Source of the DNA: a virus | Virus record (IMG/VR): IMGVR_UViG_3300023235_001181 | DNA length: 64,000 nt | Reading direction: 5' to 3' (one strand) | Shown here: positions 1 through 64,000 of the stretch, piece after piece | Layout: the number at the start of each line of letters is the position of its first letter | Numbering within the stretch: the first letter of the stretch is position 1 | Translations under genes and position numbers: made by a program | Notes under the pieces: generated by a model | Told to the model about the DNA's origin: nothing | Seen by the model: only the letters and a program-made list of their open reading frames with translations | The model's database searches: none

Positions 1-121
1 CTGATGAGGGCGATGAGCTTCTTGAGCTTCTTGAGATCGCCGTGTACGTCACCGAACACGACACAAGGGTTGTCTGACATATAGGCTCCAGGGCTACTCT
101 CGATAGACACCGGAGTATGGG

Positions 122-712
122 TCAGTAGGCCAAAATCCGCTTGAGATGATCTCGTCTTTTGCCCCAGCGAGTACCGAACTCTTCGATACTGTCCGGTGCG
201 GGGTCTGTCATCAGCTCGAGCCAGTGGTCCTCAACCCCCGCCCCGAAGTTTCGGATGTGTCCGTCCTCGATGAGTTGTCGTGCGAACAGTAGGGTCCGAA
301 GGCTGTGCCACACCTTCTTCCGGGCCTTGTCTGGGTCCGCTTGTATCAGCTTGACACCCTTGGCGAAGTCAGCATCGCTTGACGCCACGACACGGGCCTT
401 GAGCTTGTCGCCGTTCAGGGTCCATGCCCACGCCCGCGTACATACCATCCGGTGCGACTCGGGTGCCCAGAGCGCCTCCAGTGCGTAGAGACTCTGCTCG
501 TTGAGGGCAAGCTGGTATTCCAACGGGTTGTAGAGCGTGACGTTGTAGTCCCTGCCGAACAGAAGGTTCTTGATGACCGGCTCTTCGACCACCGCCACGA
601 AGTCCGTGTCACTCCCTTGCGTGGAGCAGCCGTACACCTGTGAGCCAACCCGCGCCGCAAAGACGATGGTCTTCCCAAAGAGGATCCGCTGTAGGTCAGT
701 CGTCGTCAACAT
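122..712 (-). CDS. nucleotidyltransferase (Pol-beta superfamily, PF10127/RlaP-like)
   Basis: 196 aa; GS-x9-DTD motif (GSQVYGCSTQGSDTDFV) typical of minimal NTases. Confidence 0.6.
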   Translation of the reverse strand: MLTTTDLQRILFGKTIVFAARVGSQVYGCSTQGSDTDFVAVVEEPVIKNLLFGRDYNVTLYNPLEYQLALNEQSLYALEALWAPESHRMVCTRAWAWTLNGDKLKARVVASSDADFAKGVKLIQADPDKARKKVWHSLRTLLFARQLIEDGHIRNFGAGVEDHWLELMTDPAPDSIEEFGTRWGKRRDHLKRILAY

Positions 713-1421
713 CGAACAAAATGTCCCAGATGGTCAGGGGTGGAGGTGGTAGTAGGCTACACGGTGTTCCAGGTCCAAGGCTGATCTCGCCACAAGGGTT
801 TCCACCGGGTCCACTCACGTAGCTGACTCTCGGAGGTCCGCCAAGGACGCCCCAGTTGTTTGTCCTCTGCCGCTCCCTCAGCCTTTGGACAAAGGATGCG
901 CGCTCGTTCTGGTCGGCTGCCTCCTCTGCCCGTGCCTCCTGCGTGATCCTCATCTCTTCGAAGCGCTCGCTGAGGCTTACTTGGTGCGCGGGCATGTCAC
1001 GGTTCATGAGTGGCTGGATGTTCAGAGCCTCTCGTATCCCCTCAAGGGTCAGGGGTTCGTGCTCTTCATTCGACACCGTGTTGTTCCAGGGGGAGTCCTC
1101 CCCCGAAGGGGTGACGGTGTTTTCCCACGAGCTCCCCACATCTACGTCGACGTTGATGAAGGCCTCCGCATACCTCTCCATCTCGTCGTGTAGGGCCGCG
1201 AAGTTTGCTTGCACGTCGATGGTCGCTTCAACCAGCGCCTCCATCCTATTGCGGATCAGTGCCGCGACCTCCTCATCCGCTGAGCGAGGGCTGAGATCAA
1301 CCCAGTAGGCTATCTCGTCATGGACGGTGGAGGCGATTGGGGTGATCTCAACGGTAGCTGGGTCGTAGAACCCATTGAGTCCGTAGCCGTCGTCTACGTC
1401 GTCATCACCCGGCATCGTCAT
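696..1421 (-). CDS. hypothetical acidic protein
   Basis: 241-aa ORF in sense with neighbours, stop/start overlap with flanking genes; D/E-rich; start may be internal. Confidence 0.45.
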   Translation of the reverse strand: MTMPGDDDVDDGYGLNGFYDPATVEITPIASTVHDEIAYWVDLSPRSADEEVAALIRNRMEALVEATIDVQANFAALHDEMERYAEAFINVDVDVGSSWENTVTPSGEDSPWNNTVSNEEHEPLTLEGIREALNIQPLMNRDMPAHQVSLSERFEEMRITQEARAEEAADQNERASFVQRLRERQRTNNWGVLGGPPRVSYVSGPGGNPCGEISLGPGTPCSLLPPPPLTIWDILFDVDDD

Positions 1422-2163
1422 TCATCAGCATTCCCAGGCGCGAGCCGGGCAGTGGGTCGGCGTCGGGGTTCATCACCCGGTGAGCGTAGTTCTCCTTCAT
1501 GCGGCGGATGGATGCTGCTGAGCACTCGTCCGGGTGGCGTCCGGCGAGCAGCTCACCTTCCATGTTGAACACCTCGGTGTTCCAGGCTTCGAGCTCTGCC
1601 TGGCTACGGGTCTCGTGTCCACGGTACTCAGCGGGGACGTAGTCGAGGGCGAGGAAGAGGCGGTTGCGGGTCTTCACGATGGCCTTGTGGAACTCAGCGA
1701 AGCGCATGAGGAAGCGGAAGAGCATGATGTTGCCGATGCCCCAAGCAACCACCATCGCCACAACCCAGCCGTAGCTCTCAGGCTGGGCGGTCGTCATCAG
1801 GTAGGCTTCCGCAACAATGACGCCGATGTCGATCACCTTCTTGACGTAGTAGCCCACGGTGTAGAGCTCGTAGCGGCTACGCCATTGGATGATGTTCTCG
1901 TCGTACACCATGTTGATGCGCCACGGACGTCCACGTTCGGCGAGGAGCGGAAGGATCCACTCCTTCACCATGCTGTTCTTGACTCCGTCGTTGAGGTATC
2001 GCTCGGCGGCGTCCCACTGCTCCCGGTCGAACAGGCTACCCAGATCGTTGGACACCTTCGTTGGATCGATCTTGGTGATGGCGAGGATGAGTGCCAAACA
2101 CGCGATGATCAATACGTGCATGACCACGTAGAACTTAGCGACGGTGATGAAGGTGATGACCAC
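1405..2163 (-). CDS. membrane protein (multiple TM helices)
   Basis: 252 aa; several hydrophobic segments (VITFITVAKFYVVMHVLIIACLALILAI; WVVAMVVAWGIGNIMLF). Confidence 0.5.
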   Translation of the reverse strand: MVITFITVAKFYVVMHVLIIACLALILAITKIDPTKVSNDLGSLFDREQWDAAERYLNDGVKNSMVKEWILPLLAERGRPWRINMVYDENIIQWRSRYELYTVGYYVKKVIDIGVIVAEAYLMTTAQPESYGWVVAMVVAWGIGNIMLFRFLMRFAEFHKAIVKTRNRLFLALDYVPAEYRGHETRSQAELEAWNTEVFNMEGELLAGRHPDECSAASIRRMKENYAHRVMNPDADPLPGSRLGMLMNDDAG

Positions 2164-2298
2164 GATGTACTTCTCCGATTGAGGGCTTGATTACTGGAAC
2201 ACGATGATGAGCCCATTCATGCAGAGGCTTCGACACTTCAGAATCCTTTTATAGTTCTTGATGGTGCCTATCGTGGCGAGCCCAATCAAGGAGAAGGC

Positions 2299-2613
2299 AT
2301 GGCTGAAGACAAGACATCGACAGGGGTAGTGATTCCCAAGTGGCTCTTCGGCATTGTGACCTCCGTGGGTACGGTTGTGTTCCTCGCCCTTGGAGGCTGG
2401 GTAGTAAATACCTGGGACAACCCCGCCAAGATTGAGAGCCTCGAAGCCCGTATCGTTGTGCTGGAGTCTGACCGGACGGAGGCAAAGCTCGAGCGCCAGG
2501 CCTCGTTGGGCAAGCTGAACACCACCATCGCCCTCATGCAGAGTGACGTGAACAGGCTGGCTGAATCCAACGCCGAGCTCCGTCCGCTCATCTTGGAGGC
2601 GATTGCACGATGA
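2299..2613 (+). CDS. membrane-anchored coiled-coil protein (i-spanin-like topology)
   Basis: 104 aa; N-terminal TM (WLFGIVTSVGTVVFLALGGWVV) then heptad-like coiled coil; 4-nt overlap with next ORF; first gene of plus-strand island after divergent gap 2164-2298. Confidence 0.5.
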   Translation: MAEDKTSTGVVIPKWLFGIVTSVGTVVFLALGGWVVNTWDNPAKIESLEARIVVLESDRTEAKLERQASLGKLNTTIALMQSDVNRLAESNAELRPLILEAIAR

Positions 2614-3017
2614 GAAACGTACTACCGCTTGCTCTGTTGGCCCTCATGCTGACCTCCTCAAGCGTGAGAGCACAGGAGGAAACCCCTCCCGCATACGCCG
2701 AGCAACGTGAGCAGGTTGAGGCGGTCGCAGAACAGACCAAGGTGGTCGCAGAACAGACCAGCGCTCTCATCTGCTACCTGAAGGACAAGCGTGCCATCGA
2801 CCTGAAGGAATGCGACATCCCTGACGGATGGGTCCAGCCCGTGCTCGACGTCTACGACGTTGAGGGAGCTACCTGCTCACAGATCCCTGCCCGCAAGGCT
2901 TCAGAGCTGATTGCCCGTGCTGCCATCGAGGCTGACATCGTAGCGGTTCAGGCAGCCTGGACCGTAGAAGAGATCTGGAACAATAAGGGTGGACCGCCGC
3001 CCGTACTGCCCGAATAG
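2610..3017 (+). CDS. secreted protein with cleavable signal peptide
   Basis: 135 aa; MRNVLPLALLALMLTSSSVRA-QEE signal peptide; no lipobox Cys. Confidence 0.5.
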   Translation: MRNVLPLALLALMLTSSSVRAQEETPPAYAEQREQVEAVAEQTKVVAEQTSALICYLKDKRAIDLKECDIPDGWVQPVLDVYDVEGATCSQIPARKASELIARAAIEADIVAVQAAWTVEEIWNNKGGPPPVLPE

Positions 3018-3033
3018 GAAGGACATCATGATC

Positions 3034-3819
3034 TCAAAGGACATCCAGAAGCTCGCTCGCAACGTGACGGGTGGTGGAAGTGGAATCGACGGCTACGTGC
3101 CCATCAGCCGTGCCACATCGGCTGAGAAAGCTCATCGTCTACTGGTAGATGATGACCCCAACCGAGGGAGCTACTCGGGCGGGTGGTCCACGGTGAGCTA
3201 CTACGGCAGGACTCACCGTGAGCCCATGACGCTGGACGCTGCCCGAGACTTCTCCGAGCAGCGAATGGATCGGATGGACAAGGGGGACGCCGAGGGCATC
3301 AAGATCATCGAATCCTCGGTGGTAGATGAGCGCTCAGAGGTTGTCAAGGTGAAGGCTGGGAACGCGGGTGATGCCCGTATGCTGGGCGTTGCCAAGGTGA
3401 AAAAGAGCCTTCGCGCCCGCAAGAACGTGGTAGACACTCTCCACGCGGCTCATAGAGCTACGAAGCTTCGGGACGGCGGACGTACTCCCATGGTGGCAGC
3501 GGATTGGGGCAAGAGCGGATGGATTGTCCTGCACACCACTCACGGCTTCCGGTCCAACACCATCTCCGGACAGTTCCTCGCAGGCGGTGCTGTTTTGTCC
3601 AAGGCGAAAGCCAAGCAAGCAATTCAGGAGCACTACGAGACGGACCACTACGCAGGAAAGACCCAGTACCTGATGGTTGACGTGTATCCCGGTGCCGTAC
3701 TCACGCCTTCAGGCACAGCATCCGCACTACCCACCTGGGAAGTGACGGTGTACATCAAGCGAGTGAAGACGGGCACCAAGCCAATCGGCTGGTACATCTT
3801 CGGCATCGCTTCAACATAG
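3034..3819 (+). CDS. hypothetical protein
   Basis: ORF 2989-3819; likely start MISKD at 3034; 261 aa. Confidence 0.45.
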   Translation, partial: SKDIQKLARNVTGGGSGIDGYVPISRATSAEKAHRLLVDDDPNRGSYSGGWSTVSYYGRTHREPMTLDAARDFSEQRMDRMDKGDAEGIKIIESSVVDERSEVVKVKAGNAGDARMLGVAKVKKSLRARKNVVDTLHAAHRATKLRDGGRTPMVAADWGKSGWIVLHTTHGFRSNTISGQFLAGGAVLSKAKAKQAIQEHYETDHYAGKTQYLMVDVYPGAVLTPSGTASALPTWEVTVYIKRVKTGTKPIGWYIFGIAST

Positions 3820-3829
3820 GAAGACACAC

Positions 3830-4123
3830 ATGCCAATCAAGTACATTGATATCGCTGAGTTCACCCGGCTGGGCTACCTACAAGAGCTGAACCGTCAGTT
3901 CCTACATCCCCTGGGCATGGCCCTCGAGGTTGTGGTTGAGGATGACGGCACTGAGCGCCTGGGTGGTGTTTGGGACTACAGAGACGACCCGGACGGAATG
4001 GCCTACGGTGAAGTAGATTCCGGCAAGGTCGCAATGGTGGAAGCCATCCTCCGCGAGAAGCTCCCGAAGCGGATGGCCCGGATGGGCTTCGTAGTGCAGC
4101 CGCCAAGCGCCGTAGTCGATTAG
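3830..4123 (+). CDS. hypothetical protein
   Basis: 97 aa; convergent with minus-strand gene at 4120. Confidence 0.4.
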   Translation: MPIKYIDIAEFTRLGYLQELNRQFLHPLGMALEVVVEDDGTERLGGVWDYRDDPDGMAYGEVDSGKVAMVEAILREKLPKRMARMGFVVQPPSAVVD

Positions 4124-4386
4124 GCCGAAGGCACCTCAGTCACTACAACACCGTCGGGGTCAATGGCCTCAACGACGGGTAGGTCGATCTCCACGAAGCG
4201 GATGCTCTGGATGGTGTCTTGGTACTTCTCCAAGCCAGCCGCAGCGATGACGGCCTTGCGCATGTGCTGTCCTTGGGTGTCGATGTCGGCCCCGTCCCAG
4301 CCCACAATGGCAAGGCGGATGTCATCGCCGTCGAGGTACTGAAGCACGCAGGTCAGAACGGTTACGGGTGCCATGGGAATCTCCAA
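4120..4386 (-). CDS. hypothetical protein
   Basis: 88-aa ORF; start overlaps stop of next gene. Confidence 0.4.
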   Translation of the reverse strand: MEIPMAPVTVLTCVLQYLDGDDIRLAIVGWDGADIDTQGQHMRKAVIAAAGLEKYQDTIQSIRFVEIDLPVVEAIDPDGVVVTEVPSA

Positions 4387-4394
4387 CTCGTCGA

Positions 4395-4892
4395 TTAGAT
4401 CGTGAGGCCCTTGAGGCCCAAGGAGCGAGCAAAGCGGTTGAGGTCGCGCATGTCGCGGCGAAACGCACGCTCTTCCTTGTCACCGCGCCACACCGCTTCA
4501 GCGTGTGCCGGATCCCGCTTCACAAGCAGGCAACCCTTGGGGTGGAGGCGTACAGCCTCCGTGGGGCTCTTGGTGTCCGAGAGGCACCACATGGCGGCGA
4601 GGATCAGGATGTCCTCTTCGGCGGCGAGCTTCTCTGCGGCTTCCAACTCGCGGCGAGCCTGAGCAGAGGCAAGCTGGCGAGCTTCGATGTCGGCCATGGC
4701 GTTGAGCACACGCACCTGATCCTCACTGAGGTCAGCAGCGTCAACTTCATCGTCCATCTCTTCCCAGGCTTGCCCGTTGGGTACGGTGCGTCCAGTGGGA
4801 AGAATGAGTGCGCCGTCATCCAAGCTAACAGCCATGAGGCCGCGCCGGTTGCGGTAGCCAATGATGCTGTCGATGTCTGCTGTAAGGGTCAT
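4395..4892 (-). CDS. hypothetical protein
   Basis: ATG at 4892 preceded by GGAGAGG SD; promoter-like motif 4917-4945 upstream; ORF track extends to TTG at 4913. Confidence 0.5.
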   Translation of the reverse strand: MTLTADIDSIIGYRNRRGLMAVSLDDGALILPTGRTVPNGQAWEEMDDEVDAADLSEDQVRVLNAMADIEARQLASAQARRELEAAEKLAAEEDILILAAMWCLSDTKSPTEAVRLHPKGCLLVKRDPAHAEAVWRGDKEERAFRRDMRDLNRFARSLGLKGLTI

Positions 4893-4916
4893 GTTCCTCT
4901 CCGTGCTACTCAACCA

Positions 4917-4945
4917 ACGAGTTGAGGGCAGAGAGAGTCAGAGCC
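4917..4945 (-). promoter_or_regulatory. bipartite promoter-like motif (GGCTCTGACT-N16-CGTTG) upstream of 4395-4892
   Basis: minus-sense caaaaGGCTCTGACTctctctgccctcaactCGTTGgttgaGTAGCACGGAGaggaacATG. Confidence 0.5.
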
Positions 4946-4957
4946 TTTTGCAGAAAA

Positions 4958-5350
4958 TCAGTTGGACGTCGTTGCACTCACCGGGTCGGGTGCGGTCGCC
5001 GGGTGTACCGAACGGATCATGTCCGGGTAGAAGTCGTGCGTGGAGCCAGCCGGGTGCAGCTTCTTGGTGCCACGGTCCTCGAGCAGTTCCACCTTGACGC
5101 GCTTCTTGTTCACGGTGAGCACTCGGACACGGGTCTTCTGCCCGTGAGAGGTACCGATCATCAGCTCGTCGCCGGAGTTGATCTCAGCGAGGTTCACCGT
5201 GGGAGTTGCCTCCGCGCCGATGATGCCGGGGTGTCCCAAGGCGCGTAGCTTGCGGTCTGCCTTCTTGCAGATCTTCGCGAGCATGTCTTGGTCTTCGATG
5301 CCGCCGACGGCATACAGGATGCCTTCCAGAACCTTGTCCATTGTCTTCAT
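4958..5350 (-). CDS. hypothetical protein
   Basis: 130-aa ORF, K/R-rich centre. Confidence 0.45.
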   Translation of the reverse strand: MKTMDKVLEGILYAVGGIEDQDMLAKICKKADRKLRALGHPGIIGAEATPTVNLAEINSGDELMIGTSHGQKTRVRVLTVNKKRVKVELLEDRGTKKLHPAGSTHDFYPDMIRSVHPATAPDPVSATTSN

Positions 5351-5439
5351 CCTTTTCGGGGGGTTGAGGCATTGTGCCTCTGGTCATGTCCATCAACACT
5401 CACATGATGGCTGGAGTGTGAGTTCGAGTCTCTCGAAAC

Positions 5440-6987
5440 CTACGGAAGTCTGAGAATGTTGATGCCGTCGTCCGTGTGGCGCACCACCTCGTACCCGTGG
5501 CTGATGTAGTAGTCCTTCACCTTGCACAGGTCATGGGCAGCCACCGTGAGTCGCCTTGCAACAAAGGTCTCGGCTACGTGCTTGCCCACACCCATCCCAC
5601 GGTAACCAGGTAGCAGGTACGCGGAGTTCCAGTCCTCATACTGAGCCACGAGCCCGGCGATTCTGCCCCATGCGATCACGGGCGTCAGCTTGCTCTCGGC
5701 AAGGATCTCTTCCTGTCCTACGTCACGGATGTGCTGAGCCCATTCGAGCTTCACGTCTTCCCATTCCGAGCGCATGAACGCTACGTCACCATCACCGAAC
5801 CCGATGAGCGTGCCGTGGTTCACAAGGTCCAGGGTCCAGCTCTGGGAGAGGCGGTACGGTCCGAGGCAGTGCAAGATCTCCTGCGCCTCTTGCACCGTTC
5901 CGCACGGGTACGGGTAGACGGTCTTGGTGTGCGGTACGACGTAGCCACCGTGGAAGTGCAGCAGCGCCTTGAGTCCCTTCATGTCGTGATAAAGGCGCGC
6001 GTGTACCGAGCAGTCGATGGAAGGCTTGACAGTGCCATGAGCGCGCGTCAAACGATCAGAGATGTCAGCACTCGCAAAGATGAACTCGTCCGGCTTCACG
6101 TCACCCTTCTGCACACCGCGCGGGGTAGCCCAGAAGTGGGTGGGGATGGAGCTGATGAGCTGGGTCACGTTGCCGTCAGAGCTGTCAAGGAGGTTGGCCT
6201 CTTGAGCGAAGGCGAGCAGGGCTTGTGCCTCCTCCAAGGAGTCCACGAAGGTGTCCTTGGGGTCAACACCAGGGTAGAGCACGTCTTCGTCGTACAGCTC
6301 GGTCCTGCTCCACTGCACAGCTTGACGGTTGATGCAGAGGTCGACAATGGCTGCGGAAACATCCGTCTTGGAGCCTTCAAGCGGTATGGCCCCTCCCTCT
6401 GGGGTCACCGCGTAGCACGGATGCAGTCCCTTGTTCTCGGGGAGGCTGAGCTTGCTCCAATCGTTCGCGATGGTCAGGTTGATGCGACAGCTCTTCACCT
6501 GCGCCAGTGCCACGCTGATCAACTCATCGTCAGTCACGTCGCTCAGGAGCTTCCACCCTACGATGAAGGGACGGTTGGGCACCCACTCCCTCAGGTTGGC
6601 GAGGATCTTGGGCGTGCGCTTGAGGACGAGCGTCTGCTCGTCGTTCTTGGAGCGGATCTTCCCTTCCACGGGGACGGGAGCGTAGTCGCTGATGGCAGCG
6701 GGCATCAGGATGAAGTCGAAGTCACCCGTGTTTGCCAGGTCCTTCACTTGGTCGTAGAGCTCTTGGTACGTGCGGAACGTGTAGATGCCGCTCACGCCTC
6801 CGACGGTGTCCCCGTACATGCTCAAGGTGCGTTCAGCGGCGAGAAGCGTCACGTTGACACCCCTCGCCGCGAACAGATTGGCGACGGTACACCCGAACCG
6901 ACCCTTGGAGCGGTTGGTGATGACGCGGACGTCGTCGATGTCGACTTCCGTGCCTCCGGTCACGACAAGGGCTCTCAGTTCAGGCAT
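5440..6987 (-). CDS. multidomain enzyme: N-terminal CoaB/DFP-like (phosphopantothenate-cysteine ligase fold) domain + central unknown domain + C-terminal GNAT-like domain
   Basis: 515 aa; ITNRSKGRFGCTVANLFAARGVNVTLL matches CoaB ISNxSSGKMG...GA-VTL signature; C-terminal LLPGYRGMGVGKHV resembles GNAT motif A. Confidence 0.55.
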   Translation of the reverse strand: MPELRALVVTGGTEVDIDDVRVITNRSKGRFGCTVANLFAARGVNVTLLAAERTLSMYGDTVGGVSGIYTFRTYQELYDQVKDLANTGDFDFILMPAAISDYAPVPVEGKIRSKNDEQTLVLKRTPKILANLREWVPNRPFIVGWKLLSDVTDDELISVALAQVKSCRINLTIANDWSKLSLPENKGLHPCYAVTPEGGAIPLEGSKTDVSAAIVDLCINRQAVQWSRTELYDEDVLYPGVDPKDTFVDSLEEAQALLAFAQEANLLDSSDGNVTQLISSIPTHFWATPRGVQKGDVKPDEFIFASADISDRLTRAHGTVKPSIDCSVHARLYHDMKGLKALLHFHGGYVVPHTKTVYPYPCGTVQEAQEILHCLGPYRLSQSWTLDLVNHGTLIGFGDGDVAFMRSEWEDVKLEWAQHIRDVGQEEILAESKLTPVIAWGRIAGLVAQYEDWNSAYLLPGYRGMGVGKHVAETFVARRLTVAAHDLCKVKDYYISHGYEVVRHTDDGINILRLP

Positions 6988-7001
6988 GTCTCTCTCCGTG
7001 G

Positions 7002-7721
7002 CTACTCGCCGTCCATGATCATGTCGAGCCGTGCGTGTCCGGGCTCAGGCCAGTAGGCATCGACGCTCTCCCAGTCCGGGTAGTTCGTGTCGAGGTACTC
7101 CTTGCACTGCCCCTTCATCCAGTCGTTCGTGGTCTTCTCGCGCTGGTACGCGGGGTCGCCGTAGGTGACGGTCAGGGGGATGTCGGGAGGGCACTCTGCA
7201 CGGTTCACCGTGAGCAGCACCGTGTCACCGTCCACCACCTTGCAGGTGAGGTCGTCGCTGTAGTCGTAGTCGATGCTGTAGCGACGGCAGAGGTTTCCAC
7301 GGGCGTAGCGGTCGTAGGACGCTGCCTTGTAGAAGGTCGTGATGCGGGTGCGCCCGTCCTCGTCGACGATCTTGCCTGCTCGAGAGTCTTCTCCGCGCTC
7401 ACGCTTCCACCCCGGAGGGAGCTGCGCATCCTGGAAGATGGGGTCGCTGCCGGGGGACACCTTGATGCCCCACTTGGCGAGGGTCTTGAGTGCGTCGGCC
7501 CCACCGATGTCCACCGGGAGTTGAGTGGAGTTGAGGAACTCTCGGTTGCCTCGTGCTTCCTGAGCGAGGATGGCGTCCGAGCCCCTCCCGCCGATGAAGG
7601 TGTTGAGCATGGTCTCGCGGGCGAGCCGGGCTACTTCTTCCTTGGAGGTGGTGTCACCTACCTTGCGGTGTCCGGCCATCAGATCAGCCCCGCGTTGTTG
7701 AGCAACTCGTAGACGAGCCAC
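7002..7721 (-). CDS. hypothetical protein
   Basis: 239-aa ORF. Confidence 0.45.
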   Translation of the reverse strand: MARLRVAQQRGADLMAGHRKVGDTTSKEEVARLARETMLNTFIGGRGSDAILAQEARGNREFLNSTQLPVDIGGADALKTLAKWGIKVSPGSDPIFQDAQLPPGWKRERGEDSRAGKIVDEDGRTRITTFYKAASYDRYARGNLCRRYSIDYDYSDDLTCKVVDGDTVLLTVNRAECPPDIPLTVTYGDPAYQREKTTNDWMKGQCKEYLDTNYPDWESVDAYWPEPGHARLDMIMDGE

Positions 7722-7918
7722 AAGAAGCCGATGAAGCCTACGAGGCCTCCAAACGAGCCAACGCCAGCGATCTTGCCGTGACGCTTGAAGGTGGTGTCGA
7801 AGCTGGAAAAGGCGTCACCGCCCTTGGAGAAGCTCGAGGTGACGTTGCTGAAGCCAGCGATGCCTGCCCCGATGGCGATGAAGGCTCCAACAGCCATCAA
7901 GATAAAGGGTCCGATCAT
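7679..7918 (-). CDS. small membrane protein (2 TM, Gly-rich)
   Basis: 79 aa; GxxxG-rich hydrophobic helices. Confidence 0.4.
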   Translation of the reverse strand: MIGPFILMAVGAFIAIGAGIAGFSNVTSSFSKGGDAFSSFDTTFKRHGKIAGVGSFGGLVGFIGFLWLVYELLNNAGLI

Positions 7919-7976
7919 GGTGCTCTCCGTTCTTGGTTCATCACCTCAAACGTGAGATCAGGCCTCGAAGGTAAAC

Positions 7977-8564
7977 CTATTCGAGGTCTTCCGCACAATG
8001 GTCACAAGTCCGCTCACCCTTGATGTCCTTGGAGCAGTTGCCGCACACGGGGTCACCACACCCATAGCAGGTGTAGTCAGCCGCTTCGGTACCGTCGATA
8101 ACTCCACCGCCGCTCATGTAGCCAGCAGGGGCCTCGCAGCCATAGTTCACCACGTTGCACGGGTCGCCCACGGGCTCGAAGTCGCCCTGAGCCTCACGCA
8201 TCTCCCGGAAGGAGTCGTACACGGGAGCGTCCATGTCGAGTTCGGAGGGTTTGTAGAGGCCGAGGCGCTCTGCGATCCGCATCATCTGGTTGGGCGCGTT
8301 GCTCTTCTCGAGAAGGATCATGGCACCGGCACAGTGCTGCGCGTTGGGGCCGTCCACCATGTTCGAGGAGCCGTCTTCGTCATCCTCGCCAGCGACGGTG
8401 GTCTTGTGGCAGGTGAATGAGCGCTGCTGCCCAATGAGCTCGGCCTCCATCTCCTGAACGCGTCCTACACGGAGGTAGGGCGTGACGTCAGTGCGGAAAG
8501 GGCAGTTACTGCACGGCTTCTTCAGGGAATATTCGCTCACGTAGCCTCCGTCATATCGTATCAA
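7977..8564 (-). CDS. Cys-rich hypothetical protein
   Basis: 195 aa; CSNCPF..CHK..HCAGA..CYGCGDPVCGNC..CDHC motifs (probable metal binding); TTG start. Confidence 0.45.
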   Translation of the reverse strand: MIRYDGGYVSEYSLKKPCSNCPFRTDVTPYLRVGRVQEMEAELIGQQRSFTCHKTTVAGEDDEDGSSNMVDGPNAQHCAGAMILLEKSNAPNQMMRIAERLGLYKPSELDMDAPVYDSFREMREAQGDFEPVGDPCNVVNYGCEAPAGYMSGGGVIDGTEAADYTCYGCGDPVCGNCSKDIKGERTCDHCAEDLE

Positions 8565-8591
8565 CGGAGGCTACGGGCAAATAGTCAGAGC

Positions 8592-9020
8592 TCAGTCTTC
8601 CTTGTCCTTGATCGCCTTGATGAGGTCTTTGGCGTCGTACACAGGGATGCCATTCTCTTCGAGCTCTTCCTCTGCAAGAGCCTCCGCAATCATGGCCTCT
8701 TCGTCCACAGGCTCGAAGATCACGTCAAGCTTCACCCGCACTTGGTAGACGCCGGGCATGAGGCTTTCATTGGCGAGGTAGGCAGTCTCTTCGTCGGCAT
8801 CAACCCACAACGCAGTCAGAGCTGTCGCGCCGGACATCATCTGACGGAGAGTGGTACCCTCCATGAACTGTCCCTTGAAGGTGTAGCCGAGCTGTCCACG
8901 CTCGTGACCACCGATCACCTCTTCCTCTTCGTCCTCGTCGAGAATGGACTCTACGGCGGTGCGGAGAACGTACTTGGTCACACGATGGAACTGAGTCTTG
9001 ATTAGATCTCGCAACTTCAT
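8592..9020 (-). CDS. hypothetical acidic protein
   Basis: 142-aa ORF. Confidence 0.45.
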   Translation of the reverse strand: MKLRDLIKTQFHRVTKYVLRTAVESILDEDEEEEVIGGHERGQLGYTFKGQFMEGTTLRQMMSGATALTALWVDADEETAYLANESLMPGVYQVRVKLDVIFEPVDEEAMIAEALAEEELEENGIPVYDAKDLIKAIKDKED

Positions 9021-9128
9021 GAGTACTCCGGGGTTGGTGCTTACACACAGAAGAGTAGCCTCTGATCCTGCAGCCTCCGACCCGGAGATTCAATCAATGC
9101 GGGGTGTCCGCTCCCCGAGCCGTGCAGC

Positions 9129-9422
9129 TCAACCCGTCGCTTCATCAGCGGCAACCTGAGGCTGTGCTGACATGCGAATGGCATAAGCGGGACTGATGAA
9201 GGGGCTGAACCCCGTAAGGTCCGCCAGATTGATGCCCGCTCCGGAGCCGGACGTGAAGATGCGCGGTGGCGGCTTGTTGGGGATGCCGGTCATGCTTGCA
9301 CGCTCGTTGCTCTCCCACTCATCGAGAGCTTCCCACGCAGTCAGGAGGTCCCGTCCCTCGTCGGTATCCATCTCGAAGAACCGTTGTGCGCCCGCTCTGT
9401 AGGTGGCTTGGTAGACTGGCAT
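9129..9422 (-). CDS. hypothetical protein
   Basis: 97-aa ORF. Confidence 0.4.
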   Translation of the reverse strand: MPVYQATYRAGAQRFFEMDTDEGRDLLTAWEALDEWESNERASMTGIPNKPPPRIFTSGSGAGINLADLTGFSPFISPAYAIRMSAQPQVAADEATG

Positions 9423-9523
9423 TAGCTCTCCATCGTTGGTGACTGTGTGTCGACCTACAACACCAGACGCTCATCTTCGCCCGTTTGTGCTGATGGAGTG
9501 ATTTCTAAATGCTCAAGTTTATC

Positions 9524-9718
9524 TCAGCGACGCCAAGGCTGTCGAGCCCCGTCCCGTCGCCCGTCTCGCTTGGCGTTGCCCTCGAGGGTCTGGATGAATC
9601 GCCACATCTCTTGAGCAGCTCCTTCACTCATGTCGTCGACGGCCTTGAGGAGCTCAGGCTTGCGGCCCGCACCTTCCCGCGCGATTTTTGCCTTGAGTGC
9701 TTGCTTGATGCTGCCCAT
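9524..9718 (-). CDS. small hypothetical protein
   Basis: 64 aa; preceded by promoter-like motif and ACGGAG SD. Confidence 0.35.
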   Translation of the reverse strand: MGSIKQALKAKIAREGAGRKPELLKAVDDMSEGAAQEMWRFIQTLEGNAKRDGRRDGARQPWRR

Positions 9719-9739
9719 GTGTGTCTCCGTTGTTCAGGC

Positions 9740-9769
9740 AACGTAACGAACAGCTTGATAGTCAGAGTC
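9740..9769 (-). promoter_or_regulatory. bipartite promoter-like motif (CTCTGACT-N14-TACGTTG)
   Basis: minus-sense ggaCTCTGACTatcaagctgttcgtTACGTTGcctgaacaACGGAGacacacATG. Confidence 0.5.
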
Positions 9770-9830
9770 CGTCTCGGGTTTGACCGTGGCCGGGGCTACT
9801 CTTGTCACCGAACACTCACGGAGGTGCCCA

Positions 9831-10442
9831 ATGTCACGATACAACAAGGAAGCCTGGGATAAGCTGGTTGAGACCATGAAGGCCGACATCCCCGGCTTTG
9901 AAGTAGGCTACAAGGACGAGAGCAAGCTCCAGAAGGTGATCGCCAAGATCTCGTTCTGGAACAAGTACGAGGACTACATCACCACGATGTACCCGAAGGT
10001 CTACTTCCCCAACAGGGAGTACGTTGAGACGCATCTGCCCGTGCCCACTCTTGAGCACGAGTGGGTTCACCTCAAGGACCAGAAGACCTTCTTCGGGTTG
10101 CTGCCCAAGCTGCCCGCATGGCTCAACATGACGCTGTTCAGCTTGCTCTACATCTCGCCGCAGATCTTCGCGCTTGGTGCCGTGCTCGCCGTGTTCAGCC
10201 CTTGGTGGCTACTATGCCTGCTGTTCCTTGCGCCTCTGCCCGCTCCGGGCCGCGCATGGGCCGAGGTCCGTGCCTACCGCCGCAGCCTCGAGCACGGTTC
10301 GGACATCGAGCGTATCGCAGACGCGTACGTCGGTGCTGGCTACTACTTCATGTGGCCCTTCCGCAAGCACGTCCTGAAGTGGCTCGATGCCAAGCCTTCG
10401 CCCTACGTGCTGGAGATGGACACCTACATCGCTAAGGACTGA
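9831..10442 (+). CDS. membrane protein
   Basis: ORF 9780-10442, likely ATG at 9831 (cACGGAGGtgcccaATG); 2-3 TM segments in C-terminal half. Confidence 0.45.
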   Translation: MSRYNKEAWDKLVETMKADIPGFEVGYKDESKLQKVIAKISFWNKYEDYITTMYPKVYFPNREYVETHLPVPTLEHEWVHLKDQKTFFGLLPKLPAWLNMTLFSLLYISPQIFALGAVLAVFSPWWLLCLLFLAPLPAPGRAWAEVRAYRRSLEHGSDIERIADAYVGAGYYFMWPFRKHVLKWLDAKPSPYVLEMDTYIAKD

Positions 10443-10738
10443 GGGTGGCTTTCCACCACGATGGCTCGGACGGAGTCCTCGTGGATGTAGATGTCAGAGC
10501 GTAGAGGGCCTGTACCCTTGCGCCGCCCACACCAGTTCTGACGGATGTACCTGCCCTTGAAGGCGACGATCATGTCAAGACCGTTGCCTTCAAGGTGCCA
10601 GTCTTCTACGGCCTCCAGCTTGAGGCGGTTGCCCTTGAAGGTGACCCATATGTCCTCTTCCCCAGCCTCAAGACGGCGGATAGCGTCTGCCATGTTGGCA
10701 CGCTCTCTACCCTTCAGAGGGTTCGCTTTCTGTCCCAT
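10424..10738 (-). CDS. hypothetical protein
   Basis: 104-aa ORF. Confidence 0.4.
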   Translation of the reverse strand: MGQKANPLKGRERANMADAIRRLEAGEEDIWVTFKGNRLKLEAVEDWHLEGNGLDMIVAFKGRYIRQNWCGRRKGTGPLRSDIYIHEDSVRAIVVESHPQSLAM

Positions 10739-11096
10739 TGGATATCTCTCGGTAAGCGATCCGCTCAGGGTCCTCGAAGGAGGATGTCTCTCCGAGGGTA
10801 TCTATGAAGCAGGTCCGGTGGACGGCTGTCCAATAGGAGCTATCAAGAGCGTGGTGGGGCATGACGGCAATCACATCCCCCGCCCGGAGCGTGGCTTGAC
10901 AGTACAGGCACTCCCAAAACTCCAAGAGCGCGGGGTGCCCGTCTGCAAGCTGAACCGGGTGGAACCAACCGCCAGAGTGGTCCTCCATGATGACGGAGAT
11001 CCACTCTGGCGTCACCAACACTCTCCCAGTTTCAGGTACAAGGAGGATGGGGTGAGGCTCCCTGATGCGCACATCGAGGGTAGCCTTCACTTTCAT
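10707..11096 (-). CDS. hypothetical protein
   Basis: 129 aa; stop overlaps AAA gene start region. Confidence 0.4.
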   Translation of the reverse strand: MKVKATLDVRIREPHPILLVPETGRVLVTPEWISVIMEDHSGGWFHPVQLADGHPALLEFWECLYCQATLRAGDVIAVMPHHALDSSYWTAVHRTCFIDTLGETSSFEDPERIAYREISNGTESEPSEG

Positions 11097-13387
11097 CCCA
11101 CTGCCTGCCCGCGAGTGAACATCTGGTGGCTCTGCGCGTAGGTGGTGCGGCAGACGTTGATCTGCTGCCTGATGGCCGCGTTCCCGAGCGTGCTCGTCAG
11201 AGCCGCTTCCACGAGATCAGGAGTGACGCAAGTCTTCTCCGCAACGTGAGCCATCACGGTAGCCTTGACGCCGTCCTGCAAGTCGAACACGTTCATGCCG
11301 TCGAGCATTGCTACCGCCTCCTTGGCGTGCTCCGTGTGGTCCACGATGTAGTTCCGCATCATGGTGAGCCACACCTCGTCGATCACCTTCCGGATCACGT
11401 CGCCGCACGCACCTTCCAAGAGCTCAGCCCACAGCTCGTAGTGCTGGTCCAGGCCGTCCTCAACGGGGAGGAAGTTCTCGATGTAGTGCCGAAGGGTGTT
11501 GGTCCGGTCCTCGAGCGTCATCTCACCCACGATCTCAACGCGGCTGAAGCGGCGCAACATGGGCGTCGGGATGCGCTGCGGGTGGTTGGTGGCTCCCCAG
11601 ATCGTGATGCCGGGGTACGCAACCACACCGTCCATGAGGTTCTGGAACTCCAGGCTCAGGTCAACGCGGCGGCTCAGGTCACCCTGGTCGCTCAGCACCA
11701 TGTCGATCTCGTCAATCAGGATGTGAACCTGCTTGCCGCTCTGCTTCCGGATCTTGATGGCGTGGTCGAAGAGCCGCTTCGGGTTCTTCTGCGCCTCGCC
11801 CATCCAGCAGGTCAGGAAGTCGGAGCCCACCGCGAAGATCGAGATGCTGTCCTCGTGGGTAGCCATGGCCCGCATCACCTGCGTCTTGCCACAGCCCTGA
11901 GGGCCAACGAGAAGGATGTTGTTCTTGTCCGTGCTGCCGGAGGGCGAGGTGATGAGGAAGAGGTTGCCCCACTCGGTCGCGTCCTTCTGTCCTTCCACGA
12001 AGTCCCGTAGGTCGGCATAGCCGGAGCCCCAGATGTTCTCGAGGCTCACGTTGGGACGCTCGCCGGGGATCACCTCCAGTGCGCCGGGTGCTTCGCCGCC
12101 GAACTGGTTGCCCGTGCCAATCTTGCACACGAAGAAGCCGTTGGTGTCGTACAGGAACTTCCGCTCGTCCATCTTGAGGGTGAGTACCTGCTCCACGATG
12201 GCCTTGAGGTCGTCCCCGGTCCAGAGGCACTCGGCTACGGCGCTGAGGCTCGTCTGGAGGTGCTCCTGGGCAAACAGGTCGGTCCGGCTGAGCATCTTGG
12301 TGCCTGGGCGTACCTGAATCTGGCTGAAGTCGAGCAACTCAAGCTCGTCCGCGAGGGTCCGGTACGACTCTCCGGTGCTCTTGCGGTGGATGCTCAGCCG
12401 GTAGAGGTCGATGCCGATGTTGTCCGCGCAAATCTTCGCCACCTCAGAGAGTGTGTCGAGGGTTTCGTGGAGCTGTCCGTAGAGCTGAAGCAGGGCGGCG
12501 ATAGGCTCGAGCAGCAGGTTCCGGTTGACGGGGTTGCGGATCGCTTCGCAGAGGTCAGCCAGCCGCTGCACGGTGAAGGCGGTCAGGTCCTCGCGGGAGG
12601 AGCCGTGGTCGATCTCACCCATCTTGTCGATGTTGTTCCACACCAGCAGAGCGAGGTCCGTGAGTACGGGGTCAGGGTCACGCCAAGTGGCCGTCACCAT
12701 TGCGTGTCCGTCGGCGTGGCGCTTGCGGAGGAGCTGGAAGTAGTTGCTCACCGCCTGAGCAGTCTGCCGGGTGAGTCCGTCGTAGGCAGCCGGTGCCTGC
12801 AACAGCACGTGAACTCCCGCCACGAAGGAGGAGGTCGCGCCACGGTTGAGCTGCTGCTCAAGGGCGAGCTCTCGTAGAGCGTCACCACGTCCCTCGCCCA
12901 ACTTCTTGAGCAGAGCGGCGGCGGTCTCTTCCTTGAGGCCCGCTTCGGCAACCTCGGTTCCGAGCTGGTCCATGGTGTCGTCGAAGCTGACGACGTTGGC
13001 ACCGTTCATCAAGTCCACGGCGCGGATCACACCGTCGTACATCACTTCCATGCCGGTGTACGCTTGGAGCAGGATGGACACGGGGCCGAAGGAGCTTGCG
13101 CCCGCACCCTTGAACATGTCCTCGGGCTCGCCGAAGGTCATCTGCTGGGTGCGTTGGGCGCTGCGGTTGTAGCTCTCGCTACCGAGCCGCTTGGCAATCG
13201 CCTCAAGGCTTTCCTTGCCGAGGCGGATCTGGTCGACGGTGTTGGGCAGGTTGCCCAGCATGTCACGCAAGCCGCCCGCGATCCCCGACTTGATCACCTG
13301 AACGGTCCGGGCGTACCGGATGGGGTCAGAGATGGAGGCTTCGCGGGCCAGTACAGATGCGATGATGCTATCTACGTCGTTGTTCAA
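11093..13387 (-). CDS. AAA+ ATPase (classical AAA clade) with ~470-aa N-terminal extension
   Basis: 764 aa; Walker A GPQGCGKT, Walker B ILIDEID, second region of homology/arginine fingers (GATNHPQRIPTPMLRRF). Confidence 0.8.
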   Translation of the reverse strand: MNNDVDSIIASVLAREASISDPIRYARTVQVIKSGIAGGLRDMLGNLPNTVDQIRLGKESLEAIAKRLGSESYNRSAQRTQQMTFGEPEDMFKGAGASSFGPVSILLQAYTGMEVMYDGVIRAVDLMNGANVVSFDDTMDQLGTEVAEAGLKEETAAALLKKLGEGRGDALRELALEQQLNRGATSSFVAGVHVLLQAPAAYDGLTRQTAQAVSNYFQLLRKRHADGHAMVTATWRDPDPVLTDLALLVWNNIDKMGEIDHGSSREDLTAFTVQRLADLCEAIRNPVNRNLLLEPIAALLQLYGQLHETLDTLSEVAKICADNIGIDLYRLSIHRKSTGESYRTLADELELLDFSQIQVRPGTKMLSRTDLFAQEHLQTSLSAVAECLWTGDDLKAIVEQVLTLKMDERKFLYDTNGFFVCKIGTGNQFGGEAPGALEVIPGERPNVSLENIWGSGYADLRDFVEGQKDATEWGNLFLITSPSGSTDKNNILLVGPQGCGKTQVMRAMATHEDSISIFAVGSDFLTCWMGEAQKNPKRLFDHAIKIRKQSGKQVHILIDEIDMVLSDQGDLSRRVDLSLEFQNLMDGVVAYPGITIWGATNHPQRIPTPMLRRFSRVEIVGEMTLEDRTNTLRHYIENFLPVEDGLDQHYELWAELLEGACGDVIRKVIDEVWLTMMRNYIVDHTEHAKEAVAMLDGMNVFDLQDGVKATVMAHVAEKTCVTPDLVEAALTSTLGNAAIRQQINVCRTTYAQSHQMFTRGQAVG

Positions 13388-13450
13388 GTGGTGCTCCGCA
13401 CTTCAGGGTGTTGGCTCTATGACGCCAAGCAGTTCCTGATTCACGGTTTT

Positions 13451-13909
13451 CTATCTACGGGGGAGCCCCTGATAGAAGACAGCCAAGGGGCCAGTCAGCA
13501 CGTCTGCTACATCGAACGCAGCCGAGGGTGGAGCAGGGAAGCCGTACATGCGCTCACGTAGGCAGGCATCCAACTCCGGCGACCAACGGCTTGTCACAAT
13601 GTCCGCCATCTCCCTCCGGAGGTCAGCGTCAAGCGTGGGGTCGAGGATGGTGATGACGGAGTATAGAGCATTCTCTTGAAGCGACATGGTCTGCAAGGCA
13701 GCACCTACGTCCTCCAGGGTGTCGTACTCAAGGTCGTCAGTGACGAGCCTGTTGTGGGAGTTTGTCATGCGGATGTGCCGTGAGGCGGTCCGTTGGTCCA
13801 CTCCACGCTCATACTCAACCACGCCGCTGCGGAGCCACACGAAGTCGAAGGTCTCACCTGTATCTACTACAGCGAGGCCACCGATCGCGTTGAAACCTGC
13901 CTTCATCAC
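13451..13909 (-). CDS. hypothetical protein
   Basis: 152-aa ORF. Confidence 0.4.
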   Translation of the reverse strand: MMKAGFNAIGGLAVVDTGETFDFVWLRSGVVEYERGVDQRTASRHIRMTNSHNRLVTDDLEYDTLEDVGAALQTMSLQENALYSVITILDPTLDADLRREMADIVTSRWSPELDACLRERMYGFPAPPSAAFDVADVLTGPLAVFYQGLPRR

Positions 13910-13914
13910 TCACC

Positions 13915-14448
13915 TCAAGAAATGGGTACCAACAGCGTACTCATGGAGTTGCCCTGGAACGAGATCTTGCTCTCCACCTTGGCAACGTCGGCCAGGGCCT
14001 CGATCACCTTCATCATCTGCGCTTGACCCACGTCGCGTCTACGCATCTCACGACGGCGGAAGCGTACTTCGACCTTCACCCGACTGCCCTCGCTGATGAA
14101 CTGTCGGATCTTGCGGACCTTGGTGTCAAAGTCGTGGGTGTCCGTAGTGGGACGGAACTTGATCTCACGCACGGAGTTGGCAGCAGAGTTCCTCCGCTGC
14201 TCCTTCTTGGCCTTCTGGCTCGCGTACCGCATCTTCCCGAAGTCGACAATCTTGCAGACGGGCGGGGTGGCATCGGGGGACACTTCAACAAGGTCAAGCC
14301 CTGCGTCCTGCGCGCGGTTGTACGCGTCACGGGTCATGAAGATGCCAAGTTGGCGTCCCGTCTCGTCAATGAGACGTACGCGGGTTGCTCGGATTTCTCG
14401 ATTGCGGCGAGGCCCATTATCGGGACTCTTATCACGGCGAGGGGGCAC
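13915..14448 (-). CDS. infC: translation initiation factor IF-3
   Basis: 177 aa; IRATRVRLIDETGRQLGI...VEVSPDATPPVCKIVDFGK...EIKFRPTTDTHDFDTKVRKIRQFISEGSRVKVEVRFRRREM aligns along full length with bacterial IF-3 N- and C-domains; GTG start after GGAGTAG SD. Confidence 0.8.
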   Translation of the reverse strand: MPPRRDKSPDNGPRRNREIRATRVRLIDETGRQLGIFMTRDAYNRAQDAGLDLVEVSPDATPPVCKIVDFGKMRYASQKAKKEQRRNSAANSVREIKFRPTTDTHDFDTKVRKIRQFISEGSRVKVEVRFRRREMRRRDVGQAQMMKVIEALADVAKVESKISFQGNSMSTLLVPIS

Positions 14449-14530
14449 GAATTCTACTCCTATGTGTCCATCTCACACCCACAGGTGAATCCTGTCGAGT
14501 GGGGGATGGTTTTGGTGTGGTTGCAGTCTC

Positions 14531-15346
14531 TCACGAACTTGCACCAGAGAACACCTGCTGAGGGTTCTCGATGATGCGGCGTTGCCAGGGAGGGATGTGC
14601 GTAGCGGTTACCCAGTGAAGGGAGATCATGATGAGGATTGCGCCGACGTCGTGTGGGCAAAAGTAGTGGATCCAATGTGGGTCCGGTACAGCATACCCGG
14701 CGAATATCGCACTCAGGCGGATCAGAGTAACGGCTATGAAAGAAAGTACCACGACAAACAGGAAGAAGGTGCGCTGTCCCACTGCGCCCCACACTACCTT
14801 CTGGTCTTTCTGACTGATCGCTCCGTTGTAGTTGGCCTCACCCTCATCCTCGAAGGCGCGGCGGTAGAGGTACCTCAGCTCGTCCTTGAGAATAATGGGC
14901 CAGATGATCATGGTGAAGATGGTCAGGCCCCGGACGTATGGCTCTGCACTGATTGACAGGGGTCCGAACACCCACAACAGCAGTCCAGTCACCAGCGTCC
15001 CGAAGGCAATCACCCACTTCGACAGTGTGGTCACCTTCTGGAGAAACGTCGCCACCTTGTCGAGCTGAACGTTGATCTTCACGTCCAGAGAAAGGACCGG
15101 CACCAACACCTTGAAGATGAAGAAGTAGAACGCCTTCTCGCGGAGAGTGTGCGGTACGAGCTGCTCTGTGCCGTTCTCAAGCAACAGGTACGGCTTCTCG
15201 CACGCCGGACACTCGAGTTTGATCGCGCGCACCTTGCCATCGGGTGCGCTGCCTTTGAAGGCTTCTGGACAGTCGAACTTGATCTGAACTTTGCACCGGG
15301 GGCACTCGGCCCCTACGTGTCCATCCTCGTGGAAGCGGAGCATCAC
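14531..15346 (-). CDS. zinc-ribbon membrane protein
   Basis: 271 aa; two CPxC..CPxC pairs at N-terminus, >=5 TM helices after. Confidence 0.45.
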   Translation of the reverse strand: MMLRFHEDGHVGAECPRCKVQIKFDCPEAFKGSAPDGKVRAIKLECPACEKPYLLLENGTEQLVPHTLREKAFYFFIFKVLVPVLSLDVKINVQLDKVATFLQKVTTLSKWVIAFGTLVTGLLLWVFGPLSISAEPYVRGLTIFTMIIWPIILKDELRYLYRRAFEDEGEANYNGAISQKDQKVVWGAVGQRTFFLFVVVLSFIAVTLIRLSAIFAGYAVPDPHWIHYFCPHDVGAILIMISLHWVTATHIPPWQRRIIENPQQVFSGASS

Positions 15347-16026
15347 TCACCTTCGTAGATGTAGCCCTTGTCCTGCTTGCCTTCGATCAGCCGAATGCCG
15401 CAGTTCTTGGGGTTGGGTTCGGCGTTGAGCCATTCAGGGGAGAGGTGCAGCCACATCATCACGAAACAGCGAAGCGTCGTGCCGTGACACACCACGATGA
15501 TGTTGTCGATTCCGTGCCTGTCGCAGTCACGGTGGAACGTGCCGAAGCTCTGATGCACACGAACTGCCACGTCGAAGCGGCTTTCACCACCCCAGGGGCG
15601 AGCGTAGAGCCTGCCTTCAGATGCGAGGCAGCGGTCGTAGTCGTCTGCGATGTGGGGGAAGTGGTCGCGGGTGCTCTCGGAGGCAATGCCGTTGAGGGCT
15701 CCGAACTGCTGCTCAACCAAGAGCAGGTTCTCACGTCGGTCGATGACGTGCTTGGGGTCAAGGCCGCGAACGATGGTGTCCGCCGTCTGACGGGCACGGG
15801 CGTAGGGGCTGTTCCACACGCGGTAGCGGTTGAGGTTGGGCCGCTCATCAAAGCCCTGGCTCTGAGGGTTCTCAGCAAGCCAGGTGTTCAGAGCAACACG
15901 GGCGCGCATAGCCTGAGCCACCCCTTCCTCACTGAGGTCGATGGCGTTGTCGGCAACTCGTCGATACAGCGTCGGGTCGACGTTGCCCTCTGATTCACCG
16001 TGACGGATCAGCAAAATACGCTTCAT
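15343..16026 (-). CDS. histidine phosphatase (phosphoglycerate-mutase family)
   Basis: LLIRHGESEGN catalytic RHG motif; ORF track extends to 16050. Confidence 0.7.
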   Translation of the reverse strand: MKRILLIRHGESEGNVDPTLYRRVADNAIDLSEEGVAQAMRARVALNTWLAENPQSQGFDERPNLNRYRVWNSPYARARQTADTIVRGLDPKHVIDRRENLLLVEQQFGALNGIASESTRDHFPHIADDYDRCLASEGRLYARPWGGESRFDVAVRVHQSFGTFHRDCDRHGIDNIIVVCHGTTLRCFVMMWLHLSPEWLNAEPNPKNCGIRLIEGKQDKGYIYEGE

Positions 16027-16096
16027 GCAAGTTTCCTCTTGTCGGAGCAACGAGTGGTCGCCGTGTGTACTCAGACACCGAACCCAAGGAGGAAGC

Positions 16097-16321
16097 GTGA
16101 AAAGCTCGAAACGTCTCGCAGTCGTACTTACCGATCTGGTGCCCCAACGGGTGTTCCTCTACAAGCTGGACGCCATCACCCTCGAGGTGAAGCAACAGCT
16201 CCGGGCAGACGTGCGCCTCCGCTTGGCTGAGACAGGACTCATCAGCTCCTTTGTGATCCCTACCAACATCTCCAAGATTTGCGACGACATCATGTACGTG
16301 AAGACCGAGGACATCCTATGA
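16097..16321 (+). CDS. small hypothetical protein
   Basis: GTG start after AAGGAGGAAGC SD; first gene of plus-strand island. Confidence 0.4.
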   Translation: MKSSKRLAVVLTDLVPQRVFLYKLDAITLEVKQQLRADVRLRLAETGLISSFVIPTNISKICDDIMYVKTEDIL

Positions 16322-16641
16322 GAATCCCCCTGTTCGCCTTCCACACTCAGCCCGACTTCCCTCAACAGCAGCGCGATCTCGGCTACCCAGTGTTCGCGGC
16401 GGTTGTCCCCACGGACGTCGGCCTGGTTGTCGGACGTGGCTACCGCATCTACAAGGTGGGTGCGGGCAAGTTCCAGGGCACCTGGCAAGCCGTCAACTTT
16501 GTTGAGGGTGCCTGGCTCGAGGAGGGTGACGAGCTCAGCCTCGGGAAGGCCGTCTGGAACGATGACCGGGACGTGTGGACGTGTGAAGACGAGCCACCCG
16601 ACGTAGACCAACACCGCGCAGCAATGGACGCCTCCGAATGA
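16318..16641 (+). CDS. hypothetical protein
   Basis: ATG MRIPLF overlapping previous stop (ATGA); 107 aa. Confidence 0.4.
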   Translation: MRIPLFAFHTQPDFPQQQRDLGYPVFAAVVPTDVGLVVGRGYRIYKVGAGKFQGTWQAVNFVEGAWLEEGDELSLGKAVWNDDRDVWTCEDEPPDVDQHRAAMDASE

Positions 16642-17276
16642 AGCTCAAGCACATCCAGATTCGTATCGAGCAGTGCCTTGCACTCTCCAAAGCCTCCAAC
16701 TGCCCACGCCGCAAGTTCGGAGCCCTCCTACTCGACCCTGAGCGCAATGTCATCCTGATGGACGGCTACAACGGTGCTGCTCGTGGCGGCGGCAAGCTGT
16801 GTGGGGGAGATTGGTGCCACCGAGACGGACTCAAGCCCGAGGACCTGACAGTACACGGCAACGGCGGGGACGATGACATTGAAGACTGCTACATCAAGCA
16901 GTTCGGTGAGCACATCTGCCTTCCTGACGGCCGTCCGATCTACTGGCGTAAGGACGCCAACGAGCACCGTGCCCATCTGCTCGAGAAGTACGCCCCCATC
17001 CAGTCGGGCACTCACATGGAAGTGGGCTGCCACCATGCAGAGATGAACGTCATCTGCAACTCGGCTGCGAGCGGTACGGCTTCCAACGGTGCCTGGCTCA
17101 TCGTCACCGGGGAGCCCTGCCTGATGTGCAGCAAGCTCATCCACCACGCCGGGATCGCCAAGGTGATCGTCGTCGCGAATGGCTACATGGGAGCCAACGG
17201 GGTAGAGTACCTCAAGCAGCACGGTGTCGAAGTGCAGGCCGTTGAAGGACCGACCGACCCACGCTTGGAAACATGA
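16638..17276 (+). CDS. deoxycytidylate (dCMP) deaminase-like, CDA fold
   Basis: 212 aa; zinc-binding HAEMN...PCLMCSKLI motifs. Confidence 0.7.
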   Translation: MKLKHIQIRIEQCLALSKASNCPRRKFGALLLDPERNVILMDGYNGAARGGGKLCGGDWCHRDGLKPEDLTVHGNGGDDDIEDCYIKQFGEHICLPDGRPIYWRKDANEHRAHLLEKYAPIQSGTHMEVGCHHAEMNVICNSAASGTASNGAWLIVTGEPCLMCSKLIHHAGIAKVIVVANGYMGANGVEYLKQHGVEVQAVEGPTDPRLET

Positions 17277-17277
17277 C

Positions 17278-17685
17278 ATGAATGACGCGACGCTGGATGT
17301 CACCGTTGCCCACGTCTTCGAGACGTGGGGTGACAAGCTCCACTCCAGACACGGGGCGAAGCCCTGCTTCATCTGTAAGACGGATACCGAGTGGATCGAC
17401 ATCAGCTTCGAGTGTCGCTTGTGCTCCCCCGAGTGCGATCGGACCCTGACCCGCCAATGGGCAGAGGACTACAACGCGGCGACGGAGGAGTATGGTCCAC
17501 CCACGATGGAGGACGCCTTCGACGCCCTGTTCGAGCTCACCGTGGAAGTGCTAACGGACGAGTCAACGGACCTCGATGGCGAGGCCGTAGACGTGCTGCC
17601 GTCCAGTCCACCCGTTGATGCCGCCCCGGTTGTTCCCAATCTGGAACTCGGCGTCACCGCCCCGGACACCCTTGATGAGGTGTAG
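17278..17685 (+). CDS. hypothetical protein
   Basis: ORF 17224-17685, likely ATG at 17278; 4 Cys (CFIC...CRLCSPEC). Confidence 0.4.
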   Translation: MNDATLDVTVAHVFETWGDKLHSRHGAKPCFICKTDTEWIDISFECRLCSPECDRTLTRQWAEDYNAATEEYGPPTMEDAFDALFELTVEVLTDESTDLDGEAVDVLPSSPPVDAAPVVPNLELGVTAPDTLDEV

Positions 17686-17877
17686 GTAGACCTTGCCCTT
17701 CACCTTGACGAGGACGATGTCGCCCTTGCTCAGCTCGGTGTCTGCCGTGATGGGGGTCAACTCCACCTCAGCTCCGTCCTTCACCTTCGGGTGCATGGAG
17801 CTACCGCGTGGATGAATGACGGCGTTGGCTCCCGTCCCCAGCTTCTCAATCGCTGCTTGTGCCCAATTCCTGCCCAT
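17563..17877 (-). CDS. S24/S26-family peptidase-like protein (LexA/signal-peptidase fold)
   Basis: 104 aa; GSSMHP (Ser nucleophile motif GxSMxP) and downstream KGD..V motif. Confidence 0.45.
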   Translation of the reverse strand: MGRNWAQAAIEKLGTGANAVIHPRGSSMHPKVKDGAEVELTPITADTELSKGDIVLVKVKGKVYLHLIKGVRGGDAEFQIGNNRGGINGWTGRQHVYGLAIEVR

Positions 17878-18592
17878 CTTCGTCCTCCTCTACACCCAAC
17901 AGCAATGTCATGCGGTCGGGTGGGTCAGCTACGGGACCCTCGGCGCGTAGCACCTCAGCCAGTAGTCTGTTCAGTTCATGCGCCCCATCGTCAACGGGGG
18001 CCGATGTTGCCACTTCGTCAAGCAGTGCCGAGCTGATGTTCCTGAGCAGGTTGTTCGCCTGATCAGATCCAAGGTCGAACCTGTAGGTCTGCCCCTCAAG
18101 GCTCGCCGTGACGCGGTTGCGCTCATTCAGTACCCCATTGAGTCTTAGGATCTCTTCTTGGAAGCGGGTGTTGCGTTGACGTAGTCCTTGGTTCTCACCC
18201 GCATACCGCGCCAGTGCCTCAGCGTTCGGGGTAGCGTTCTCACGCAGCGATCTCACCTCTTCAGCAAGCTCATCACCGCGAGAGGCCTCAGCGTCAGCGC
18301 CGGAGACGTAGCCCCGTACCTCCATGGCGAGTCGTGCATCGGGAACGTTCCCGCCGAGTGCTTCACGCACGGCAGCGAGAGTCCCAATCGCCAACTGGGT
18401 CTCTACTACGGAGTCCTCATACCGGTTCATCGCGGACTGAGCTTCCTCGGTCCACAGACTCAGCTCGCTCTGGTGGCGGGCCAGTGCTTGCGTGTGCCTT
18501 CGGTCTGAGATCCGGTACTTCACGTACCAGAACACCAACGCGCACGTCGCAATCCCGTAGATGATCCAGTAACCGTTAGACACCTCCTCCAT
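17846..18592 (-). CDS. membrane-anchored coiled-coil protein
   Basis: 248 aa; N-terminal TM (YWIIYGIATCALVFWYV) then long coiled coil. Confidence 0.45.
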   Translation of the reverse strand: MEEVSNGYWIIYGIATCALVFWYVKYRISDRRHTQALARHQSELSLWTEEAQSAMNRYEDSVVETQLAIGTLAAVREALGGNVPDARLAMEVRGYVSGADAEASRGDELAEEVRSLRENATPNAEALARYAGENQGLRQRNTRFQEEILRLNGVLNERNRVTASLEGQTYRFDLGSDQANNLLRNISSALLDEVATSAPVDDGAHELNRLLAEVLRAEGPVADPPDRMTLLLGVEEDEDGQELGTSSD

Positions 18593-18620
18593 ATCAGTCC
18601 TCCATATCAGTCCTCCATCA
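18585..18620 (-). repeat. 13-bp tandem duplication (tcctccatatcag x2.8) spanning the RBS/start codon
   Basis: duplicates GGAGGA-N5-ATG; first ATG copy hits TGA after 3 codons, second opens MEEVSNGYW. Confidence 0.6.
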
Positions 18621-18737
18621 AGAGGGCTTCACGGCTCAAGGCCACAGGCTCTCTTGCGGGTTAGTACCCCGCGTCCTGGGTGTGAGGATATCGCACCATT
18701 CGGTAGTAGAGAATCAGGAAGACCGGAACCCAGAGCG

Positions 18738-19370
18738 CTACCGTGCCAGCCGCAACCACAGGCCTCGAAGCGAGCTTCGCGCCTTTGCAAACAACCTTCC
18801 GAAGAGTCCGGACCATGTGTCCTCCATGAGATAGTCGTATACCTCAACCATGCGATCGACATCAGTAAGTGCGTCGTGCGCTCCATCATTGGAAACGCCG
18901 TAGTAGGCGCACACATTCCTCAAGGACACCGACTTCATGCCGTTGGTGGAGTCGAAATACGGTACCCAGGCCAGAGTCACAGTGTCAATCTTGTGGTAGT
19001 CCCCGGTCCACTCTACGCCCTCGTGCCGGTCCCACTCCTTCTCGAGCATTCCCCAGTCGAAGGTGATGTTGTGGGCTACGAAGATTGCACCGGCAGTCAT
19101 CTCGCAGTACTCACGCATCGCCGTCTCGTGGCTGACAACGCCGTGCGCTTCCCAAGCCGCGTGCGTGTACCCATTGATCTCCAGCGCCTTGCTGTCGGCC
19201 TTGTCCGGCCACCGAGGGTGCATGAACCACTCCTTGCGGTGGAGCTGTTCACCGGAGGGTGAGCGGACTACTACGCCGATGCTGATGATCTCATGCTCGA
19301 CCGGATCGAGGCCCGTGGTTTCAGTGTCTGTGAATGCAAGGTTGCGGTCCCGTGCAGCGATGTACGCCAT
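18738..19370 (-). CDS. DnaQ-like 3'-5' exonuclease (DEDDh)
   Basis: 210 aa; Exo I FTDTETTGLDP, Exo II HNITFDW, Exo III HDALTD. Confidence 0.75.
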   Translation of the reverse strand: MAYIAARDRNLAFTDTETTGLDPVEHEIISIGVVVRSPSGEQLHRKEWFMHPRWPDKADSKALEINGYTHAAWEAHGVVSHETAMREYCEMTAGAIFVAHNITFDWGMLEKEWDRHEGVEWTGDYHKIDTVTLAWVPYFDSTNGMKSVSLRNVCAYYGVSNDGAHDALTDVDRMVEVYDYLMEDTWSGLFGRLFAKARSSLRGLWLRLAR

Positions 19371-19431
19371 GTGTGTGTCCTCTTTGTTGTTTGAAAGAGG
19401 AACATGGAGTTTCAGCCGACCGCAGCGATTC

Positions 19432-19872
19432 TTAGATCTCCGCTGCGCGTGGGTGGTTGCACACGAGCCTGTTCCCTGTCAGCTCAGATCGGAAGGGGCA
19501 GGAAGCACAGGTCAAGTCGACGAGTACAAACAAGGGTCGCCCGCTCTCTTCAGCGGTCTTGGGGCAGCGCACGCAGTGGAGGAGGGTCATGTCGGTACCC
19601 TCGCCTACCTCAAGCTGGCTCAGCTCGTCGAGGATCTGCTGCCTACGTTCGGAGCTCTCAGGGAACAGCACCGAGATGTCCACGTTGAGGCGGTCAGCCA
19701 TACGCTGAGGAGCTGCCCGCCAGTTGCCGGTGGAGGTGATGGGGTCCTGCTCGCCAATCATGTAGCGCTCGACAGTGCCGTGCCCCGGTCGGGAGAACTT
19801 GCGGACGTAGTCCCGTGCGTTGAAAATGCCTTGCTTTTCCATCTCAAGAACCAGCGTGTTCTTATCCATCAT
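19432..19872 (-). CDS. hypothetical Cys-containing protein
   Basis: likely start MMDKNT; CVRCP...CASCP motifs. Confidence 0.4.
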   Translation of the reverse strand: MMDKNTLVLEMEKQGIFNARDYVRKFSRPGHGTVERYMIGEQDPITSTGNWRAAPQRMADRLNVDISVLFPESSERRQQILDELSQLEVGEGTDMTLLHCVRCPKTAEESGRPLFVLVDLTCASCPFRSELTGNRLVCNHPRAAEI

Positions 19873-20098
19873 GCAGCCGCCTTTTCGTTGGTGCCAAAGC
19901 ACCGGGGTTTCCTCCTAAAACGCTGTCCGGCCCAGGTTCAGGTCCCAGAAATGGAGGAAAAGGCAGCGGGTGGAAAGTCAGACCCACAGCGACGAAACCT
20001 CACCGGAAAACCCATGAGGTTTGTACATCACATGCCGAAGCACACGCTTTCCGGCACCTATACAGATGTATGAATATGGAACGGCCTGCGAGCGGATG

Positions 20099-20127
20099 TG
20101 ACCTCTGATTAGTCATTCCAGAGGTCA
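20099..20127. promoter_or_regulatory. perfect 9-bp inverted repeat TGACCTCTG-N11-CAGAGGTCA (candidate operator)
   Basis: lies in 350-bp non-coding gap; half-sites contain the CTCTGA core on both strands. Confidence 0.45.
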
Positions 20128-20180
20128 TGTGCCGCGCCGATTGTAGCCGGTTCGTCGGGGAAGGACGGACCACGAACGCA

Positions 20181-20244
20181 GAAGCCGCTCCGTCCACCAG
20201 TGCAGGTGGGTTTCGGAGCGGCTTCTTGGGTATTTTGGGTTTTC
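20181..20244 (+). terminator. intrinsic terminator-like hairpin
   Basis: 12-bp perfect stem GAAGCCGCTCCG/CGGAGCGGCTTC with 21-nt loop, followed by TTGGGTATTTTGGGTTTT. Confidence 0.55.
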
Positions 20245-20249
20245 CCGGT

Positions 20250-20438
20250 CTACATCTGGATGGTGTAGTCAACTTCGGTGACGGCAGGCTTCTTGATGCG
20301 CTGCGTCTCTTCGTAGTCGTGGCGGCGGTCTTCCTGATCGATCCACCACTGAGGGGCGAGTGGGATCTGAATCTGAACAGGCGCTCTGCGGCTCTGCTCT
20401 TGCTTACGGCGCTGCTCGATGATGTAGGCGTCCAACAT
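20250..20438 (-). CDS. small hypothetical protein
   Basis: 62-aa ORF, R/Q/E-rich. Confidence 0.3.
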   Translation of the reverse strand: MLDAYIIEQRRKQEQSRRAPVQIQIPLAPQWWIDQEDRRHDYEETQRIKKPAVTEVDYTIQM

Positions 20439-20541
20439 GCTGTGCTCCCGTTCTAATGGGTCAACGTAGCCACGCGCTTCTATCTCAGATGGTATGTGTA
20501 GATGCCTGCCCTCCCTTTCAGTATAGGGAGGTGATCTGTTG

Positions 20542-20868
20542 CTACGCCAGGATGAGAGCTGCTTTCTCTACCAGGCCCATCACCGGCAGAATCTCTTCTG
20601 GTACGACAATCACGTGGGAGAAGGGGTCGACGTCCACATAGGCGTGCTTCACCTTGCGCACCTGAATGTTCATGGCCTCACCGACAGGCACCTTGAAGTA
20701 GATCTTGTCGAAGTTGTTCTGGCAGATGACACGCACGGTGAGCGCGTGGTCTTTCACTTCGACCACGCGCCCGAACCGTTGGCGTCCGTACTTCTTGCCT
20801 GATCCCGCCTTGGAGTAGAAGAGGATCCAAGCCCCAACACTCAAGGTGATGTCGTTGAAGCTCTTCAT
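20542..20868 (-). CDS. hypothetical protein
   Basis: 108-aa ORF; stop overlaps start of phosphatase gene. Confidence 0.45.
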   Translation of the reverse strand: MKSFNDITLSVGAWILFYSKAGSGKKYGRQRFGRVVEVKDHALTVRVICQNNFDKIYFKVPVGEAMNIQVRKVKHAYVDVDPFSHVIVVPEEILPVMGLVEKAALILA

Positions 20869-21641
20869 CGGTTCTCTTCCGTTCGCAGGGTGTACTTGGA
20901 GTTGTAGGTGTCCTCAGCCTTCACCGTGATGCAGTCCACCTCCGCGCCCGTCTCATCAACGATCACGGCGCAGAGCCACCCACCAAATGCACACGCCAGG
21001 TCGATGCCCGTTGCGTACACGTCGCGGATAGGCTCAGGCTGCTTGTACGGCTGGTGGCCGTAGTACACATGTCCGAGGTAGCCGTCGTAGTTGATGGCCC
21101 AGAACTCCAGGCCCGGCTTCATGCTGAACGTGCTGCCCACCATCTTGCCCGTTTCCGAGTCGATGTAGCGCACAAACCAGAGCTGGTTGTACTTGCCCTG
21201 ACGCTTGCGGGAGTAGCCGTCGATGTCCCCTTGCGGAGGCAGGAAGGTCACGTCACGCGGCAGTCCGGCATGAACAACGAGCACGTTGCCCGGCAGCTTG
21301 ATGTAGTGCGGGAAGGCAGCCATCCAGTCCTGGTCCTCTGTGGAGAGGGCAGCGGAGATGGTCGTGATCTCTTGGGAGTTGTGCTCGGGTGCCGGGCGTC
21401 CGTGCGCCACTTCCTGACGTCCTCGCCGAACGTGCCGAACATGCTTGTGGTCGTGGTTGCCCATGACGCACTCAGCTCCAAGGGAGCGGGCCAGCTTCAC
21501 AACAGCGGGGCTGTCGGGGCCACGGTCTACGAGGTCACCTGCGAACACGATCCGGCAGCCCTTGGGCAGCAGAGTGAGCAGAGTCTCGAGTTCGGCGATA
21601 CATCCGTGGACGTCGCCAATGATTGCAGTGAGTTGTCCCAT
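20865..21641 (-). CDS. Ser/Thr protein phosphatase / ApaH-like metallophosphoesterase
   Basis: 258 aa; GDVHGC, GDLVDRGP, GNHD calcineurin-like motifs. Confidence 0.75.
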   Translation of the reverse strand: MGQLTAIIGDVHGCIAELETLLTLLPKGCRIVFAGDLVDRGPDSPAVVKLARSLGAECVMGNHDHKHVRHVRRGRQEVAHGRPAPEHNSQEITTISAALSTEDQDWMAAFPHYIKLPGNVLVVHAGLPRDVTFLPPQGDIDGYSRKRQGKYNQLWFVRYIDSETGKMVGSTFSMKPGLEFWAINYDGYLGHVYYGHQPYKQPEPIRDVYATGIDLACAFGGWLCAVIVDETGAEVDCITVKAEDTYNSKYTLRTEENR

Positions 21642-21649
21642 GTGTCTCT

Positions 21650-21679
21650 AACGCTCCGAGCTGGTCGGAAGTTAGAGAG
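21650..21679 (-). promoter_or_regulatory. bipartite promoter-like motif variant (CTCTAACT-N16-CGTTAG) just upstream of phosphatase ATG
   Basis: minus-sense CTCTCTAACTtccgaccagctcggagCGTTagagacacATG. Confidence 0.4.
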
Positions 21680-21682
21680 GTT

Positions 21683-21985
21683 CTACAACTCTTCTTCCGT
21701 CGGCTCTCTAAAGAAATCGTCGTGGTACCCGTACAGCACACGACCGTCCTTGAGGGCAATGATGTAGTGCCCCTTCATATTCTTGATCTCCCCCAGCACA
21801 AGAACCGTGTCCCCCGCCTTGAAGGGGTACTTGTCCTCGTACCCCTTGGGGAGGGTGTCCACGATCATGAGCACCCGTTCAAGGGGCGGCGAGGTGCCTA
21901 CGTGGCTCATCAGGTCCCTACAACCACAACAGCGTCGACGGAGGTGTCGATGTCGACATGCTTGTCGGTGGATGTTACGCGCCAT
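21683..21985 (-). CDS. hypothetical protein
   Basis: 100-aa ORF. Confidence 0.4.
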   Translation of the reverse strand: MARNIHRQACRHRHLRRRCCGCRDLMSHVGTSPPLERVLMIVDTLPKGYEDKYPFKAGDTVLVLGEIKNMKGHYIIALKDGRVLYGYHDDFFREPTEEEL

Positions 21986-22653
21986 CCATCCGTGGTCTCA
22001 GTGAGTCGGAGGGTCGCCCATCCAGTTCCAACCAGGATGCCGTCACCGTCTGCTACCACGCGGCTCGCGGTGCTGAACATGTGTCGTACAGCGCTCTGAG
22101 TGCATCCGAACTGACGCTTGACGCCCTTGCTTGCAGCGAACAGCTCGTACTGGCTTTGAACGGCAACAGCACGCGCCCAGGTCGCCGCAGGATCAAGCGG
22201 TGGGGCCTCGGGTGCCTCAGCGTGGCGGTAACGAGTTACGGTGGCCGGAGGGGCGTACTTCAGGTACTGGTTGAAGGCCCACTGCTCCATGTTGGTGGTC
22301 GGAGGCCAGTGCTTCCAAGCGAAGTCCTCTTGCTCCCCACCGAACCGGAGGTAGGTGATCACAACTGCAACCATCTCGCCTGTCTCGTTGTGTGGCGAGT
22401 GAACGCACACAAACTCACCACGTCGGTCACGGGCAAGGCGGAAGTAGCTGGTACCTTGGTCCTGTCGTGTGGTCCAGAACCTGCCACACATGGCGCGGCC
22501 AATGTCCTCCCCAACGGGAACGGCGTCGATGAATGCCATGCGGCACCCACGATAGCCTGCGTTGGGCTGATGGATTCGGAACTGGTCTCGTGCGTGAGCC
22601 GTGATGATCACCGACATCTCGTGCTCTTCTACGCTTCTTCCATCGTTGGACAT
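21910..22653 (-). CDS. hypothetical protein
   Basis: ORF to 22713; likely start MSNDGRS. Confidence 0.45.
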   Translation of the reverse strand: MSNDGRSVEEHEMSVIITAHARDQFRIHQPNAGYRGCRMAFIDAVPVGEDIGRAMCGRFWTTRQDQGTSYFRLARDRRGEFVCVHSPHNETGEMVAVVITYLRFGGEQEDFAWKHWPPTTNMEQWAFNQYLKYAPPATVTRYRHAEAPEAPPLDPAATWARAVAVQSQYELFAASKGVKRQFGCTQSAVRHMFSTASRVVADGDGILVGTGWATLRLTETTDGWRVTSTDKHVDIDTSVDAVVVVGT

Positions 22654-22688
22654 TGACTTAGCCTCCCGTACCTCGAATTGTACCAGCC

Positions 22689-23900
22689 CTATGCGGCTGG
22701 AGCGACTGCCCATCCGATTTGCGGGGTCAGGTAGCGTCCCACAAACTCACTTCCCAGTACACCGGAGATCAGCTTCATGTTGCGTTCTGGAATTCCGGAA
22801 GGTCCGTCGGCATCGATGATGAACTCAACCTGGCTCACGTTGGCCGGGTAGCTGTTGGCGACGTAGCGGAGATCTACTCCCTCTTGGACGTCGGGTACCG
22901 CGCGGTCGTACTGCTCGGCGTAGGCTTGAACCGCAGCCTCGTCGAAGGTCTGACGCATCTCGGAGGGGTACTGGGCCACGCCGGGGATCTGCCAGGGCTC
23001 GTCGGGGTTGTCGTAGCTGTAGTTGGGGTTCCGAACCATGGCGGTGCCGGGGCGCGGGGAGTGAGCGAAGAAGGCGTTGATCCATCCGGAGATGTACGGG
23101 CCACCCGATCCTCCGTGCTCCTTGAAGAAGGAGCGCCAGAAGGTCAGATCCTCTTCGCCGTTGGCCGCAGCCTTGAGCTTGGCAGTCACACCACCGAGGG
23201 TCTCTACCCACCGCGCGAGGCCGGGGAACTTGGTCCCGATGGTCTTGACGCCGTCGTGGATCTTGTCCCAATCCTCGGGAGTTCCGCCAAGGTTGAAGGC
23301 CGGGATGCCGCACATGGTCCCGCCACGGTACTCGAAGTAGTCGCTGGCGACGTCCATGAAGGTGATGAGCAGAGCGGTCCGGCTCTCGTCGGTGTCGGTG
23401 CTGAAGGAGGGGAGCAGGTCATCGCTGAACCCGCCCGGCACCTTCTCACGGAGGAGGTCACGGAACACGGGGATGGTCGCGGCCCAATCGGGCGTCAGGG
23501 TGCCGAAACTGTCGTCGAGCACCTTCAGAACCTGCTTCTCGCCGGGCTTGGTGGTGAAGAGGTGTGCGCAGGCCTCCGTGTTGAGGTGGACGTGGATTGC
23601 CACCTCGTGAAGGATCATGTACCACACAACCTCGGGGTCGATGCCGAAGGGGATGTGTTGGTCGAAGGCGTGATGCGCGGCCTGCACGAACACGGAGGTC
23701 TTGGGGGCACCACGGTAGTGCTCACGGGCCTCGATGAAGGTCTGGTTCGGGCGGCTCACAAACACGGGCGTCAGGCCGGTGATGCCGTTGATGAAGTCTG
23801 CCGTCGACTCGGTCGCGGGCTTCCAGCTCTTCTCGTCTTCCCACAGAAGGGTCAGACGGGAGTCGGACTCAACGGATGGATCGGTGATCACTACGGACAT
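22689..23900 (-). CDS. hypothetical protein (403 aa, conserved-looking globular)
   Basis: long ORF, no recognisable motif. Confidence 0.5.
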   Translation of the reverse strand: MSVVITDPSVESDSRLTLLWEDEKSWKPATESTADFINGITGLTPVFVSRPNQTFIEAREHYRGAPKTSVFVQAAHHAFDQHIPFGIDPEVVWYMILHEVAIHVHLNTEACAHLFTTKPGEKQVLKVLDDSFGTLTPDWAATIPVFRDLLREKVPGGFSDDLLPSFSTDTDESRTALLITFMDVASDYFEYRGGTMCGIPAFNLGGTPEDWDKIHDGVKTIGTKFPGLARWVETLGGVTAKLKAAANGEEDLTFWRSFFKEHGGSGGPYISGWINAFFAHSPRPGTAMVRNPNYSYDNPDEPWQIPGVAQYPSEMRQTFDEAAVQAYAEQYDRAVPDVQEGVDLRYVANSYPANVSQVEFIIDADGPSGIPERNMKLISGVLGSEFVGRYLTPQIGWAVAPAA

Positions 23901-23975
23901 TAGCGCGCCTCGGTAAGTTGGGGTCTACATCCCTCCAACCACTATGAGCCCTAAGTCGTGCGGTTCGGAACCGAA

Positions 23976-24473
23976 TCAACCGTAGTCGAGCCAGTAGAGC
24001 TCAAGGGAGTCATCAGGGCAGAAGATCACCCGCGCCGCTTCCATCTGAGCCACGTTCGAGCACCAGTGGTCGAAGTGGTAGTGGTACTGACACCGGAAGG
24101 TGTGGCGTGGCTGGTCGGGCTTGCACCACTCGTTCCAGATGCGCGCTGCGTCCTCTACGGTCCCGTCTCCGTAGGCCACCTGACGGCTACGGTCACATCC
24201 ACCATTGGTGAGGAGTCCTTTGGAATGGCCGTAGGGACAGACGTTGACGTACATCTTGCCGTCCACGATCTCGATGCCGATCCAGTAGGTGTGGGTCTCC
24301 CAATCCCACCACGCCATGAGGCAGCGCGGCCCACTGCCGGGGTCCTGGTCAGGCTTGTCCCACCGCTCCTGTAGATCCGCTCCCGTCATCAACGGGCGAG
24401 GCTTGATCTGTACCTTGTCGAACATCCACTGCGGGGGTGCTCTGTAGGTCTCAGGCTCGGAGGTTTCTGCCAT
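23976..24473 (-). CDS. hypothetical Cys/Trp-rich protein
   Basis: ORF to 24548; likely internal start MAETSEP. Confidence 0.4.
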   Translation of the reverse strand: MAETSEPETYRAPPQWMFDKVQIKPRPLMTGADLQERWDKPDQDPGSGPRCLMAWWDWETHTYWIGIEIVDGKMYVNVCPYGHSKGLLTNGGCDRSRQVAYGDGTVEDAARIWNEWCKPDQPRHTFRCQYHYHFDHWCSNVAQMEAARVIFCPDDSLELYWLDYG

Positions 24474-24869
24474 CAGGACACAAGTTCCCGTACTCGCTGG
24501 TTGTACTGAGCGAAGGGGCCACGGGCCAACACGTCCCAGCCAACCCAATCCACCTTCCCCTCGGAGGGGTCGGTGGGAATCCAGGTGGCACGCTTCAGGT
24601 CCAGGTACTCCACCCGGAAGGTGACGCAGTCGTAGTCCTGATCTCCCTCACACACCGCGCGGTACACCTCGGTCAGCTCGGTGTCGATGGGGAGTTGGTA
24701 GCCGGTCTCCTCAGCGGCTTCACGGAGTGCTGCCTGCTCGGGGGTCTCTCCGGGGTCCACCTTCCCACCAGGCAGTCCGAAGGCGGTGTGGTCGTTGCGT
24801 CGGCTACAGGCCAGCACCTCACCCTCGGGGTTGACAACGATGATGCAAACGGCAATCGGTAGGCTCATG
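24473..24869 (-). CDS. Nudix hydrolase
   Basis: Nudix box [26 protein letters not shown]; start MSLPIAV (ORF to 24964). Confidence 0.7.
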
Positions 24870-25206
24870 GGGCGTCCTTCTTCTTCGGTGGGATCAAGCC
24901 CACCAGGTCCCAGTACACTGAATGTGTTCGGTTGTGGTTGATTTCCAGCCACACGCGGAAGCACTCAGTGTCCAGAGCGAATCGCCCTCCTCTGAGTACT
25001 TTCCCGTCGCGGGTGATCTCCATGGTACGTCCACCCTTGAGCTTCCTACCCCGGCTCGCTGCCACACGACGCACGAACATGATGTCGCGCTCGGCCTTGA
25101 GTACCGTCTCGGTTCCCTTGGGTCCGTGGATGTAGAGGCAGTAGGAGTAGTTCTTGGGCACGCTCACCCCATAGGCTGTGGGTTGATGGTCGGAGGGCGG
25201 TCCCAC
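24865..25206 (-). CDS. hypothetical basic protein
   Basis: 113-aa ORF. Confidence 0.4.
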
Positions 25207-25535
25207 TCGTCAGGCACGGTGCCCAACTGTTCCGTCCAATCAACGCCTCGAGCTATGCAGACGTCAGAGTAGTTCTTGAGGTAGTAGGGAGCCATCAGGG
25301 GGCTGATCCACGGAAGGTTGTCGGCCACGTCTTTCGCGTCCTTCATGCCCATCCCCAGGTCCCGCATGGTCCGGATGACTTCCATCCGGTCACCGCCTGT
25401 GATGGTGACCGTTCCACGGTCGTCAGGGACCATCTTCTGAACCCAGCCACGCTGGAGCACCTCGTTGCAGAGGTCGGTCATCTCCTCGAAATCGAGGGTG
25501 GCAAGGTAGTCTGCTACTTCTTCACGGGTCGGCAT
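25164..25535 (-). CDS. ribosomal protein L7/L12 C-terminal-domain-like protein (paralog 2)
   Basis: MPTREEVADYL...RMEVIRTMRDLGMGMKDAKDVADNLP resembles bL12 CTD ([24 protein letters not shown]); paralog of upstream gene. Confidence 0.5.
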   Translation of the reverse strand: MPTREEVADYLATLDFEEMTDLCNEVLQRGWVQKMVPDDRGTVTITGGDRMEVIRTMRDLGMGMKDAKDVADNLPWISPLMAPYYLKNYSDVCIARGVDWTEQLGTVPDEWDRPPTINPQPMG

Positions 25536-25538
25536 GGT

Positions 25539-25976
25539 TCAGCCCTCGTCGAATAGAAGAGTGGTTCGGTTCAGCGGTCCGGGCTCAACGTACTCAGCCT
25601 CGGCCTCGGGGATTTGTCCCTGTTCACCACCCGGCGTCAGGTCGTAGCGCGCACCGATCCTGTCGAGGATCCCAACAATCTCCGGCTCACGGTCTACGCC
25701 GTCTCGGTCCGTAGGGATCGGGAAAGTCCAGGGGTTGCGGGCAAGGTCCTCGGAGCGTACCTTGGATTCCTTGAGGCCCTCTCCAGTCACGGATCGGATC
25801 AGCTTGATGAGCTGGATCTTGTTGTCACCGAAGGTGTGTACCGTGAGGGTGGTCGGACCGAACTTCTTCACCTTGATCTGCTGCCACCCCGCGCGGATAG
25901 CCTCGTTGCAGATGTCCTCGATGTCGAGGATCTCACACTGAGCGAGGTAGCTGACCACTTCTTCACGGGTTGTCAT
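25539..25976 (-). CDS. ribosomal protein L7/L12 C-terminal-domain-like protein (paralog 1)
   Basis: MTTREEVVSYL...NKIQLIKLIRSVTGEGLKESKVRSEDLARNP matches bL12 CTD helix-turn pattern. Confidence 0.55.
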   Translation of the reverse strand: MTTREEVVSYLAQCEILDIEDICNEAIRAGWQQIKVKKFGPTTLTVHTFGDNKIQLIKLIRSVTGEGLKESKVRSEDLARNPWTFPIPTDRDGVDREPEIVGILDRIGARYDLTPGGEQGQIPEAEAEYVEPGPLNRTTLLFDEG

Positions 25977-26225
25977 CTACATAGTCCAGAGGAAGAAGGA
26001 GCCGGACGCCAGGATGGTGAACACCAGACGCCAGCCCCAACCCAACGTGACGAGGGCCTGCGTGCGCTGGTAGAAGGTCACGTTGCGGAAGGATGCGGGC
26101 TGGTTGGAGTGCAGCCATGCGTAGGCGAAGAAGCTGAACAGGTAGGAGGCGAGGATCACCGCGAAGATTTGAGCATCCGAGGCTCCAGCAGTGATTTGGG
26201 TGGCGGTGTCTAAGTCCATGTCCAT
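25977..26225 (-). CDS. small membrane protein
   Basis: likely start MDMDLD (ORF extends to 26372 through implausible R/G-rich N-term); 2 TM. Confidence 0.4.
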   Translation of the reverse strand: MDMDLDTATQITAGASDAQIFAVILASYLFSFFAYAWLHSNQPASFRNVTFYQRTQALVTLGWGWRLVFTILASGSFFLWTM

Positions 26226-26227
26226 GT

Positions 26228-26473
26228 CTACCTCATCAGAGCTGATGCGCTCATTCGGGTGCGGATGCGGCCCCAACGGGCCTTCTGGAATTTGTAGGAG
26301 GCAGCGATGTAGTCGGTACAGAGCTCGCGCACCACGTCGTATCCGAGGTCGAACGCCGCTGCCCCCTGCCATGCCTCGTCGGCCTTGCGCATTGCTGCGT
26401 GGAGATCGAGGAGGGTCTGGTCGCCACCGAAGTAGGCGAGGTCTCGAGGTGCGATGGCGGTGTACTTATACAA
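26228..26473 (-). CDS. hypothetical protein
   Basis: 81 aa; TTG start preceded by GTAGCACGGAGCACGAA and promoter-like motif. Confidence 0.4.
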   Translation of the reverse strand: MYKYTAIAPRDLAYFGGDQTLLDLHAAMRKADEAWQGAAAFDLGYDVVRELCTDYIAASYKFQKARWGRIRTRMSASALMR

Positions 26474-26495
26474 TTCGTGCTCCGTGCTACTCCTT

Positions 26496-26526
26496 CAACG
26501 CCTTTCGTAGCGTGAAAGTCAGAGCC
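26496..26526 (-). promoter_or_regulatory. bipartite promoter-like motif (GGCTCTGACT-N16-GCGTTG); TGA of upstream gene lies inside CTCTGA
   Basis: minus-sense cgaaaGGCTCTGACTttcacgctacgaaaggCGTTGaaggaGTAGCACGGAGcacgaaTTG. Confidence 0.5.
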
Positions 26527-27025
26527 TTTCGGAATAGATTGCGACACTGGCTCGAACAGCGTCTTCTTCGTCCGCCCGTCGGAGGGTGAGCAGTAGGCGG
26601 ACGTGACCATCTACATGCCCTTTGAATCCACTTGCCTGATCGGCTTCTTTCCGGGCACTGATGAGCGCGTTAGCCATCCCACGGGAGGTCTCGCCACGCA
26701 AGGAGCGTATAGAGATCATGAGGACTGAGTGGGCTCCACGCACCCGTTCGAACTTACCGATACTGAATCCCTTCAGGTTACTTGAGTCCCACCCGTCGAT
26801 GAGTAGCTCCCTTCGGTCCACGGATATCAGGGAGATAGCCCATGAGGTGTGAGTGTACGCTTCGAGCTTCGCCCACACCTCAACCTGACGCAGCAACCCG
26901 CTGAGCTTCAGGGCAGTCAAGGGCGGCGTGAACACAAGGTCTGGGAACTCTGGAGGCGGGACGGGCTCGCCGTCTTCCCCCATCAGCTCTTCGAGCCTCG
27001 CATGTTGCTCTGATTCTTCAGGCAT
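26519..27025 (-). CDS. hypothetical protein (paralog of 27033-27512)
   Basis: MPEESEQHARLEELMG.. vs MEETEQHSRLDELMG.. shared N-termini. Confidence 0.5.
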   Translation of the reverse strand: MPEESEQHARLEELMGEDGEPVPPPEFPDLVFTPPLTALKLSGLLRQVEVWAKLEAYTHTSWAISLISVDRRELLIDGWDSSNLKGFSIGKFERVRGAHSVLMISIRSLRGETSRGMANALISARKEADQASGFKGHVDGHVRLLLTLRRADEEDAVRASVAIYSERL

Positions 27026-27032
27026 GTGGTCC

Positions 27033-27512
27033 TCAATAGAGTGGCTTGGATCCGAAGCCCACGAAAGCGGGGCGCACTTCTTCCTCGTCCCTTGCCACGT
27101 AGAGCAGGAGTCGGGGGTGTGGATACTTCTCAAGGTCTGGGGGCTTGTCTCTCTTGGACTTAGCCGTCAGGGCTCGCACGGCGGCTTTCGCCTTGGGGTC
27201 CTTGTAGAGGCTGGTGCGAACGGCAAGATAGAACCGGTTGGCTGCCGATGACCATGCCAGCTCACCAAGGCCGGGGAGGGTCAGTAGGCGTTCCTCATCC
27301 CATCCCGCCACTACCAACTCACGGCGAATCGCGTTGGGCATTCCCACCTTGAAGTTCAAGCTACGTCCAGTCCAGAGCTCCACCTCGTAAAGGATCGCAA
27401 GGAGCTGCTCGATGGTCATGGGAGACGTGTAGCGAAGATCGGGGAACGGATGGGGATCCGGGGTGTCGCCCATCAACTCGTCGAGTCGACTATGCTGTTC
27501 GGTCTCTTCCAT
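27033..27512 (-). CDS. hypothetical protein (paralog of 26519-27025)
   Basis: 159 aa. Confidence 0.5.
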   Translation of the reverse strand: MEETEQHSRLDELMGDTPDPHPFPDLRYTSPMTIEQLLAILYEVELWTGRSLNFKVGMPNAIRRELVVAGWDEERLLTLPGLGELAWSSAANRFYLAVRTSLYKDPKAKAAVRALTAKSKRDKPPDLEKYPHPRLLLYVARDEEEVRPAFVGFGSKPLY

Positions 27513-27542
27513 GTGAGCTCAACGTGCCTACTTGCACGGAAC

Positions 27543-27968
27543 TCAGGCAGCCATTTCATCTCTTGCTTCGGCGTAGTGGAGCGGGCACTCAACCACGCCA
27601 TACACGGGGTCGCACCGGACGTAGCCCATGTCGGAGGTCGGGTTGATGGTCAGCGACACGCCGAACAGGGTGCTTGCCGCCGCGTCCGTGAACTCTACGA
27701 ACCGGTTCTCGTCAGAGTTGACGAGATCGCGATACATGCGGGAGCTGAGCTCCACGGAGTCCACACGGAGGTCCCACCGCTCAATCTGAGCGAATGCGGT
27801 AGCCATCACCTCAACGGTCAGAACATCAAAGACCATCGGGTCAGGACGGCGCTCCAACTCCCGAATCAGGGCGCGGCGGGTGTCGCTCATTGGAGGCTGG
27901 TTCAGGTATACGGCAGGGGAAGGGACCGTCTGCCGTACTTGAACATCTATGCTGACTACAGAGTACAT
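27543..27968 (-). CDS. hypothetical protein
   Basis: 141-aa ORF. Confidence 0.45.
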   Translation of the reverse strand: MYSVVSIDVQVRQTVPSPAVYLNQPPMSDTRRALIRELERRPDPMVFDVLTVEVMATAFAQIERWDLRVDSVELSSRMYRDLVNSDENRFVEFTDAAASTLFGVSLTINPTSDMGYVRCDPVYGVVECPLHYAEARDEMAA

Positions 27969-28007
27969 GAGCCCTCGAACAGCCCATGCACCCCGCAGCC
28001 CGCAAAT

Positions 28008-29195
28008 CTACACGGAGAGTTCTGGGCGCTCACCCTCGGGGATCGCCCTCCAGTGCCTCTTGATGGTAGCTACCAGCGCCGAGTCGTCGAAGTTGGTGTA
28101 CTTCTCAGGGTAGTCGGCGGCGAGCTTGTGGAGCCTACCGAGGTACTCAACGGTCTGGTCGTAGAGCTTCCGCGCGGGCGGGCGCTCCCACAGCACGGAG
28201 ATCTTGCGACGCTCTGCCTCAGAGGTGTCACCCTCGTCCACCATATCCTCGAGCCGGTCGTACTCCTCGTCGGTGATGATGCGGTTGCCGTCCGCGTCCT
28301 CAAGGTCGTGGTCGTAGGCCGTCTCGACATCCACCTCATCGCTCAGGCGGATGAGGCGTGTGGCACCCACAAGGAAGGATGCGTCGTCCTCCTGCCACCC
28401 GTGACACTCCTCGTGCTCACCGCTGTTGCCGATGGGCATGGGTGGCATGGTCATGTCGGTCCAGTCGTAGAACTGCACGAAGTAGGGTCCGCCCCAATGG
28501 CATCCTTCAGCCGCAATCATGGTGCCGTCCTTGTTGGGCGTAGCGTTCACCCAGCAGAAGCCGCCACCGAAGTAGGCTTCGGAAGGGCTGAAGCTGTACT
28601 TCTCGTGCGTTGCGAGGTTGATGGACGTCTGTCCCATGTAGCTCTCGCCGCTGAGCAGCCAGTTCCCATCCTCGCGGTACACCCACTCATGCCACAGGCT
28701 CGAGTAGTTCCGGCGCACCTCGTTGACGTAGAGCCACGTCCCGAGTGCCATCTTGAACACGGTGCCCTTGGTGTAGGCCCAGCATCCGGGCGTGGTCTTG
28801 TGGCTGGTGATGACAATCTTGTAGGCACCGTCCGGGCTCAGTACCTCCTTGGGGTCATCCGAGGCGTTGGCATCGCTGAAGTAGAAGTCGTTCCACGCGG
28901 CGTCGTACTTCTCCTTCTCGTCCTTGCTGACGATCAGGGTCCAGAGCTCCTTCAGGCTGTCACGCCAAGGGCTTCCGCTACGTGCGGCAGATGCAGCCTC
29001 GTACTCCACCCGGCGAGGGTCGTCCTCGGGGAGGCTGCTGCTGTTGGTGATGCCATTGTCGAAGATGGCAGAGCGAGCGGTGTTGAAGCGCTCGTACTTG
29101 GCTTGCGCGTCTGCTCGGCTCTCGAGCTTGTGCTTGTGGTACTGAGCCAGTGGAAGGCTCATCTTGAAGTCAAAGTGCGGGGTCAGGTTGTCCAT
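28008..29195 (-). CDS. hypothetical protein (395 aa, W/Y-rich, acidic C-terminus)
   Basis: long ORF. Confidence 0.5.
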   Translation of the reverse strand: MDNLTPHFDFKMSLPLAQYHKHKLESRADAQAKYERFNTARSAIFDNGITNSSSLPEDDPRRVEYEAASAARSGSPWRDSLKELWTLIVSKDEKEKYDAAWNDFYFSDANASDDPKEVLSPDGAYKIVITSHKTTPGCWAYTKGTVFKMALGTWLYVNEVRRNYSSLWHEWVYREDGNWLLSGESYMGQTSINLATHEKYSFSPSEAYFGGGFCWVNATPNKDGTMIAAEGCHWGGPYFVQFYDWTDMTMPPMPIGNSGEHEECHGWQEDDASFLVGATRLIRLSDEVDVETAYDHDLEDADGNRIITDEEYDRLEDMVDEGDTSEAERRKISVLWERPPARKLYDQTVEYLGRLHKLAADYPEKYTNFDDSALVATIKRHWRAIPEGERPELSV

Positions 29196-29278
29196 TAGGA
29201 TCTCCGTAGTTGGTTGAGTGTTCTCAGCGTTTTTCGGGTGGAGATCCTCGGGAGGGTCTCGAGCTTAGGTGTGGGGCA

Positions 29279-29575
29279 TCAGTCATCCTCAAACAGCACG
29301 AAGGGCTGCCAGTCAGCGGCGTGGAACTTGGAGTGAAGGGTCTGTTCGTAGCAGGGAGGGCTACAGCGCCCACACCTGCCGCTCGTCACCCACACCTTGT
29401 AGACACCAGGCTTGGTGAACTCAAAGTCGGTGAAGTCTGCGTAGTGGTCAATGCTGCGGAAATCAGCCTTGGAGCTGAAGCGGTAGAGCCGGTGCTCGCC
29501 TGTCTGCAAGCTGTCGTTCTCCCAATCTTCCTCGTCTTCGTTGGTTTCCCACGAGCTGTCGTACAAGGGCTTCAC
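29279..29575 (-). CDS. hypothetical protein
   Basis: 98-aa ORF. Confidence 0.4.
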   Translation of the reverse strand: MKPLYDSSWETNEDEEDWENDSLQTGEHRLYRFSSKADFRSIDHYADFTDFEFTKPGVYKVWVTSGRCGRCSPPCYEQTLHSKFHAADWQPFVLFEDD

Positions 29576-29931
29576 GATGTGCTCCCGTACTTGCGCTGAA
29601 GGGTGGCGAGCTGGCTACGCTCACGGCGCTCCTCGGCTTTCTTCTGGTCAGCCGCACGCTGCTCCCTCTCCTCTTGTGCCTTGCGCTCACGGGCCTCTCT
29701 CGCGACGTGAGCACGCTGCATGTCGTGGTCGAGCAGGTCAGCGATGCTGATGTACTCGGTACGGGTCTCGGGTCCACAACAGGAGCACTGGTACTCCTGA
29801 GTGGTCAGCGTGGCTCCACCCTCGTCAATCTCGTCGATGTCCCAATAGGCAGGGAACTCACTGTCGACGTCGTGGCGTGTGCGGGTGTAGCTCTGGATGA
29901 GAGTGTCGAGATCGGAGGCGGCTTGGAACAT
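29572..29931 (-). CDS. hypothetical protein with CxxC pair and coiled-coil tail
   Basis: likely ATG MFQAAS at 29931 (ORF track extends to 30096 through R/P-rich junk); CTCTGAGT motif 29956-29965 upstream. Confidence 0.4.
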   Translation of the reverse strand: MFQAASDLDTLIQSYTRTRHDVDSEFPAYWDIDEIDEGGATLTTQEYQCSCCGPETRTEYISIADLLDHDMQRAHVAREARERKAQEEREQRAADQKKAEERRERSQLATLQRKYGSTS

Positions 29932-29960
29932 CGCCTCGAGCTGGGCTTCGGTGTGGATGC

Positions 29961-30599
29961 TCACTTCGCACCTCCACTCAGAGCCTGCCGAATGGCCTGG
30001 CTGTCGAGATCCTCTTCGAGGAGCATCTCGAGGCGCTGCATGTTGCCGGGGTTGCCGAGGATCGCGTTGGCGGCTGCTGCCGCTCCAGTACCACAAGCCT
30101 CGTTCAACCGGCCACGGAGGGCGTACTCATCGTCGCACCCGTCGAGCAACTCCTCGAGCTTGGCGCTCTTCATGGAGGCACGGGCAAGCTGAGCTGCGGT
30201 ACGTCCGAAGGCTTGGCGCACTTGCTCACGGATGAGCTCGCGCATCTCGGTCTTGATCCACTGTTCGTTCGCGATCGTGCTCAAGGAACCCCACCGGCTA
30301 CCGATCTCTCGGGTCAGCTTGTCCTTGGCAGCCTTTTCGGCATCCTTCGTGGCTTGGGAGATCGCGTCGGTGGTGGCGGTGTTGATCCGCTTGGTGGCTT
30401 CGGCAACGGCCTCCGTGCGGAGGGTGCGAAGCTCGGAGCGCGCCTCGGAGCTCTCAGCGAGGGTTTCGTTGCGGTAGTCCGCACCGATGTCCTTCTTGAG
30501 TTCGTCCCAGAACTGGCGGCTCTTACAGAGGTTGGCAGAGATGTCGGCGGCAGCGAGAGTTTCGATCTTGTCGCTGTCGAGGGTGAAGTTGGCGTCCAT
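29961..30599 (-). CDS. hypothetical coiled-coil protein
   Basis: 212 aa, A/E/R-rich. Confidence 0.45.
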   Translation of the reverse strand: MDANFTLDSDKIETLAAADISANLCKSRQFWDELKKDIGADYRNETLAESSEARSELRTLRTEAVAEATKRINTATTDAISQATKDAEKAAKDKLTREIGSRWGSLSTIANEQWIKTEMRELIREQVRQAFGRTAAQLARASMKSAKLEELLDGCDDEYALRGRLNEACGTGAAAAANAILGNPGNMQRLEMLLEEDLDSQAIRQALSGGAK

Positions 30600-30730
30600 T
30601 TTGAAGTATCCGTAGTAGTGAGTGAAGGTGTAGCTTGTGAAAACTGCACGATCCTCTACGGAGGCTTCTTGTGGGGTCCTTACGTCTCTGCGATCCGGGT
30701 CATTGGTCTGCCTCTTGTTGTGTCCCCTCT

Positions 30731-30770
30731 AACGGGGAGCGGCACTCAGAAGTTAGAGGCCGTTCACGAA
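30731..30770 (-). promoter_or_regulatory. bipartite promoter-like motif variant (CCTCTAACT-N15-CCGTTAG) with long 5' leader
   Basis: in 180-bp intergenic gap upstream of 29961-30599; overlaps small hairpin CCCCtctaacGGGG. Confidence 0.4.
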
Positions 30771-30782
30771 GTTCGAACTCTT

Positions 30783-31037
30783 TCAGGGTAGCGCGGCGAT
30801 CTCTTCATCGTTCAGGAAGAGGCTGCACCCGTCAGAGTCCCACCCGAGCTTCCGAAGCGCCTCTTCGGTCTCAAGGTGGATGGTCACACGGTCCTCAAGA
30901 GAGCCACCCGCTATGAAGGCGTGGATCCTGTCGGAGTGTTGGCCCGCGTCGGAAGGGTCGTCGGGGTCGCGCTGAACGCACTCCGCTCCAATGCCTTCCT
31001 TGCACCGTGGGCAAGCAATGTGGTCTGAAATCGGCAT
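30783..31037 (-). CDS. hypothetical protein
   Basis: 84 aa; CPRC...C. Confidence 0.4.
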   Translation of the reverse strand: MPISDHIACPRCKEGIGAECVQRDPDDPSDAGQHSDRIHAFIAGGSLEDRVTIHLETEEALRKLGWDSDGCSLFLNDEEIAALP

Positions 31038-31259
31038 CTATCCCTCAGCCACCGCGCCACTGATGAGCACGATGGGACACAGGTTGCACTGCTTGATGTT
31101 CACTATGTCACCTTCAGGCCCGAAGTTGATCTCCCAGCGAGTGCCCGTGGGCTCCGCTACGACACGACGTTGGCTGATGGCGCTGAAGTGGTGTACGCCG
31201 GTCCGCTTGAGTTCTTCGGCGGTCCAGTGATGGCCGCATCCTTGGCATGTAGTGGTCAT
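31038..31259 (-). CDS. hypothetical protein
   Basis: 73 aa; CQGCGHHW...C zinc-ribbon-like. Confidence 0.4.
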   Translation of the reverse strand: MTTTCQGCGHHWTAEELKRTGVHHFSAISQRRVVAEPTGTRWEINFGPEGDIVNIKQCNLCPIVLISGAVAEG

Positions 31260-31277
31260 GGTCTCTCAAACAAGCTG

Positions 31278-31550
31278 TCAGGCTGAAGGTTGCGTGCCGC
31301 CCGGCTTTTCTTGCTCCACCAGCTTGTAGTGCTTCATGTTCGTCATGAAGTTGTTGTAGAGAGCCCAGTTGTCCTGCTTGGACTTGATAAGGGTTCGCTC
31401 TTTCATCCGCTTGATCAAACCGGCAATCTCGGGCCTTGTGAGTGGCCGGTCGAAGTGCGTCTGCGCCGCCATGACGTTTCCGAAGATGATGGCGTTGATT
31501 GAGCGTGCTGATTTGAACGGCGACGGGCCGCTGATCCAGAAGGTTTTCAT
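31278..31550 (-). CDS. hypothetical protein
   Basis: 90-aa ORF. Confidence 0.4.
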   Translation of the reverse strand: MKTFWISGPSPFKSARSINAIIFGNVMAAQTHFDRPLTRPEIAGLIKRMKERTLIKSKQDNWALYNNFMTNMKHYKLVEQEKPGGTQPSA

Positions 31551-31628
31551 CGTTTTCTACTCCCTGTTGGTCGTAGAACGTGTGAACCTCCATGAGATCG
31601 GCGAACCCGGTTCGCGGTCATACTGGTT

Positions 31629-33380
31629 TCAGGCTGCAGCCGCCGCCACACACTGCTCGGGGTACCACTTGCGGAGCGTGTTGAGGAACTGGTAGCTGAG
31701 TTGGTCAGCGGGGCGTCGGCTCTTCGCCATGCCGGAGGCAACCACCGCAGCGGCAATCCGCTCCACGTCGGCTTCCGTCCACGCGCCTTGGGTCACGAGG
31801 GTCACCCAGATGCTGTGGTTGATGCCGCGCCTGTAGGGGTTCTCACCCTTCAGGAGGTAGGAGGCAGAGGCCGGGTCAACAGCCGCAACGGGCGGGGCAG
31901 CAACCGGCTTGTCGCCGTCCACTTCCTTGTAGAGGCCCGCGTAGTCCTTGAGGTTGTTGTAGAACTGGTACCCGATCTGGTCAGCGGGTCGCCGGGTCTT
32001 GATCGTGCCCGCGTCAATCAACTGCTGAGTCACCGCGTCCACGTCGTCCCGTGTCCACGTACCCAGCGCAACCAACGCAGCCCAGATGCTGAAGTTGATG
32101 CCCCGTCGGTACGGGCTCGCTCCACAGAAGGCGTAGCGCACGGGCGTCGGCACGTTCACCGCGAGGCCTGTGATCACGGTCGCACGGGTCACCGCTGCTG
32201 CAACCACGTCACCCGGCATCACCGGGTTCTCTTCGGCACGCTCGATGGCCTTGTAGCCACGGGCGGTCTCGATGAACCCCCAGGCAATGCCGTCAGCCGG
32301 GCGTCGGGATTTGATCGCGCCGCTGTCGAGCAGTGCGTCCACCGTGGTCAGGAGGTCGTTGAAGTCGAAGGTGCCACGGGTCACGAGGGCGTCGTAGATG
32401 GGGTGGCTACCTGCCCAATGCTTGTACGGGTTCGGGATGCCTACGAAGCGGTAGCGTGTGCGCGCAGCGTGCTGAACTGCGCGGCCCCCTCGGGTATTAC
32501 CGTTGGGGGCCGCTGTCTCTCCGATTGCTTCCTTCTCAAGTGCCACTGCCACGAAGGTTCCAGCTACCTCTTCGGGGCTGCGGCGGGAGGCGAACTTGCC
32601 TTGATCCATCAGTCGCCCGGTGATCACCACAATCTCCCGCATCGTCACTGGGTTCCCGATGGCGTTCAGGGTGTCCCACAACACGTAGCACGAGCCTCGC
32701 TGGAAGGGGTTGTCGCCCTTCACGAGGTACACCGGGCCGACGGAGGTGCTTGTGCGCTTCCGCTTGCTCGGCTTGGCTCCGTCCCTGGTCACCGCGAGGT
32801 ACTCGGTGATGAGGGCGTGGAGGCTCTTCACGCGGTAGTGGATGGTCTCCTTGCGCTTGCCGATGATCCGGCTGATGTCTGCCGGGCGGTAGCCCATGGT
32901 CCGCAGGATGAAGGTGGGGAGGAACGCGGGCTTGCGCTCCGCGATGTACCGAATGAGATCCGATTCCACCACCTCTGCCGGAATGCTGAGCTCCGAGAGG
33001 TTGCTGGTCTGCTGCAACCGGTCGAGGTCCACCGTGCCGCGAGCGGGCTCGGAGTCGTCCGAGGGCACCGAGAGGCTCATGGCGTTGGTGTTGGCGTCCC
33101 GGTTGTCCTTCTTCCAGCCGTTCACGAGGCAGTTCCGGATGGTCGTACCGAGGTACGAACGGAACTGACGCGGAGTCATCAGCCCCGCATCTACCTTCTC
33201 CTTCACACGGGGGAAGAAGTTGGACGCCATGCAGTGAATGATGATGTCCTGGAACTTGTCGTCGATGTCCTCTTCGGGAACCTTCTGTCCACGCAGTCCA
33301 CCGATGATGTACTTGCGGAATGCCATGAGCTGGTTGACGTCCGTCGGGACGAAGTCCGTCTCGGTGTGTGTGCGTGCCAT
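31629..33380 (-). CDS. ECF-sigma-factor-like N-terminal domain (sigma2/sigma4) fused to four ~65-aa tandem repeats
   Basis: 583 aa; aa 70-95 FRSYLGTTIRNCLVNGWKK resembles ECF region 2.2-2.4; aa 150-195 LPTFILRTMGYRPADISRIIGKRKETIHYRVKSLHALITEYL resembles region 4 HTH; repeats NPFQRGSCYVLW.., NPYKHWAGSHPIY.., SPYRRGINFSIW.., NPYRRGINHSIW.. each ending in SRRPAD/TRRPAD. Confidence 0.55.
   Translation of the reverse strand: MARTHTETDFVPTDVNQLMAFRKYIIGGLRGQKVPEEDIDDKFQDIIIHCMASNFFPRVKEKVDAGLMTPRQFRSYLGTTIRNCLVNGWKKDNRDANTNAMSLSVPSDDSEPARGTVDLDRLQQTSNLSELSIPAEVVESDLIRYIAERKPAFLPTFILRTMGYRPADISRIIGKRKETIHYRVKSLHALITEYLAVTRDGAKPSKRKRTSTSVGPVYLVKGDNPFQRGSCYVLWDTLNAIGNPVTMREIVVITGRLMDQGKFASRRSPEEVAGTFVAVALEKEAIGETAAPNGNTRGGRAVQHAARTRYRFVGIPNPYKHWAGSHPIYDALVTRGTFDFNDLLTTVDALLDSGAIKSRRPADGIAWGFIETARGYKAIERAEENPVMPGDVVAAAVTRATVITGLAVNVPTPVRYAFCGASPYRRGINFSIWAALVALGTWTRDDVDAVTQQLIDAGTIKTRRPADQIGYQFYNNLKDYAGLYKEVDGDKPVAAPPVAAVDPASASYLLKGENPYRRGINHSIWVTLVTQGAWTEADVERIAAAVVASGMAKSRRPADQLSYQFLNTLRKWYPEQCVAAAAA
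31632..32735 (-). repeat. four in-frame ~195-bp tandem repeats within the sigma-like gene
   Basis: protein-level repeats (consensus NPYRRGxxxSIW..L...G.W...D.....L...G..K.RRPAD...YQF). Confidence 0.55.
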
Positions 33381-33416
33381 TGAATCTGTACCCCTTTTTC
33401 GGTCTTGTCACAGCGT

Positions 33417-33447
33417 AACGAACTGAGCCTACGAGAAACTCAGAGCC
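33417..33447 (-). promoter_or_regulatory. bipartite promoter-like motif (GGCTCTGAGT-N16-TCGTTA) upstream of sigma-like gene
   Basis: minus-sense aataaaGGCTCTGAGTttctcgtaggctcagtTCGTTAcgctg...ATG. Confidence 0.45.
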
Positions 33448-33543
33448 TTTATTGCCCAACCACAGGCATCGTCACACAGGTTTGTCGGGTGGCGCAGTAT
33501 TGTAACGGCATGACCCGTTTCACAAAAGCGCATTCTATGAAGT

Positions 33544-33783
33544 CTACTGAAGTTTCACCCCTTGTGCAACCCAAAAACCGGCACGCCAGTTCTCGATGGA
33601 CAGGGCCTTGATCTCTCTGCCTGTCTCGAGTGGGAAGTCCAAGCCGTCCGCAAGCAATGTGGGCACGAATACCCGGTAGAGCTTGGTGAAGGATTGAAGG
33701 TTCAGGAACACACCATCGTCGGCGGAATCTACCTTGACGATGTTGCCCTTGATTTCGATCGGGTTCGAGTGCTTGGTTGGCAT
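33544..33783 (-). CDS. hypothetical protein
   Basis: 79-aa ORF. Confidence 0.4.
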   Translation of the reverse strand: MPTKHSNPIEIKGNIVKVDSADDGVFLNLQSFTKLYRVFVPTLLADGLDFPLETGREIKALSIENWRAGFWVAQGVKLQ

Positions 33784-34665
33784 TCAGTCGTTCTCCACTA
33801 CGTTGAGCCTGCCCAGCGCAGCCTTCTTCTTACCCTCTTCGAGGATCCGCGCCTTTTCGATGTTGGCGGGAGCTGCGTAGCAGTAGGTGCAGGCGTGTGG
33901 GCAGGCAAGTGATGTCTGGGTAGCTACCTCAATGGCGGCTGAGCAACGGCAGTCGTCAACCTTGGGGTGCATCAGCCCCAGGTTGTCTATACCATAGATC
34001 TGGTCGATCCAGTAGGCGTTGACACACGTAGCCGGTCCAAAGTTGTCCGCAACTCCCCTGAAGGAGTCGTCGTCCCAGCACCCGAGGAGCATCATGTCGT
34101 GCTTGTCGAGGATGGCGCACATCTGCCGCAAGATCTCCCGGCGCTCGTTTTCGTCACGGGTCTCGGGGATCGCGGTCTCGCTGTGGAGGAAGCTGAAGTA
34201 GCACTCCCGCACGCCCAGGTCGGCCATGAATTGAGCCACCCGCTCGAACTCGCTCCAGTCAGCAGGCACGGGGGAGTAGCGCCACTGCATCTTCTCGACG
34301 CCGTACTCTGCCACCATGTCAGCGAAGCACTGGAGCTGAATGTCCAGCGCAGGCACCTTGAGCTCGGTGGAGGGGTCGCCGCAGATGGTCATCGCAAAGA
34401 ACTGTCGGTAGTTCGCGTCCAGCTCGGCGCGTCGTGGGTTCTTGAGGAAGCGTCGGTAGTCCTTGGAGTACCAGAACAGGGAGTGCATGTCCTCGGGAGC
34501 GAGGCTCCACCGTGCGGGCATCCCAGTCTGAGGGTGTGGCGCGTCGATGTACCCACGGTCCAACCACCGGAAGAATCGCTTCATCCAGAAGGCGGGGATG
34601 TCGGTGTTGCGGCTCAAAGTGATGGGGAATCCCCACTCGAGCGGCTTCAGGATTTCGGTTGACAT
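33784..34665 (-). CDS. DUF1848-like protein with C-terminal radical-SAM-type CxxxCxxC cluster
   Basis: 293 aa; C-terminal ACPHACTYCYA (C-x3-C-x2-C); overall W/Y/C-rich. Confidence 0.5.
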   Translation of the reverse strand: MSTEILKPLEWGFPITLSRNTDIPAFWMKRFFRWLDRGYIDAPHPQTGMPARWSLAPEDMHSLFWYSKDYRRFLKNPRRAELDANYRQFFAMTICGDPSTELKVPALDIQLQCFADMVAEYGVEKMQWRYSPVPADWSEFERVAQFMADLGVRECYFSFLHSETAIPETRDENERREILRQMCAILDKHDMMLLGCWDDDSFRGVADNFGPATCVNAYWIDQIYGIDNLGLMHPKVDDCRCSAAIEVATQTSLACPHACTYCYAAPANIEKARILEEGKKKAALGRLNVVEND

Positions 34666-34687
34666 GGCACCTCCGTTACCTCATGAT

Positions 34688-34717
34688 AACGTACCCAAGG
34701 GGGAGGTACTCAGAGGC
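34688..34717 (-). promoter_or_regulatory. bipartite promoter-like motif (GCCTCTGAGT-N14-TACGTTA)
   Basis: minus-sense gtgaaaaGCCTCTGAGTacctcccccttgggTACGTTatcatgaggtaACGGAGGtgccATG; stop TGA of 34710-34925 inside CTCTGA. Confidence 0.5.
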
Positions 34718-34925
34718 TTTTCACGATTTCAAGTAGAAGAAGCACGGTGGCTCCTACACCTATTACCACGAACACGGCGGCGAACAGGAACCTGCCCCGT
34801 TTCTCCTTGGCGATCTCCTCATGGAACATCGCGTCGGTGATGTAGCCGTTGGCGGTGTTACCGAGCTCATCGAGCTGTCGCTTAACGGCCCGGTCCCAGC
34901 ACCCTTGGTAGCCTCGGGCTTCCAT
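34710..34925 (-). CDS. small membrane protein (C-terminal TM)
   Basis: 71 aa; FLFAAVFVVIGVGATVLLLL. Confidence 0.4.
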   Translation of the reverse strand: MEARGYQGCWDRAVKRQLDELGNTANGYITDAMFHEEIAKEKRGRFLFAAVFVVIGVGATVLLLLEIVKSL

Positions 34926-35503
34926 TATACCGTCATCATCGCGAGGATTGCCATGCCGTCACGCACGATGTCCCCGTGGTCGAAGCCGAAGATGATCTTG
35001 CCGGAGCGGATGTCCTCCTCATGGATCCAGGCGGTCCAGAAGGCGTCGTCGTCTCCCCGAGCCTTGCGGGCCTCAGCGGGCGTCACACGGCAGCAGTAGG
35101 CGAGGCTGACAACGTGGCGGCGGGGGTCACGGTCGGTGGCTCCGTACACGTCGATGAGCGTCATGAAGTCCCGCTCGAGGCCGGTCTCTTCCTTGAGCTC
35201 GCGCGGGGCACAGTCCTTGGGGTCCTCGCCGTAGTCCACGAACCCGCCCGGAGTGCAGACGAAGCCGTCGGTGTGGCAGTAGGGAGGGTTCGCACGCCCG
35301 ATGAGCAGGAAGTGTCGTCCCGCGCGGGTGGGAGCGGGGCCACGACGGTCCACCATCGTGTCGCCCAGCAGAGCGCGTCCCTCTTCCTGCCAGCCCTCCC
35401 AGTTGGGCAGGTCGTCCTCGGGGATGTCGGTAGCGACGAGGATGTCGGTGCAGAGGCTGGAGGTGCGGTAGGTCGGAGCTTCGAGCTGTTCAACGGTTGG
35501 CAT
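34925..35503 (-). CDS. Nudix hydrolase
   Basis: 192 aa; Nudix box GG.VDYGEDPKDCAPRELKEETG. Confidence 0.65.
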   Translation of the reverse strand: MPTVEQLEAPTYRTSSLCTDILVATDIPEDDLPNWEGWQEEGRALLGDTMVDRRGPAPTRAGRHFLLIGRANPPYCHTDGFVCTPGGFVDYGEDPKDCAPRELKEETGLERDFMTLIDVYGATDRDPRRHVVSLAYCCRVTPAEARKARGDDDAFWTAWIHEEDIRSGKIIFGFDHGDIVRDGMAILAMMTV

Positions 35504-36044
35504 TGTAGTCCTTGATGTTCAGGTTCTTCTGGTCGAAGATGTGTGCGTAGGGGCTGTCAGGCGGTAGGGCTTGAGCCTTGATTGATGCTGCCTTGAAGGC
35601 TCTCTCCATGTGGGAGCTCTCGTCGAGCGCATCGGAGCAGAGTACAAGGATGAAGCGGTCCGTCAGGGGGATACCAGGGCGTGCGGGGATCGCGGCCCAC
35701 ATCTGGAGGAAGGTGCGAGCACTGAGCGTCCGGAAGAGGGTCTCCTGATGGTAGTACCCCATGTCCATTTCCATGTAGTCGCTCTTGCGGAGGCTCGGGG
35801 CCGCATCAATACCCTTGGTCTTGAAGTCCTTCAGGGTGAAGTCGGCCGTCGGAATGTAGTGGGCTTGAGTCCGGTACTGATGCCAACTACGAGAGCTTGA
35901 AACCTCCATGCTCTCGGTGTCGAGGCTGTGCGAGGTGGTTGTCCACCGCATTTCACCCCACACCATCTCTTCACGGCTGATCCAGATGTTGAGCCACCGT
36001 CCGTCAAGGGACGCACTCCTACCTCGATACACACTCGAACCCAT
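35490..36044 (-). CDS. hypothetical protein
   Basis: 184-aa ORF. Confidence 0.45.
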   Translation of the reverse strand: MGSSVYRGRSASLDGRWLNIWISREEMVWGEMRWTTTSHSLDTESMEVSSSRSWHQYRTQAHYIPTADFTLKDFKTKGIDAAPSLRKSDYMEMDMGYYHQETLFRTLSARTFLQMWAAIPARPGIPLTDRFILVLCSDALDESSHMERAFKAASIKAQALPPDSPYAHIFDQKNLNIKDYNANR

Positions 36045-36056
36045 GTTCCTGGCCTC

Positions 36057-36995
36057 CTATGACCCACTAACGAGGCTGATGCCGAATTCCTCAACTGCAA
36101 TCTCAGAGTTTGCCGGGGTGCCAGGTCCGCCACCGCCGATGCGGAACACTGCCTGCCCCATCACACGGGAGCCGAGCATCACCCTGACGCCCCAGTTGCC
36201 GGGCTCCGAGGATGGGAAGTGGTCTTCCACCATCACCTTGTAGCCAGCAAGGCGAGCAAGCGGTCCGGTCTCGGTGTAGTAGATCCCGCCCGAACCGGGT
36301 CGGTGAATCTCCATTGAGAACTCGATGCCGTCCGTGTCGAAGTCATCAGGGATGTCAGGCCACAGCACCGCAATGCAGAAGTCCTCCACATCGGGGCCGT
36401 ACATCGGCTCCTCATTCGGAGGTCCGGGCTGGATGGCGATGCACCCCAGCCGGTCCAGCACTCCATCAGCTTCTGCAAACCGGATGTCCACCCGTCCGAG
36501 GGATTCGGCCAACCACTCCACGCTGAGCTCAAGCTCGAAGTCGGAGGTGTGGAGCAGGCTCATGTCCGTGGCGTCCAACAGCGTCGCCGTCCACGTCCCG
36601 TGCTTCTGAGTGATGTCGGTCACCGGAATGACCACGTTCCGCTCGGCCACCTTCGCGCCATACACACCATCACTGTCGGAGTGGGTGAGGAACACGATGT
36701 AGGTGGTGTCCGTGTTGTTGAGGATCTCCACATGCACGCCATCGGGCGTGGGAGTGGTAGTCACGCGCAAGGACTCGTGCCGTGTCTGCGCTGGCTTGGG
36801 AGCCGGGGCCGGTGTCCGCCCGTCAGCAACAGGGGCGACAGGCGCGGGTTCTGGGGCCGCTGTGGGCACGTCCACGTCAAGGTCAATCTCTACCTTGACC
36901 TTGCGGGGGCGGACTGCGCCAGGGCGGACGGGAGTGCGGGAATTCCACTTGGGCATTGTTGGTCCTCTTTCAGTCAAAAGACAAAGCTGGACCAA
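36057..36995 (-). CDS. hypothetical protein with Pro/Ala-rich linker
   Basis: 312 aa; PAPVAPVADGRTPAPAPKPAQ linker then beta-rich domain. Confidence 0.45.
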   Translation of the reverse strand: MVQLCLLTERGPTMPKWNSRTPVRPGAVRPRKVKVEIDLDVDVPTAAPEPAPVAPVADGRTPAPAPKPAQTRHESLRVTTTPTPDGVHVEILNNTDTTYIVFLTHSDSDGVYGAKVAERNVVIPVTDITQKHGTWTATLLDATDMSLLHTSDFELELSVEWLAESLGRVDIRFAEADGVLDRLGCIAIQPGPPNEEPMYGPDVEDFCIAVLWPDIPDDFDTDGIEFSMEIHRPGSGGIYYTETGPLARLAGYKVMVEDHFPSSEPGNWGVRVMLGSRVMGQAVFRIGGGGPGTPANSEIAVEEFGISLVSGS

Positions 36996-37023
36996 GAAAG
37001 GGCGAGGAGTTCGAAACCCTCAC

Positions 37024-37419
37024 CTACGCTTCAAGAAGCAGCTCGATCCGGTCCACGTCAGTTTCGTTCCACGGGTTGATGTCCACGTCTTGAATCAGAC
37101 GCCACCTACGCGGAGGCCAGTTGGTGGCGACACGTCCATAGTCGCAGCCACCTTCATCGTTGCGCTCAAACGTGTAGATGTTCCGGGCGGTTACGCACGC
37201 TCCAGTCCGATAGGACCCAGAGGGAGCCACGTGAGTCACAATGCCGTAGCCTTCACCGTATCCGGTCCCCATGAACCACATCTGTCCGGGGCGGGGTAGG
37301 TCGGTGAACTCAGGAGCGCGGGAGCAGAGCTCGAACCTCTCTTGAGGCATGGCGTCCCGGTGCTTGTTGCAGAACACACAGGTCCAATCTGTCGATCGGA
37401 TGTGGTGGGGTCCTCTCAT
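37024..37419 (-). CDS. hypothetical protein
   Basis: 131 aa. Confidence 0.4.
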   Translation of the reverse strand: MRGPHHIRSTDWTCVFCNKHRDAMPQERFELCSRAPEFTDLPRPGQMWFMGTGYGEGYGIVTHVAPSGSYRTGACVTARNIYTFERNDEGGCDYGRVATNWPPRRWRLIQDVDINPWNETDVDRIELLLEA

Positions 37420-37739
37420 TCAGGGTCCTCCGAGCGTTTCGGCCACTTGAGCCAGTAGATGACTTGAACAAAGGCAACGACAAGCAGCGGTAGGCTGAAC
37501 ACCATCCGATTCTCTTCCATGATGGTCGCTCGGTCGTTCCCGCGCAAGTCGTCCAGACGCAGCATCACCACCAAATAGAACACCGTCAGAAGGGCTATGG
37601 GCACTGCGAGTCCCGCTACTACCTGCCAGGGCAAAAGCTCTACGACATACACGAAGCCGAAGAGAGACAGGACGAGCATCCCGATGCACCAAACGGTCCG
37701 GCACGCGATGATCAGCGTTTTGGCCAGGAACTCGGTCAT
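37416..37739 (-). CDS. membrane protein (3 TM)
   Basis: 107 aa hydrophobic. Confidence 0.45.
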   Translation of the reverse strand: MTEFLAKTLIIACRTVWCIGMLVLSLFGFVYVVELLPWQVVAGLAVPIALLTVFYLVVMLRLDDLRGNDRATIMEENRMVFSLPLLVVAFVQVIYWLKWPKRSEDPE

Positions 37740-38215
37740 GCCGAGGCTTCTCCGTAGGCAGTGCAGAAGTGCTGGATGAGGCTGGTGATCGCAACCTGCT
37801 GGATGTCGGGGCAGCTACCCCACACGGGACACCACTGGTGACACGGGTGTCCGACCTTGCCGTAGTCGGGGGCGTAGAAGGAGGCGATCTTCACGAGTGC
37901 CTCTGCCACGTCAGCGACGGTGTTCACGTCCGATACCTGACGCCTGAACCTCCGGATGTTGAACTTGCGCCCGACACCCTTCTGCTGGCCGTCAACCACC
38001 CGGATGGAAGTCACCTCGACGCCTTGAAGGTCGGGCTCGTAGTCGGTCACCATTCCGAGCAGCGTGGCGCGTACCACGTCACGGGTCATGGGAGCCGCAA
38101 CCTCAAACTCCTCGGGGAGGTCCAGGTTCTGTTCACGTCCCGCGAGTAGCCGGTCAATCTCCTTGGGGAGCTCACCGTGCCAAAATGCGGGTCCTGTCAT
38201 GCCGTTGATGCGCAT
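37736..38215 (-). CDS. hypothetical protein
   Basis: 159 aa. Confidence 0.45.
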   Translation of the reverse strand: MRINGMTGPAFWHGELPKEIDRLLAGREQNLDLPEEFEVAAPMTRDVVRATLLGMVTDYEPDLQGVEVTSIRVVDGQQKGVGRKFNIRRFRRQVSDVNTVADVAEALVKIASFYAPDYGKVGHPCHQWCPVWGSCPDIQQVAITSLIQHFCTAYGEASA

Positions 38216-38218
38216 AGC

Positions 38219-38728
38219 TCATCCTTCCATCAGTAGTGTCATCCTATCAGGATGAGACGCTTCTTGAGCGCGGTTCGCGGCTACGAGATAGTGAGCGTAG
38301 TCGCCGCCAGCCCTCTCGATGATTCCAACCCAATCGCCGTGATAGATCACAGCCGCCCTTCGGTACGCCTCATCCTTCTTCATGAGCCGGGTGACTGTAC
38401 CGGGAACGGTGCGCCACTCGCAGCTCTCGGGTCCGGTGTCCCACCTACACTCAATCCGAAGGTTGAGCAGGTCCTCGTGACCCATGTGAGCGTAGCGGTT
38501 GCGGATGATCACCCGGACGATGTTGTTCGCCCCCCGGATGTGCCAACGCTTCTCGGTGATGTCAGGATTCTCAGGTAAGTCCAAGGGCATCAACTCTCTC
38601 CTGTTCGGCTTCGTCATCCCAGTGCATGTGCAGAAGGCGGCGGGAAGGGCTTGACTCATCGAGCCCTTTGGCGTCCATCTCCTCCACCATTGCCCAGGTG
38701 AAGCTGCATGTGCCGTGTCCTTCTGCAT
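38219..38728 (-). CDS. hypothetical protein
   Basis: 169 aa. Confidence 0.45.
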   Translation of the reverse strand: MQKDTAHAASPGQWWRRWTPKGSMSQALPAAFCTCTGMTKPNRRELMPLDLPENPDITEKRWHIRGANNIVRVIIRNRYAHMGHEDLLNLRIECRWDTGPESCEWRTVPGTVTRLMKKDEAYRRAAVIYHGDWVGIIERAGGDYAHYLVAANRAQEASHPDRMTLLMEG

Positions 38729-38819
38729 ACACGGTCACACCCTCGGGAATCTCCTCGATGATCTCTGCCATCACGAAGTCGTTGATGGGGTTCCAGAACA
38801 CCCGTACCATTCGTGCCAC

Positions 38820-39050
38820 TCAAACCTCCATCAACAGTTCAAGACGGTCGACGGGGTCAGCCCACCCTATGAACTCCCAGCCGTGCTCATAGTTCCCCAT
38901 GGGCAGGTCACCTACGCACCAGTAGTCACCGTTCGCATCCCTAATCCGAGCACCGAAGTTCTCGGGATAGGTCAACACGACTGTTCCGGTAAGGTCGTGC
39001 CATGGTCCCACGAAGTGAATGATCATGCCCACCTCAGGTCCACGCTCCAT
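38820..39050 (-). CDS. hypothetical protein
   Basis: 76 aa. Confidence 0.35.
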   Translation of the reverse strand: MERGPEVGMIIHFVGPWHDLTGTVVLTYPENFGARIRDANGDYWCVGDLPMGNYEHGWEFIGWADPVDRLELLMEV

Positions 39051-39488
39051 TCAGTCCTCCTCGTCGTCAGCGAACAGCATCTTCAGCCTGAAGGCGTTGC
39101 CGTCCCGACATGCGGTACAGAGGCCTTCACCATCGTCCATGAAGGTCGTGCCGCACTTGCACTCGTTGATCTCGAGTCTTGTGGATCGGGCAGCACGTAG
39201 ACGTGGCTCGAAGGGGTGCTTGTTGTACGGGCCTGGCTTCCACTCAGAGTCTCCGCACTCGTGCTTGTCAGAGTTGAAGATGGTCTCGTTGCAGAGCTCA
39301 CACTCCCTGACGTTGATGCCTACCGCCGTGCGGATCTGATAGAACTTCTGGCACTTGCCGCAGTACCCGTTCTCCACGTCGCCGGGTGACCATGAAGTCA
39401 TCTTGCAGACGCCACAAAGGATAGCCTGCCCATCCTCAACGATTGTCATCCAATCGTCGTAGGGCTGCCGTCCCAGAGATTGCACCAT
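39051..39488 (-). CDS. Cys-rich zinc-finger-like protein
   Basis: likely start MVQSLG; CGVC..CGKC, CELC, C..C, CKCG..CTAC pairs; ORF track N-term (to 39752) is A/S/T/R-rich junk overlapping 39529-39822. Confidence 0.4.
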   Translation of the reverse strand: MVQSLGRQPYDDWMTIVEDGQAILCGVCKMTSWSPGDVENGYCGKCQKFYQIRTAVGINVRECELCNETIFNSDKHECGDSEWKPGPYNKHPFEPRLRAARSTRLEINECKCGTTFMDDGEGLCTACRDGNAFRLKMLFADDEED

Positions 39489-39528
39489 GAAGGGTCTTCG
39501 CCTTCGGTGTGGTGGGTCGTTGGGCATC

Positions 39529-39822
39529 TCAGAACTCGTTCCCGAATCGGCTCCGTCGGTTGCGTTGAGCCTCTTCGTGGTCACGGGCGCGCTCTGCCTT
39601 CTCTTCAGCGGCTTCGGCTGCAGCCGCTTCGACGGCCTCAAGGCCGGGCCAGTTGAGGATCTGCCCGGTAGCAGCGTTGATCTCCAGCTCGAGGTAGTCA
39701 CCGCCACCGATGCCAATGCCAGAGGGCACGTAGCCGTCATGGTCACTGCCATCGGGCCAGGTGATGCCGCACATGTCGCTCACCTTGCCGTTCACATGAA
39801 TGGTCTTGATCTCGTCGCTCAT
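39529..39822 (-). CDS. hypothetical protein
   Basis: 97 aa; start overlaps stop of upstream gene. Confidence 0.4.
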   Translation of the reverse strand: MSDEIKTIHVNGKVSDMCGITWPDGSDHDGYVPSGIGIGGGDYLELEINAATGQILNWPGLEAVEAAAAEAAEEKAERARDHEEAQRNRRSRFGNEF

Positions 39823-40550
39823 CCTCTCACCTCAGCGGGCAGTCCTGCGGGGATGCCCAGAAGGTCGCAGAGCTCACTCTCGGAGCTCACGACGTTGACG
39901 CCCCATGCTGGAAACACGTTGCGAAGGAAGTTGTTGTGGTGGATGCGCTTGAAGTCACCCACCAGGAAGCTGGGCACCACAACCTGATAGCCCATGGCGG
40001 TCGCCCGCTGCACGATGGAGCTCACCACGATGTGCGTCACGAAGCCGCCCACAACCACGCACACCTGGAGCGGGTGAAGGCCTTCATGCAAGCCCTCGAG
40101 CTGCTCCTTCAGGTCGGTCTCGAAGAAGCTGTCGAAGGTGGTCTTGGCGATTCGGTAGTCGATGTAGGGCGCAACGGCGTCCACCACTTCGGCCTCGAAG
40201 GAGTTCTCGTCAGCGTGCTCGCCGTACACGGCAAGCTCCTTCATCTGGAGCGGGTCGTTCCAGTTGTGGCTGTCGATGGTGGCGAGCTGGGGAATGTCCG
40301 CACGCTTCAACGTCTGCGCCCACACCCCGAGGTGGTCACCCATCAGAGCGAGGTTGCGCTCACCGATGTGGAGCGCCGGGTAGCCGTCACCGCGCATCTT
40401 GCTCTTCTCAGAGTCAGGGATCTCAGCAGCGGTGCAAGCGAACGCCTTGGTGGCATCTGCCCAAACCATGATGGTCATCTGCGGGCTCACCGGCCCACCC
40501 ATGGAGGGGATGTTGAGGTCGGGGAAGTACTCAGCGTTGGGCGTGGGCAT
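39819..40550 (-). CDS. isochorismatase/cysteine-hydrolase-family protein (nicotinamidase-like, tentative)
   Basis: 243 aa; VCVVVGGFVTHIVVSSIVQRATAMGYQVVV resembles isochorismatase core (GxxTHxCV). Confidence 0.4.
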   Translation of the reverse strand: MPTPNAEYFPDLNIPSMGGPVSPQMTIMVWADATKAFACTAAEIPDSEKSKMRGDGYPALHIGERNLALMGDHLGVWAQTLKRADIPQLATIDSHNWNDPLQMKELAVYGEHADENSFEAEVVDAVAPYIDYRIAKTTFDSFFETDLKEQLEGLHEGLHPLQVCVVVGGFVTHIVVSSIVQRATAMGYQVVVPSFLVGDFKRIHHNNFLRNVFPAWGVNVVSSESELCDLLGIPAGLPAEVRG

Positions 40551-40558
40551 TGTTGCTC

Positions 40559-40816
40559 CTACAGCAGTTCGGTGAGGAACCGTGGATCTTCGTTGTCGGT
40601 TTTGGGTGAAGGGAACTCCACCTCTACATCCAGGGACACCTGGATGATGGAGATTCGGGAGGGGTCAACCTCTTCGAAAGCTTCAGAATCGAAGTGACGC
40701 CCGTTCTGCTCCTCGAGGTAGTGCTCCAAAGGAGTGCGAGTGCCATGCACCACACGCCCCTTCACACGGATGAGGTCTCGGGTCTTCAGGTCGATGAGTG
40801 CGTAGCCGTCAGTCAT
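40559..40816 (-). CDS. hypothetical protein
   Basis: 85 aa. Confidence 0.4.
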   Translation of the reverse strand: MTDGYALIDLKTRDLIRVKGRVVHGTRTPLEHYLEEQNGRHFDSEAFEEVDPSRISIIQVSLDVEVEFPSPKTDNEDPRFLTELL

Positions 40817-41100
40817 TCGAATTCCACCTCGTTGTCGGCATTCTCAGCCCACAACTCTGCAATCTCAGCACGGTCTTCAGCAGACAGGCCGAGGGTTTCC
40901 CACAAAGACTCCGGTACAGAGTCCAGCTCTTCGCCCTCACCGCTGTCGTAGATGTTGTCAAGCAACGACCACTCCGAAACTTGTAGGTGATTGGGGTCTT
41001 CATCAACACACCACCCCTGACGGAGGTAAGCCCTTCCGGCATCTGATAGTGCATCCAGCCCGAATACGAGCTTCTTGCTACGTGACATGCTTCCCTCAGT
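40813..41100 (-). CDS. hypothetical acidic protein
   Basis: ORF to 41196, upstream part overlaps VWA gene so start probably internal. Confidence 0.35.
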   Translation of the reverse strand, partial: TEGSMSRSKKLVFGLDALSDAGRAYLRQGWCVDEDPNHLQVSEWSLLDNIYDSGEGEELDSVPESLWETLGLSAEDRAEIAELWAENADNEVEFE

Positions 41101-41842
41101 CGTGGCAGGTTGCTCCGAGATCAACGAGGATCTCTTCCATCTCAGCATCCGCGCCGCCCTCGCGGAGCTCATCAGCGTACTCGTCCAGTCCGCCACCGGC
41201 AGCCTTGGCTACGGCGATCATCGTGGTCGCGAGGTTGTTGATGTTGCGGATGTCGATCATCACGCCACCGGAGTCGGTAGCCATCGTGGTCCACGTCGCC
41301 CGAGCCGCTGGGTCAGGACCACACAGCGCCATGTAGAAGGTCGCATCGTCCTTGACGGCGGCGAGCTCTGTCTGCCAGTTGAGGCCGTGGGGGTTGTTCC
41401 CGTAGGGTCCATTGCTCAGCGCGTGCGGAGGTGCGTCGCCTACCCACATGACGATCAGCTCGTCGCCCGCAGCCTTGGCGTGGGGCACATGGTAGGAGCG
41501 GAGGTAGCGGAGCACGTACTCCACGCACTCAGGGTGGTCACCGCCGCTGGTCGAGCGGTTGGCGGCGAGCCAGCGCTCGATGGAGCTCGAGTCGTAGAAG
41601 AAGCTCAGGTCTGCGGTCTCTGCCTCGCCCGGTACCTGTCCCGTGTAGGAGAAGGATGGGTTGGTGGAGTCCTGGATCATGTTGGTCCGGTCGCAGTAGT
41701 CACCGTAGGCCAGGAAGCCTACCTCTGCATCTTCATCCTCGTCGAGGACACGGCCAGCGATCAGTGCGACGTTGTTGCGCACCTCTCGGATCCAGGAGTT
41801 CATGGAACCCGTGGTGTCGAACACAAACAGAAAGCGTCTCAT
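41096..41842 (-). CDS. von Willebrand factor A (VWA) domain protein
   Basis: 248 aa; MIDAS motif VFDTTGSM (DxSxS-type) at N-terminus. Confidence 0.6.
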   Translation of the reverse strand: MRRFLFVFDTTGSMNSWIREVRNNVALIAGRVLDEDEDAEVGFLAYGDYCDRTNMIQDSTNPSFSYTGQVPGEAETADLSFFYDSSSIERWLAANRSTSGGDHPECVEYVLRYLRSYHVPHAKAAGDELIVMWVGDAPPHALSNGPYGNNPHGLNWQTELAAVKDDATFYMALCGPDPAARATWTTMATDSGGVMIDIRNINNLATTMIAVAKAAGGGLDEYADELREGGADAEMEEILVDLGATCHD

Positions 41843-42165
41843 GAAACTACCTCGTCGCGGGTCGCCAGCACATGGGTAGCCGCCTTGATCTTGAACAGGG
41901 AGATGTCACGCAGCTCATCGGGGAGCTGCTCGGCCTTGGTGCAGAAGTAAGCCGACACGGTGTCAAGGTCCTTGCCCGTGATCGCGCGGCTGTTCTCCAG
42001 CAGTGTGAGCTCGTCGCGGAGTGCGTCCACCACAATCTCACCAAAGGTCTTCTGAGGGTCGCCAATGGAAGGCTTCCCTTCCAGGCTACCGGTCACTTGT
42101 CCGAAGATCAGGCTGTGATAGCAGTTGGCGGGCGTCATTTCCCGCACGGTCTTGTAGTCGAGCAC
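41839..42165 (-). CDS. hypothetical protein
   Basis: 108 aa. Confidence 0.4.
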   Translation of the reverse strand: MLDYKTVREMTPANCYHSLIFGQVTGSLEGKPSIGDPQKTFGEIVVDALRDELTLLENSRAITGKDLDTVSAYFCTKAEQLPDELRDISLFKIKAATHVLATRDEVVS

Positions 42166-42205
42166 ATGGCCTCCATTTGGTCACAGGACGTGCCTGACTT
42201 GCGTT

Positions 42206-42892
42206 TCAGGCCTCGAATTCTGCGTTGTGATCGTACTCGGGGCTACCCGGAGGGTGGCTGGCCTCGATGATCTGCTGCAAAGCGTTCGGCTCGATCTCAT
42301 AGACGGGGTCGTGGATGATCACGGTCACCACACGCCGTCCACCGAACCAGCGCGCCTTCTTCTGAGTGGGCTCACCGTCCTTGCGGCTCCAATGCGAGCC
42401 CCACAACCCTGAGATCGTCACCGGGAGCACTGGGGCCACGTATCCGCCGTCGTGCATGGTGGGTCTCATGTAGTTGTAGCCCTGTCGCATCTGCTGGATG
42501 CCCGTAGCCTCCTCTCGGAGCCCGCCTTCGGGGAACACCACGATGCACTCACCGTCCATCAGGCGCTCTTGGGCAGTCTGGATGGTCTGGTTGCAGAGGA
42601 ACCGGTCCACGCTTCGGGGCACAGCGGGTAGACAGCCAGCCAAGGAGAACAGCCACTTGGCTCGGTCGTAGTGGACGTGCCACAAGAGCGAGGTGACGGG
42701 TACCTTGAAAGCTGCCATCACGAACAAGAAGTCCGCGTAGGTGACGTGGTTCGGCGCAATGACGAACGGACGCCCCTTGGGAACCTTGTCCCGCCCCTTG
42801 ACGTCCACCTTGTAGAAGGGGATCATGAGCAGTCGAAGTACGGGCCACACCATCCAGAAGAAGGCGAGACGTGCAAAGCGGCGTCGGTCCAT
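42206..42892 (-). CDS. lysophospholipid (1-acyl-glycerol-3-phosphate) acyltransferase, PlsC-like
   Basis: 228 aa; N-terminal TM, HX4D motif APNHVTYADF, FPEGG motif. Confidence 0.65.
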   Translation of the reverse strand: MDRRRFARLAFFWMVWPVLRLLMIPFYKVDVKGRDKVPKGRPFVIAPNHVTYADFLFVMAAFKVPVTSLLWHVHYDRAKWLFSLAGCLPAVPRSVDRFLCNQTIQTAQERLMDGECIVVFPEGGLREEATGIQQMRQGYNYMRPTMHDGGYVAPVLPVTISGLWGSHWSRKDGEPTQKKARWFGGRRVVTVIIHDPVYEIEPNALQQIIEASHPPGSPEYDHNAEFEA

Positions 42893-43079
42893 GATCTCTC
42901 AGTCTCCTTGAACAATCAACAGCAGAGCAGCAAGCGAAGAGAAGGGGATGTGGCCCTCCTCACAGTCCTTGACTGAGTTCCGTATGAGGAGGGCAACGCC
43001 ACCCCCATGAACCACAGCCCGCTTCTCAAGGAGCGACAAGATGGCCTCGTTGGATACCACCACAAGTTCGGTGCCGGTC

Positions 43080-44051
43080 TCAATCACCGAAGAAGTCCTT
43101 CGCCCACTCGAACTGGAAGCCCGCCCGTGCCGCAAAGGTCTGGTCGCTCTTCATGTCGCCCACGTAGATGCAGGCGTCCGGGTTGAGCTTGTACTTCTCG
43201 ATGAACACGACGCCCATGCCTGCCATCGGCTTGCGCCAGTAGGAGCTCGGGGGTCCACCACGGTCAGGGGCGAACAGGTACTCGATGTCATGTCCGAGCT
43301 GCCGGTTGGTCTCATCGAAGCAGTCGCGGCAGGTGACGTCGCTGACGTACTTGGGGCTGTCCGAGGCTTGGCTCACACCGCTCTGGTTGCTGATGCCCAG
43401 GATCCGGTAGCCCTTGTCGATGTACTCCTGGATGATGGCGGTACGTCCCTCCAGAGCGCGCACGTCCCCGATCTCCTTGGGGTAGTGGTCACCACTGTTG
43501 GTCAGGCGCAACGTGCCGTCGTAGTCGAGCAGCAGAGCCTTCCCCGTGTACTCGGAGCCGAAGTCGGTCACCACGTCCACTTCTTCGATGCTGTCGAAGC
43601 CCTCGGCCATGGTCGGGTCTTCGAACTGCTTCCAGTACGCAAACTGAGCCATGGGCGGGAACATGTTCGGGTTCTTGCGGTGCTTCTTGTACTCGGCCTT
43701 GCCGAAGAGCACACCGAACTTCTGGATCTGACGCCGGGCCGCAAAGAGCTGAGCCTGCTCACGGGTGGTCTGTAGCCACAGCACGCGGACAGGTAGGTTG
43801 AGCTGCCTTGCGTTCACCATCAGGCCCCGGCGTGCGGCGACGTTCCGGTAGGTGTTGTCAAGCACGAAGCGGCGCTTCCCGCGCTTGTACTGCTCCTGCA
43901 TCACCTTGTAGATCTTGCTGTCGGGACTGTTCAGCTTCCCGCCGATCTCGTCACGGTTGATGCGGGTGTAGCCCTGCTTCACGAGGGATTGGACGTGCGT
44001 GGTCTTCCCGCCGCCCGGAGGTCCCATGACAATGACGATTTCGTGTTCCAT
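43080..44051 (-). CDS. pnk: polynucleotide 5'-kinase/3'-phosphatase (T4 Pnk-like)
   Basis: 323 aa; P-loop GPPGGGKTT kinase N-domain; HAD phosphatase C-domain with LLDYDGTL (DxDGT) and GDMKSD motifs. Confidence 0.75.
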   Translation of the reverse strand: MEHEIVIVMGPPGGGKTTHVQSLVKQGYTRINRDEIGGKLNSPDSKIYKVMQEQYKRGKRRFVLDNTYRNVAARRGLMVNARQLNLPVRVLWLQTTREQAQLFAARRQIQKFGVLFGKAEYKKHRKNPNMFPPMAQFAYWKQFEDPTMAEGFDSIEEVDVVTDFGSEYTGKALLLDYDGTLRLTNSGDHYPKEIGDVRALEGRTAIIQEYIDKGYRILGISNQSGVSQASDSPKYVSDVTCRDCFDETNRQLGHDIEYLFAPDRGGPPSSYWRKPMAGMGVVFIEKYKLNPDACIYVGDMKSDQTFAARAGFQFEWAKDFFGD

Positions 44052-44309
44052 TCAATCCTCGAGTAGTAGCGCGAGCCTGTCCACTTCTTGTACAGGTGGT
44101 TCAACAACCTCAGGAGCCAGTTCGCGCGGTTCGTAATAGCCCGTCGTCCCGTCGTCATGACGGACGGTGAACACCGCGCCGTGCCCGTTCTTCAATCGGG
44201 TGATAATTCCGTACACGCCCCACTTCCTCGAGAGGAGTGCTTCGGGCATCCAGTCATTCGATATGGACTCAGGGCGCACGGTGAGCACGCGGTCGTTCAC
44301 GGCAATCAT
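44052..44309 (-). CDS. hypothetical protein
   Basis: 85 aa. Confidence 0.4.
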   Translation of the reverse strand: MIAVNDRVLTVRPESISNDWMPEALLSRKWGVYGIITRLKNGHGAVFTVRHDDGTTGYYEPRELAPEVVEPPVQEVDRLALLLED

Positions 44310-44720
44310 ACTCCAATCTCCAGGTATGGGTTCTGAGGATCATTCGTGTTGGTGATGGCGATGATGCCGTCCAAATCTCTGAAAATGGTAGCCATCACTT
44401 CGTCGTAGGTGTTCCGGTTGATGATCTGGTCCCTGTGCTTGAGGCACTGACCCTCCGCGAGGAGGATGTCAGGGGTGTACCGCTCCATGGTGGAGGGCCT
44501 CCTGTCCAAGACGAGGAGCAGCCTCTTGTCCTCGTTGTTCGCCAGTTCGCGCCACCGAAGCAGGTACGCTGACCGGACCTGGTACATGGACAGCAACGAG
44601 GTCATTTCGACGTTGAGGTCTGCCCTTGCAGCCTCGGTAGCTGCAAGGGTTTGCATGGCTCCTTCTGACACCCCCTCTTCCGGAGGGGGGTCAATCTCAA
44701 GTAGGAGGTGAAGCCTATCG
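44306..44720 (-). CDS. hypothetical protein
   Basis: ORF to 44821 overlaps Prs gene; true start likely internal. Confidence 0.4.
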
Positions 44721-45701
44721 AGAGCCACCCCAGCCTCGCGGGAGGTGGTGAAGCACGGAGTCCACCAACACCGGAGCGCATCGCATGATGCGGAAGATGC
44801 CGGAGGTGCCTGGCTTGTCAAGGGTGTTCACCATCTTCACGGCGCGCGGGTGGCTGTCAAAGGAGTACACCGCGTCGAGTACGCCGTCGAACATGGCGTG
44901 CGTGTCGGCGGGGCTCTTGGTGTAGACGCCGTGGCTCAGGATCGCGCTGACGCCAATGGCACCCGCGTCCATGTAGCTCTTCGCTCCACCCACGAGGCTG
45001 CTACCGCTCCGGGTCATGTCGTCCACGAGGATCACGTACTTGCCCTTGACGTCGGCGCTGACGTTGGTCACCTCGGTGGTCCCGCCGTCGATGCGTCGCT
45101 TGCCGATGAAGGCAGGGAGCCAGCCACCCATCTCGGAGGCGATGTACTCCACACGCTTCGCACCACCGGCATCAGCGGAGCCAATCACGGCATCAGCGAC
45201 GCCCTGCTCAGCCACGATCTCGCGGATCGCGTCGAGGATGATCGGCTGTCCACGAGAGTGGATCTGGTGGGCTCGGTCTCCGAAGTAGTGGGGGATGCCC
45301 TCTGCATGGAGATCGAGGAACACGATCCGGTTGCCGTTGTAGGCCTCGGGGATGGCGCTGAGCAGCCGGGCGCGCGTCTTGGCAGTCACCACCTCACGCG
45401 TCTTGGGCTTGGCGCGCTCCATGGTGCTGTACCCGAAGTAGGGGATCACGATGGTCAGAGAGCGAGCTCCGTAGGCCACAATCGCGCAGCAAGCGTCGAA
45501 CATCTCCATCGTGTCGTTGTCGTTGATGGTGCCGCCGAGGTACACCACGTCACGGTCACGCACTGAGGTTTCGATGCGCTGGTACCGCTCCCCGTCAGGG
45601 AAGGTCTTGATCAGCACCTCGCCCCGGTCGAAGCAGGGGTCTACGTCAACAAACGTAGGGGCGAGGTACTCGTAGCTTCGGGTAGCAAAGAGAAGAGGCA
45701 C
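44715..45701 (-). CDS. ribose-phosphate pyrophosphokinase (PRPP synthetase) family protein; could be an ADPR-PP-synthetase-type Prs homolog
   Basis: 328 aa; N-domain GEVLIKTFPDGE...RDVVYLGG, DLHAEGI, PRPP loop VILVDDMTRSGSS. Confidence 0.75.
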   Translation of the reverse strand: MPLLFATRSYEYLAPTFVDVDPCFDRGEVLIKTFPDGERYQRIETSVRDRDVVYLGGTINDNDTMEMFDACCAIVAYGARSLTIVIPYFGYSTMERAKPKTREVVTAKTRARLLSAIPEAYNGNRIVFLDLHAEGIPHYFGDRAHQIHSRGQPIILDAIREIVAEQGVADAVIGSADAGGAKRVEYIASEMGGWLPAFIGKRRIDGGTTEVTNVSADVKGKYVILVDDMTRSGSSLVGGAKSYMDAGAIGVSAILSHGVYTKSPADTHAMFDGVLDAVYSFDSHPRAVKMVNTLDKPGTSGIFRIMRCAPVLVDSVLHHLPRGWGGSR

Positions 45702-45714
45702 GTTGGTTCTCCTT

Positions 45715-46902
45715 TTAGAGGACGCTCTCTACGATACGAACGTAGAGGTCATCCAGCTTGTCCATGTCGGGGCTGTAAGGTAGCACGGGAGTGAGCTCGG
45801 GAAGGGGCTCGAGGCCCTTCTTCACCCGCGCAGTCACACGCTGCTTCTCGGTACCGTAGTACGATGTGTAGATGTCACCGAGAGCGGCGTTCTCGCGATC
45901 AGCCCAGTCCACCAACTCGTCGTAGGTCCAGGCACCCTTGCGGATAGCGAGGAGCTCTTCACGGTCGATCCCGCCGCGCCACACATGCACCTTGCCCGTC
46001 GTCAAGATCTCCCGTCCCATGCGGAGCAGGCGAACGAGGTGGGCACCGTGCTTGGTGTCGTAGCCGGAGGCAGCTTCCAGCGCAGCCCGCTTGGGGTTCC
46101 GCTGACGCTTCCAGGTCTCGAAGCTCTTCCAGTTCTTTTGGGCGTCCTTGTACCGCTTCTCACCCTTGAGGGCCTCGAGCAGTCCTTCGTCGATCCCGAT
46201 GGAGCGTGCGGCAGCAATCCACAGTTCATCGTCGGTGGTCACGCCGATGGTGGCGAGGGTCTCAGCGATGTTGTCCTTGGCGCGGATCTTCTCGCTGTCG
46301 GCCATTTCGCCGAAGTCCCACTTCCACTCGTCAAGCTGCTTGTCGATGGCGGCGAGGAGCACGTTGCGCTGATGCTGCGTCACCACTTCCTCACCGAGGC
46401 CAAACTCCTCGCGGGTCGGCTTGTGGGTCGGAGGGTTGAGCAACCAGGCCCGGTGTCCCTTGATGCGCTTGAGCTGCTGGAAGGCGTAGCCGGTGAAGCG
46501 GTGCTTGGCGGCTCCACTCAGGAAGAGGTCCCGGTGTTCGCGGAGCAACTGCCCGGCCCAGTTGTGCATGAGCAGCTCTTCGTCGCGGCAGAAGAGCACG
46601 TCGAGCATTCCGGGGTTGCAGTCGGCGGTCAGCTTCATGAACTTGCCGAGGCCGTACACGACGCCCTCGAGCTTCTCGCGTTCGGCGGCGTCCATCTGCT
46701 CGGCGTCGAGGTACTTGCGGAAGGGTTCCATCTGCCCAGGCTTGTCGCACTGGTCGAAACGCTTGCGGAAGGTCAAGTGGTACGGACGTGGAGGTAGGCA
46801 GACGCCCTTGAGGTCTACGTCCGAAGTGTCGGTGTGGAGCCCGTAAGCTCGGGAACCAGCCACTCCAACGAGGATCGCAGAGTCATGTAGGTCGAAATCC
46901 AT
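45715..46902 (-). CDS. nucleotidyltransferase (Pol-beta superfamily) with C-terminal extension
   Basis: 395 aa; GSRAYGLHTDTSDVDLKGV; second copy of the family in the window. Confidence 0.6.
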   Translation of the reverse strand: MDFDLHDSAILVGVAGSRAYGLHTDTSDVDLKGVCLPPRPYHLTFRKRFDQCDKPGQMEPFRKYLDAEQMDAAEREKLEGVVYGLGKFMKLTADCNPGMLDVLFCRDEELLMHNWAGQLLREHRDLFLSGAAKHRFTGYAFQQLKRIKGHRAWLLNPPTHKPTREEFGLGEEVVTQHQRNVLLAAIDKQLDEWKWDFGEMADSEKIRAKDNIAETLATIGVTTDDELWIAAARSIGIDEGLLEALKGEKRYKDAQKNWKSFETWKRQRNPKRAALEAASGYDTKHGAHLVRLLRMGREILTTGKVHVWRGGIDREELLAIRKGAWTYDELVDWADRENAALGDIYTSYYGTEKQRVTARVKKGLEPLPELTPVLPYSPDMDKLDDLYVRIVESVL

Positions 46903-46926
46903 TGTGGCCTCCTTGCACAGCTATAC

Positions 46927-46956
46927 AACGCCACGAAGGCCCTGAAAGTCAGATAC
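46927..46956 (-). promoter_or_regulatory. bipartite promoter-like motif variant (TATCTGACT-N16-CGTTG)
   Basis: minus-sense gtATCTGACTttcagggccttcgtggCGTTGtatagctgtgcaAGGAGGccacaATG. Confidence 0.4.
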
Positions 46957-46966
46957 GTTCTTCTAT

Positions 46967-47476
46967 TCAGATGTGTCGCATGGTGTCAGTGTTGCGGCGC
47001 TTGGCTTCCGCCTCGTTGAAATCCCGGTTGCGCCAACTGAACTCGTAGATGCTGAGGCGGCGCTTCTTCTCGTTCTGTCCATCAGGCTGGATGGTCACCG
47101 TCTTGTTGGTGATGCCCGTGATGGTGCCGATGTAGCTGAGGTTGTAGCTGTGGTACTCGGCTCGGTCACCCACATGGAAGGTGCGGCGGTACTCAGCGGC
47201 CCCGTCTACGCGGTTGGAGTTGATGCCGTGTAGGCGGATGAAGGTGTACTCGTCCACGTAGGCGTGATGGCCTTCAGCCACTTCACCCACGATCATCACC
47301 CCACCGCTGCGCCGATTCTTGGCCCGCACGTTGTAGATCTGGTACAGGCCGAGCTTGCGGCTGACGGTCAACATGCGGTGAGCGGGGTCGGCGCACTCTG
47401 CTGCTTCGGTGCGTCCGGCAACCTCGTTGTCGCGGTCGTCGTCATCATCCATCAGCAGTGCAAGTCGGTCGATCAT
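46967..47476 (-). CDS. hypothetical protein
   Basis: 169 aa. Confidence 0.45.
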   Translation of the reverse strand: MIDRLALLMDDDDDRDNEVAGRTEAAECADPAHRMLTVSRKLGLYQIYNVRAKNRRSGGVMIVGEVAEGHHAYVDEYTFIRLHGINSNRVDGAAEYRRTFHVGDRAEYHSYNLSYIGTITGITNKTVTIQPDGQNEKKRRLSIYEFSWRNRDFNEAEAKRRNTDTMRHI

Positions 47477-47650
47477 TGAGCGCTCCTATACTCGGACAAC
47501 GTAGCGACAGGGGGAGATCTCAGAGAGGAACTCGCCCATTTTCACGCCTTGTCGCGGGTCACCTTCTTGTAGATGAGGCGGGCCATGGCTCCTCCGACAC
47601 CTACGTCCTTGATTGGAGGGGCCTTGAGCGGCTTGGTGTTGGCGGGGATC

Positions 47651-48094
47651 TTAGCTGGCATCTGGGCTCCAAACTGGAAGGAAGCGTGCTTCCTCAAAGG
47701 TGTAGTCCCCTTCGACGGGGATGTTGTAGTTGTGGCTGAAGTGCATGACGTTGATACGTCCACGCTCATCAGCACGTCGGTCGATGTTGGCCTGAGCAGC
47801 CTCAGGGTCGTTGGCGAAGTACACCCACTCCCACTGGAAGCTCGTCCCTCGCGGGAGCCACTTCATGATGGAGCCGAGTGCCCGGCCACGGTGGAGCGGT
47901 CCGATGAGATGTGGGTCGGTGATCACCACTCCGACACCTTCAGCGTAGGCGGTCAGAACCTCGGCGCGGACAACTGAGATGGTGCGGGGGTCGTCAATGA
48001 GGGTGTAGCCCTGCGTGACGTACTCGCGCCTTGCCAGTTCTGTCTTGCCGGAGCCCGGTAGGCCCACGATGAAGGTGACGTTCACTCGATCCAC
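47651..48094 (-). CDS. P-loop NTPase/kinase-like protein
   Basis: 147 aa; Walker A GLPGSGKT at residue 11. Confidence 0.5.
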   Translation of the reverse strand: MDRVNVTFIVGLPGSGKTELARREYVTQGYTLIDDPRTISVVRAEVLTAYAEGVGVVITDPHLIGPLHRGRALGSIMKWLPRGTSFQWEWVYFANDPEAAQANIDRRADERGRINVMHFSHNYNIPVEGDYTFEEARFLPVWSPDAS

Positions 48095-48735
48095 CCCTTG
48101 TTCCGGAAGTAGGAGAACAGGTCCTCCACCTTGCAGAGCTTGTAGGCGTAGTTGGTGCAGTTGCCGTAGTACTCGTTCTCTTCACGCGTCCCCGTCTTCA
48201 CTACGGAGTGGAGCAGGCTCTTGTACTGCAAGAAGCTGAGATCAGGCTTGATCTCCTCAAGCACCTTGTCCAGAGCTACCAACTCTTCGGGCTGGTTGCC
48301 GGTGGAGTAGCCGGTCGATTCTGCATCATCCCAGCACGAGCCCCCACTCATGCCTCCGGTCTCCCATTCACAGAACAGGTACGCATCCTTCGTGGTCTTG
48401 GTCGCCTTGCGTCCATAGCCGTAGGATGCCCGGAAGGTGGGGTCCTGCTCACGGAAGCCGTTGCCCCAGTTGCCGACACTGATGTCAGCCTCCTCGCAGA
48501 TCCGCTTCACACGGGTCACGAACACAGCGAGTGGGGACATGCTCCGGGTACTGACGTCCAGCCAGCCTTCGGAGACGCAGTAGTCCCTACCCTGTTCGGT
48601 CAGGACGCCGTCGTCGGTGATGAGGCACTTGCGAACGAGCGCGTCCTTGGTCGCCTTGGGAGCGTCGAAAACGTCTCCCTCACACAACCGTCGCAGGATG
48701 CGGTCTTGTGCGTCTGTGGTCTTGATTCGCGGCAT
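48082..48735 (-). CDS. hypothetical protein
   Basis: 217 aa; promoter-like variant motif 48747-48775 upstream. Confidence 0.45.
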   Translation of the reverse strand: MPRIKTTDAQDRILRRLCEGDVFDAPKATKDALVRKCLITDDGVLTEQGRDYCVSEGWLDVSTRSMSPLAVFVTRVKRICEEADISVGNWGNGFREQDPTFRASYGYGRKATKTTKDAYLFCEWETGGMSGGSCWDDAESTGYSTGNQPEELVALDKVLEEIKPDLSFLQYKSLLHSVVKTGTREENEYYGNCTNYAYKLCKVEDLFSYFRNKGWIE

Positions 48736-48792
48736 AGTGTCCTCCAGAGTCCTTCCAACACTTTTCGTCCTTGGAAGTTAGAGGGCTTCCAA

Positions 48793-49170
48793 TCAGATGA
48801 GTCCGGCCTTCACGGTCGCTACGGGAAACTTGTACTTGCCGCCGCGCGGCCCAGTAGCACTCACCGGGTACTTGTAGCGGGTGAGCTTGAAGCCGGTCAC
48901 CGTGTAGGTGGTCGGCCCCGATTTGAACGTCCGGCCCATGAGGTCCTCGGGGAGGCCAAAGCCACGGCACGCGCTCAGGAAGGCTGCGCTAACGGCGGGC
49001 TTCCCATCATCACCGTTCACGGCGATGGTTTCGATGCGGAACTTGGCAGTGAGGCTGTCGAGGCCCAAGCTGCCACCGTCCGAAGTGATCGTCACCCCAT
49101 GCTTGCGAGCAACCTCGGCGCAGGCGGCTTCCATATCTGCGGTGATCATGCGGGCGATTGCTCTGTTCAT
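48793..49170 (-). CDS. hypothetical protein
   Basis: 125 aa; ACGGAGCACCAC-ATG context. Confidence 0.45.
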   Translation of the reverse strand: MNRAIARMITADMEAACAEVARKHGVTITSDGGSLGLDSLTAKFRIETIAVNGDDGKPAVSAAFLSACRGFGLPEDLMGRTFKSGPTTYTVTGFKLTRYKYPVSATGPRGGKYKFPVATVKAGLI

Positions 49171-49205
49171 GTGGTGCTCCGTGCGTGGTTGCTTGCTACA
49201 TACCT

Positions 49206-49235
49206 AACGCCCGCTGCCCCCACGAACTCAGAGAG
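49206..49235 (-). promoter_or_regulatory. bipartite promoter-like motif (CTCTGAGT-N16-GCGTTA)
   Basis: minus-sense cctCTCTGAGTtcgtgggggcagcggGCGTTAggtatg...ACGGAGcaccacATG. Confidence 0.45.
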
Positions 49236-49239
49236 GACT

Positions 49240-49452
49240 CTAAGCCGAGCCGTACTTGTACGACTTGAACATCTGGTACTCGGTGTCCTCAATGAAGCCA
49301 AGCGCCCCGAGGGCCTTCTTGTCCTCGTCACTCACCGAGTCGTACTCCACGCCCACCTGCATCACGTCGTGTTCACAGTGAGTGGGCCACTTCGTGTCGG
49401 TGTACTTCCCAAAGATGGTGAAGGCAGCGATCAGTTCTTCGCATCCGGTCAT
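49240..49452 (-). CDS. small hypothetical protein
   Basis: 70 aa. Confidence 0.35.
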   Translation of the reverse strand: MTGCEELIAAFTIFGKYTDTKWPTHCEHDVMQVGVEYDSVSDEDKKALGALGFIEDTEYQMFKSYKYGSA

Positions 49453-50270
49453 GGCGAGATCTCCTCAGTCACTCGGTTCACCTCTGCTACGAGCAGGTCA
49501 GTGTCACAGGCGTAGAGGCCTGCGGAGCTGAAGCTGCCCACTTCGAGGATGTGGTAGTTGCCCGCCTTGGTCTGACACATGTCGAGCACCCAAACGTGGT
49601 CAGGCTCGTACTTCTGCTCCAAGCAGTAGTCCACGAACTCCTGGCCACGTCGTAGGGCGTCAGCCGTGGCAAGCTCGCGGGGGTGGTTGTACCCGCGTCG
49701 ATACAGAGAGCCGGTGACAACGCGCCCCTGGGCCACGAAGAAACGCCACTCCACCTCTACGTTGATGGGTCGAGCGACAACCACCATCGTTTCGGGCTTC
49801 ACCACGTCGTCGTAGAAGCCCATCAGCTCGATGTCCCTGTCCCACGTCTCCCTCTTCAACAACTGTCCGCTGAAGAGCTTCCGGTTGCTGTCAGGGCGCA
49901 CGAACAGGCACCCGTCCTCGCCCAACGCGGCGAAGAGCATCTCCTTGTGTGCAGTCAGGAGGCCGAACGGCATGAAGATGTGGTCGCGGTTGAGCAGACG
50001 GTCCCTGATGCGCGGGTAGTAGAAGGAGCACATGAGCTGGTCGGCGTTCTCGTAGACCGTCCATCCTTGCTCCCGCGCCATTTCCACTGCCTGAAGAGAG
50101 CCGTGGAACACCATCGGGTAGACGCCGTTCGTGGCGGCGAGCATCTCGAACCCTCCGTCCATCGGCATGAACTTGGGAGCGTAAACACTCCACCCCAATG
50201 CCTCAGCGGAGGCAGCGAGCTTGCTCTCGTACTCAGGCTCGATGCCCGTTTCGATCACCCAACCGGGCAT
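49449..50270 (-). CDS. hypothetical protein, possibly ATP-grasp-fold
   Basis: 273 aa; alternating beta-like segments (LFVRPDS, VVVARPINVEVEWRFFV, WVLDMCQTKAGNYHILEV) weakly resemble ATP-grasp central/C domains. Confidence 0.3.
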   Translation of the reverse strand: MPGWVIETGIEPEYESKLAASAEALGWSVYAPKFMPMDGGFEMLAATNGVYPMVFHGSLQAVEMAREQGWTVYENADQLMCSFYYPRIRDRLLNRDHIFMPFGLLTAHKEMLFAALGEDGCLFVRPDSNRKLFSGQLLKRETWDRDIELMGFYDDVVKPETMVVVARPINVEVEWRFFVAQGRVVTGSLYRRGYNHPRELATADALRRGQEFVDYCLEQKYEPDHVWVLDMCQTKAGNYHILEVGSFSSAGLYACDTDLLVAEVNRVTEEISP

Positions 50271-50327
50271 GTAAGACTCCGTAGTAGTTTCTCGCCCTCA
50301 AACGGCGGCAGAGGGCGAGAAGTGCAA

Positions 50328-52541
50328 TCAGCTCTTGAACATGTCGTAGCTCATGTTCTTATCTACATCGCTCAGGAAGTGAGTGATGGCCGTCTCCACG
50401 GAGTCCCACTCAAGCGCTGCACCTTGACGCCCTTCGAGGTTCGCCTGAATGTACTCAGCCGCCTCCTTGAAGGAGCTCGCCTCGATGAGGGCCAGTGCCT
50501 CCCTGAAGGCGCTCACTGTGATGAACTCCAGCCGTCCGGCTTGCATCAGGATGTCGCTGATGCCGATGTGGCGGTACTCCTGACCCCGCTTCTTGGAGTA
50601 CTCGGGGAGCAGGTTCGGGTCGGCGAAGTACCACTCAAAAGAGCCTGGGTTCTCGTACAGCAGCACCTCGTCGGGTCGGGAGGGGTCGTCGAGCTGGTAG
50701 TTCAGCACCCAAGTCATCCAGCACCCGCCGTTCATCCACCGGTCGAAGGCCACGTCCATCACGGGGACGTCAGGGTTGCGCTCGCGGAGCCTCAGGTACG
50801 TCACGGCTGCCAGGAACATCCGCTTGCGCACGGGAGCTACCCAGCGTGCCGTGGGCTTGACACCCTCGTCGTTCTTGTCCCACTCGTAGCCCTCGCTCTC
50901 ACGGGGGGTGACGCCGTAGCTCAGAATCGATTGGAGCACGTTGTAGCTGAGGCGGATCCAGTCCGGGTGGAGCTTGTCGCCCGCTGTGCCGAACCTCATC
51001 GAAGTCCTGAGTCCGGCAGCGATTGTGGGCATACAGAAGCCCGCACTGTCGCAGGTGCTCCAATGGCTCTGCTGGAAGAGGAACTGAGGGATCTCGTACT
51101 CGGGGAGGTCGAACTCGGGTGCTTCGTACCGAGGCTGTCCGGTCTCGTGCCAATCGTCCTCGCGGGAGTTGAGGATGCGGTCCGCCGAGTAGGCAAGGCT
51201 CTGAGCCTTGGCGTCGTCGTCCATGGCATTCCACTTCGCCAGGATCTCCTCGCGGGGCTTGTCGCGGAAGCTGTACCCGTTGAAGAACGCGGCCACAAGC
51301 ACCTTCTCGGGCGGTGCCTCGAGTCCTGCTTCGCGGGTCACATAGTCGGTCAACTCGTCCGGGGCACGCACCCACTCGAAGGTCGCGTACTCGGTGGTGT
51401 CGTCGTCACGGGCGTTGTTGTGAACGAACTTGTAGACGCCTGGCTTCACGTCCACGACGCTCACGGTCCACCCGTCGAGCTCTTCCTTCACACGCCTCGC
51501 TGAATCCTCGCCAAACACGAACGCGCTGCGCCGGATGTACTCGTCGTAGTCCACGATGCTGTACCACCACAGGTCCGTACAGATGGAAGCCACATCCTCG
51601 CCCATGGCCTCTACGGCAGCTTCGTACTCGCCTTCAGCCCACTCCACGTTCTCGTACTTGTACTCGTCACCTTCTTTGCCGAGGTACGTGCTGCTCTTGT
51701 ACTCCTCGGGCACGCCTCCGGAGATGGTGTAGTGCTCTGCGTCCCTGCGGTACACGCTGGGGCAGGAGTTGCCGACGCTTGCGTGGCTCATGCCTACACG
51801 GCTGTAGGCCAGGGCGGTCTCGTGCTGTCCGAGGATCATGTTCACGGAGCTGACGGACTCGCTCATGGGGAACACGTCCCGCAGGTCGTTGGCGACAACG
51901 AGCTTGCCGCTTGGGACGTTGAGTTCCCAGGTGGTCGTGGGCAGTCCCTCGGGGTACTTGCAGGGAGCGCCCACTACCTTCCAGGTGCCGTCGAAGGACA
52001 CCTTGTAGCCTTTGCCGCAGTAGGTGCATTCGCTCGACATGCCGATGCGGATGATCTCAGGCTCGAGGGTCCACTCTCCGGTGTCGATGAAGTGCTGGTA
52101 GGCTACTGCCTGCTCCTTGGTGATCACCCGGAACCGGAAGTCCTCCTTGAGGCCACGGTCCAGCCAGAACTCCTTGCTGTAGGAGGAGATTGGCAGAGCC
52201 GTTCCGGAACCCCAGTGACCATTCCAGTCCTTGCACTCCAGCAGGGATGGCATCTTCTCCATCAGTGCTGCGCTCAGCGTCAAAGCCTCCGCGAAGTCGA
52301 GGAGCGGGCTGTCACCGCGCGCCTCCTTCTCCGCTTCACGCTTGGCTGCTCGAGCGATGCCGTCAGGGCTTTCCTTCTCTTTCTCAAGCCACGAACGTCG
52401 GTCGGTGGCAAGGGCGGGACGCACGAAACGGTCGTGGGGGAAACTCTCCCCATTGACTACAATCATGCCATCGACCACCGCCTCAACGAGCACGTCGCAC
52501 TTGAGGAGTAGGTCGTAGGCGGTTTCACCGGATCTAAGCAA
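50328..52541 (-). CDS. large hypothetical protein (737 aa)
   Basis: long uninterrupted ORF. Confidence 0.55.
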   Translation of the reverse strand: MLRSGETAYDLLLKCDVLVEAVVDGMIVVNGESFPHDRFVRPALATDRRSWLEKEKESPDGIARAAKREAEKEARGDSPLLDFAEALTLSAALMEKMPSLLECKDWNGHWGSGTALPISSYSKEFWLDRGLKEDFRFRVITKEQAVAYQHFIDTGEWTLEPEIIRIGMSSECTYCGKGYKVSFDGTWKVVGAPCKYPEGLPTTTWELNVPSGKLVVANDLRDVFPMSESVSSVNMILGQHETALAYSRVGMSHASVGNSCPSVYRRDAEHYTISGGVPEEYKSSTYLGKEGDEYKYENVEWAEGEYEAAVEAMGEDVASICTDLWWYSIVDYDEYIRRSAFVFGEDSARRVKEELDGWTVSVVDVKPGVYKFVHNNARDDDTTEYATFEWVRAPDELTDYVTREAGLEAPPEKVLVAAFFNGYSFRDKPREEILAKWNAMDDDAKAQSLAYSADRILNSREDDWHETGQPRYEAPEFDLPEYEIPQFLFQQSHWSTCDSAGFCMPTIAAGLRTSMRFGTAGDKLHPDWIRLSYNVLQSILSYGVTPRESEGYEWDKNDEGVKPTARWVAPVRKRMFLAAVTYLRLRERNPDVPVMDVAFDRWMNGGCWMTWVLNYQLDDPSRPDEVLLYENPGSFEWYFADPNLLPEYSKKRGQEYRHIGISDILMQAGRLEFITVSAFREALALIEASSFKEAAEYIQANLEGRQGAALEWDSVETAITHFLSDVDKNMSYDMFKS

Positions 52542-52544
52542 TGG

Positions 52545-54038
52545 TCACCTCATTGTCGGGAACAGAATCACGTCCCGAATTGATTGTGTGTCTGTCAACA
52601 GCATCACGAGCCGGTCGATGCCAATCCCCTCACCGGAGGTGGGAGGCATACCGAAGCTCAACGCGTCGATGTAGTCCTGGTCGAAGTACATGGCTTCATC
52701 GTCCCCGCGTGCCTTGGCAGCAGCCTGGGCCTGGAAACGAGCAGCCTGCTCAACGGGGTCGTTCAGCTCTTGGAAGCCGTTGGCGATTTCCATACCGGCG
52801 ATGTAGAGCTCGAAGCGGTCTGCTACCTCTGGGTCATCAGCAGATGCTCGAGAGAGTGGGCTGATGTCCAAGGGGAATCCGGTCACGAAGGTCGGCTGGA
52901 TCAGCTTGTCCTCAACGTACTCGTCGAAGTAGAGCTGGAACCACCGCCCGATGGTCCGGGGGAGCTTGGTAGCGTCCGGGTGGTCCTGTACCCACCTCGA
53001 GCGCATCTCGGGCATGGAGAAGGGGTCGTTGATGCCCGCGTGCTCCATGATCAGGTCGGCCATGCTCACGCGCCTGAAGGTGGTCAGGTCAAGCTCGTGC
53101 CCGTCGTAGGTGCAGACGTCCATCGGAAGGAACTCGCCAACCCGGCAGGCTTCCTCGTAGATGACGCGGTTGTTGGCACCACGGATGATGGCTTCGGTGG
53201 TGTCCATCAGGTCAGCCGGTGTGGCGTGGGCCTGATAGAACTCCAGCATGGTGAACTCGGGGTTGTGCGTCCCGTCCACTCCCTCGTTCCGGAAGTTGCG
53301 GTTCAGCTCGAACACTCGCTCGTAGCCACCCACGATGAGCCTCTTGAGGTAGAGCTCAGGGGCGATGCGTAGGTAGAGGTCCTTGTCGAGAGCGTTGTGG
53401 TGCGTCACGAATGGTCGTGCGTTCGCACCGCCTGGGAGCGTCTGCATCATCGGCGTCTCCACCTCCATGAACCGATGGTCTTCAAAGTACCTCCGGATGT
53501 AGGATACGATGGTGCTGCGCGCACGGAACCGGTCGCGAGTGTCTTGGCTCACGATGAGGTCGAGGTACCGCTGACGGCGCTGCTGCTCCACGTCGGTGAA
53601 CCCCGCGTGCTTGTCCGGCAGGCTCTTGATGCACTTGGAGTAGAGCGCAAGGCTGTCCACCTTGAGGCTCAGGTCACCGCGTCGGGTACGGATGAGCTGC
53701 GCTTCTGCGTACACCCAGTCGCCGATGTCCAACTTCTTCCACACGTCGGCGTACATGACGGGGCCGATGCCCGCACGGCGCACGAACAACTGCATCCGGC
53801 TTTCGCCATCCTCGATGAAGGCGAAGCCAATCTTGCCCATCTCGTTCTTCTGGACGATGCGTCCGGCCACACGGTAGACGGTGGTCTGCGCCTCCAACTC
53901 CTCCGCGCTCAGATCAGCACCGATGCGCAAGATCTCGAGCAGCCGGTGGCTGAGGTCCTTGGAGACGGGATAGGGATCTACGCCTTCAGCGCGTAGTGCG
54001 TCCAACTTTTCCAGCCGTGCTGGTTCAAATTCGCTCAC
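52545..54038 (-). CDS. lysS: lysyl-tRNA synthetase, class II
   Basis: 497 aa; motif 2 FRNEG..HNPEFTMLEFY, motif 3 GEGIGIDRLVMLLTDTQSIRDVILFPTMR, N-terminal OB anticodon-binding domain. Confidence 0.85.
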   Translation of the reverse strand: MSEFEPARLEKLDALRAEGVDPYPVSKDLSHRLLEILRIGADLSAEELEAQTTVYRVAGRIVQKNEMGKIGFAFIEDGESRMQLFVRRAGIGPVMYADVWKKLDIGDWVYAEAQLIRTRRGDLSLKVDSLALYSKCIKSLPDKHAGFTDVEQQRRQRYLDLIVSQDTRDRFRARSTIVSYIRRYFEDHRFMEVETPMMQTLPGGANARPFVTHHNALDKDLYLRIAPELYLKRLIVGGYERVFELNRNFRNEGVDGTHNPEFTMLEFYQAHATPADLMDTTEAIIRGANNRVIYEEACRVGEFLPMDVCTYDGHELDLTTFRRVSMADLIMEHAGINDPFSMPEMRSRWVQDHPDATKLPRTIGRWFQLYFDEYVEDKLIQPTFVTGFPLDISPLSRASADDPEVADRFELYIAGMEIANGFQELNDPVEQAARFQAQAAAKARGDDEAMYFDQDYIDALSFGMPPTSGEGIGIDRLVMLLTDTQSIRDVILFPTMR

Positions 54039-54164
54039 GGAGCCCTCCGTAGGTCTGCATTACCCCTGGGACGGGGACAGAGTGTTATTCGTGCGAACCC
54101 TATCTCAGTCGAGCAGTAGACTGATCACAGTAGTCTCTTCGCCATTCGAGTGTGATGTGTGGCA

Positions 54165-55736
54165 TTAGGCTGCCGCAGCCACCGCTTCCGCGCGGGCTCG
54201 GGTACACGTCTCGATCAAGCTCAGGGTGATGCCGTCCACGGCGGGTCGGTGTTCGAAGCCGTCACGTCGCGCCGAGTCACCGGGTCCGTACACACGCCAG
54301 CCCTTCGGGAGGTTGCCGTACTGACACACCATCGTAGCGGGTCCGTGTGAGGGGTGAGCAGCGTTCTCGCGCACGGCGAGTACCGGGATGCCGGGGAGGC
54401 TCTGCTTCCCGCTCCAACCCTCTTCCAGCTCATCGCCGAACTTCATGGTCGGTCCGTACTTGGACGTCCAGGCGAGCTTGTAAACCATGCTCACCAAGCC
54501 ACGTCGGTAGCCGGTGGGCTCCGGGCGGTCGATGAAGTAGCCGCCCGCGCCAAACAGCGTCACCTCTTCGGGGTAGTCAACCTCGATGCGGAGCGCCTCG
54601 TACCGTGCAACGTCCTTGTCGTCGATGCCGTCTTCAAATACCCACGGGCGGGGTCGGATGCCGCGTGCCTTGATCTCGCTCACGATGTAGCGGAACTGCT
54701 CCTCAAGGGAGCCGCTGTCGGGTCGCATCCCGTCGTTCCGGTCCGGAAACTCTTCCATGAGCTTCAGGGCGGTCGGGATGCCCACCTTCATCGTGTCGTT
54801 GGTGTCGAGCAGCATGATCACGAGGGGCATTGCGGCGATGTGTGCGCGGAAGGCGCGTTCGTCGTTGCCACCGTGGCGCATGATGCCCTCATGGCCCAGC
54901 GTGCCAACTGCCTTGATGTCCAGCACGTAGGCACCGTAGGCGTTGGAGGTCAGCGTGAAGCCGAGGTCCTTCAGAGCCTTGAGCGCGATGAGGTGCTGCT
55001 CCATGCAGGTTGCGGCGCGGAGGCCAACCTCGAAGATGCGGTTCGGGCTCACGCCGGAGGCCAGCATCTTGATGCCCTGCAACTGCACCGCGTTGTAGTA
55101 GCTGAGCTCGTCCACGGTGATGCCGTTTTCGATGTCCCGCAGCTCCTGTCGGAAGTCGGCATCGCCGAAGTCCCTGCCCTTGTGGGCACCGAGGATCGCC
55201 TCCATGGTGAGCTCCTTCTGGCGCTCACAGGTCACGGTGCGGATGGTCTCGAGGAAGGCGGGCATCGTGTCGCCCTCGCGGGCCTTGATGTAGGCGGTCG
55301 CTACCTGCATCTGGTAGCTGAAGCGTCCCGAAACCAACGGCTCGAGCCAGCTTGCGATGGCCTGAGGAGCTCGCACGGTAGCCACGGGCTCACGGGGAGC
55401 AGCGTACTCGCCAAAGGGTGTCGCGTAGAGCACCTCAAGGCTGGAGCCGTCCACGGAGTCCCACAGCATCTTCTCGGTCACGTTGAAGCCGAAGTGCTGC
55501 AGTAGCGCGCACTCTTCCTTCACGGTCGCTGAGGTGGGGTTGGGGATCATCTCGCGGATCGCCGTCTCGGGATCCACAGGCATGAACATGAGCCCGCCGC
55601 GTCGGAAGCTCAGATAGAACACTTCCTTCTCTTCGGGGCGTCCGCCAGCCATCATGGGCCACTTGTAGCCGTCCGATCCGAGGGTGCTTTCGCGCCAGGA
55701 TCGCTTGCCTGCAAGTAGTTGTCGTAGAATGCTCAT
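54165..55736 (-). CDS. nadV: nicotinamide phosphoribosyltransferase family protein (NadV/Nampt-like; alternatively a Namat-type transferase)
   Basis: 523 aa; GSDGYKWPM (cf. TDSYKVTH), GIRPDSGSLEE (cf. RPDSGNP), FGAGGYF (cf. FGSGGGL). Confidence 0.75.
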   Translation of the reverse strand: MSILRQLLAGKRSWRESTLGSDGYKWPMMAGGRPEEKEVFYLSFRRGGLMFMPVDPETAIREMIPNPTSATVKEECALLQHFGFNVTEKMLWDSVDGSSLEVLYATPFGEYAAPREPVATVRAPQAIASWLEPLVSGRFSYQMQVATAYIKAREGDTMPAFLETIRTVTCERQKELTMEAILGAHKGRDFGDADFRQELRDIENGITVDELSYYNAVQLQGIKMLASGVSPNRIFEVGLRAATCMEQHLIALKALKDLGFTLTSNAYGAYVLDIKAVGTLGHEGIMRHGGNDERAFRAHIAAMPLVIMLLDTNDTMKVGIPTALKLMEEFPDRNDGMRPDSGSLEEQFRYIVSEIKARGIRPRPWVFEDGIDDKDVARYEALRIEVDYPEEVTLFGAGGYFIDRPEPTGYRRGLVSMVYKLAWTSKYGPTMKFGDELEEGWSGKQSLPGIPVLAVRENAAHPSHGPATMVCQYGNLPKGWRVYGPGDSARRDGFEHRPAVDGITLSLIETCTRARAEAVAAAA

Positions 55737-55764
55737 AATTCCTCGGGTGTCCAGTTACTCCATC

Positions 55765-55794
55765 AACGACGGATACCCCGAGGAAGTTAGAGAG
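55765..55794 (-). promoter_or_regulatory. bipartite promoter-like motif variant (CTCTCTAACT-N16-CGTTGA) upstream of nadV-like gene
   Basis: minus-sense gttCTCTCTAACTtcctcggggtatccgtCGTTGAtggag...gaggaattATG. Confidence 0.4.
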
Positions 55795-55812
55795 AACTTG
55801 TAGGTTTCGAAC

Positions 55813-56733
55813 TCAGCGGCGGGTACCAGTACGCACCATCAGGTTGAGGGTCTTCCCGCTCACTTTGAAGGTGGCTGTCTGTCCCCATGCGAACTCCAGC
55901 CGGTCAGATTCGATGCCGTCCCCGAAGATGACTCCACCTTCCTGCATACGCGACGTCACCTTGAGAGGAGCATCCGGCTCCACATACCCTTGCTGGATTG
56001 AAACGCCTGAGAAGGGGCTGTCCCAAGCCTCTCTCACCTGAAAGATCAGCACTCCCTCTTCGGGATCTGGGAAGGGCAGAGGGTTCCGGCGCTGTGATGC
56101 GACGGAGCTTGCCCAACCCGTACAACCCGTACCGGAGCTGATGATCATACCAGAGGAGCTCTGGTACTCGGTGTGCTGCTCGTAGGCGATGTCGTACTTG
56201 GCGCTCTGATGGGAGTGGTGTCCGCAGAACAGCTCGTTGAGGGCGATGATCTTCCGTCCCTCCTCTTGCGTTTCGTCGTCCTTGATCTCCACCTCCACCA
56301 TTGAGCGGCGCTGAAGCTTGGCGGTGTTGTTCTTGAGGTAGCCGTAGAGCAAGGGGATCTCCCGCTCACGCCACACCATCATCTTCGCCTTGTAGGAGGT
56401 GTCGGGGTTGATCCCGGCGACAGTCTGCCCGTCCAGGTACTTGGCTACGTTCGGGACCAAGCCGTCCTGCCCCACAGCAACGATGATGTCACCGGGCTGA
56501 AAGACAAACCTGTCCAGATCGCTCCGGAGGCAGCTCGTCTTTCGCCAGGTGTGTGGTACATCGCGGAGGGCACGGGCAGCAACTTTCAAGGTGACGGCGT
56601 GCATCCGTTCCACCTTGTCCATCGACTGCCCCATCAGCTCAAGCCTGAACCTCGCCATCTGAACGGTCCCGTGCTCTACGAGCAGAGATTCGTACTCGGT
56701 GGTTCTGCGAACCACTACTACTCGAGGTTCCAC
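55813..56733 (-). CDS. NAD kinase-like protein
   Basis: 306 aa; GDIIVAVGQDGLV (GGDG-type), IALNELF (NE/D motif), SGMIISSGTGCTGWASS (cf. [20 protein letters not shown]). Confidence 0.55.
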   Translation of the reverse strand: MEPRVVVVRRTTEYESLLVEHGTVQMARFRLELMGQSMDKVERMHAVTLKVAARALRDVPHTWRKTSCLRSDLDRFVFQPGDIIVAVGQDGLVPNVAKYLDGQTVAGINPDTSYKAKMMVWREREIPLLYGYLKNNTAKLQRRSMVEVEIKDDETQEEGRKIIALNELFCGHHSHQSAKYDIAYEQHTEYQSSSGMIISSGTGCTGWASSVASQRRNPLPFPDPEEGVLIFQVREAWDSPFSGVSIQQGYVEPDAPLKVTSRMQEGGVIFGDGIESDRLEFAWGQTATFKVSGKTLNLMVRTGTRR

Positions 56734-56742
56734 GGCTGCCTC

Positions 56743-57861
56743 CTACTTGCTGAGCTGCTGCACAGCTTCCAGCAGTCCGCCACCAATGGTCACGGAGCTG
56801 AGGTTGCTGAGGCCTGCGGGGATGCCCTGGATGGCCAGTGCGAGTGCGGCTTCACCCTTCTCCTCGAAGGCTGCGAGCTGAGCCTCAACCTCGGCCACGC
56901 GGGCTTCACCGAGCGCCTCTTCCTGAGCGACGGTCTGAGCGTCCACGGAGATCCGAATGGCGAGTGCCTGCTCGTCGGAAGCAGCCTTGTTCTCGAGGCG
57001 CTGGGCCTCGGCGTTGGCGGCGTCCTCGAGCTGACGTGCGGAGGTGAGCTCCTGAGCCCTGAGGTTGGCCTCAGTCTTCTTGCGCCCCTGCTCCAACTCG
57101 GCGTCCGTGCGGATGCTCACAACAGCAGCGGAGCTGGCTTCCGAGGCCTCACTGTTCACGCGGTCCTGAGCGATCAGGGCCTCGCGCTGCTTGGCGAGCA
57201 GAAGCTTGTTGTTCAGTGCCGCTTCCTCGATGGCACGCTCCTTCTCAGTAGCGTTGGCACGCCGGTCGAAGGTGGCCTCGTCAGCTTCCTGCTTGAGGCG
57301 CTCGTTGGTCTTGGTCTGGAGGGCCTGAGCAACGTCCCGGTTGGGCTTGATGCTGGTCACGCTTGCGGCGAACACCTCGATGCCGATGTCCAGCGCCTGG
57401 AGGGCGGCAAGCACAACGTCGGAGATGGCCTTGGGGTCATCCACAAGCAGCGGCTCGAGCTCCTGCTGGGAGATGTAGCTCCACGCCGCCTGCTGCGCCG
57501 TGTTGGTCAGCACCGTGGCGATGTCCGTGGAAGGGTCGCCCAGCGGAGTGCCGGTGTCGGTGTCCACAGCGAAGTTGAAGCGGGAGGCGATGTTGAGCGC
57601 CGCTTCAACTCCTACGCGCCACTGGCCCGTCGCGCTGACGGTGACGTCCTGGAAGTCCTTGGTGCGGCAGTTGAAGGTCAGCGGGACGGTCTGGTCCACG
57701 ACGGGTACCTCAGAGAGGCTCGTGCCCTTGGTCCAGAACCACAGCCAGAAGCTGAGGCCGGTGCCGCTCTTGGTGACCTTGCCACCTGCAGATGCGATCA
57801 GAAAAGTGTGAGCCTCGCCACGCACGTTGCGTAGAGGCCCGAAGGTTGAGATGGTTGCCAT
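56743..57861 (-). CDS. SPFH/band-7 (flotillin-like) protein
   Basis: 372 aa; N-terminal SPFH-like region then ~200-aa A/E/Q-rich coiled coil with EA repeats. Confidence 0.65.
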   Translation of the reverse strand: MATISTFGPLRNVRGEAHTFLIASAGGKVTKSGTGLSFWLWFWTKGTSLSEVPVVDQTVPLTFNCRTKDFQDVTVSATGQWRVGVEAALNIASRFNFAVDTDTGTPLGDPSTDIATVLTNTAQQAAWSYISQQELEPLLVDDPKAISDVVLAALQALDIGIEVFAASVTSIKPNRDVAQALQTKTNERLKQEADEATFDRRANATEKERAIEEAALNNKLLLAKQREALIAQDRVNSEASEASSAAVVSIRTDAELEQGRKKTEANLRAQELTSARQLEDAANAEAQRLENKAASDEQALAIRISVDAQTVAQEEALGEARVAEVEAQLAAFEEKGEAALALAIQGIPAGLSNLSSVTIGGGLLEAVQQLSK

Positions 57862-57958
57862 CTTGTGTCTCCGTGATTGGGCTTGTCGCCCTTGGGTTCA
57901 TACCCTCCTACTGTTCACGGTTGAAGGCGGGATAGGTTCCCGCCGACGCACATACTTT

Positions 57959-58177
57959 TCAAACGCCCTTGATGTCCCGTAGTCGCTTGAGCTCAAACGG
58001 GCTCGCGTGTTCGGTCCAATGGGTCCACGGGTCCACACCCAGTTCCTTGCCGACGTACTCGATGTTCTCGAGCTCCTTGCCCAGATCCGTTTCCCCGACG
58101 CCATGTGGGTCGTCGGAGAAGAGGTCGAGGTAGAGCTCGAACAGCTCGGCAACGAATTCCTGGGTGCGTGGTGTCAC
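57959..58177 (-). CDS. small hypothetical protein
   Basis: 72 aa. Confidence 0.35.
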   Translation of the reverse strand: MTPRTQEFVAELFELYLDLFSDDPHGVGETDLGKELENIEYVGKELGVDPWTHWTEHASPFELKRLRDIKGV

Positions 58178-58818
58178 TCGGCAGTCTCCCGCGCGGCGAG
58201 CATTCCCTTGCCGTTCCAGAAGGTCACGGCAGCACGCAGGGCAGCTTCAAACTGCACGGCGTCCATGTTGGTGCTCGAGCCGCCGTCGAGGCCGAAGTGG
58301 TTCGCCATGAGCGTACCCGGCGTCATCGGCTGGTCGCCTTCGGTCAGCTTGCCGAGAAGTGTCACCACCTCCCACTCGCTGCCGTTCAGCTCGTCCAGAC
58401 GCTCCGTGTCCTCTTCGAGAACCGAGCGGTTGTAGAGCACCACATCCACCCACATCGCCGCAGAAGGGATGCGCGGGCTTCCCAGCTTGTTGATGCGAGC
58501 CACCTTGGAGCTCTTGCGGGGCTTCTCACCCTCGCGCCGAGCCTTGTACTCCACCACGAAGCGGTCGTCCGGGGTGATGTCCACCACGGGGCAGGTGAAG
58601 AAGGTCTCGTCGAACAGCGCGAACACGTTCAGCGGTACGATGATCACACCGTCCCGGTAGCCCTCACGCTGAGCCGCCCATTCGAGCTGCACTGCCTCCA
58701 CAAGGATGTCCCACCGCTGGGTGCCCGCGTCGTCCAAGCACAGGAACTCCGTGAAAGAGGTTCCGGTGCGGTGGTGGTTCTTGCAGAAGCCACTGACGGT
58801 GATATCTTGTTTCGGCAT
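58174..58818 (-). CDS. hypothetical protein
   Basis: likely ATG MPKQDIT (ORF to 58860). Confidence 0.45.
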   Translation of the reverse strand: MPKQDITVSGFCKNHHRTGTSFTEFLCLDDAGTQRWDILVEAVQLEWAAQREGYRDGVIIVPLNVFALFDETFFTCPVVDITPDDRFVVEYKARREGEKPRKSSKVARINKLGSPRIPSAAMWVDVVLYNRSVLEEDTERLDELNGSEWEVVTLLGKLTEGDQPMTPGTLMANHFGLDGGSSTNMDAVQFEAALRAAVTFWNGKGMLAARETAE

Positions 58819-58858
58819 TTGGGTCCGTTCCTTGGGTCGTTGTCCGTAGTGCTCCCCC

Positions 58859-58887
58859 AACGCATCACGCGGGGGAGCACTCAGAGG
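58859..58887 (-). promoter_or_regulatory. bipartite promoter-like motif (CCTCTGAGT-N14-TGCGTTG) overlapping a 10-bp-stem hairpin GTGCTCCCCC/GGGGGAGCAC
   Basis: minus-sense gagaaaaCCTCTGAGTgctcccccgcgtgaTGCGTTGggggagcac; lies between clpP stop and next gene. Confidence 0.45.
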
Positions 58888-58893
58888 TTTTCT

Positions 58894-59583
58894 CTACTCG
58901 TCGGCCTCGGCTGCAGCGGCAGCAGCTTCCCGCGCGGTCTTGTTGGCGCGGTCGCAGCCTTCGATCTTGTCGATGAGCCCGTACTCCAGAGCCTCCTCGG
59001 CGGTCATCCAGTTGTCGAGCTGCATGTCGGCTTCGAGCTTCTCGAAGCTCTGGCCGCAGTTCTCGGCCAGCAGCCGGGTCAGCTTCTGGTGGAGGCGGTC
59101 TGTGTGCGCCATCGCCGCCTTCATGTCCTTGTACTTGCCCTGGTTGCCCGAGCTCAGCTCGTGGATCATGATCTCGCTGTTGGGGAGCGCCGAGCGGTTG
59201 CCCGCCGAGCCCGCACTGAGCAGGAAGCTACCCATGGAAGCCGCCATACCCACGACGGTCGTGTGGACGGGGCTGTCGATGAGCTGCATGGTGTCGTAGA
59301 GCGCGAGGCCGTCGATCACCGAGCCACCGGGGCTGTTGATGTACATCATGATGGGCTTGCCGGGAGCGTCCGCCTCGAGGAAGAGGAGCTGCCCAATGGC
59401 GATGCGCATCGAAACGCTGTCCACCTGGGTGCCGACGTAGATGATGCGGTCCCGCATGAGCCGGGAGAACAGGTCGAAACTCCGCTCCATTCGGCCATCG
59501 GATTCCACCACGACGGGGATGTTGTAGTTGGCAGGCAGTCCGCCGAGGGAGGCGAGTACTTCGAGCTGTTCACGAGTGGGCAT
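58894..59583 (-). CDS. clpP: ATP-dependent Clp protease proteolytic subunit ClpP (S14)
   Basis: YINSPGGSV, GMAASMGSFLL (Ser), MIHEL (His) catalytic motifs; likely ATG MPTREQL preceded by ACGGAGCACCAA; ORF track extends to TTG at 59631. Confidence 0.8.
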   Translation of the reverse strand: MPTREQLEVLASLGGLPANYNIPVVVESDGRMERSFDLFSRLMRDRIIYVGTQVDSVSMRIAIGQLLFLEADAPGKPIMMYINSPGGSVIDGLALYDTMQLIDSPVHTTVVGMAASMGSFLLSAGSAGNRSALPNSEIMIHELSSGNQGKYKDMKAAMAHTDRLHQKLTRLLAENCGQSFEKLEADMQLDNWMTAEEALEYGLIDKIEGCDRANKTAREAAAAAAEADE

Positions 59584-59637
59584 TTGGTGCTCCGTTGAGG
59601 TCATTTTCACAGGACGGTGATCGGGTTTCAATAGTGC

Positions 59638-59668
59638 AACGAGTTCAACCGGCGTCGAACTCAGAGCG
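59638..59668 (-). promoter_or_regulatory. bipartite promoter-like motif (CGCTCTGAGT-N16-TCGTTG) with GAGTTC/GAACTC inverted repeat
   Basis: minus-sense agaaacgCTCTGAGTtcgacgccggttgaacTCGTTGcac...ACGGAGcaccaaATG. Confidence 0.45.
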
Positions 59669-59676
59669 TTTCTGGA

Positions 59677-60402
59677 TCAGCCCGTCGCCCGAGCCTTGTC
59701 GCCCAACACGCTGTCGGCCGTCACGAAGGTTGCGCCCGCATCACCGAGGGTGCGGAGGCTGAAGTTCATGCCACCCTCGTCACCGCTCACGGGAGGCACA
59801 TCGAGCGCCACACAGGCGTCGGTCACCACTTCCACGGTGTAGCCACGCTCGAGCAGTCCGGTCACGAAGCCGTCAACGCAGAAGCCGCCGAGGCAGTAGC
59901 CAAACACGCGGAAGATCACGTTGTCCTTGCCGCCCATCTCTTCCACGAGGTGTGCGATGTACGCCTCAGCGATGGGGTTGCTGAAGGCGCTGTACACCTC
60001 CTTCTCGAAGTAGAGGCCGACGCCCGCAAGAGCCTCGGTCGTGAACTCCGTGGAGCCGTACACGCGGGGGCCGTTCCCAGCCTTGTCCTCGCCGATGCAG
60101 CCGTCGCCACCCCAGCTCATGGGGAGGAAGCGGAAGCGGGGAGGCAGCGTGCCGTCGAGCTTCAGCCAGTCCCAGGTGCCCTTGACGGCGTGGGTGGGGA
60201 AGATGCCACCGTTGTCGATGAACTCCCAAGCGTCGTAGCTGTGGCTGTCCACGCAGCCAATGAGGGGCTCGTTGGTGGCAAGGGCGCGAGCCACAAGGCC
60301 ACGAATGCGGTCGTTGACGGTGTCGTCAGCGACGGAGAGGTTGCCGTCCTTGTGTGCGAAGGCGTTGGCGGTGTCGACGTCGACGTTGATGTAGCGGGCC
60401 AT
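59677..60402 (-). CDS. nicotinamidase/isochorismatase-family hydrolase (PncA-like)
   Basis: 241 aa; N-terminal INVDVDTANAF, KEVYSAFSN, VFGYCLGGFCVDGFVTGLLERGYTVEVVTDACVA (catalytic Cys region). Confidence 0.6.
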   Translation of the reverse strand: MARYINVDVDTANAFAHKDGNLSVADDTVNDRIRGLVARALATNEPLIGCVDSHSYDAWEFIDNGGIFPTHAVKGTWDWLKLDGTLPPRFRFLPMSWGGDGCIGEDKAGNGPRVYGSTEFTTEALAGVGLYFEKEVYSAFSNPIAEAYIAHLVEEMGGKDNVIFRVFGYCLGGFCVDGFVTGLLERGYTVEVVTDACVALDVPPVSGDEGGMNFSLRTLGDAGATFVTADSVLGDKARATG

Positions 60403-60404
60403 GA

Positions 60405-61064
60405 TCAGGTCTCCTTGGAGAAGCGGTAGGTTGTTCGTCGGCCTTTGCTCTGCTCAGTCACCGGTTCGATGACGCCCAGCGCAGTAGCCTTCTTTCTCAA
60501 GTTCGAGCTGTCTTCCGCCTTGCCCGTGATGTGTCCCATCAGGTCGCGGTAGTCGCTCATGTTGAAGTTCATGTAGAGGAAGCCCGCAACCACGTCCGGG
60601 TCGTAGCGGTGCTTCTTGAGGAATTCCTGAGCGAACTCAAGGATGCCCCGATGGTCGAATGCAAGGTCCATGTTCAGCGCAGCGGCGAGTGGCGTCCACC
60701 CGTCGTGTCCCCTGAATACGTGGGAGATCGGGCAGATGTGCGCCACGCTGAGCACCTTGTCGCGGGTGTCCCGGTCGAAGCCGTCAAAGACGTGCATCTG
60801 TACCGGTTGAACCTGCGCGTGTGCCTCGGGCACGTAGCGTCGTAGGGAGCGGCGTACCGCATCAAAGAGGAGTTCGTTGGGCTTCACAAACGCGCCGGGG
60901 AGCGCCAACTGGCCCATCGCCGGAGGGTTGCGCCGCCTGATGAGCTTCACGCGGAGCTCAGGGTCTACCACTACAACGTCCACCGCCAGAGGCGGGTTCT
61001 TGTACTGCGAACGGTCGTAGTCCGCAAAGTACTCTTCGTCGGTGATGTGGGTTTCGTCGGGCAC
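60405..61064 (-). CDS. NrtR-like protein: degenerate Nudix domain + C-terminal winged-HTH
   Basis: 219 aa; Nudix-like GQLALPGAFVKPNELLFDAVRRSLRRYV with degenerate REx2EE; C-terminal NLRKKATALGVIEPV...GRRTTYRF matches NrtR wHTH pattern; 3-nt gap to PncA-like gene. Confidence 0.5.
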   Translation of the reverse strand: MPDETHITDEEYFADYDRSQYKNPPLAVDVVVVDPELRVKLIRRRNPPAMGQLALPGAFVKPNELLFDAVRRSLRRYVPEAHAQVQPVQMHVFDGFDRDTRDKVLSVAHICPISHVFRGHDGWTPLAAALNMDLAFDHRGILEFAQEFLKKHRYDPDVVAGFLYMNFNMSDYRDLMGHITGKAEDSSNLRKKATALGVIEPVTEQSKGRRTTYRFSKET

Positions 61065-61154
61065 GCTGGTTATTCCTACTTGTTACTTGGTACGTTTTAC
61101 CTTGTTGTCAGTATAACGCCAGCGATGTGCAGAAAGTTAGACTTTCATTTCGAA

Positions 61155-61490
61155 CTATTCGCCATCCAATTCGCTCTTGAGGTAGGAGATGGTGCGGTCG
61201 ATGTCCGGGTCGGCCAGGTAGAACCGAGCCGTGTGGTAGGGAGTGGCGTCATGGTGGCGATACATCACCACGAACCAGCCTTGTGCCTCGAAATACGTCC
61301 GGAAGCCCTCATGGTCAGGGGGCCGCAGCGACACGTCTCGGTCGCTGTACCCTCGCTCTCGGAGTCGGGCCACCCAACTGGGGTAGCGAGAGAATCCCTG
61401 GATAGTGCTCTGCGCGGCTTGGTGAGCCTCTACGGTCAGTCCCACGATCTCCGGAATGAACGGGATCGGTACCTCACAGGTGTCAAGCAT
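61155..61490 (-). CDS. hypothetical protein
   Basis: likely ATG MLDTCEV at 61490 (ORF track extends into upstream gene). Confidence 0.4.
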   Translation of the reverse strand: MLDTCEVPIPFIPEIVGLTVEAHQAAQSTIQGFSRYPSWVARLRERGYSDRDVSLRPPDHEGFRTYFEAQGWFVVMYRHHDATPYHTARFYLADPDIDRTISYLKSELDGE

Positions 61491-61511
61491 GTACTCCCCT
61501 TCTAAGCACTC

Positions 61512-61541
61512 AACGTGGTCAGGTACGGAATACTCAGAGGT
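61512..61541 (-). promoter_or_regulatory. bipartite promoter-like motif (CCTCTGAGT-N14-CACGTTGA); stop of upstream gene inside CTCTGA
   Basis: minus-sense gaaataCCTCTGAGTattccgtacctgacCACGTTGAgtgcttagaaggggagtacATG. Confidence 0.45.
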
Positions 61542-61848
61542 ATTTCGGGTCCTGCCACCAGTCCTGGCTTTCCAAATCAAGCATCTCGTAGAGGCGGTCT
61601 GGAAGTTCCGACAGCCCTTCCTCCCTGAACCACTCCCCACGCCACCGAATGCGGTAGCTGCGAAGTCGCCCATGGATGTAGAACTCGGTGGGTCCCTCTT
61701 TGGGGACGAGCAGGATGACCTTCAGCGTGTAGGGGTTCCCGGTCTGAAGCTCGTTGAGGCGGCGCTCAATGTCCTTGGTGCGTCCGATCTTCACCACCCC
61801 GGTCACCGCCGCTTGGATGATGTACAGGTCCTCCCCAAACGATTTCAC
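61534..61848 (-). CDS. T5orf172/GIY-YIG-like domain protein
   Basis: 104 aa; LYIIQAAVTGVVKIGRTKDIERRLNELQTGNP matches T5orf172 (MUG113) signature. Confidence 0.5.
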   Translation of the reverse strand: MKSFGEDLYIIQAAVTGVVKIGRTKDIERRLNELQTGNPYTLKVILLVPKEGPTEFYIHGRLRSYRIRWRGEWFREEGLSELPDRLYEMLDLESQDWWQDPKYL

Positions 61849-62801
61849 AGGAAGAACGGGCTCTCCTCTACTACCGGCTGAGCAGGCAGGAGGAAAGAGA
61901 CGTAGCGGGGTGAGGGGTCGAACGGATTGAACTTGCGCTTGTAGGTCGCGTTGAAGCCATGCTTGCCACCTTCACCGATGGCTACTCCATCAGCTACGTG
62001 GGTCACACCCTGTCGCGCCATGTCGGCAAAGCAGTCGTGTTGAGCCCATGCACTCAGGTTCGGTATGCCTCTGTCACATGCCATGCCTGTCGTGTGGCCC
62101 CAGCACGTTTCTGTCATGGGTTGGTTGAGGTGGATCACGAGCGGCTCTCCGTCAATGCGGTAGAGCCGGTTGATGCCGTCCTCGTAGTGCCGGTCGAGAA
62201 TGTACTCGTATTTCCGGTAGTTGATGTTCATGCCGCCGCGCTCCTTGGACTCCTTGACCCAACGCTTCATCACCGCGCGGGCCTCCTCCAGGTTTCCGGA
62301 GTCGATGGGCTCAGCCGTGTAGCCGGTGGTGGTCCGCTTGAAGGCGTTGATGTCAGCTCGGAGGCGACGCCACTTCTTTCCAGAGAGTGTGTCGATCCCT
62401 GCAATGTCGTAGGTGTACTCGCCGTACTCACTGAATTTCCCAGGAGTGAGCTTGACGCCCTCTGCCATGAAGGCCGCAGCGATATCAGCGGCCCAGGAGG
62501 CTGGGACGTTCTCAATCTTGAGGTTCTTGTCCGTGCTTCCCTTGTACGCCTGCCACCACGCAACCAACTCGGGAATGACTGCGTCCTTGTCACCGTAGGC
62601 TCGGTAGACACGGTAGTATTTCCCGTACTTCACACTGAAGAGGAGAAGCGTGTCCTCGCTGACGACCTTGTTGCCCTTGAACACTCCGTGGTTGATGAAC
62701 CCGTAAGTGTAGGGGAGGCAGTCGGTCATTGTAGCTACACCGTCCATACGTGAACGGATGAAGGGGATGTCTGCCGTGGTCAGCGGGGTAGTTTCACTCA
62801 T
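61845..62801 (-). CDS. hypothetical protein (318 aa), paralog of 63519-63923
   Basis: shared C-terminal module ETCWGHTTGMACDRG...QGVTHVADGVAIGEGGKHGFNATYKRKFNPF vs DTCWAHTLGIALGTE...RGVTHIADGQRVANFKNKDKFRPI. Confidence 0.5.
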   Translation of the reverse strand: MSETTPLTTADIPFIRSRMDGVATMTDCLPYTYGFINHGVFKGNKVVSEDTLLLFSVKYGKYYRVYRAYGDKDAVIPELVAWWQAYKGSTDKNLKIENVPASWAADIAAAFMAEGVKLTPGKFSEYGEYTYDIAGIDTLSGKKWRRLRADINAFKRTTTGYTAEPIDSGNLEEARAVMKRWVKESKERGGMNINYRKYEYILDRHYEDGINRLYRIDGEPLVIHLNQPMTETCWGHTTGMACDRGIPNLSAWAQHDCFADMARQGVTHVADGVAIGEGGKHGFNATYKRKFNPFDPSPRYVSFLLPAQPVVEESPFFL

Positions 62802-63537
62802 CGAAGAGGCTCATGTATTCGTGGTCATCACCACCCAAGATGTCCGGGTGGATCAGGCGCTCGGGAACGTCGGGAGCTTCTGCGCCGCCTGAGGTCTCCC
62901 GGTGAAGGTAGAAGGGCCGGTTGTACTTGAGAACCGTCGTAGGGAGGAAGTCCCTCGGGCCTGTGTAGTAGAAACCGTCCACGCCGGTAGATGCAGCGAT
63001 GGCTGCTTCCATGCGCGGGTCAAGAGTGGCAACCGGAATGCCCTGGCTCTTGAACTTGAGCGTGATGACTGCGTAGCCCTTCTCGGCCTTGGCGTTCAAG
63101 AGGTCGAACAGCATCCCAACGTCTTCGGGTCCGGTGGTGGTGAACAGCACGCCGCAAGAGAGGACGAAGTCCCACGTCGGGGCCTTGTTCAGCTCTTCCC
63201 AGTAGTTCCCGATGCGGAAGTCGTACTCCGGCACTCGGGTTCGGGCGTCCAGCACGTTGGCAGGGACGATGTCGAACCCTTGGTACTTCAGCTCGGGCCT
63301 CTGGTCGCGTAGCATCTCAGCCAGCGTGCCCGTGCCGCACCCACACTCGAGAATGGAGGTGGCGTTGGCTGGGATCAGGTCGATGAGGCCCTGCCAATGA
63401 GCAACCATGTCCTCGGGAGAGTACTTGTACCACTTGAAGCGGGTGGTGTCGTCAGGGTCCTCGTACTTCCCGGCTGACCGAGTGTAGGAGTCCCGCCAAC
63501 GGAGGATCGTTTCATCTGCTACTGGAATGGAAGACAT
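62794..63537 (-). CDS. class I SAM-dependent methyltransferase
   Basis: 247 aa; motif I ILECGCGTGTL, motif post-I QGFDIVP. Confidence 0.7.
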   Translation of the reverse strand: MSSIPVADETILRWRDSYTRSAGKYEDPDDTTRFKWYKYSPEDMVAHWQGLIDLIPANATSILECGCGTGTLAEMLRDQRPELKYQGFDIVPANVLDARTRVPEYDFRIGNYWEELNKAPTWDFVLSCGVLFTTTGPEDVGMLFDLLNAKAEKGYAVITLKFKSQGIPVATLDPRMEAAIAASTGVDGFYYTGPRDFLPTTVLKYNRPFYLHRETSGGAEAPDVPERLIHPDILGGDDHEYMSLFDE

Positions 63538-63923
63538 TCATCATCCTCATACTTGCCGTCAATGGCCAGCCTGACACCGGACACGGCACCCTCGATAGGG
63601 CGGAATTTGTCCTTGTTCTTGAAGTTGGCGACACGCTGTCCATCTGCGATGTGCGTGACGCCGCGTTGCTGAAGAAGGCAGAACGCCTCCCAGCTTGACC
63701 ACTCCCACAGGCCTCGGGGCCTGAACAGCGTGCCGTCTTCCTGCTCGGTGCCCAAAGCAATCCCAAGAGTGTGAGCCCAGCACGTGTCGGTGATCTTGTG
63801 CATGATCTGAAGGGCTACGGGCTCTCCCGCCACCTTGTAGAGCAGATGCATACAATCGTCGGTCCTGAAGTTGTCGAAGGCGTAGGTGTACTGCTTGAAG
63901 TTGAGGTTGAAGACGTTCCTCAC
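63519..63923 (-). CDS. hypothetical protein, shorter paralog of 61845-62801
   Basis: 134 aa; conserved TCWxHT..G and GVTHxADG motifs. Confidence 0.45.
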   Translation of the reverse strand: MRNVFNLNFKQYTYAFDNFRTDDCMHLLYKVAGEPVALQIMHKITDTCWAHTLGIALGTEQEDGTLFRPRGLWEWSSWEAFCLLQQRGVTHIADGQRVANFKNKDKFRPIEGAVSGVRLAIDGKYEDDECLPFQ

Positions 63924-64000
63924 CTTCCTTGCCTGACGTGCCCACTCCTTGATGACGTACCATGCCTCCGTGTGCGTGACGTCCTCTACAACCTGGATCA

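Follow-up and report, generated by a model that had tools for sequence, protein, structure and literature searches.

We analysed a 64-kb window, together with ~17 kb of flanking DNA, from the 257-kb genome of an uncultured jumbo phage. An initial annotation had named 14 copies of a bipartite motif upstream of minus-strand genes in this window and had proposed that they form a phage promoter family with ECF-like −35/−10 geometry. All 14 copies are present at the genes named, and we found seven further copies, at 61141, 47524, 27547 (CCTGAGT), 25268, 20489, 16075 and 8589, giving 21 sites in total once two one-mismatch variants are counted (Table 1). Two of the original copies differ in detail from their description: the one before 48735 has TGTT and a 15-nt spacer, and the one assigned to 30599 is far from that start, with a short ORF between. 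The site at 25242..25268 is the sole intragenic copy.

Table 1. Motif copies and the two genes of the sigma-like locus in the 64-kb window.
Position	Strand	Element or product	Next gene start	Remarks
61512..61538	(-)	TCTGAGT-N16-CGTT	21 nt before ATG 61490	111-aa gene; core TGA is upstream stop
61115..61141	(-)	TCTAACT-N16-CGTT	50 nt before GTG 61064	NUDIX / NrtR-like, 219 aa
59638..59665	(-)	TCTGAGT-N17-CGTT	54 nt before ATG 59583	ClpP; spacer is a 9-10 bp hairpin
58859..58885	(-)	TCTGAGT-N16-CGTT	40 nt before ATG 58818	DUF3228; within strong hairpin
55765..55791	(-)	TCTAACT-N16-CGTT	28 nt before ATG 55736	NAPRTase-like gene
49206..49232	(-)	TCTGAGT-N16-CGTT	35 nt before ATG 49170	125 aa
48757..48782	(-)	TCTAACT-N15-TGTT	21 nt before ATG 48735	217 aa; weak variant
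47498..47524	(-)	TCTGAGA-N16-CGTT	21 nt before ATG 47476	169 aa
46927..46953	(-)	TCTGACT-N16-CGTT	24 nt before ATG 46902	RlaP-like nucleotidyltransferase
34688..34714	(-)	TCTGAGT-N16-CGTT	22 nt before ATG 34665	DUF1848; core TGA is upstream stop
33417..33444	(-)	TCTGAGT-N17-CGTT	36 nt before ATG of sigma-like gene	Predicted autoregulatory promoter
31629..33380	(-)	Sigma-like protein, 583 aa		Sigma2-like and sigma4-like folds, C-terminal repeats
31278..31550	(-)	90-aa gene		Directly downstream of sigma-like gene; free-standing copy of its C-terminal repeat
30731..30757	(-)	TCTAACT-N16-CGTT	131 nt before long gene start 30599	7-codon ORF next
27521..27547	(-)	CCTGAGT-N16-CGTT	8 nt before ATG 27512	One mismatch; leaderless type; core TGA is upstream stop
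26497..26523	(-)	TCTGACT-N16-CGTT	23 nt before TTG 26473	81 aa; core TGA is upstream stop
25242..25268	(-)	TCTGACG-N16-CGTT	35 nt before GTG 25206	In 3′ end of gene 25164-25535
21650..21676	(-)	TCTAACT-N16-CGTT	8 nt before ATG 21641	Metallophos phosphoesterase; leaderless type
20463..20489	(-)	TCTGAGA-N16-CGTT	24 nt before ATG 20438	62 aa
16049..16075	(-)	TCTGAGT-N16-CGTT	22 nt before ATG 16026	Histidine phosphatase
9740..9766	(-)	TCTGACT-N16-CGTT	21 nt before ATG 9718	64 aa
8563..8589	(-)	TCTGACT-N16-CGTT	22 nt before GTG 8540	DUF6283-like
4916..4942	(-)	TCTGACT-N16-CGTT	23 nt before ATG 4892	165 aa

In the window we counted 17 coding-strand (minus) copies of the minimal pattern TCTNA-N18-CGTT, made up of the 7-mer TCTNANN, a 16-nt spacer and CGTT, and none on the plus strand, compared with 0.99 expected per strand (Poisson P ~ 1e-15). 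With a 17-nt spacer we counted two minus-strand matches and one plus-strand match, and pattern counts in the window showed no excess over expectation for spacers of 13–15 or 18–20 nt. The strict form CTCTGAST-N13-17-SCGTTR gave four matches versus 0.03 expected, and a position-weight-matrix scan of the window returned 20–21 minus-strand sites and 0–1 on the plus strand. The motif excess is real and far above chance. Non-coding DNA makes up 6.9% of the window and holds 20 of the 21 sites. Sites occur at a density of about one per 3 kb, before single genes or short operons; spacer length is fixed at 16 or 17 nt and spacer sequence is free, and the half-sites are unrelated to each other, being neither palindromic nor direct repeats.

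All 21 sites lie 8–131 nt upstream of a gene start, with a mode of 21–24 nt, a distance found in 11 of them. In four (61538, 34714, 27547 and 26523) the TGA within the core is the stop codon of the upstream gene, as had been noticed for several copies. We also observed a third element outside the search pattern, a pyrimidine-purine pair resembling a start site at the 8th and 9th bases after CGTT. Of 20 window sites, 17 have T or C as the 8th base and 15 have A as the 9th (P = 5e-7); in relatives the 9th base is A in 14 of 19 sites. In CGTT-N8-ATG arrangements this A is the first base of the start codon, at 21641 and 27512 in the window and in three related loci (L005 17705, L006 9558, L007 864 and 2193), which for the two window genes would imply leaderless mRNA. 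An in-frame TAG 9 nt upstream of the 21641 start makes a longer ORF impossible.

The initial annotation had placed an extended Shine-Dalgarno, ACGGAG, about 20 nt beyond the motif; the actual distance is 9–11 nt after CGTT. Because ACGGAG has no overall strand bias (37 v 34) and ACGGAG-N6-start differs between strands (12 v 4), we regard it as an ordinary GGAG Shine-Dalgarno with a mildly preferred context. A longer string ending in (C/G)AA and the start codon, said to occur three times, was found twice as GTAGCACGGAG, and three times only in the looser form ACGGAGCAC[CG]A[AC]. Sigma-70-type promoters and intrinsic terminators were at or below chance when the whole window was scanned.

Both hairpins reported earlier are real (58859-58887, z = -5.4; 59638-59668, z = -2.5). 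Folding around the sites is somewhat above that of shuffled sequences (mean z = -1.35, versus +0.25 in coding controls), with strong hairpins at five sites. At 8563..8589 the −10 region and the Shine-Dalgarno pair in a 12-bp hairpin, and at sites 8589, 4942, 34714 and 26523 CUCUG or CCUCCGU could pair with the CGGAG Shine-Dalgarno. The hairpins of the other sites share no common register, and there was no Rfam match. Since several sites overlap hairpins, an additional role at the RNA level is allowed.

The same TCTNA-N18-CGTT geometry recurs in relatives of 39%, 51%, 59% and 60% GC, where it is intergenic and on the coding strand only, with 4–5 copies per 12–22 kb locus versus 0.05–0.5 expected; every related locus was found via the sigma-like gene, and the set therefore consists of sigma-bearing phages only. 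Half-sites and spacing are retained across relatives of 39–61% GC. The motif precedes Metallophos orthologues in four lineages with protein identities of 42–53%, and the DNA flanking it there is not alignable between lineages; the orthologues carrying the same element as 21641 are in L001, L005 and L006. The L001 orthologue of the DUF1848 gene (34665) is also preceded by a site. As claimed for the window, in all lineages examined the motif stands before the sigma-like gene or its operon: in the window, L001, L005 and L006, and as one-mismatch copies in L009 and L011. The 90-aa gene is likewise kept in relatives.

The link to the sigma-like gene drawn by the initial annotation gained support from predicted structure and from sequence. 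In an AlphaFold model built from 8 sequences only (mean pLDDT 69, pTM 0.27), residues 15–92 adopt a sigma2-like fold and residues 135–199 a sigma4-like fold, joined by a disordered linker (93–132) and followed, from about 215 to 583, by four winged-helix-like repeats. The best Foldseek matches are nearly all ECF sigmas, and gp36 of phiEco32 (9m7y_F) is among the structural matches. By sequence, the protein matches PHROG 1740 'RNA polymerase sigma factor' (E = 8e-5), and in 4 of 5 family members the match to TIGR02937 sigma70-ECF covers the full model (E = 0.003–0.02); the protein's own TIGR02937 score of 15.6 bits lies below the 42.9 cut-off. It falls under every curated family threshold; a Pfam search gave no match, and profile searches of PDB sequences found no sigma. 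An hhalign comparison with E. coli RpoE was collinear across regions 2.1–2.4 and 4.2, and searching with an N-terminal-domain profile led to four proteins (P0018, P0020, P0021 and P0022) that score above the Sigma70_r2 or Sigma70_r4_2 cut-off of Pfam. This sequence bridge supports tying the protein to the Pfam Sigma70_r2/r4 families. Conservation in the family is highest in the predicted −35 recognition helix (GK+KETIHYR), which fits the invariant TCT.A. Among 185,579 species genomes of bacteria and archaea we found no relatives of the family; it is confined to phage-like metagenomic contigs.

Strand, spacing, start-site signal and conservation together support the proposed promoter family, and we consider it probable, at roughly 75%, that the ~21 sites are coding-strand promoters recognised by a distant ECF-type sigma that the phage itself encodes. 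We infer that transcription starts at the sites, that the 583-aa protein is their reader and that the polymerase comes from the host. Each promoter would begin with the −35-like (A-rich)-s-C-TCT-R-A-S-T and end with a −10-like CGTT(R), the two being separated by 16 nt, in rare cases 17, that lack conserved sequence; the pyrimidine-purine pair 8 nt beyond CGTT would mark the predicted +1 at the 9th base, usually A. The sigma-like protein would bind the core RNA polymerase of the host and read TCT.A through the helix-turn-helix of its sigma4 domain and CGTT through its sigma2 domain. The output would be short transcription units of auxiliary genes, among them genes of NAD/nucleotide metabolism, ClpP, phosphatases and many of no known function. 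Most of the transcripts would have a leader of about 13–16 nt with a GGAG Shine-Dalgarno as its sole content, and those of 21641 and 27512 would probably be leaderless. As the sigma gene bears its own motif, we propose positive feedback, in which the initial sigma molecules would need another promoter or source; we identified no convincing candidate for such a primer promoter. The 90-aa repeat protein may be a partner or regulator of the sigma.

We judge it unlikely that the sites are instead read by a host ECF sigma like sigmaE, sigmaH or EcfG, with a stress regulon hijacked and the phage protein otherwise employed. Host ECF consensus sequences have the identical CGTT, and the TCTAACT copies match them exactly in AACT-N16-CGTT (PMC10012870, PMC8103513); in addition, the sub-threshold sigma assignment of the phage protein also favours this reading, but every copy has CT in place of the GG of GGAAC, most window copies have G rather than A at the third position, and C. 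glutamicum sigmaE requires GGAAC and sigmaH GGAAN (PMC10012870). Moreover, TCT.A-N18-CGTT is constant in phages of widely differing GC whose hosts are probably different, all of which encode this protein, the gene used to find them, with an almost invariant helix-turn-helix, and the motif before the sigma gene in each lineage is the usual signature of a cognate sigma.

Less probable again is another phage machine encoded outside the window, be it a multisubunit or single-subunit polymerase or one with a sigma-like specificity subunit such as AR9 gp226. The visible DNA is about a third of the genome, and certain jumbo phages transcribe with polymerases of their own (PMC7824862, PMC9209446); however, Pfam/PHROGs scans of the window's larger genes and precomputed Pfam annotation of the flanking loci revealed no polymerase subunit, a bipartite −35/−10 with a 16–17 nt spacer is a sigma-70-family signature whereas phage polymerase promoters are single blocks, and surveyed jumbo phages that encode sigma factors have no polymerase of their own (PMC7824862). 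An operator for a phage repressor or activator, for instance the winged-helix repeats or the NrtR-like protein, seems very improbable: proteins of winged-helix type are encoded in the window, but the unrelated half-sites form neither palindrome nor direct repeat, the distances to the start codon (8 or 21–24 nt) and to the +1-like YR are fixed, and the gaps hold no other promoter signal for such a factor to regulate. We give least credence to a motif acting in RNA, as an RNase processing site, an attenuator/terminator hairpin or an anti-Shine-Dalgarno element over downstream translation, for which the somewhat better folding, the five strong hairpins and the possible Shine-Dalgarno pairing would speak, since hairpin registers and the motif parts involved differ, the spacer is unconserved and lacks covarying arms, GGAG has no pairing partner in the relatives' cores TCTAAC and TCTTA, several of the genes that follow sites lack any Shine-Dalgarno, and there is neither an enrichment of terminator-like sites nor an Rfam match.

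Read as promoters of the phage's own sigma, the sites most resemble those of ECF (group 4) sigmas. Classic ECF traits are AAC at −35, CGT at −10 and autoregulation (PMC8103513), and the sigmaH/sigmaE promoters of Corynebacterium glutamicum read GGAACT-N16-CGTT, with some transcripts leaderless (PMC10012870). The Corynebacterium/Mycobacterium sigmaH/sigmaE and alphaproteobacterial EcfG promoters have the same bipartite spacing and the same −10 CGTT (PMC10012870, PMC8103513); they share AACT-N16-CGTT exactly with the TCTAACT copies, an A-rich stretch upstream of −35, a self-promoted sigma gene and some leaderless targets (predicted in the phage). In contrast, the phage −35 core (CTGAGT/CTAACT) starts with CT rather than the canonical GG and is mostly TGAGT/TGACT here, the elements are phage-borne and dense, and no anti-sigma gene is recognisable. 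In its sigma2-linker-sigma4 core with an extra C-terminal domain and no adjacent classical anti-sigma, the protein is like ECF41, ECF42 and ECF238/CorE (PMC8103513), but the phage extension consists of 2–4 tandem winged-helix-like repeats instead of a SnoaL-like, TPR or Cys-rich domain, and a free-standing copy of the repeat lies just downstream.

Among phage proteins, gp36 of phiEco32 is likewise a highly divergent two-domain sigma; with gp79 it directs the host's RNA polymerase to middle and late promoters (PMC12276001), comparable to the redirection of host core to a phage promoter set that we propose. AATGTA at −11.5 is the main determinant of gp36 promoters (PMC12276001), whereas both half-sites are strongly conserved here; the two proteins have no detectable sequence similarity, the protein described here carries a 380-aa C-terminal extension, and we identified no gp79-like partner for the sigma-like protein. 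Jumbo phages without their own polymerase recruit that of the host through phage sigma factors (PMC7824862). Host-polymerase recruitment by a phage sigma, as proposed here, is also the case for T4 gp55/gp33 at late promoters and for the group 2 jumbo-phage sigmas. Sigmas of the gp55 type are minimal proteins that recognise one −10-like element, TATAAATA, with no −35, in contrast to the full bipartite promoter and predicted two-domain sigma described here. A phage-encoded sigma with its own promoters is known in principle; the sigma family and the promoter sequence are new.

All 14 copies of the two-block element that the initial annotation had listed as an ECF-like phage promoter family were present in the window. 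With only its invariant positions kept, the pattern TCTNA-N18-CGTT (a 7-mer and CGTT, separated by 16 nt) occurred 17 times on the minus strand and not once on the plus strand. This is far above the expectation of about 1 per strand obtained from dinucleotide-preserving shuffles (Poisson P ~1e-15). A version with a 17-nt spacer was found two more times on the minus strand and once on the plus strand, and spacers of 13–15 and 18–20 nt showed no excess. A PWM scan of the window added two one-mismatch copies, at 27547 (CCTGAGT) and at 48782 (TGTT, with a 15-nt spacer), and at the same threshold found nothing on the opposite strand. Seven copies (61141, 47524, 27547, 25268, 20489, 16075 and 8589, each named by the window coordinate of its 5′ end) had been missing from the original list. 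The element had been described as belonging to gaps between genes, and this held: 20 of the 21 sites fell within the 6.9% of the DNA that is non-coding (P ~1e-22), rather than being equally frequent inside genes, and at four sites the TGA of the TCTGA core is indeed the stop codon of the upstream gene. Like promoters of the sigma-70 family, whose two conserved blocks are 16–18 nt apart, the sites consist of two blocks at a fixed spacing (16 nt in 17 sites, 17 nt in two), on the coding strand and upstream of genes.

The left block reads (A-rich)-s-C-TCT-R-A-S-T and the right block CGTT followed by a purine, with no conserved sequence in the spacer. Downstream of these blocks, the ninth base past CGTT was A in 15 of 20 window sites (P = 5e-7) and G in another four, and the eighth was T or C in 17 of 20. 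Neither base had played any part in finding the sites, and a pyrimidine-purine pair at a fixed distance past the −10 looks like a transcription start. At 11 of the 21 sites CGTT lay 21–24 nt before the start codon, in the layout CGTT-N9-11-ACGGAG-N5-6-start, and the predicted leaders of these genes would be ~13–16 nt long and hold the Shine-Dalgarno sequence alone. For the genes starting at 21641 and 27512, CGTT lies exactly 8 nt before the start codon, so that the conserved position-9 A is the A of ATG itself; an in-frame TAG 9 nt upstream of 21641 makes an earlier start of that open reading frame impossible. On this layout both genes would be leaderless. At site 30757 (30680–30757, minus strand), a Shine-Dalgarno-like AAGAGG and an open reading frame of seven codons (MTRIAET) come after the motif. 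Since the first long gene beyond it begins at 30599, we predict a leader of ~120 nt, or a leader peptide.

Homologues of the 583-aa sigma-like protein (31629–33380, minus strand), at 43–52% identity, were found on metagenomic contigs only. The related loci span a wide range of base composition, from 39% GC (L001–L004, L008) through 47% (L009), 51% (L005) and 59% (L006, L007) to 60–61% (L010, L011). They carry the minimal pattern on the coding strand at 4–5 copies per 12–22 kb, where 0.05–0.5 would be expected, and at spacer 16 it was never found on their other strand. With one exception these copies are intergenic; position 9 is A in 14 of 19 sites, and six copies have the form CGTT-N8/9-ATG without a Shine-Dalgarno sequence. 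The Metallophos gene is preceded by the motif in the window, L001, L005 and L006, although the proteins are only 42–53% identical and the flanking DNA cannot be aligned. That the half-sites and their exact spacing are kept across a shift of 20 percentage points in base composition argues strongly for a function exerted by the DNA itself. Two further copies were found on the sister contig L012, just beyond the window.

The sigma-like gene had been noted to carry its own motif, and the same proved true of its relatives. The motif lies upstream of this gene in the window (33444), in L005 (9942) and in L006 (1252); in L001 it lies upstream of a DUF1848-81aa-sigma operon (8837), and L009 and L011 have one-mismatch copies upstream of the sigma gene. 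In silico, this is the arrangement of ECF positive autoregulation, an own promoter with the target motif. It also bears on the possibility that the sites could be read by an ECF sigma of the host, for which the −10 and the spacing would be canonical. Every copy, however, has CT in place of the GG of GGAAC, and the motif accompanies the phage sigma over very different GC contents and precedes that sigma's gene. It is unlikely that the reader is instead a phage polymerase encoded outside the window: Pfam/PHROGs scans of window genes and the precomputed Pfam annotation of the flanks revealed no polymerase, and the bipartite layout is typical of sigma holoenzymes.

We next consider the protein that we propose as the reader, the sigma-like product of 31629–33380. 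It matched PHROG 1740, "RNA polymerase sigma factor" (E = 8e-5), and four of five family members matched nearly the whole TIGR02937 sigma70-ECF model (E = 0.003–0.02), well below the curated cut-off; the protein itself scored 15.6 bits, against a cut-off of 42.9. No match to Sigma70_r2, Sigma70_r4_2 or TIGR02937 reached significance, Pfam returned no match to any part of the protein, C-terminal repeats included, and profile searches against PDB sequences with full-length and N-terminal alignments returned no sigma. The sequence evidence for sigma identity is thus weak but consistent. The structural evidence, which rests on a predicted model, is better. In the AlphaFold model (mean pLDDT 69), a four-helix domain (residues 15–92) is joined by a disordered linker (92–132) to a second four-helix domain (135–199), which corresponds to the ECF architecture of sigma2 and sigma4 alone, without sigma3 or sigma1.1 and with a linker of <50 residues. 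The top Foldseek matches were nearly all ECF sigmas (among them M. tuberculosis SigH and SigL, E. coli sigmaE, CnrH and AlgU), together with phiEco32 gp36. By hhalign, the alignment with E. coli RpoE was collinear over 135 columns (E = 0.027), covering the region that binds core polymerase, the region that recognises the −10 and the helix-turn-helix of region 4.2. When 1.84 billion protein representatives were searched with a profile of the N-terminal domain, just 19 clusters were recovered. The distant ones P0018, P0020, P0021 and P0022 exceed the Pfam thresholds for Sigma70_r2 or Sigma70_r4_2 and so connect the protein transitively, at the sequence level, to the sigma-70 family. The family's most conserved stretch is the predicted −35 recognition helix, GK(R/K)KETIHYR, which fits the invariance of TCT.A across lineages. 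The family alignment retrieved nothing from IMG/VR viral contigs, and a scan of genomes from 185,579 species of bacteria and archaea was likewise empty.

Past residue ~215 the protein continues into four winged-helix-like repeats, of which relatives have 2–4. These C-terminal 370 aa (31629–32738, minus strand) consist of four ~90-aa units with the consensus Y..KG.NPYRRG...W..L...G.W...D.......G..KSRRPADQ..YQF. In every lineage, the sigma gene is followed immediately by a small gene that encodes this repeat alone, as a free-standing copy (see the table). A 159-aa open reading frame at 31114–31593 was dismissed as a shadow frame (GC3 0.47). We found no anti-sigma domain co-encoded with the sigma-like gene, whose conserved downstream neighbour is the 90-aa repeat copy. 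We regard it as plausible, though less likely than not, that this undescribed sigma family is limited to an uncultured jumbo-phage clade and that the 2–4 winged-helix repeats fused to its ECF-like core form, with their free-standing copy, a new control module. Such a module could be an in-cis/in-trans switch that takes the place of an anti-sigma, or could add contacts to the A-rich DNA that precedes the −35. If true, the sigma and its promoters would be a self-contained, orthogonal pair able to function in hosts that differ widely in GC content.

An RNA-level role, as a hairpin or anti-Shine-Dalgarno element, is unlikely to be the primary function of the motif. A conserved structure of this kind was rejected, as the hairpin registers differ, the cores of the relatives are unable to pair with GGAG and the spacers do not covary; single hairpins may nonetheless add regulation. 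One example is the 12-bp hairpin CGTAGCCTCCGT / ACGGAGGCTACG at 8540–8589 (minus strand), which pairs the −10 region with the Shine-Dalgarno sequence of the gene starting at 8540 and may sequester it. As predicted from the sequence, a transcript begun at the proposed 8589 promoter would not include the 5′ arm, so that its ribosome-binding site would stay accessible, whereas in read-through RNA from upstream the hairpin would cover that site. At 4892–4942, 34665–34714 and 26473–26523 (minus strand), weaker pairings of CUCUG with CGGAG are predicted. A transcription-factor operator is unlikely, the half-sites being mutually unrelated and the distance to the start codon fixed.

The "extended Shine-Dalgarno" ACGGAG of the initial annotation stood only in part: overall it showed no strand bias (37 versus 34), whereas ACGGAG-N6-start did (12 versus 4), which makes it an ordinary GGAG site with a preferred context. 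The Shine-Dalgarno sequence of minus-strand genes (for example 54050, 50282 and 29207) is preferentially (CT)ACGGAG, 6 nt before the start; the AC adds no complementarity to the standard 16S 3′ end. In the 17 gaps without the motif, a search for a second shared motif returned only the Shine-Dalgarno context CTACGGAG, and over 60 kb sigma-70-type promoters and intrinsic terminators were at or below shuffle expectation. Two weak matches, both with a short 15-nt spacer and below the scan criteria, are candidate host-dependent early promoters: TTGTGA-N15-TACAAT (33525–33499, minus strand), upstream of the sigma gene's motif, and TTCGAC-N15-TATAGT (2229–2255, plus strand), upstream of the gene cluster 2299–4123.

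The window is 60% GC, with third-codon-position GC near 0.8, and holds ~95 genes, nearly all on the minus strand, in a gene map checked against database gene calls of sister contigs. The gene set is typical of jumbo phages and includes an AAA ATPase, polynucleotide kinase, phosphatases and the auxiliary genes in the table; a motif copy immediately precedes three of the five auxiliary genes listed. Three small plus-strand clusters (2299–4123, 9780–10442 and 16638–17685) break the minus-strand array; none of them has a motif copy on its own strand, and their transcription must therefore depend on something else. At 347 nt, the non-coding gap 19903–20249 (minus strand) is unusually long; it contains two strong hairpins, AGAAGCCGCTCCG...CGGAGCGGCTTCT and GACCTCTG...CAGAGGTC, and neither a tRNA, an Rfam match nor a motif copy; tRNA and Rfam scans of the whole window likewise found nothing. 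The exact sigma-like protein is present on a 257,533-bp contig. Among 50,697 GenBank phage records, neither megablast of 20 kb nor tblastn of the sigma-like protein found a match. As a hint to the host, the phage ClpP was uninformative, with just ~55% identity to Clostridia, and the distant jumbo-phage homologues of gene 49449–50270, in Caulobacter and Rhizobium phages at 25–30% identity, do not place the phage. The moraphage lineage was rejected as its identity because moraphages lack aminoacyl-tRNA synthetases (PMC12619734).

Coordinates of auxiliary metabolism genes and of free-standing copies of the sigma repeat
Feature	Location	Strand	Comment
PRPP synthase	44715-45701	-	auxiliary metabolism set
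NAPRTase-like protein	54165-55736	-	auxiliary metabolism set; directly behind motif copy
NUDIX protein with NrtR-type winged helix	60405-61064	-	auxiliary set; directly behind motif copy
Class II (Asp/Asn/Lys-type) aminoacyl-tRNA synthetase	52545-54038	-	auxiliary metabolism set
ClpP	58894-59583	-	auxiliary set; directly behind motif copy
Free-standing repeat gene, 90 aa	window 31278-31550	-	copy of sigma's C-terminal repeat
Free-standing repeat gene in relatives	L001 11810-12094; L005 11227-11541; L006 2749-3024		

The proposal of a promoter family with ECF-like geometry is supported by motif statistics, strand, position, spacing, the +1-like signal, conservation, the fold and the sequence bridge to known sigmas. 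Together these support an alternative sigma that the phage encodes along with a promoter family for it; the principle is known, the sigma family undescribed, the architecture unusual and the −35 sequence new; the pair is predicted to work functionally like an ECF sigma/promoter system. In the mechanism that we propose, the predicted sigma-like protein would bind the host core RNA polymerase, its sigma4 domain would read TCT.A and its sigma2 domain CGTT, and initiation would occur at the purine 9 nt past CGTT. The phage would in this way transcribe many short auxiliary-gene units through motif sites, and site 33444 would amplify its own sigma; such an autoregulated sigma would require a primer.

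The finding is well supported and directly testable, if unsurprising in principle. It offers a testable transcription map of an uncultured 257-kb phage, with ~21 predicted promoters and predicted +1 positions in 64 kb, leaderless genes included. It also matches a new and very divergent sigma family to its likely DNA target, and gives a predicted function to a protein family that is unannotated in current databases. The half-sites, conserved from 39% to 61% GC, provide naturally occurring data on the code by which ECF sigmas recognise their promoters, and host-orthogonal sigma/promoter pairs are wanted for synthetic circuits.

The geometry of the motif is that of actinobacterial sigmaH/sigmaE promoters, GGAACT-N16-CGTT, some of whose transcripts are leaderless (PMC10012870). 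ECF systems classically combine a two-domain, autoregulated sigma with promoters that carry AAC in the −35 and CGT in the −10 element (PMC8103513). The system described here has the architecture and, in silico, the autoregulation, falls short of the curated sequence thresholds and shows AAC in part. The −10 CGT(T) is invariant apart from the one-mismatch copy 48782 (TGTT); AAC is present in the TCTAAC copies, which make up 5 of 21 in the window and most of those in relatives, most window copies having GAG or GAC. ECFs with C-terminal extensions frequently lack anti-sigmas (PMC8103513). Surveys of jumbo phages have described gp55-type minimal and RpoD-like sigmas in phages without their own polymerase, and no ECF-like sigma with winged-helix repeats (PMC7824862). 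Among phages, phiEco32 gp36 offers the nearest parallel in principle, as a distant sigma that acts on the host polymerase at promoters set mainly by AATGTA near −11.5 (PMC12276001). The tblastn search of the 50,697 phage records gave no sequence homology to gp36, and the motif here differs from AATGTA; the two proteins have their fold in common, not their sequence. A phage sigma that redirects the host polymerase is a well-established principle, and our finding extends known biology and overturns nothing.

Follow-up and report, generated by a model that had tools for sequence, protein, structure and literature searches.

A complete, two-domain translation initiation factor IF-3 of the bacterial type is encoded on the minus strand of the 64,000-nucleotide stretch of DNA analyzed here (hereafter the window), where it lies among genes of other kinds. 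The gene, its domains and its neighbors are as follows:

13915..14448, minus strand: IF-3 (infC-like) coding sequence, 177 aa, with a GTG start and a TGA stop, assigned from Pfam, NCBIfam, PDB and AF2 evidence.
14197..14403, minus strand: IF3 N-terminal domain, residues 16–84.
14176..14196, minus strand: Lys/Arg-rich interdomain linker, residues 85–91, forming the end of a long helix (residues 70–91) in the model.
13924..14175, minus strand: IF3 C-terminal (30S-binding) domain, residues 92–175.
13451..13909, minus strand: 152-aa ORFan, beginning 5 nt past the IF3 stop and also found after IF3 in the related loci L086 and L087.
11093..13387, minus strand: 764-aa classical-clade AAA+ ATPase with a CdvC/Cdc48/FtsH-like ATPase domain at residues 439–702.
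14531..15346, minus strand: 271-aa predicted membrane protein upstream of IF3, with an N-terminal CxxC...CxxC motif.
15343..16050, minus strand: histidine-phosphatase (His_Phos_1) gene, which stands directly upstream of IF3 in L086 and L088.

The original prediction of a full-length IF-3 with both domains is borne out by profile, PDB and model comparisons of the protein. Both Pfam domains score far above their GA thresholds, with IF3_N (PF05198) matched at residues 16–84 (E 3.3e-29, 101 bits, GA 26.9, profile positions 2–70 of 70) and IF3_C (PF00707) at residues 92–175 (E 2e-28, 98.6 bits, GA 34.8, profile positions 2–85 of 86). Against TIGR00168, the NCBIfam infC equivalog, the protein reaches 185.2 bits where 60 is the cutoff, with 163 of the 170 model positions covered, and a PHROG scan of the window proteins places the product in phrog_9787, "translation initiation factor" (1.1e-43). 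In a phmmer search against PDB, residues 14–175 match Escherichia coli IF3 (8jsg) at 4.5e-40 with a single one-residue gap and 44% identity over 163 aligned positions. The AF2 model (mean pLDDT 87.1) superposes its N-domain on 1tif with an rmsd of 1.0 Å (TM 0.93) and its C-domain on 1tig with an rmsd of 1.4 Å (TM 0.90), while the full-length model resembles 30S-bound IF3 (5lmn_X, 5lms_X). The phage protein is equal in length to the IF3s of E. coli (8jsg) and T. thermophilus (5lmn) and, like them, consists of two domains and a long linker helix.

The start of the gene had been flagged for checking, as GTG is not the AUU classically used by bacterial infC, and the GTG assignment is upheld by two sequence elements upstream of it:

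14457..14461, minus strand: Shine-Dalgarno (SD) sequence AGGAG, 8 nt upstream of the GTG at 14448.
14473..14475, minus strand: in-frame stop TGA, 24 nt upstream, which bounds any N-terminal extension.

The sole alternative start between this TGA and the GTG is an ATA (14463-14461), which lacks an SD and shares bases with the one that serves the GTG. The relative L086, whose IF3 is 76% identical, has exactly the same start region, ATAGGAGTAGAATTCGTG, and the sequences farther upstream are unrelated. On these sequence grounds, GTG is the correct start of the phage gene. Autoregulation of infC runs through an AUU or AUC start codon (PMC5499595), and the AUU/AUC/AUA (AUH) autorepression start of cellular infC is absent here, with no SD-supported AUH option available. 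Among the relatives, IF3 begins with GTG, TTG, or ATG, and the cultured phages have GTG (Phosso, Atu_ph07) or ATG (A4, Munch). As cellular controls, Devosia infC has an ATT start with an SD, and Hyphomicrobium infC probably has ATC with AGGAG 7 nt upstream. When starts were surveyed with an SD-based heuristic, AUH was favored in 61 of 80 cellular infC genes (mostly from Firmicutes and Chlamydiae) and a canonical codon in 5, versus 6 and 32, respectively, of 52 viral infC genes from IMG/VR, a contrast with a Fisher p of 1.2e-15 among sequences that are phylogenetically non-independent. The predominance of canonical starts in virus-borne infC, as against AUU, AUC, or AUA in the cellular genes, suggests that the viral copies have escaped IF3 autorepression. 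In the gene described here, the canonical GTG and strong SD mean that synthesis should not be capped by the level of IF3. Scans for promoters and terminators gave no signal above shuffled expectation.

Residue numbers in the phage protein equal those of E. coli IF3 up to about residue 160, so individual positions can be read across directly. The N-domain keeps R25, Q33, and Y75, with K66 standing at the position of E. coli R66, and the C-domain keeps R99, D106, K110, R112, R129, R131, and R133. Three further C-domain arginines of the E. coli protein, which Petrelli et al. 2003 (JMB 331:541) reportedly tied to 30S binding, are altered in the phage protein (R116→Q, R147→K, R168→N). Of the retained positions, R25 is invariant in IF3 and R25, Q33, and R66 touch the tRNA elbow (PMC9723500), D106 and K110 take part in ribosome interaction, R112 contributes to binding and dissociation, R131 sits in an exposed loop that plays a part in discriminating start codons, and Y75 is critical (PMC3401457). 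The loop around R131 is specific to the clade:

14035..14064, minus strand: clade-specific Arg-rich loop RFRRREMRRR, residues 129–138, where the cellular consensus is RFRGREMAHQ.

In addition, the phage protein reads QGNSM where cellular bacterial IF3 has EGRQM. The net charge of residues 97–175 is +8, and it is +8 to +9 across all four members of the clade, compared with +2.3 on average and +3 at most among the 116 closest cellular homologs and +3.6 on average and +5 at most among 80 cellular infC genes from GTDB. A charge of at least +8 also occurs in 4 of 136 representatives of diverse IF3 clusters and in 3 of 52 viral IF3s from IMG/VR. The charge was accordingly rejected as a unique trait, since it is an outlier relative to the nearest cellular homologs but is matched by roughly the top 3% when IF3s are sampled broadly. 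The gene is under purifying selection, with a dN/dS of 0.13 against the 76%-identical relative and with copies in other samples that differ by 0–2 nt, all synonymous.

The gene is probably best explained as an auxiliary translation function that a huge (probably at least 257 kb), uncultured tailed phage carries, encoding a complete IF-3 of the bacterial type under purifying selection. We infer that the protein would be made during infection, when its C-domain would bind the platform of the host 30S subunit and its N-domain would contact the elbow of the initiator tRNA. Bound in this way, the factor would keep 30S subunits free through anti-association and recycling and would proofread the start codon and the initiator tRNA, so that initiation might be sustained, or tilted toward phage mRNAs, once host IF3 becomes limiting. 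Conservation of sequence and fold, along with the dN/dS of 0.13, argues for these activities. With its Arg-rich C-domain (net +8), the protein may bind 16S rRNA more strongly and so compete with host IF3. The gene is an expected type of gene in an expected type of genome, and it forms part of the growing evidence for translation genes in huge phages.

A stronger version of the competitive effect is conceivable but rather unlikely, namely that the protein derives from IF3 but acts as a takeover or inhibitory factor and not as a helper. Made without autoregulation and with a hyper-basic C-domain, it would hold the host 30S subunit more tightly than host IF3 does. Its possible effects would include an altered choice of mRNA (for example, by refusing non-canonical or leaderless host starts more strictly), further repression of host infC translation, and a block on 70S/100S formation. 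The clade loop RFRRREMRRR surrounds the residue implicated in start-codon discrimination, R131 (PMC3401457), the C-domain charge of +8 exceeds the +3 maximum of the nearest cellular homologs, and the start codon is canonical, all of which would fit such a factor. However, every residue of known importance to the usual work of IF3 is kept on a standard fold, comparable charge is found in some other IF3s, and a plain blocker of subunit joining would stop phage translation as well. In its broadest form, the idea would be that virus-borne infC as a class dropped the autoregulatory start, letting phage IF3 build up past cellular limits, and that the hyper-basic C-domain of this clade outcompetes host IF3, which we regard as doubtful to the same degree; if true, start-site selection or 30S availability would be reprogrammed for the phage and the gene would not be a mere spare part. 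From the canonical start of the viral copies one would expect deregulated, high-level synthesis of IF3, and from the Arg-rich loop beside the residue implicated in start-codon discrimination, changed 30S affinity or fidelity. Both predictions bear on whether phage initiation factors top up the host supply or redirect it.

The replicon itself is very probably a huge phage. The window holds about 94 genes, tightly packed and mostly co-oriented, many of them ORFans, and an SD of at least 4 nt precedes 58 of the 94 versus 18% of random positions. The window sequence recurs in several samples on contigs of ~114 kb, about the largest size reached by the IF3-bearing contigs. A JGI contig of 257,533 bp shares three flanking proteins with them (P0121 and P0125 are identical and PhoH is represented by the cluster variant P0127), and the probable size of at least 257 kb rests on these shared proteins. 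Genes linked to IF3 encode PolA, DnaB, SNF2, PhoH, topoisomerase IA, HU, T5orf172, a T4-type dNMP kinase, ClpP, LysRS, and an endolysin-like PG_binding_1 protein (phrog_33083/1493). Also linked is a 1610-aa, tail-fibre-like protein whose N-terminus matches the huge phage LR745208.1, phage G gp211, and a Tunturi_5 "tail fiber" protein that stands among virion genes; for both this protein and PolA, the best annotated matches are in huge phages, in particular LR745208.1 (uncultured, 485 kb). Phage-only PHROG families are matched as well, including phrog_8638 (3.6e-97), phrog_7313, and phrog_388. A protein at 58894..59631 labeled "head maturation protease" by PHROG is better explained as a ClpP homolog, and a 670-aa flank protein has no tblastn match.

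It is improbable, given this content, that the window instead belongs to a giant non-viral extrachromosomal element, similar to a megaplasmid, with infC as a spare copy. PHROG scans of the 94 window proteins (E <= 1e-6) and the 10 flank proteins, about 105 kb in all, revealed no capsid, portal, terminase, or tail-sheath family, and ClpP, LysRS, topoisomerase IA, HU, and DnaB can occur on plasmids too. It is therefore through auxiliary, replication, lysis, and tail-fibre-like genes that the replicon is assigned to a phage, and the virion genes may be elsewhere, because the sequence read amounts to about 105 kb out of at least 257 kb. Against a plasmid-like element stand the endolysin-like protein, PhoH, the T4-type dNMP kinase, T5orf172, the many phage-only PHROG matches, and a PolA and a 1610-aa protein that match huge phages best, and no genes for partition, conjugation, or replication initiation were noticed in the parts read.

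IF3 is kept in four lineages whose proteins have drifted apart to as little as 52% identity. These lineages share local synteny, with His_Phos_1 upstream and gene g023 downstream of IF3, and a homolog of the 271-aa membrane protein lies upstream of IF3 in L087 and is missing from L086 and L088. The 152-aa ORFan has only two database relatives, matches no Pfam or NCBIfam family, and yields an AF2 model (pLDDT 71.7) that resembles no fold in PDB at E < 0.8. The AAA+ ATPase, said in the original prediction to adjoin IF3, is indeed nearby but is separated from it by this ORF, two genes downstream. The idea that IF3 and the AAA+ ATPase are functionally linked as a general rule was considered and rejected, as the ATPase gene is not beside IF3 in L088, and the clpX-infC and infC-clpS pairs of other phages involve different proteins and look lineage-specific. 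Two L7/L12-CTD-like genes, also predicted in the vicinity, do exist at 25164..25535 and 25539..25976, although their Pfam matches are weak and partial (19.4 and 27.7 bits vs GA 25.9, over about 30 of 67 profile positions). That IF3 is a recently captured passenger gene with no role in infection is very improbable. Nothing specific speaks for it beyond the fact that huge phages do carry sporadic host-derived genes, and against it stand the conservation of the gene in four lineages with shared local synteny, the dN/dS of 0.13, the conserved translation start region, and the distance of the protein from any cellular sequence. The nearest cellular IF3 in a search of 5.8 billion proteins, from Hyphomicrobiales, is only about 50% identical, scores in an exhaustive search fall from 245 bits for a clade member to 167 bits, and only four distinct sequences of the clade were present among the billions of proteins searched.

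An ordinary chromosomal infC in cellular DNA or a mis-binned host fragment is hardly credible: the protein does score as an infC equivalog and some short IF3-bearing "phage" records are host-like (CAKLQH020000014.1, with infC beside thrS, clearly so), but the thrS-infC-rpmI-rplT linkage of cellular infC is not present around the phage gene (no thrS, rpmI, or rplT lies nearby), tRNA and Rfam scans of the 64-kb window found no tRNA, rRNA, L20-leader, or any other Rfam element, the start is canonical unlike most cellular ones, the 245-to-167-bit drop separates the protein from cellular IF3s, the gene content and density are phage-like, and the element was found in no GTDB species genome, where only ordinary cellular infC genes of 40–49% identity were matched.

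Initiation factors in huge phages have precedents. Phage IF3 has been reported before (PMC7162821; PMC7824862; PMC11895373; PMC11748809) and has its own PHROG, phrog_9787; genes for IF1, IF3, and ribosomal proteins are known from huge phages recovered by metagenomics, both those of Al-Shayeb et al. (2020, Nature 578:425; PMC7162821) and those from glacier forelands (PMC11748809). IF3 on huge phages is thus already known, and the window locus adds a fourth, very divergent lineage. The gene was predicted to be rare in phages and largely confined to very large ones, which agrees with tblastn matches in just 41 of 50,697 phage records. Most of the named isolates among them have genomes of 337–490 kb and the uncultured huge-phage assemblies reach 462–735 kb, while three named phages are small (Vibrio, 41 and 52 kb; Pseudomonas, 48 kb) and the remaining records are mostly short unannotated fragments. 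The window IF3 has no close relative in this collection (best 45% identity), and the 10 kb around it have no megablast match in the same 50,697 records. Similarly, exact-peptide and clade-profile scans of IMG/VR for the window IF3 gave no match, so the clade is not represented there, and a metagenome scan with the flanking topoisomerase recovered only bacterial topoisomerases of 33–40% identity.

Cultured jumbo phages, including Agrobacterium phage Atu_ph07 (AUZ94813.1), Sinorhizobium phage Phosso, and Asteriusvirus and its relatives (Escherichia phage A4, Salmonella phage Munch, and Sharanji), also encode a full-length IF3 with a canonical start, and their very large genomes hold further translation genes, as here (PMC7824862; PMC11895373). 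Their IF3s are only 30–39% identical to the window protein, occupy a branch of their own in a rough NJ tree, and have less basic C-domains (+1 to +5). The gene order also differs, with clpX immediately preceding IF3 in Phosso, Atu_ph07, and 8 of 53 IMG/VR loci and clpS immediately following it in A4 and Munch, whereas in the window the neighbors are instead His_Phos_1, the membrane protein, the ORFan, and the classical AAA+ ATPase. As in the metagenomic huge phages, the window pairs IF3 with LysRS and L7/L12-like genes (the latter weak matches) on an uncultured genome that is probably >200 kb, but unlike those phages, it has no tRNA genes. Clues to the host diverge, with IF3 pointing to Hyphomicrobiales-like Alphaproteobacteria and LysRS to MAGs of Myxococcota or unclassified Alphaproteobacteria.

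The gene and its start region comprise the following features.

13915..14448, minus strand: IF-3 (infC-like) ORF of 177 aa with a GTG start (ORF call and profile matches)
14475-14473, minus strand: in-frame upstream stop (sequence reading)
14463-14461, minus strand: ATA, the other possible start, without an SD of its own (sequence reading)
14461-14457, minus strand: SD AGGAG, 8 nt upstream of GTG 14448 and overlapping the ATA (sequence reading)

The original prediction of a full-length IF-3 with both N- and C-domains is confirmed by sequence profiles and by modelling. Pfam found both domains nearly whole, IF3_N at residues 16-84 (3.3e-29) and IF3_C at residues 92-175 (2e-28); the NCBIfam infC equivalog model scored 185 bits against a cutoff of 60; and phmmer against PDB sequences aligned E. 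coli IF3 (8jsg) with residues 14-175 at E 4.5e-40 and 44% identity, with a single 1-residue gap. Among the window proteins, phrog_9787 ('translation initiation factor') was matched at 1.1e-43. In an AlphaFold2 model made with 68 homologs (mean pLDDT 87), the N-domain superposes on 1tif at 1.0 A and the C-domain on 1tig at 1.4 A, and the entire chain superposes on 30S-bound IF3 (5lmn_X and 5lms_X).

Only three closer relatives were found among 5.8 billion proteins (76%, 66%, and 52% identity), all from short metagenomic contigs (L086, L087, and L088); next came cellular IF3s at about 50%, the named ones all alphaproteobacterial (Hyphomicrobium, Xanthobacteraceae, and others). An exhaustive comparison with 1.84 billion cluster representatives gave 245 bits for a clade member and then fell to 167 bits. 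In a rough neighbor-joining tree without bootstrap, the four clade sequences form their own branch, sister to proteobacterial IF3s and apart from the phage IF3s of Phosso, Atu_ph07, A4, Munch, and LR756511, which are 30-39% identical to the window IF3. The dN/dS against L086 is 0.13, and the gene copies in other samples carry synonymous differences only, an identical protein being present on contigs of several samples.

Huge phages have been described as carrying IF1 and IF3 (Al-Shayeb et al., 2020; PMC7162821), and IF3 genes have also been recorded from soil huge phages (PMC11748809), from Sharanji (PMC11895373), and from the Atu_ph07-like jumbo phages of 'group 2.2' (Iyer et al., 2021; PMC7824862). 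The expectation that IF-3 is rare in phages and mostly found in very large ones holds: only 41 of 50,697 phage records gave matches, and the named isolate phages among these are mostly 337-490 kb; two motif patterns recovered 53 loci in IMG/VR, many on contigs >100 kb. Since IF3 is already documented in such phages and all 53 IMG/VR proteins are ≤45% identical to that of the window, the latter is a divergent new addition rather than a new type of gene. Pairing of IF3 with Clp genes recurs in other huge phages but is absent from the window: IF3 is immediately preceded by a ClpX-like gene in Phosso, Atu_ph07, and 8 of the 53 IMG/VR loci, and immediately followed by a ClpS-like adaptor in Salmonella phage Munch and Escherichia phage A4 (L098, L099, L101, and L102; IMG/VR L196, L200, L222, L225, L231, L233, L236, and L237).

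Residue numbering follows E. coli IF3 up to about residue 160. Conserved positions are R25, Q33, K66 (E. coli R66), and Y75 in the N-domain and R99, D106, F107 (E. coli Y107), K110, R112, R129, R131, and R133 in the C-domain. In IF3, R25 does not vary and, together with Q33 and R66, touches the elbow of the initiator tRNA (PMC9723500); Y75 is critical, ribosome interaction has been linked to D106 and K110, ribosome binding and dissociation depend on R112, and the exposed loop bearing R131 is associated with start-codon discrimination (PMC3401457, citing Petrelli 2003 and others). Changes from E. coli are R116→Q, R147→K, and R168→N, and the gained arginines R132, R136, R137, and R138 form the loop RFRRREMRRR; G132, A136, and H137 are present in 113-116 of the 116 nearest cellular homologs, and position 138 is Q, S, or T in all 116. 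From the comparison across five IF3 sets, the C-domain charge of the clade is a marked shift from its nearest relatives, yet not unique.

C-domain net charge, computed over residues 97-175
Four clade members: +8 to +9
116 nearest cellular homologs: mean +2.3, maximum +3
80 GTDB cellular IF3s: mean +3.6, maximum +5
52 IMG/VR viral IF3s: mean +3.4, maximum +9
136 diverse cluster representatives: mean +3.5; at least +8 in 4

The GTG start, which had been flagged as needing a check, is upheld. The coding strand before the gene reads TGA GAT GGA CAC ATA GGA GTA GAA TTC GTG, so that only the ATA or GTG 14448 can serve downstream of the in-frame stop, and no AUU-type start is present in that region. 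The 18 nt ATAGGAGTAGAATTCGTG are unchanged in L086, the 76%-identical relative, while the coding regions share only 77% nucleotide identity and the L086 sequence further upstream, where a truncated phosphatase gene ends, is unrelated. Stop placement, the AGGAG, and this conservation thus identify GTG 14448 as the start. The more distant relatives start with TTG (L087) and ATG (L088), and cultured phage IF3s with GTG (Phosso, Atu_ph07) or ATG (A4, Munch). Window genes generally use SDs, which are present at 58 of 94 genes versus 18% of random positions.

The AUU or AUC start of cellular infC is the target of IF3 autorepression (PMC5499595). Alphaproteobacterial controls bore this out: infC of Devosia has ATT with an SD, and that of Hyphomicrobium most likely starts at an ATC with AGGAG 7 nt upstream, its annotated ATG having no SD. 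Under a crude rule that chose, from the candidate starts preceding the conserved N-domain, the one with the best SD, 61 of 80 cellular loci favored AUU/AUC/AUA and 5 a canonical start, with 14 ties, versus 6, 32, and 14 among 52 IMG/VR viral loci (Fisher p = 1.2e-15, for sequences that are not phylogenetically independent). Despite the crude rule and this non-independence, the contrast is large; no discussion of it was found in the literature searched.

A cellular origin is very unlikely, and the carrier is very probably a huge phage, with a non-viral giant element as the main alternative. The window has 60% GC throughout and about 94 closely spaced genes, almost all of them encoded by the minus strand; it holds no tRNA or Rfam element, and no thrS, rpmI, or rplT adjoins infC. 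Its proteins match phage families including nucleotidyltransferase phrog_388, phrog_7313, dCMP deaminase, NinI-like phosphatase, a DNA polymerase exonuclease subunit, PRPP synthase, and an NAPRT-like protein. Two ENA contigs of about 114 kb cover the entire window and reach about 40 kb beyond its end. Coming from different samples (L094; L090, k141_124603), they stop at approximately one point, roughly 9.5 kb before the window start (record position 1 in L094), which may be a genome terminus or an assembly-breaking repeat. Walking outward revealed topoisomerase IA, an HU-like protein, DnaB, SNF2 helicase, PhoH, and an AAA protein that belongs to the phage family phrog_8638 (3.6e-97); some 3 kb ahead of the window are a T4-type dNMP kinase and a PG_binding_1 protein resembling endolysins. 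The best phage match of the linked DNA polymerase A is the 485-kb uncultured phage LR745208.1 (34%), which also matches the N-terminus of a linked 1610-aa protein (39%, 6e-53), as do Bacillus phage G gp211 and Tunturiibacter phage Tunturi_5 gp247, an annotated tail fiber among virion genes. A 257,533-bp JGI contig carries the flank protein P0121 and the 862-aa polymerase (P0125) with identical sequence, and a PhoH cluster variant (P0127). No capsid, portal, or terminase gene was seen in the roughly 105 kb read.

The interpretation as a phage-encoded IF-3 is retained as correct. Given phage origin, the protein is probably a working IF3 that would act on host 30S subunits and sustain initiation through infection, its synthesis escaping IF3 autorepression. 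As a less likely variant, deregulated synthesis and the basic loop might together allow it to compete with host IF3 and to alter initiation selectivity. The start-codon contrast and the arginine-rich loop deserve experimental follow-up.

Genes near IF3 are partly shared within the clade.

15343-16050, minus strand (L086 176-532; L088 171-881): His_Phos_1 histidine phosphatase with RHG motif
13451-13909, minus strand: 152-aa ORFan starting 5 nt after the IF3 stop

The phosphatase, which reached no specific NCBIfam equivalog cutoff, lies upstream of IF3 in three of the four members, directly adjoining in L086 (where it is shortened to about 118-137 aa) and L088. The ORFan, kept directly downstream in L086 and L087, has two database relatives only; its AlphaFold2 model (pLDDT 71.7, residues 1-122 folded) gave no significant PDB fold match. 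The AAA+ ATPase does not adjoin IF3 in L088. Directly upstream of IF3, a 271-aa protein without family match (14531-15346, minus strand) carries CPRC...CPAC, a zinc-ribbon-like motif, at its N-terminus, with hydrophobic segments after it.

A full-length class II lysyl-tRNA synthetase (52545-54038, minus strand; NF001756, 614 bits against a cutoff of 468) is a second translation gene of the same element. Its nearest cellular homologs (55-61% identity) are Myxococcota and Alphaproteobacteria MAG proteins and those of IF3, where named, are alphaproteobacterial, so the host assignment is uncertain. About 8 kb from it, two LPG_synthase_C (lysyl-phosphatidylglycerol synthase C-terminal-like) genes flank a methyltransferase (61845-63537, minus strand; L090 9051-11693) and could provide lysyl-tRNA-dependent transfer activity. 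The two genes predicted as L7/L12-CTD-like are present as adjoining small paralogs (25164-25535 and 25539-25976, minus strand) with a common N-terminus, M-T/P-TREEV..YLA, and a partial motif, e.g., NKIQLIKLIRSVTGEGLKESK; they are not full L7/L12 proteins, PF00542 giving 19.4 and 27.7 bits (GA 25.9), with just about 30 of its 67 profile positions covered.

A ClpP-like protease (58894-59631, minus strand; NF001368, 239.7 bits, slightly below the cutoff of 249) also matches 'head maturation protease' PHROGs but lies among Band_7/SPFH, DUF3228, and isochorismatase-like genes (56743-57861, 58174-58860, 59677-60402), not head genes. An NAD-salvage-like and RNA-repair-like set (54165-55736, 44715-45701, 45715-46902, and 43080-44051, minus strand) comprises the NAPRT-like protein, PRPP synthase (phrog_619), an RlaP-type nucleotidyltransferase (phrog_388, 7e-51), and a polynucleotide-kinase-like protein, with another phrog_388 member at 122-712. 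Finally, a 515-aa fusion of phosphopantothenate-cysteine ligase (DFP/CoaB) and class II aldolase/adducin domains (5440-6987, minus strand) is a coenzyme-A-pathway gene unusual for a phage.

What the first reader, a model, noticed from the sequence alone, without database searches (positions are those of the whole stretch)
25164..25976. Tandem pair of ribosomal L7/L12 C-terminal-domain-like proteins
Two adjacent paralogs (123 and 145 aa) share an MxTREEVxxYLA N-terminus and a K/R-hhIK/R-hR-x-hTGxGLK-E/D-AK segment resembling the bL12 CTD that recruits translational GTPases. Neither has the bL12 N-terminal dimerisation/L10-binding region. They could be decoys for, or recruiters of, IF2/EF-G/EF-Tu. 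Together with IF-3 and LysRS this points to deliberate manipulation of host translation.
Basis: partly seen in the sequence, partly recalled or inferred. Interest (0 to 1): 0.6.

Follow-up and report, generated by a model that had tools for sequence, protein, structure and literature searches.

The report
Hinge-less phage copies of ribosomal bL12
Two neighbouring genes in a probable giant-phage genome encode very divergent copies of the whole bacterial ribosomal stalk protein bL12 (anchor domain plus factor-binding domain) without its flexible hinge, an unusual variant of the already known habit of phages to carry bL12-like genes.

Summary
Two tightly packed minus-strand ORFs (25539..25976, 145 aa; 25164..25535, 123 aa) are paralogs (35% identity, E 2e-14). 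Both carry the bL12 C-terminal-domain helix 4/5 signature.

For the 145-aa protein the whole CTD is supported:
- Pfam PF00542 scores above its gathering threshold.
- Thermotoga L12 matches at E 2.5e-5.
- The AF2 model's best PDB matches are bL12 chains (TM 0.7 to 1ctf).

For the 123-aa copy only the N-terminal domain and helices 4/5 are demonstrable.

The shared MxTREEVxxYLA N-terminus aligns in register with the bL12 dimerisation/uL10-binding hairpin. Against a 73-sequence bL12 profile hhalign gives P 7.7e-6. The single sequences score 19.4-19.9, against a maximum of 12.4 for 388 decoys. What is missing is the hinge: 12-13 residues of different composition, against 21-33 Ala/Gly/Pro-rich residues in cellular bL12.

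The family is an orphan, with three members among billions of proteins. A related contig has a single copy.

Phage-encoded bL12 and IF-3 are already known, so this is a new variant of a known kind. Mechanism is inferred only: entry into the stalk through the NTD, or soluble binding of translational GTPases.

The parts
25539..25976 (-). Gene 1: 145-aa divergent bL12 homolog (NTD-like hairpin + short linker + complete CTD + acidic C-terminal tail)
   Evidence: ORF. PF00542 27.7 bits, above the gathering score of 25.9. 1dd3 E 2.5e-5. hhalign against bL12 gives probability 98.4, E 8.5e-15. AF2 pLDDT 77.7. Foldseek top hits are bL12.
25884..25976 (-). Gene 1 residues 1-31: two-helix hairpin (H4-13, H16-28), counterpart of the bL12 N-terminal dimerisation/uL10-binding domain
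   Evidence: hhalign of the NTD alone against a 73-sequence bL12 NTD profile scores 24.4, P 7.7e-6, in register from Met1. 388 real 35-aa decoys give mean 6.5, sd 1.8, max 12.4, against 19.9 for this sequence. Pfam PF16320 itself does not hit.
25848..25883 (-). Gene 1 residues 32-43 (QQIKVKKFGPTT): short, non-Ala/Pro linker that replaces the bL12 hinge. AF2 predicts an extra beta-strand at 33-39, with low confidence.
   Evidence: With the adjoining Leu44 included, the segment between the NTD-end Trp31 and the second residue of beta-1 is 13 residues and 23% A/G/P/E/V. In 73 cellular bL12 the equivalent segment is 21-33 residues with a median of 85%.
25635..25847 (-). Gene 1 residues 44-114: bL12 CTD (beta1, helix 4, helix 5, beta2, helix 6, beta3) with the factor-binding residues retained
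   Evidence: phmmer alignment of query 44-110 to 1dd3 61-124. 1ctf TM 0.71. E. coli positions G62, K65, I69, K70, R73, G79, L80, K81, E82 and K84 are all retained.
25539..25634 (-). Gene 1 residues 115-145 plus stop: acidic tail with the motif E-Y/H-VEPGPL-x-R-x-x-LL-x-D, shared with the ortholog P0002 and absent from bL12 and from gene 2
   Evidence: Alignment A1. Low pLDDT of 39-69. Function unknown.
25164..25535 (-). Gene 2: 123-aa paralog. It has the same NTD-like hairpin and helix 4/5 motif; the distal half is divergent and there is no tail motif.
   Evidence: ORF. 35% identical to gene 1. PF00542 19.4 bits, E 1.4e-3, below threshold. bL12 HMM E 8.5e-5. AF2 pLDDT 66.6, with about 91 over residues 1-20 of the NTD. 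No significant fold match.
25443..25535 (-). Gene 2 residues 1-31: bL12 NTD-like hairpin
   Evidence: hhalign of the single sequence against the 73-sequence bL12 NTD profile scores 19.7, P 1.4e-4, against a decoy maximum of 12.4. AF2 predicts H4-13 and H16-28.
25311..25409 (-). Gene 2 residues 43-75: beta1/helix 4/helix 5 segment with conservative replacements of the factor-binding residues (K65R, K70R, L80M, E82D; R73, G79, K81 and K84 kept)
   Evidence: HMMER alignment to the bL12 HMM at positions 65-97. Column table.
25533..25552 (-). Junction between the genes: ...GACGAGGGC TGA ACC ATG. A Shine-Dalgarno-like GAGGG lies 9 nt upstream of the second start. The two ORFs are in the same frame.
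   Evidence: Sequence read. The spacer is GCC in strain L005.

Best explanation
Both genes descend from a complete rplL (bL12) gene captured by a large phage-like element, and were then remodelled and duplicated. Each protein keeps three things. First, an N-terminal two-helix hairpin equivalent to the bL12 domain that dimerises and docks on the C-terminal helix of uL10. Second, the helix 4/helix 5 face of the CTD that cellular bL12 uses to bind IF2, EF-Tu, EF-G and RF3. Third, in the 145-aa copy, the whole CTD fold. The Ala/Pro-rich flexible hinge has been replaced by a 12-13-residue linker, and the 145-aa copy has gained a conserved acidic tail. Most likely mechanism (inferred, about 40%): during infection the proteins dimerise through the NTD, as homodimers or as a heterodimer of the two paralogs. 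They then exchange with host bL12 on uL10, or form mixed dimers with host bL12. The result would be stalks whose factor-binding domains are held close to the stalk base instead of swinging freely. That would change how translational GTPases are recruited to host ribosomes, as modulation or partial shut-down to the phage's benefit. Shown here: homology of the CTD and, less strongly, of the NTD; loss of the hinge; retention of the factor-binding residues; intact genes in several strains. Inferred: dimerisation, uL10 binding, factor binding and any effect on translation.
For: The AF2 model and its bL12 top hits come. The whole-protein profile-profile alignment starts at the N-termini of both families, with the hinge as one deletion (prob 98.4, E 8.5e-15). 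The NTD alone scores P 7.7e-6 against a taxonomically broad 73-sequence bL12 NTD profile. The single sequences score 19.4-19.9, against mean 6.5 and max 12.4 for 388 real decoys. HMMER also places weak in-register NTD alignments. The NTD is the best conserved part among the three family members, with 12 invariant positions in the first 31 residues, several of them polar. That suggests a binding surface rather than only a hydrophobic core. The factor-binding residues of helices 4/5 are kept. Other proteins that match the family profile have only CTD modules, in 4-7 tandem copies in the eight top-scoring ones checked against Pfam, and no other protein in the listed top 150 matched over the NTD. 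The NTD+CTD order is therefore specifically bL12-like. bL12 reaches the ribosome only through its NTD and uL10 (PMC3299993). Peptides of a phage bL12-domain protein were detected in 70S preparations (PMC6375957). Huge phages are known to carry L7/L12 and IF3 (PMC7162821), and IF-3 is present in this window.
Against: Pfam's own NTD model PF16320 does not hit. An NTD-only HMMER profile finds no bL12 in the PDB. A 9-sequence bL12 NTD HMM does not single the proteins out. NTD homology therefore rests on profile-profile scores. The most conserved bL12 NTD positions (E27, E28, G31-V32) are not kept. The hinge is known to be important for bL12 function (PMC3299993; Bubunenko 1992, cited in PMC4592705), so a hinge-less protein cannot work as a normal stalk protein. 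In Mizuno et al. the tagged phage bL12 could not be co-purified with ribosomes. The AF2 alignment contained bL12 sequences, so the model is not independent evidence. The host and its uL10/bL12 are unknown. No uL10 gene lies nearby. The viral nature of the contig is inferred and not shown within the window.
Confidence: 0.42

Rival explanations
1. Soluble factor binder. The proteins never enter the ribosome. They dimerise through the NTD and use the conserved helix 4/5 face to bind translational GTPases (IF2, EF-Tu, EF-G, RF3) in the cytoplasm. They either sequester the factors to throttle host translation or hand them to a phage partner through the acidic tail.
For: The factor-binding residues are retained. 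The hinge needed for the normal stalk function is missing. The conserved bL12 NTD positions E27/E28/G31-V32 are not kept, so uL10 docking may be lost. A conserved extra C-terminal motif suggests a further partner. CTD modules are widely used outside the ribosome.
Against: It gives no reason to conserve a bL12-like NTD so strongly unless that domain serves only for dimerisation. From general knowledge, isolated bL12 CTD binds factors only weakly, so an effective sponge would need high expression. Nothing was tested.
Confidence: 0.28
2. Anti-defence or anti-toxin decoy. The proteins mimic the bL12 stalk so as to capture host effectors that must dock on bL12 to reach the ribosomal A-site, such as the CRISPR-associated CARF-RelE nuclease Cami1. 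This would protect translation of phage mRNAs.
For: bL12 is a chain of the Cami1-70S complex 8phj, which appears among the fold matches. [quoted passage not shown] A hinge-less, possibly off-ribosome bL12 mimic fits a decoy. The 145-aa gene is among the most variable genes of the region between strains, as might be expected for an arms-race gene, but the counts are tiny.
Against: There is no direct evidence. The host and its defence systems are unknown. The conserved residues are the general factor-binding ones. The variation counts (5 synonymous, 4 nonsynonymous) do not show positive selection.
Confidence: 0.07
3. Repurposed module with no link to translation. The bL12-derived fold (or a ClpS-like adaptor fold) serves as a generic protein-protein interaction domain for a phage process, for example as an adaptor of the phage-encoded ClpP. 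The N-terminal hairpin would then be an unrelated helical domain that merely resembles the bL12 NTD.
For: ClpS structures are the next-best fold matches and a ClpP gene is in the window. HMMER-level tests of the NTD are negative. Neighbouring genes have no translation annotation.
Against: The sequence signature is specifically bL12: 15 of 15 significant PDB hits are bL12 and there is no ClpS Pfam hit. NTD similarity is in register and well above real decoys. The ClpS matches have 4-13% identity and E of 0.07 or worse.
Confidence: 0.15

Closest known systems
Cellular ribosomal protein bL12 (L7/L12; Pfam PF16320 NTD + PF00542 CTD)
   Same: Same domain order: an N-terminal two-helix hairpin, then an alpha/beta CTD. 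The CTD helix 4/5 factor-binding residues G62, K65, I69, K70, R73, G79, L80, K81, E82 and K84 are kept or conservatively replaced. bL12 chains are the best sequence and fold matches.
   Different: There is no Ala/Gly/Pro-rich hinge: 12-13 residues against 21-33. The TEFD motif before beta-1 and NTD positions E27/E28/G31-V32 are not conserved. There is an insertion after helix 5, and the 145-aa copy has a 30-residue acidic tail. The genes are not in an rplJ-rplL operon. Overall identity to bL12 is only about 25-30%. PF16320 is not matched.
Virus-encoded bL12-domain proteins (Mizuno et al. 2019, PMC6375957) and L7/L12 genes of huge phages (Al-Shayeb et al. 2020, PMC7162821)
   Same: A PF00542 domain with conserved factor-contact residues, encoded by a phage-like genome, here together with other translation genes (IF-3, an aaRS). 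The same proposed role of altering host ribosomes or offering an interface for factors.
   Different: Mizuno et al. describe these proteins by their bL12 (PF00542) domain, alone or embedded in larger proteins, and the passages read do not mention an NTD. Here an NTD-like hairpin is retained while the hinge is lost. The gene is tandemly duplicated and the family has no detectable relatives in INPHARED or IMG/VR. A BFVD entry named RplL (125 aa, uncultured Caudovirales phage) shows that near-canonical full-length phage rplL also exists.
Non-ribosomal proteins with tandem L12 CTD repeats (e.g. P0018-P0025)
   Same: They share the helix 4/5 motif strongly (E down to 1e-49 through multiple repeats).
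   Different: Those proteins have 4-7 CTDs in one chain, often with LRV/HEAT repeats, and no NTD. The phage proteins have one CTD each, preceded by the NTD-like hairpin.
ClpS (adaptor of ClpAP)
   Same: The alpha/beta fold is similar to the bL12 CTD. ClpS is the second group of fold matches. A ClpP gene is in the window.
   Different: There is no sequence similarity (4-13% identity) and no Pfam ClpS hit. The GxGLKEAK signature is specific to bL12.

Membership tests
bL12 (ribosomal protein L7/L12) | C-terminal domain matched by Pfam PF00542 above the gathering score | tested here: met
   The 145-aa protein scores 27.7 bits against a cutoff of 25.9, but only profile positions 4-32 are aligned. 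phmmer to 1dd3 covers the whole CTD at E 2.5e-5. The 123-aa copy scores 19.4 bits, below the cutoff, so the criterion is met for gene 1 only.
bL12 (ribosomal protein L7/L12) | Three-strand/three-helix CTD fold | tested here: met
   The AF2 model of the 145-aa protein shows E43-48, H53-64, H68-76, E83-86, H97-106 and E110-114. Foldseek gives TM 0.67-0.73, normalised to the target, against 1ctf/1rqs/4v5m. The model's alignment included bL12 sequences. For the 123-aa protein the result is inconclusive: pLDDT 66.6 and no significant match.
bL12 (ribosomal protein L7/L12) | Conserved factor-binding surface on helices 4 and 5 (E. coli K65, I69, K70, R73, G79, L80, K81, E82, K84) | tested here: met
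   All are identical in the 145-aa protein and P0002. In the 123-aa copy the changes are K65R, K70R, L80M and E82D, and the rest are kept. Actual factor binding was not tested.
bL12 (ribosomal protein L7/L12) | N-terminal dimerisation/uL10-binding domain recognised by the family model PF16320 | tested here: not met
   PF16320 gives no hit at E<=10, either with the full proteins or with the isolated N-termini. An NTD-only HMMER search of PDB sequences finds no bL12.
bL12 (ribosomal protein L7/L12) | N-terminal two-helix hairpin homologous to the bL12 NTD by profile-profile comparison, in register | tested here: met
   hhalign against the 73-sequence bL12 NTD profile scores 24.4, P 7.7e-6, columns 1-26 to 1-27. 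Single sequences score 19.4-19.9, against mean 6.5 and max 12.4 for 388 real decoys. AF2 predicts helices 4-13 and 16-28 in both paralogs. Conserved bL12 positions E27/E28/G31-V32 are not retained.
bL12 (ribosomal protein L7/L12) | Flexible Ala/Gly/Pro-rich hinge between NTD and CTD | tested here: not met
   In 73 cellular bL12 the linker is 21-33 residues with a median of 85% A/G/P/E/V. In the phage proteins it is 12-13 residues with 15-42%.
bL12 (ribosomal protein L7/L12) | Gene in the rplJ-rplL (uL10-bL12) operon | tested here: not met
   The neighbours are small unknown ORFs, a NUDIX gene and a DUF4419 gene. Genuine bL12 genes P0004 and P0009 sit in rplKAJL-rpoB.
bL12 (ribosomal protein L7/L12) | Binds uL10 as a dimer and is part of the 50S stalk | not testable with these tools
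   This needs multimer structure prediction or biochemistry. The host and its uL10 are unknown.
Virus-encoded bL12-domain proteins (Mizuno et al. 2019) | PF00542 domain encoded in a viral genome | tested here: inconclusive
   The domain criterion is met. The viral nature of the contig (up to 257 kb) is inferred from several observations. The ORFs are dense, mostly of unknown function and nearly all on one strand. The auxiliary genes are of the kind seen in jumbo phages. One protein matches hypothetical proteins of jumbo phages XacN1 and Vibrio D479. No capsid, terminase or tail gene was seen in the window, and the contig is not in IMG/VR.
ClpS adaptor | ClpS sequence family match and N-degron pocket | tested here: not met
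   There is no ClpS family among the Pfam hits at E<=10. The fold matches are weak, with E of 0.07 or worse and 4-13% identity.
Tandem-repeat L12-CTD proteins | Several CTD modules in one polypeptide | tested here: not met
   Each ORF has one CTD. The two ORFs are in the same frame but separated by a TGA stop that is conserved in the strains examined.

The most novel reading that the evidence does not exclude
A phage makes its own stalk subunits. The two paralogs would form a heterodimer that docks on host uL10 through the bL12-like NTD. This would replace the mobile host bL12 with rigid, hinge-less CTDs, one of them bearing a new acidic ...LLFDEG tail reminiscent of archaeal/eukaryotic P-stalk tails. 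The stalk would then be re-specified for phage-favoured factor use, or shielded from stalk-dependent defence nucleases such as Cami1. That would be the first case of a virus re-engineering the GTPase-recruiting stalk of the bacterial ribosome.
Probability: 0.1. Interest if true: 0.8.

Novelty: new variant of a known kind. Interest (0 to 1): 0.42.

Why it matters
Phage-encoded bL12-domain proteins are known, but their mode of action is unresolved. The one tested example left open whether it stably enters ribosomes. This pair keeps an anchor-domain counterpart and the factor-binding face while dropping the hinge, which classical work says is needed for bL12 activity. That makes it a natural separation-of-function variant: a bL12 that could dock without being able to deliver factors. 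If it enters the stalk, it would give a concrete, testable mechanism for viral modulation of elongation-factor recruitment. If it stays soluble, it is a natural factor sponge. Either way it is a compact reagent (123-145 aa) for probing stalk function. If it turns out to be an inert or repurposed module, the finding is just another divergent accessory gene of a giant phage.

Tried and rejected
1. Close relatives in known phages. Megablast of the region and tblastn of both proteins against INPHARED found nothing.
2. Relatives with context in IMG/VR, JGI metagenome contigs and GTDB genomes. None was found. Only one distant ortholog exists (P0002, on contigs of 1-2 kb).
3. Exhaustive HMMER search of 1.84 billion representatives. 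Apart from the three family members, none of the 150 best-scoring proteins listed matches beyond the CTD module.
4. Pfam PF16320 on the isolated N-termini, and an NTD-only profile against PDB sequences. Both were negative. A small 9-sequence bL12 NTD HMM against the window ORFs was not significant. Its top hit, the C-terminus of ORF 8592..9020, was inspected and dismissed as a chance 17-residue match.
5. A column-shuffle control for the NTD was judged too lenient, and the first bL12 set was possibly biased by how it was retrieved. I therefore repeated the test with 73 independent bL12 sequences and with real-sequence decoys.
6. Fold search with the 123-aa model gave no significant match. The model is of low confidence.
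7. Selection analysis. Only one variant strain exists, with 5 synonymous and 4 nonsynonymous changes in gene 1 and at most 1 change in gene 2. That is too few for a conclusion.
8. Host identification. The closest cellular bL12 sequences by CTD similarity are gammaproteobacterial, but this is not evidence of the host.
9. Promoter and terminator scan of 23.5-29.5 kb. Nothing was above the shuffle expectation.
10. ClpS-adaptor reading. Rejected on sequence grounds.
Full report
**What is there.** Two ORFs lie head to tail on the minus strand: 25539..25976 (145 aa) and 25164..25535 (123 aa).
- They sit in a long run of tightly packed, same-strand genes.
- The upstream gene ends TAG directly before the first ATG.
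- The two ORFs are separated by TGA-ACC, with a GAGGG motif 9 nt before the second ATG.
- The next gene starts with a GTG that overlaps the stop of the 123-aa ORF.
- No promoter- or terminator-like site above expectation lies within 23.5-29.5 kb.
- The two proteins are paralogs: 35% identity over 88 residues, E 2e-14.
- Both genes are intact on at least eight contigs from several samples. These include a variant strain with four amino-acid changes in the first gene and none in the second.

**C-terminal domain of the 145-aa protein.**
- Pfam PF00542 scores 27.7 bits (gathering score 25.9).
- phmmer against PDB sequences aligns residues 44-110 with residues 61-124 of Thermotoga L7/L12, the whole CTD, at E 2.5e-5.
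- A profile of the family hits 15 bL12 chains (E 6.7e-9 to 5.5e-4) and nothing else significant.
- A bL12 HMM built from 73 cellular sequences, run with all filters off against the 564 ORFs of the window, finds only these two ORFs (E 4.2e-9 and 8.5e-5).
- An AF2 model (pLDDT 77.7) has the strand-helix-helix-strand-helix-strand order of the bL12 CTD.
- Its best PDB matches are bL12 chains. Full-length E. coli L7 ranks first, and 1ctf gives TM 0.71 normalised to the target. ClpS, a known fold relative, follows.
- The model's alignment included bL12 sequences, so it is supporting evidence and not independent evidence.
- The bL12 positions that are 96-100% conserved in 73 cellular sequences and lie on helices 4 and 5 are kept. 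The literature identifies the conserved CTD region as the site contacted by IF2, EF-Tu, EF-G and RF3 (PMC3299993).

**C-terminal domain of the 123-aa protein.**
- Pfam PF00542 scores 19.4 bits, below threshold.
- The helix 4/5 residues carry only conservative replacements: K65R, K70R, L80M and E82D.
- Only the stretch up to helix 5 is demonstrably bL12-like.
- Its model has low confidence (pLDDT 66.6) and finds no significant fold match.

The shared MxTREEVxxYLA N-terminus is not an unrelated leader.

Evidence for homology to the bL12 NTD:
- A profile-profile comparison of the three family members with genuine bL12 sequences aligns residue 2 of the phage proteins with residue 10 of the bL12 profile (residue 3 of the reference bL12). 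The alignment continues through the CTD with a single large deletion where the hinge should be (probability 98.4, E 8.5e-15).
- That first bL12 set had been retrieved with the phage profile, so I distrusted it. I rebuilt the test with 73 bL12 genes from many phyla.
- Against that profile the phage NTD profile alone scores 24.4 (P 7.7e-6), in register from Met1.
- The three single sequences score 19.4-19.9. By comparison, 388 real 35-residue segments from this window's own proteins give mean 6.5, sd 1.8 and maximum 12.4.
- AF2 predicts helices 4-13 and 16-28 in both paralogs. This matches the two-helix hairpin described for the bL12 NTD.

Evidence against:
- Pfam's PF16320 model does not hit.
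- An NTD-only HMMER search of PDB sequences finds no bL12.
- The most conserved bL12 NTD positions (E27, E28, G31-V32) are not retained.

I rate NTD homology at about 75-80%.

**What is really missing.** The hinge is what these proteins lack.
- In 73 cellular bL12 the segment between the end of the NTD and beta-1 is 21-33 residues with a median of 85% A/G/P/E/V.
- Here it is 12-13 residues, rich in Lys, Gln, Ile and Phe.
- AF2 predicts this segment, with low confidence, as an extra strand.
- The 145-aa protein and its ortholog also carry a conserved acidic tail, E-Y/H-VEPGPL-x-R-x-x-LL-x-D.

**Distribution.**
- The family is an orphan. In two very large protein collections, only the two window proteins and one 158-aa ortholog (46% identity, on contigs of 1-2 kb) match over the full length.
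- In the ortholog's contig the flanking genes are the same, but there is a single L12-like gene.
- The 123-aa copy is therefore either a lineage-specific duplicate that diverged fast or an older duplicate lost from the other lineage.
- The other listed hits of the exhaustive search match only the CTD module. The eight top-scoring ones, checked against Pfam, each carry 4-7 tandem CTDs, and two of them also carry LRV/HEAT repeats.

**Context.**
- The window is 60% GC, with nearly all genes on one strand and mostly unknown.
- It holds auxiliary genes of the kind seen in jumbo phages: IF-3 (13915..14448), LysRS (52545..54038), ClpP, PRPP synthetase, an NAPRTase-like protein, PNK, RlaP, several NUDIX proteins and an AAA protein.
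- One protein matches hypothetical proteins of jumbo phages XacN1 and Vibrio D479.
- The longest contig carrying the gene is 257 kb.
- No structural phage gene is in the window and there is no IMG/VR match, so a viral origin is likely but not shown.
- IF-3 and LysRS are far from the pair.
- An MprF-type Lys-tRNA-dependent transferase domain lies 8 kb from LysRS, which offers a non-translational use for that enzyme.

**Mechanism.** Everything beyond homology is inference.
- Established knowledge: bL12 reaches the ribosome only through NTD dimers on uL10; the CTD binds the GTPases; the hinge is important for function.
- Stalk entry, about 40%. A protein with an anchor and a binding face but no hinge would most simply be a stalk subunit that docks without delivering factors.
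- Soluble dimeric binder of GTPases, about 28%.
- Repurposed module, about 15%.
- Decoy for stalk-dependent defence nucleases such as Cami1, about 7%.

**Novelty.** Phage bL12-domain proteins, and L7/L12 plus IF3 in huge phages, are published (PMC6375957; PMC7162821). A near-canonical phage RplL is in BFVD. The hinge-less NTD+CTD architecture, the tail and the tandem duplication make this a new variant of a known kind. It is not a new kind.

Noticed in passing
window 26519..27133 (-) and 27033..27512 (-): A second tandem pair of paralogs lies immediately upstream of the L12-like pair (32% identity over 167 aa, E 7e-21). A 167-aa homolog occupies the same relative position in the related contig L002. 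There is no Pfam or PHROG match and the function is unknown.
   Followed up: partly
window 25533..25552 (-): The two L12-like ORFs are in the same reading frame and separated only by TGA-ACC (TGA-GCC in strain L005). Read-through of the stop would give a two-module protein like the tandem-CTD proteins found elsewhere. This could be chance (1 in 3).
   Followed up: partly
window 25539..25634 (-); L002 1074..1550: A C-terminal tail motif, E-Y/H-VEPGPL-x-R-x-x-LL-x-D, is conserved between the 145-aa protein and its 158-aa ortholog. It is absent from bL12 and from the 123-aa copy. The acidic ...LLFDEG end loosely recalls archaeal/eukaryotic P-stalk tails, but that is speculation based on very few residues.
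   Followed up: no
window 52545..54038 (-) and 61845..62801 (-): A class II LysRS (PF00152, E 1e-86) lies 8 kb from an ORF with a phosphatidylglycerol lysyltransferase C-terminal domain (PF09924, E 2.8e-10), a family that uses Lys-tRNA. The LysRS may therefore feed a tRNA-dependent transfer reaction and not translation takeover.
   Followed up: no
window 13915..14448 (-): A complete IF-3 (IF3_N E 3e-29, IF3_C E 2e-28). Its tblastn relatives occur in 41 phage records, at 38-45% identity among the 12 records listed.
   Followed up: partly
window 58894..59631 (-): A ClpP protease (PF00574, E 2.7e-63) is encoded in the window. It sits next to a DUF3228 protein, with an SPFH/Band 7 protein (56743..57861) about 1 kb further on.
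   Followed up: no
window 43080..46902 (-) and 54165..55736 (-): An RNA-repair and nucleotide/NAD-salvage gene set: polynucleotide kinase-phosphatase (43080..44051), PRPP synthetase (44715..45701), RlaP nucleotidyltransferase (45715..46902), an NAPRTase-like protein (54165..55736), two isochorismatase-family proteins and four NUDIX hydrolases scattered through the window.
   Followed up: no
window 5440..6987 (-): An unusual fusion of a DFP/CoaBC C-terminal domain (PF04127, E 2e-30) with a class II aldolase/adducin domain (PF00596, E 4e-10).
   Followed up: no
L005 1..5347 compared with window 22.5-27.9 kb: Between two strains the 145-aa gene (2.3% nucleotide divergence; 5 synonymous and 4 nonsynonymous changes) and the 159-aa upstream paralog (2.3%) are the most variable genes of a region that averages 0.75%. 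The 123-aa gene is nearly invariant (0.27%).
   Followed up: partly
proteins P0018-P0025 (public collections, not the window): Large non-ribosomal proteins carry 4-7 complete tandem bL12 CTD domains, two of the eight checked fused to LRV/HEAT repeats. Among the 150 top-scoring proteins listed, multi-stretch CTD-only matches predominate; 2576 proteins in all reach E<=1e-3. This looks like a little-discussed family that reuses the factor-binding module.
   Followed up: partly
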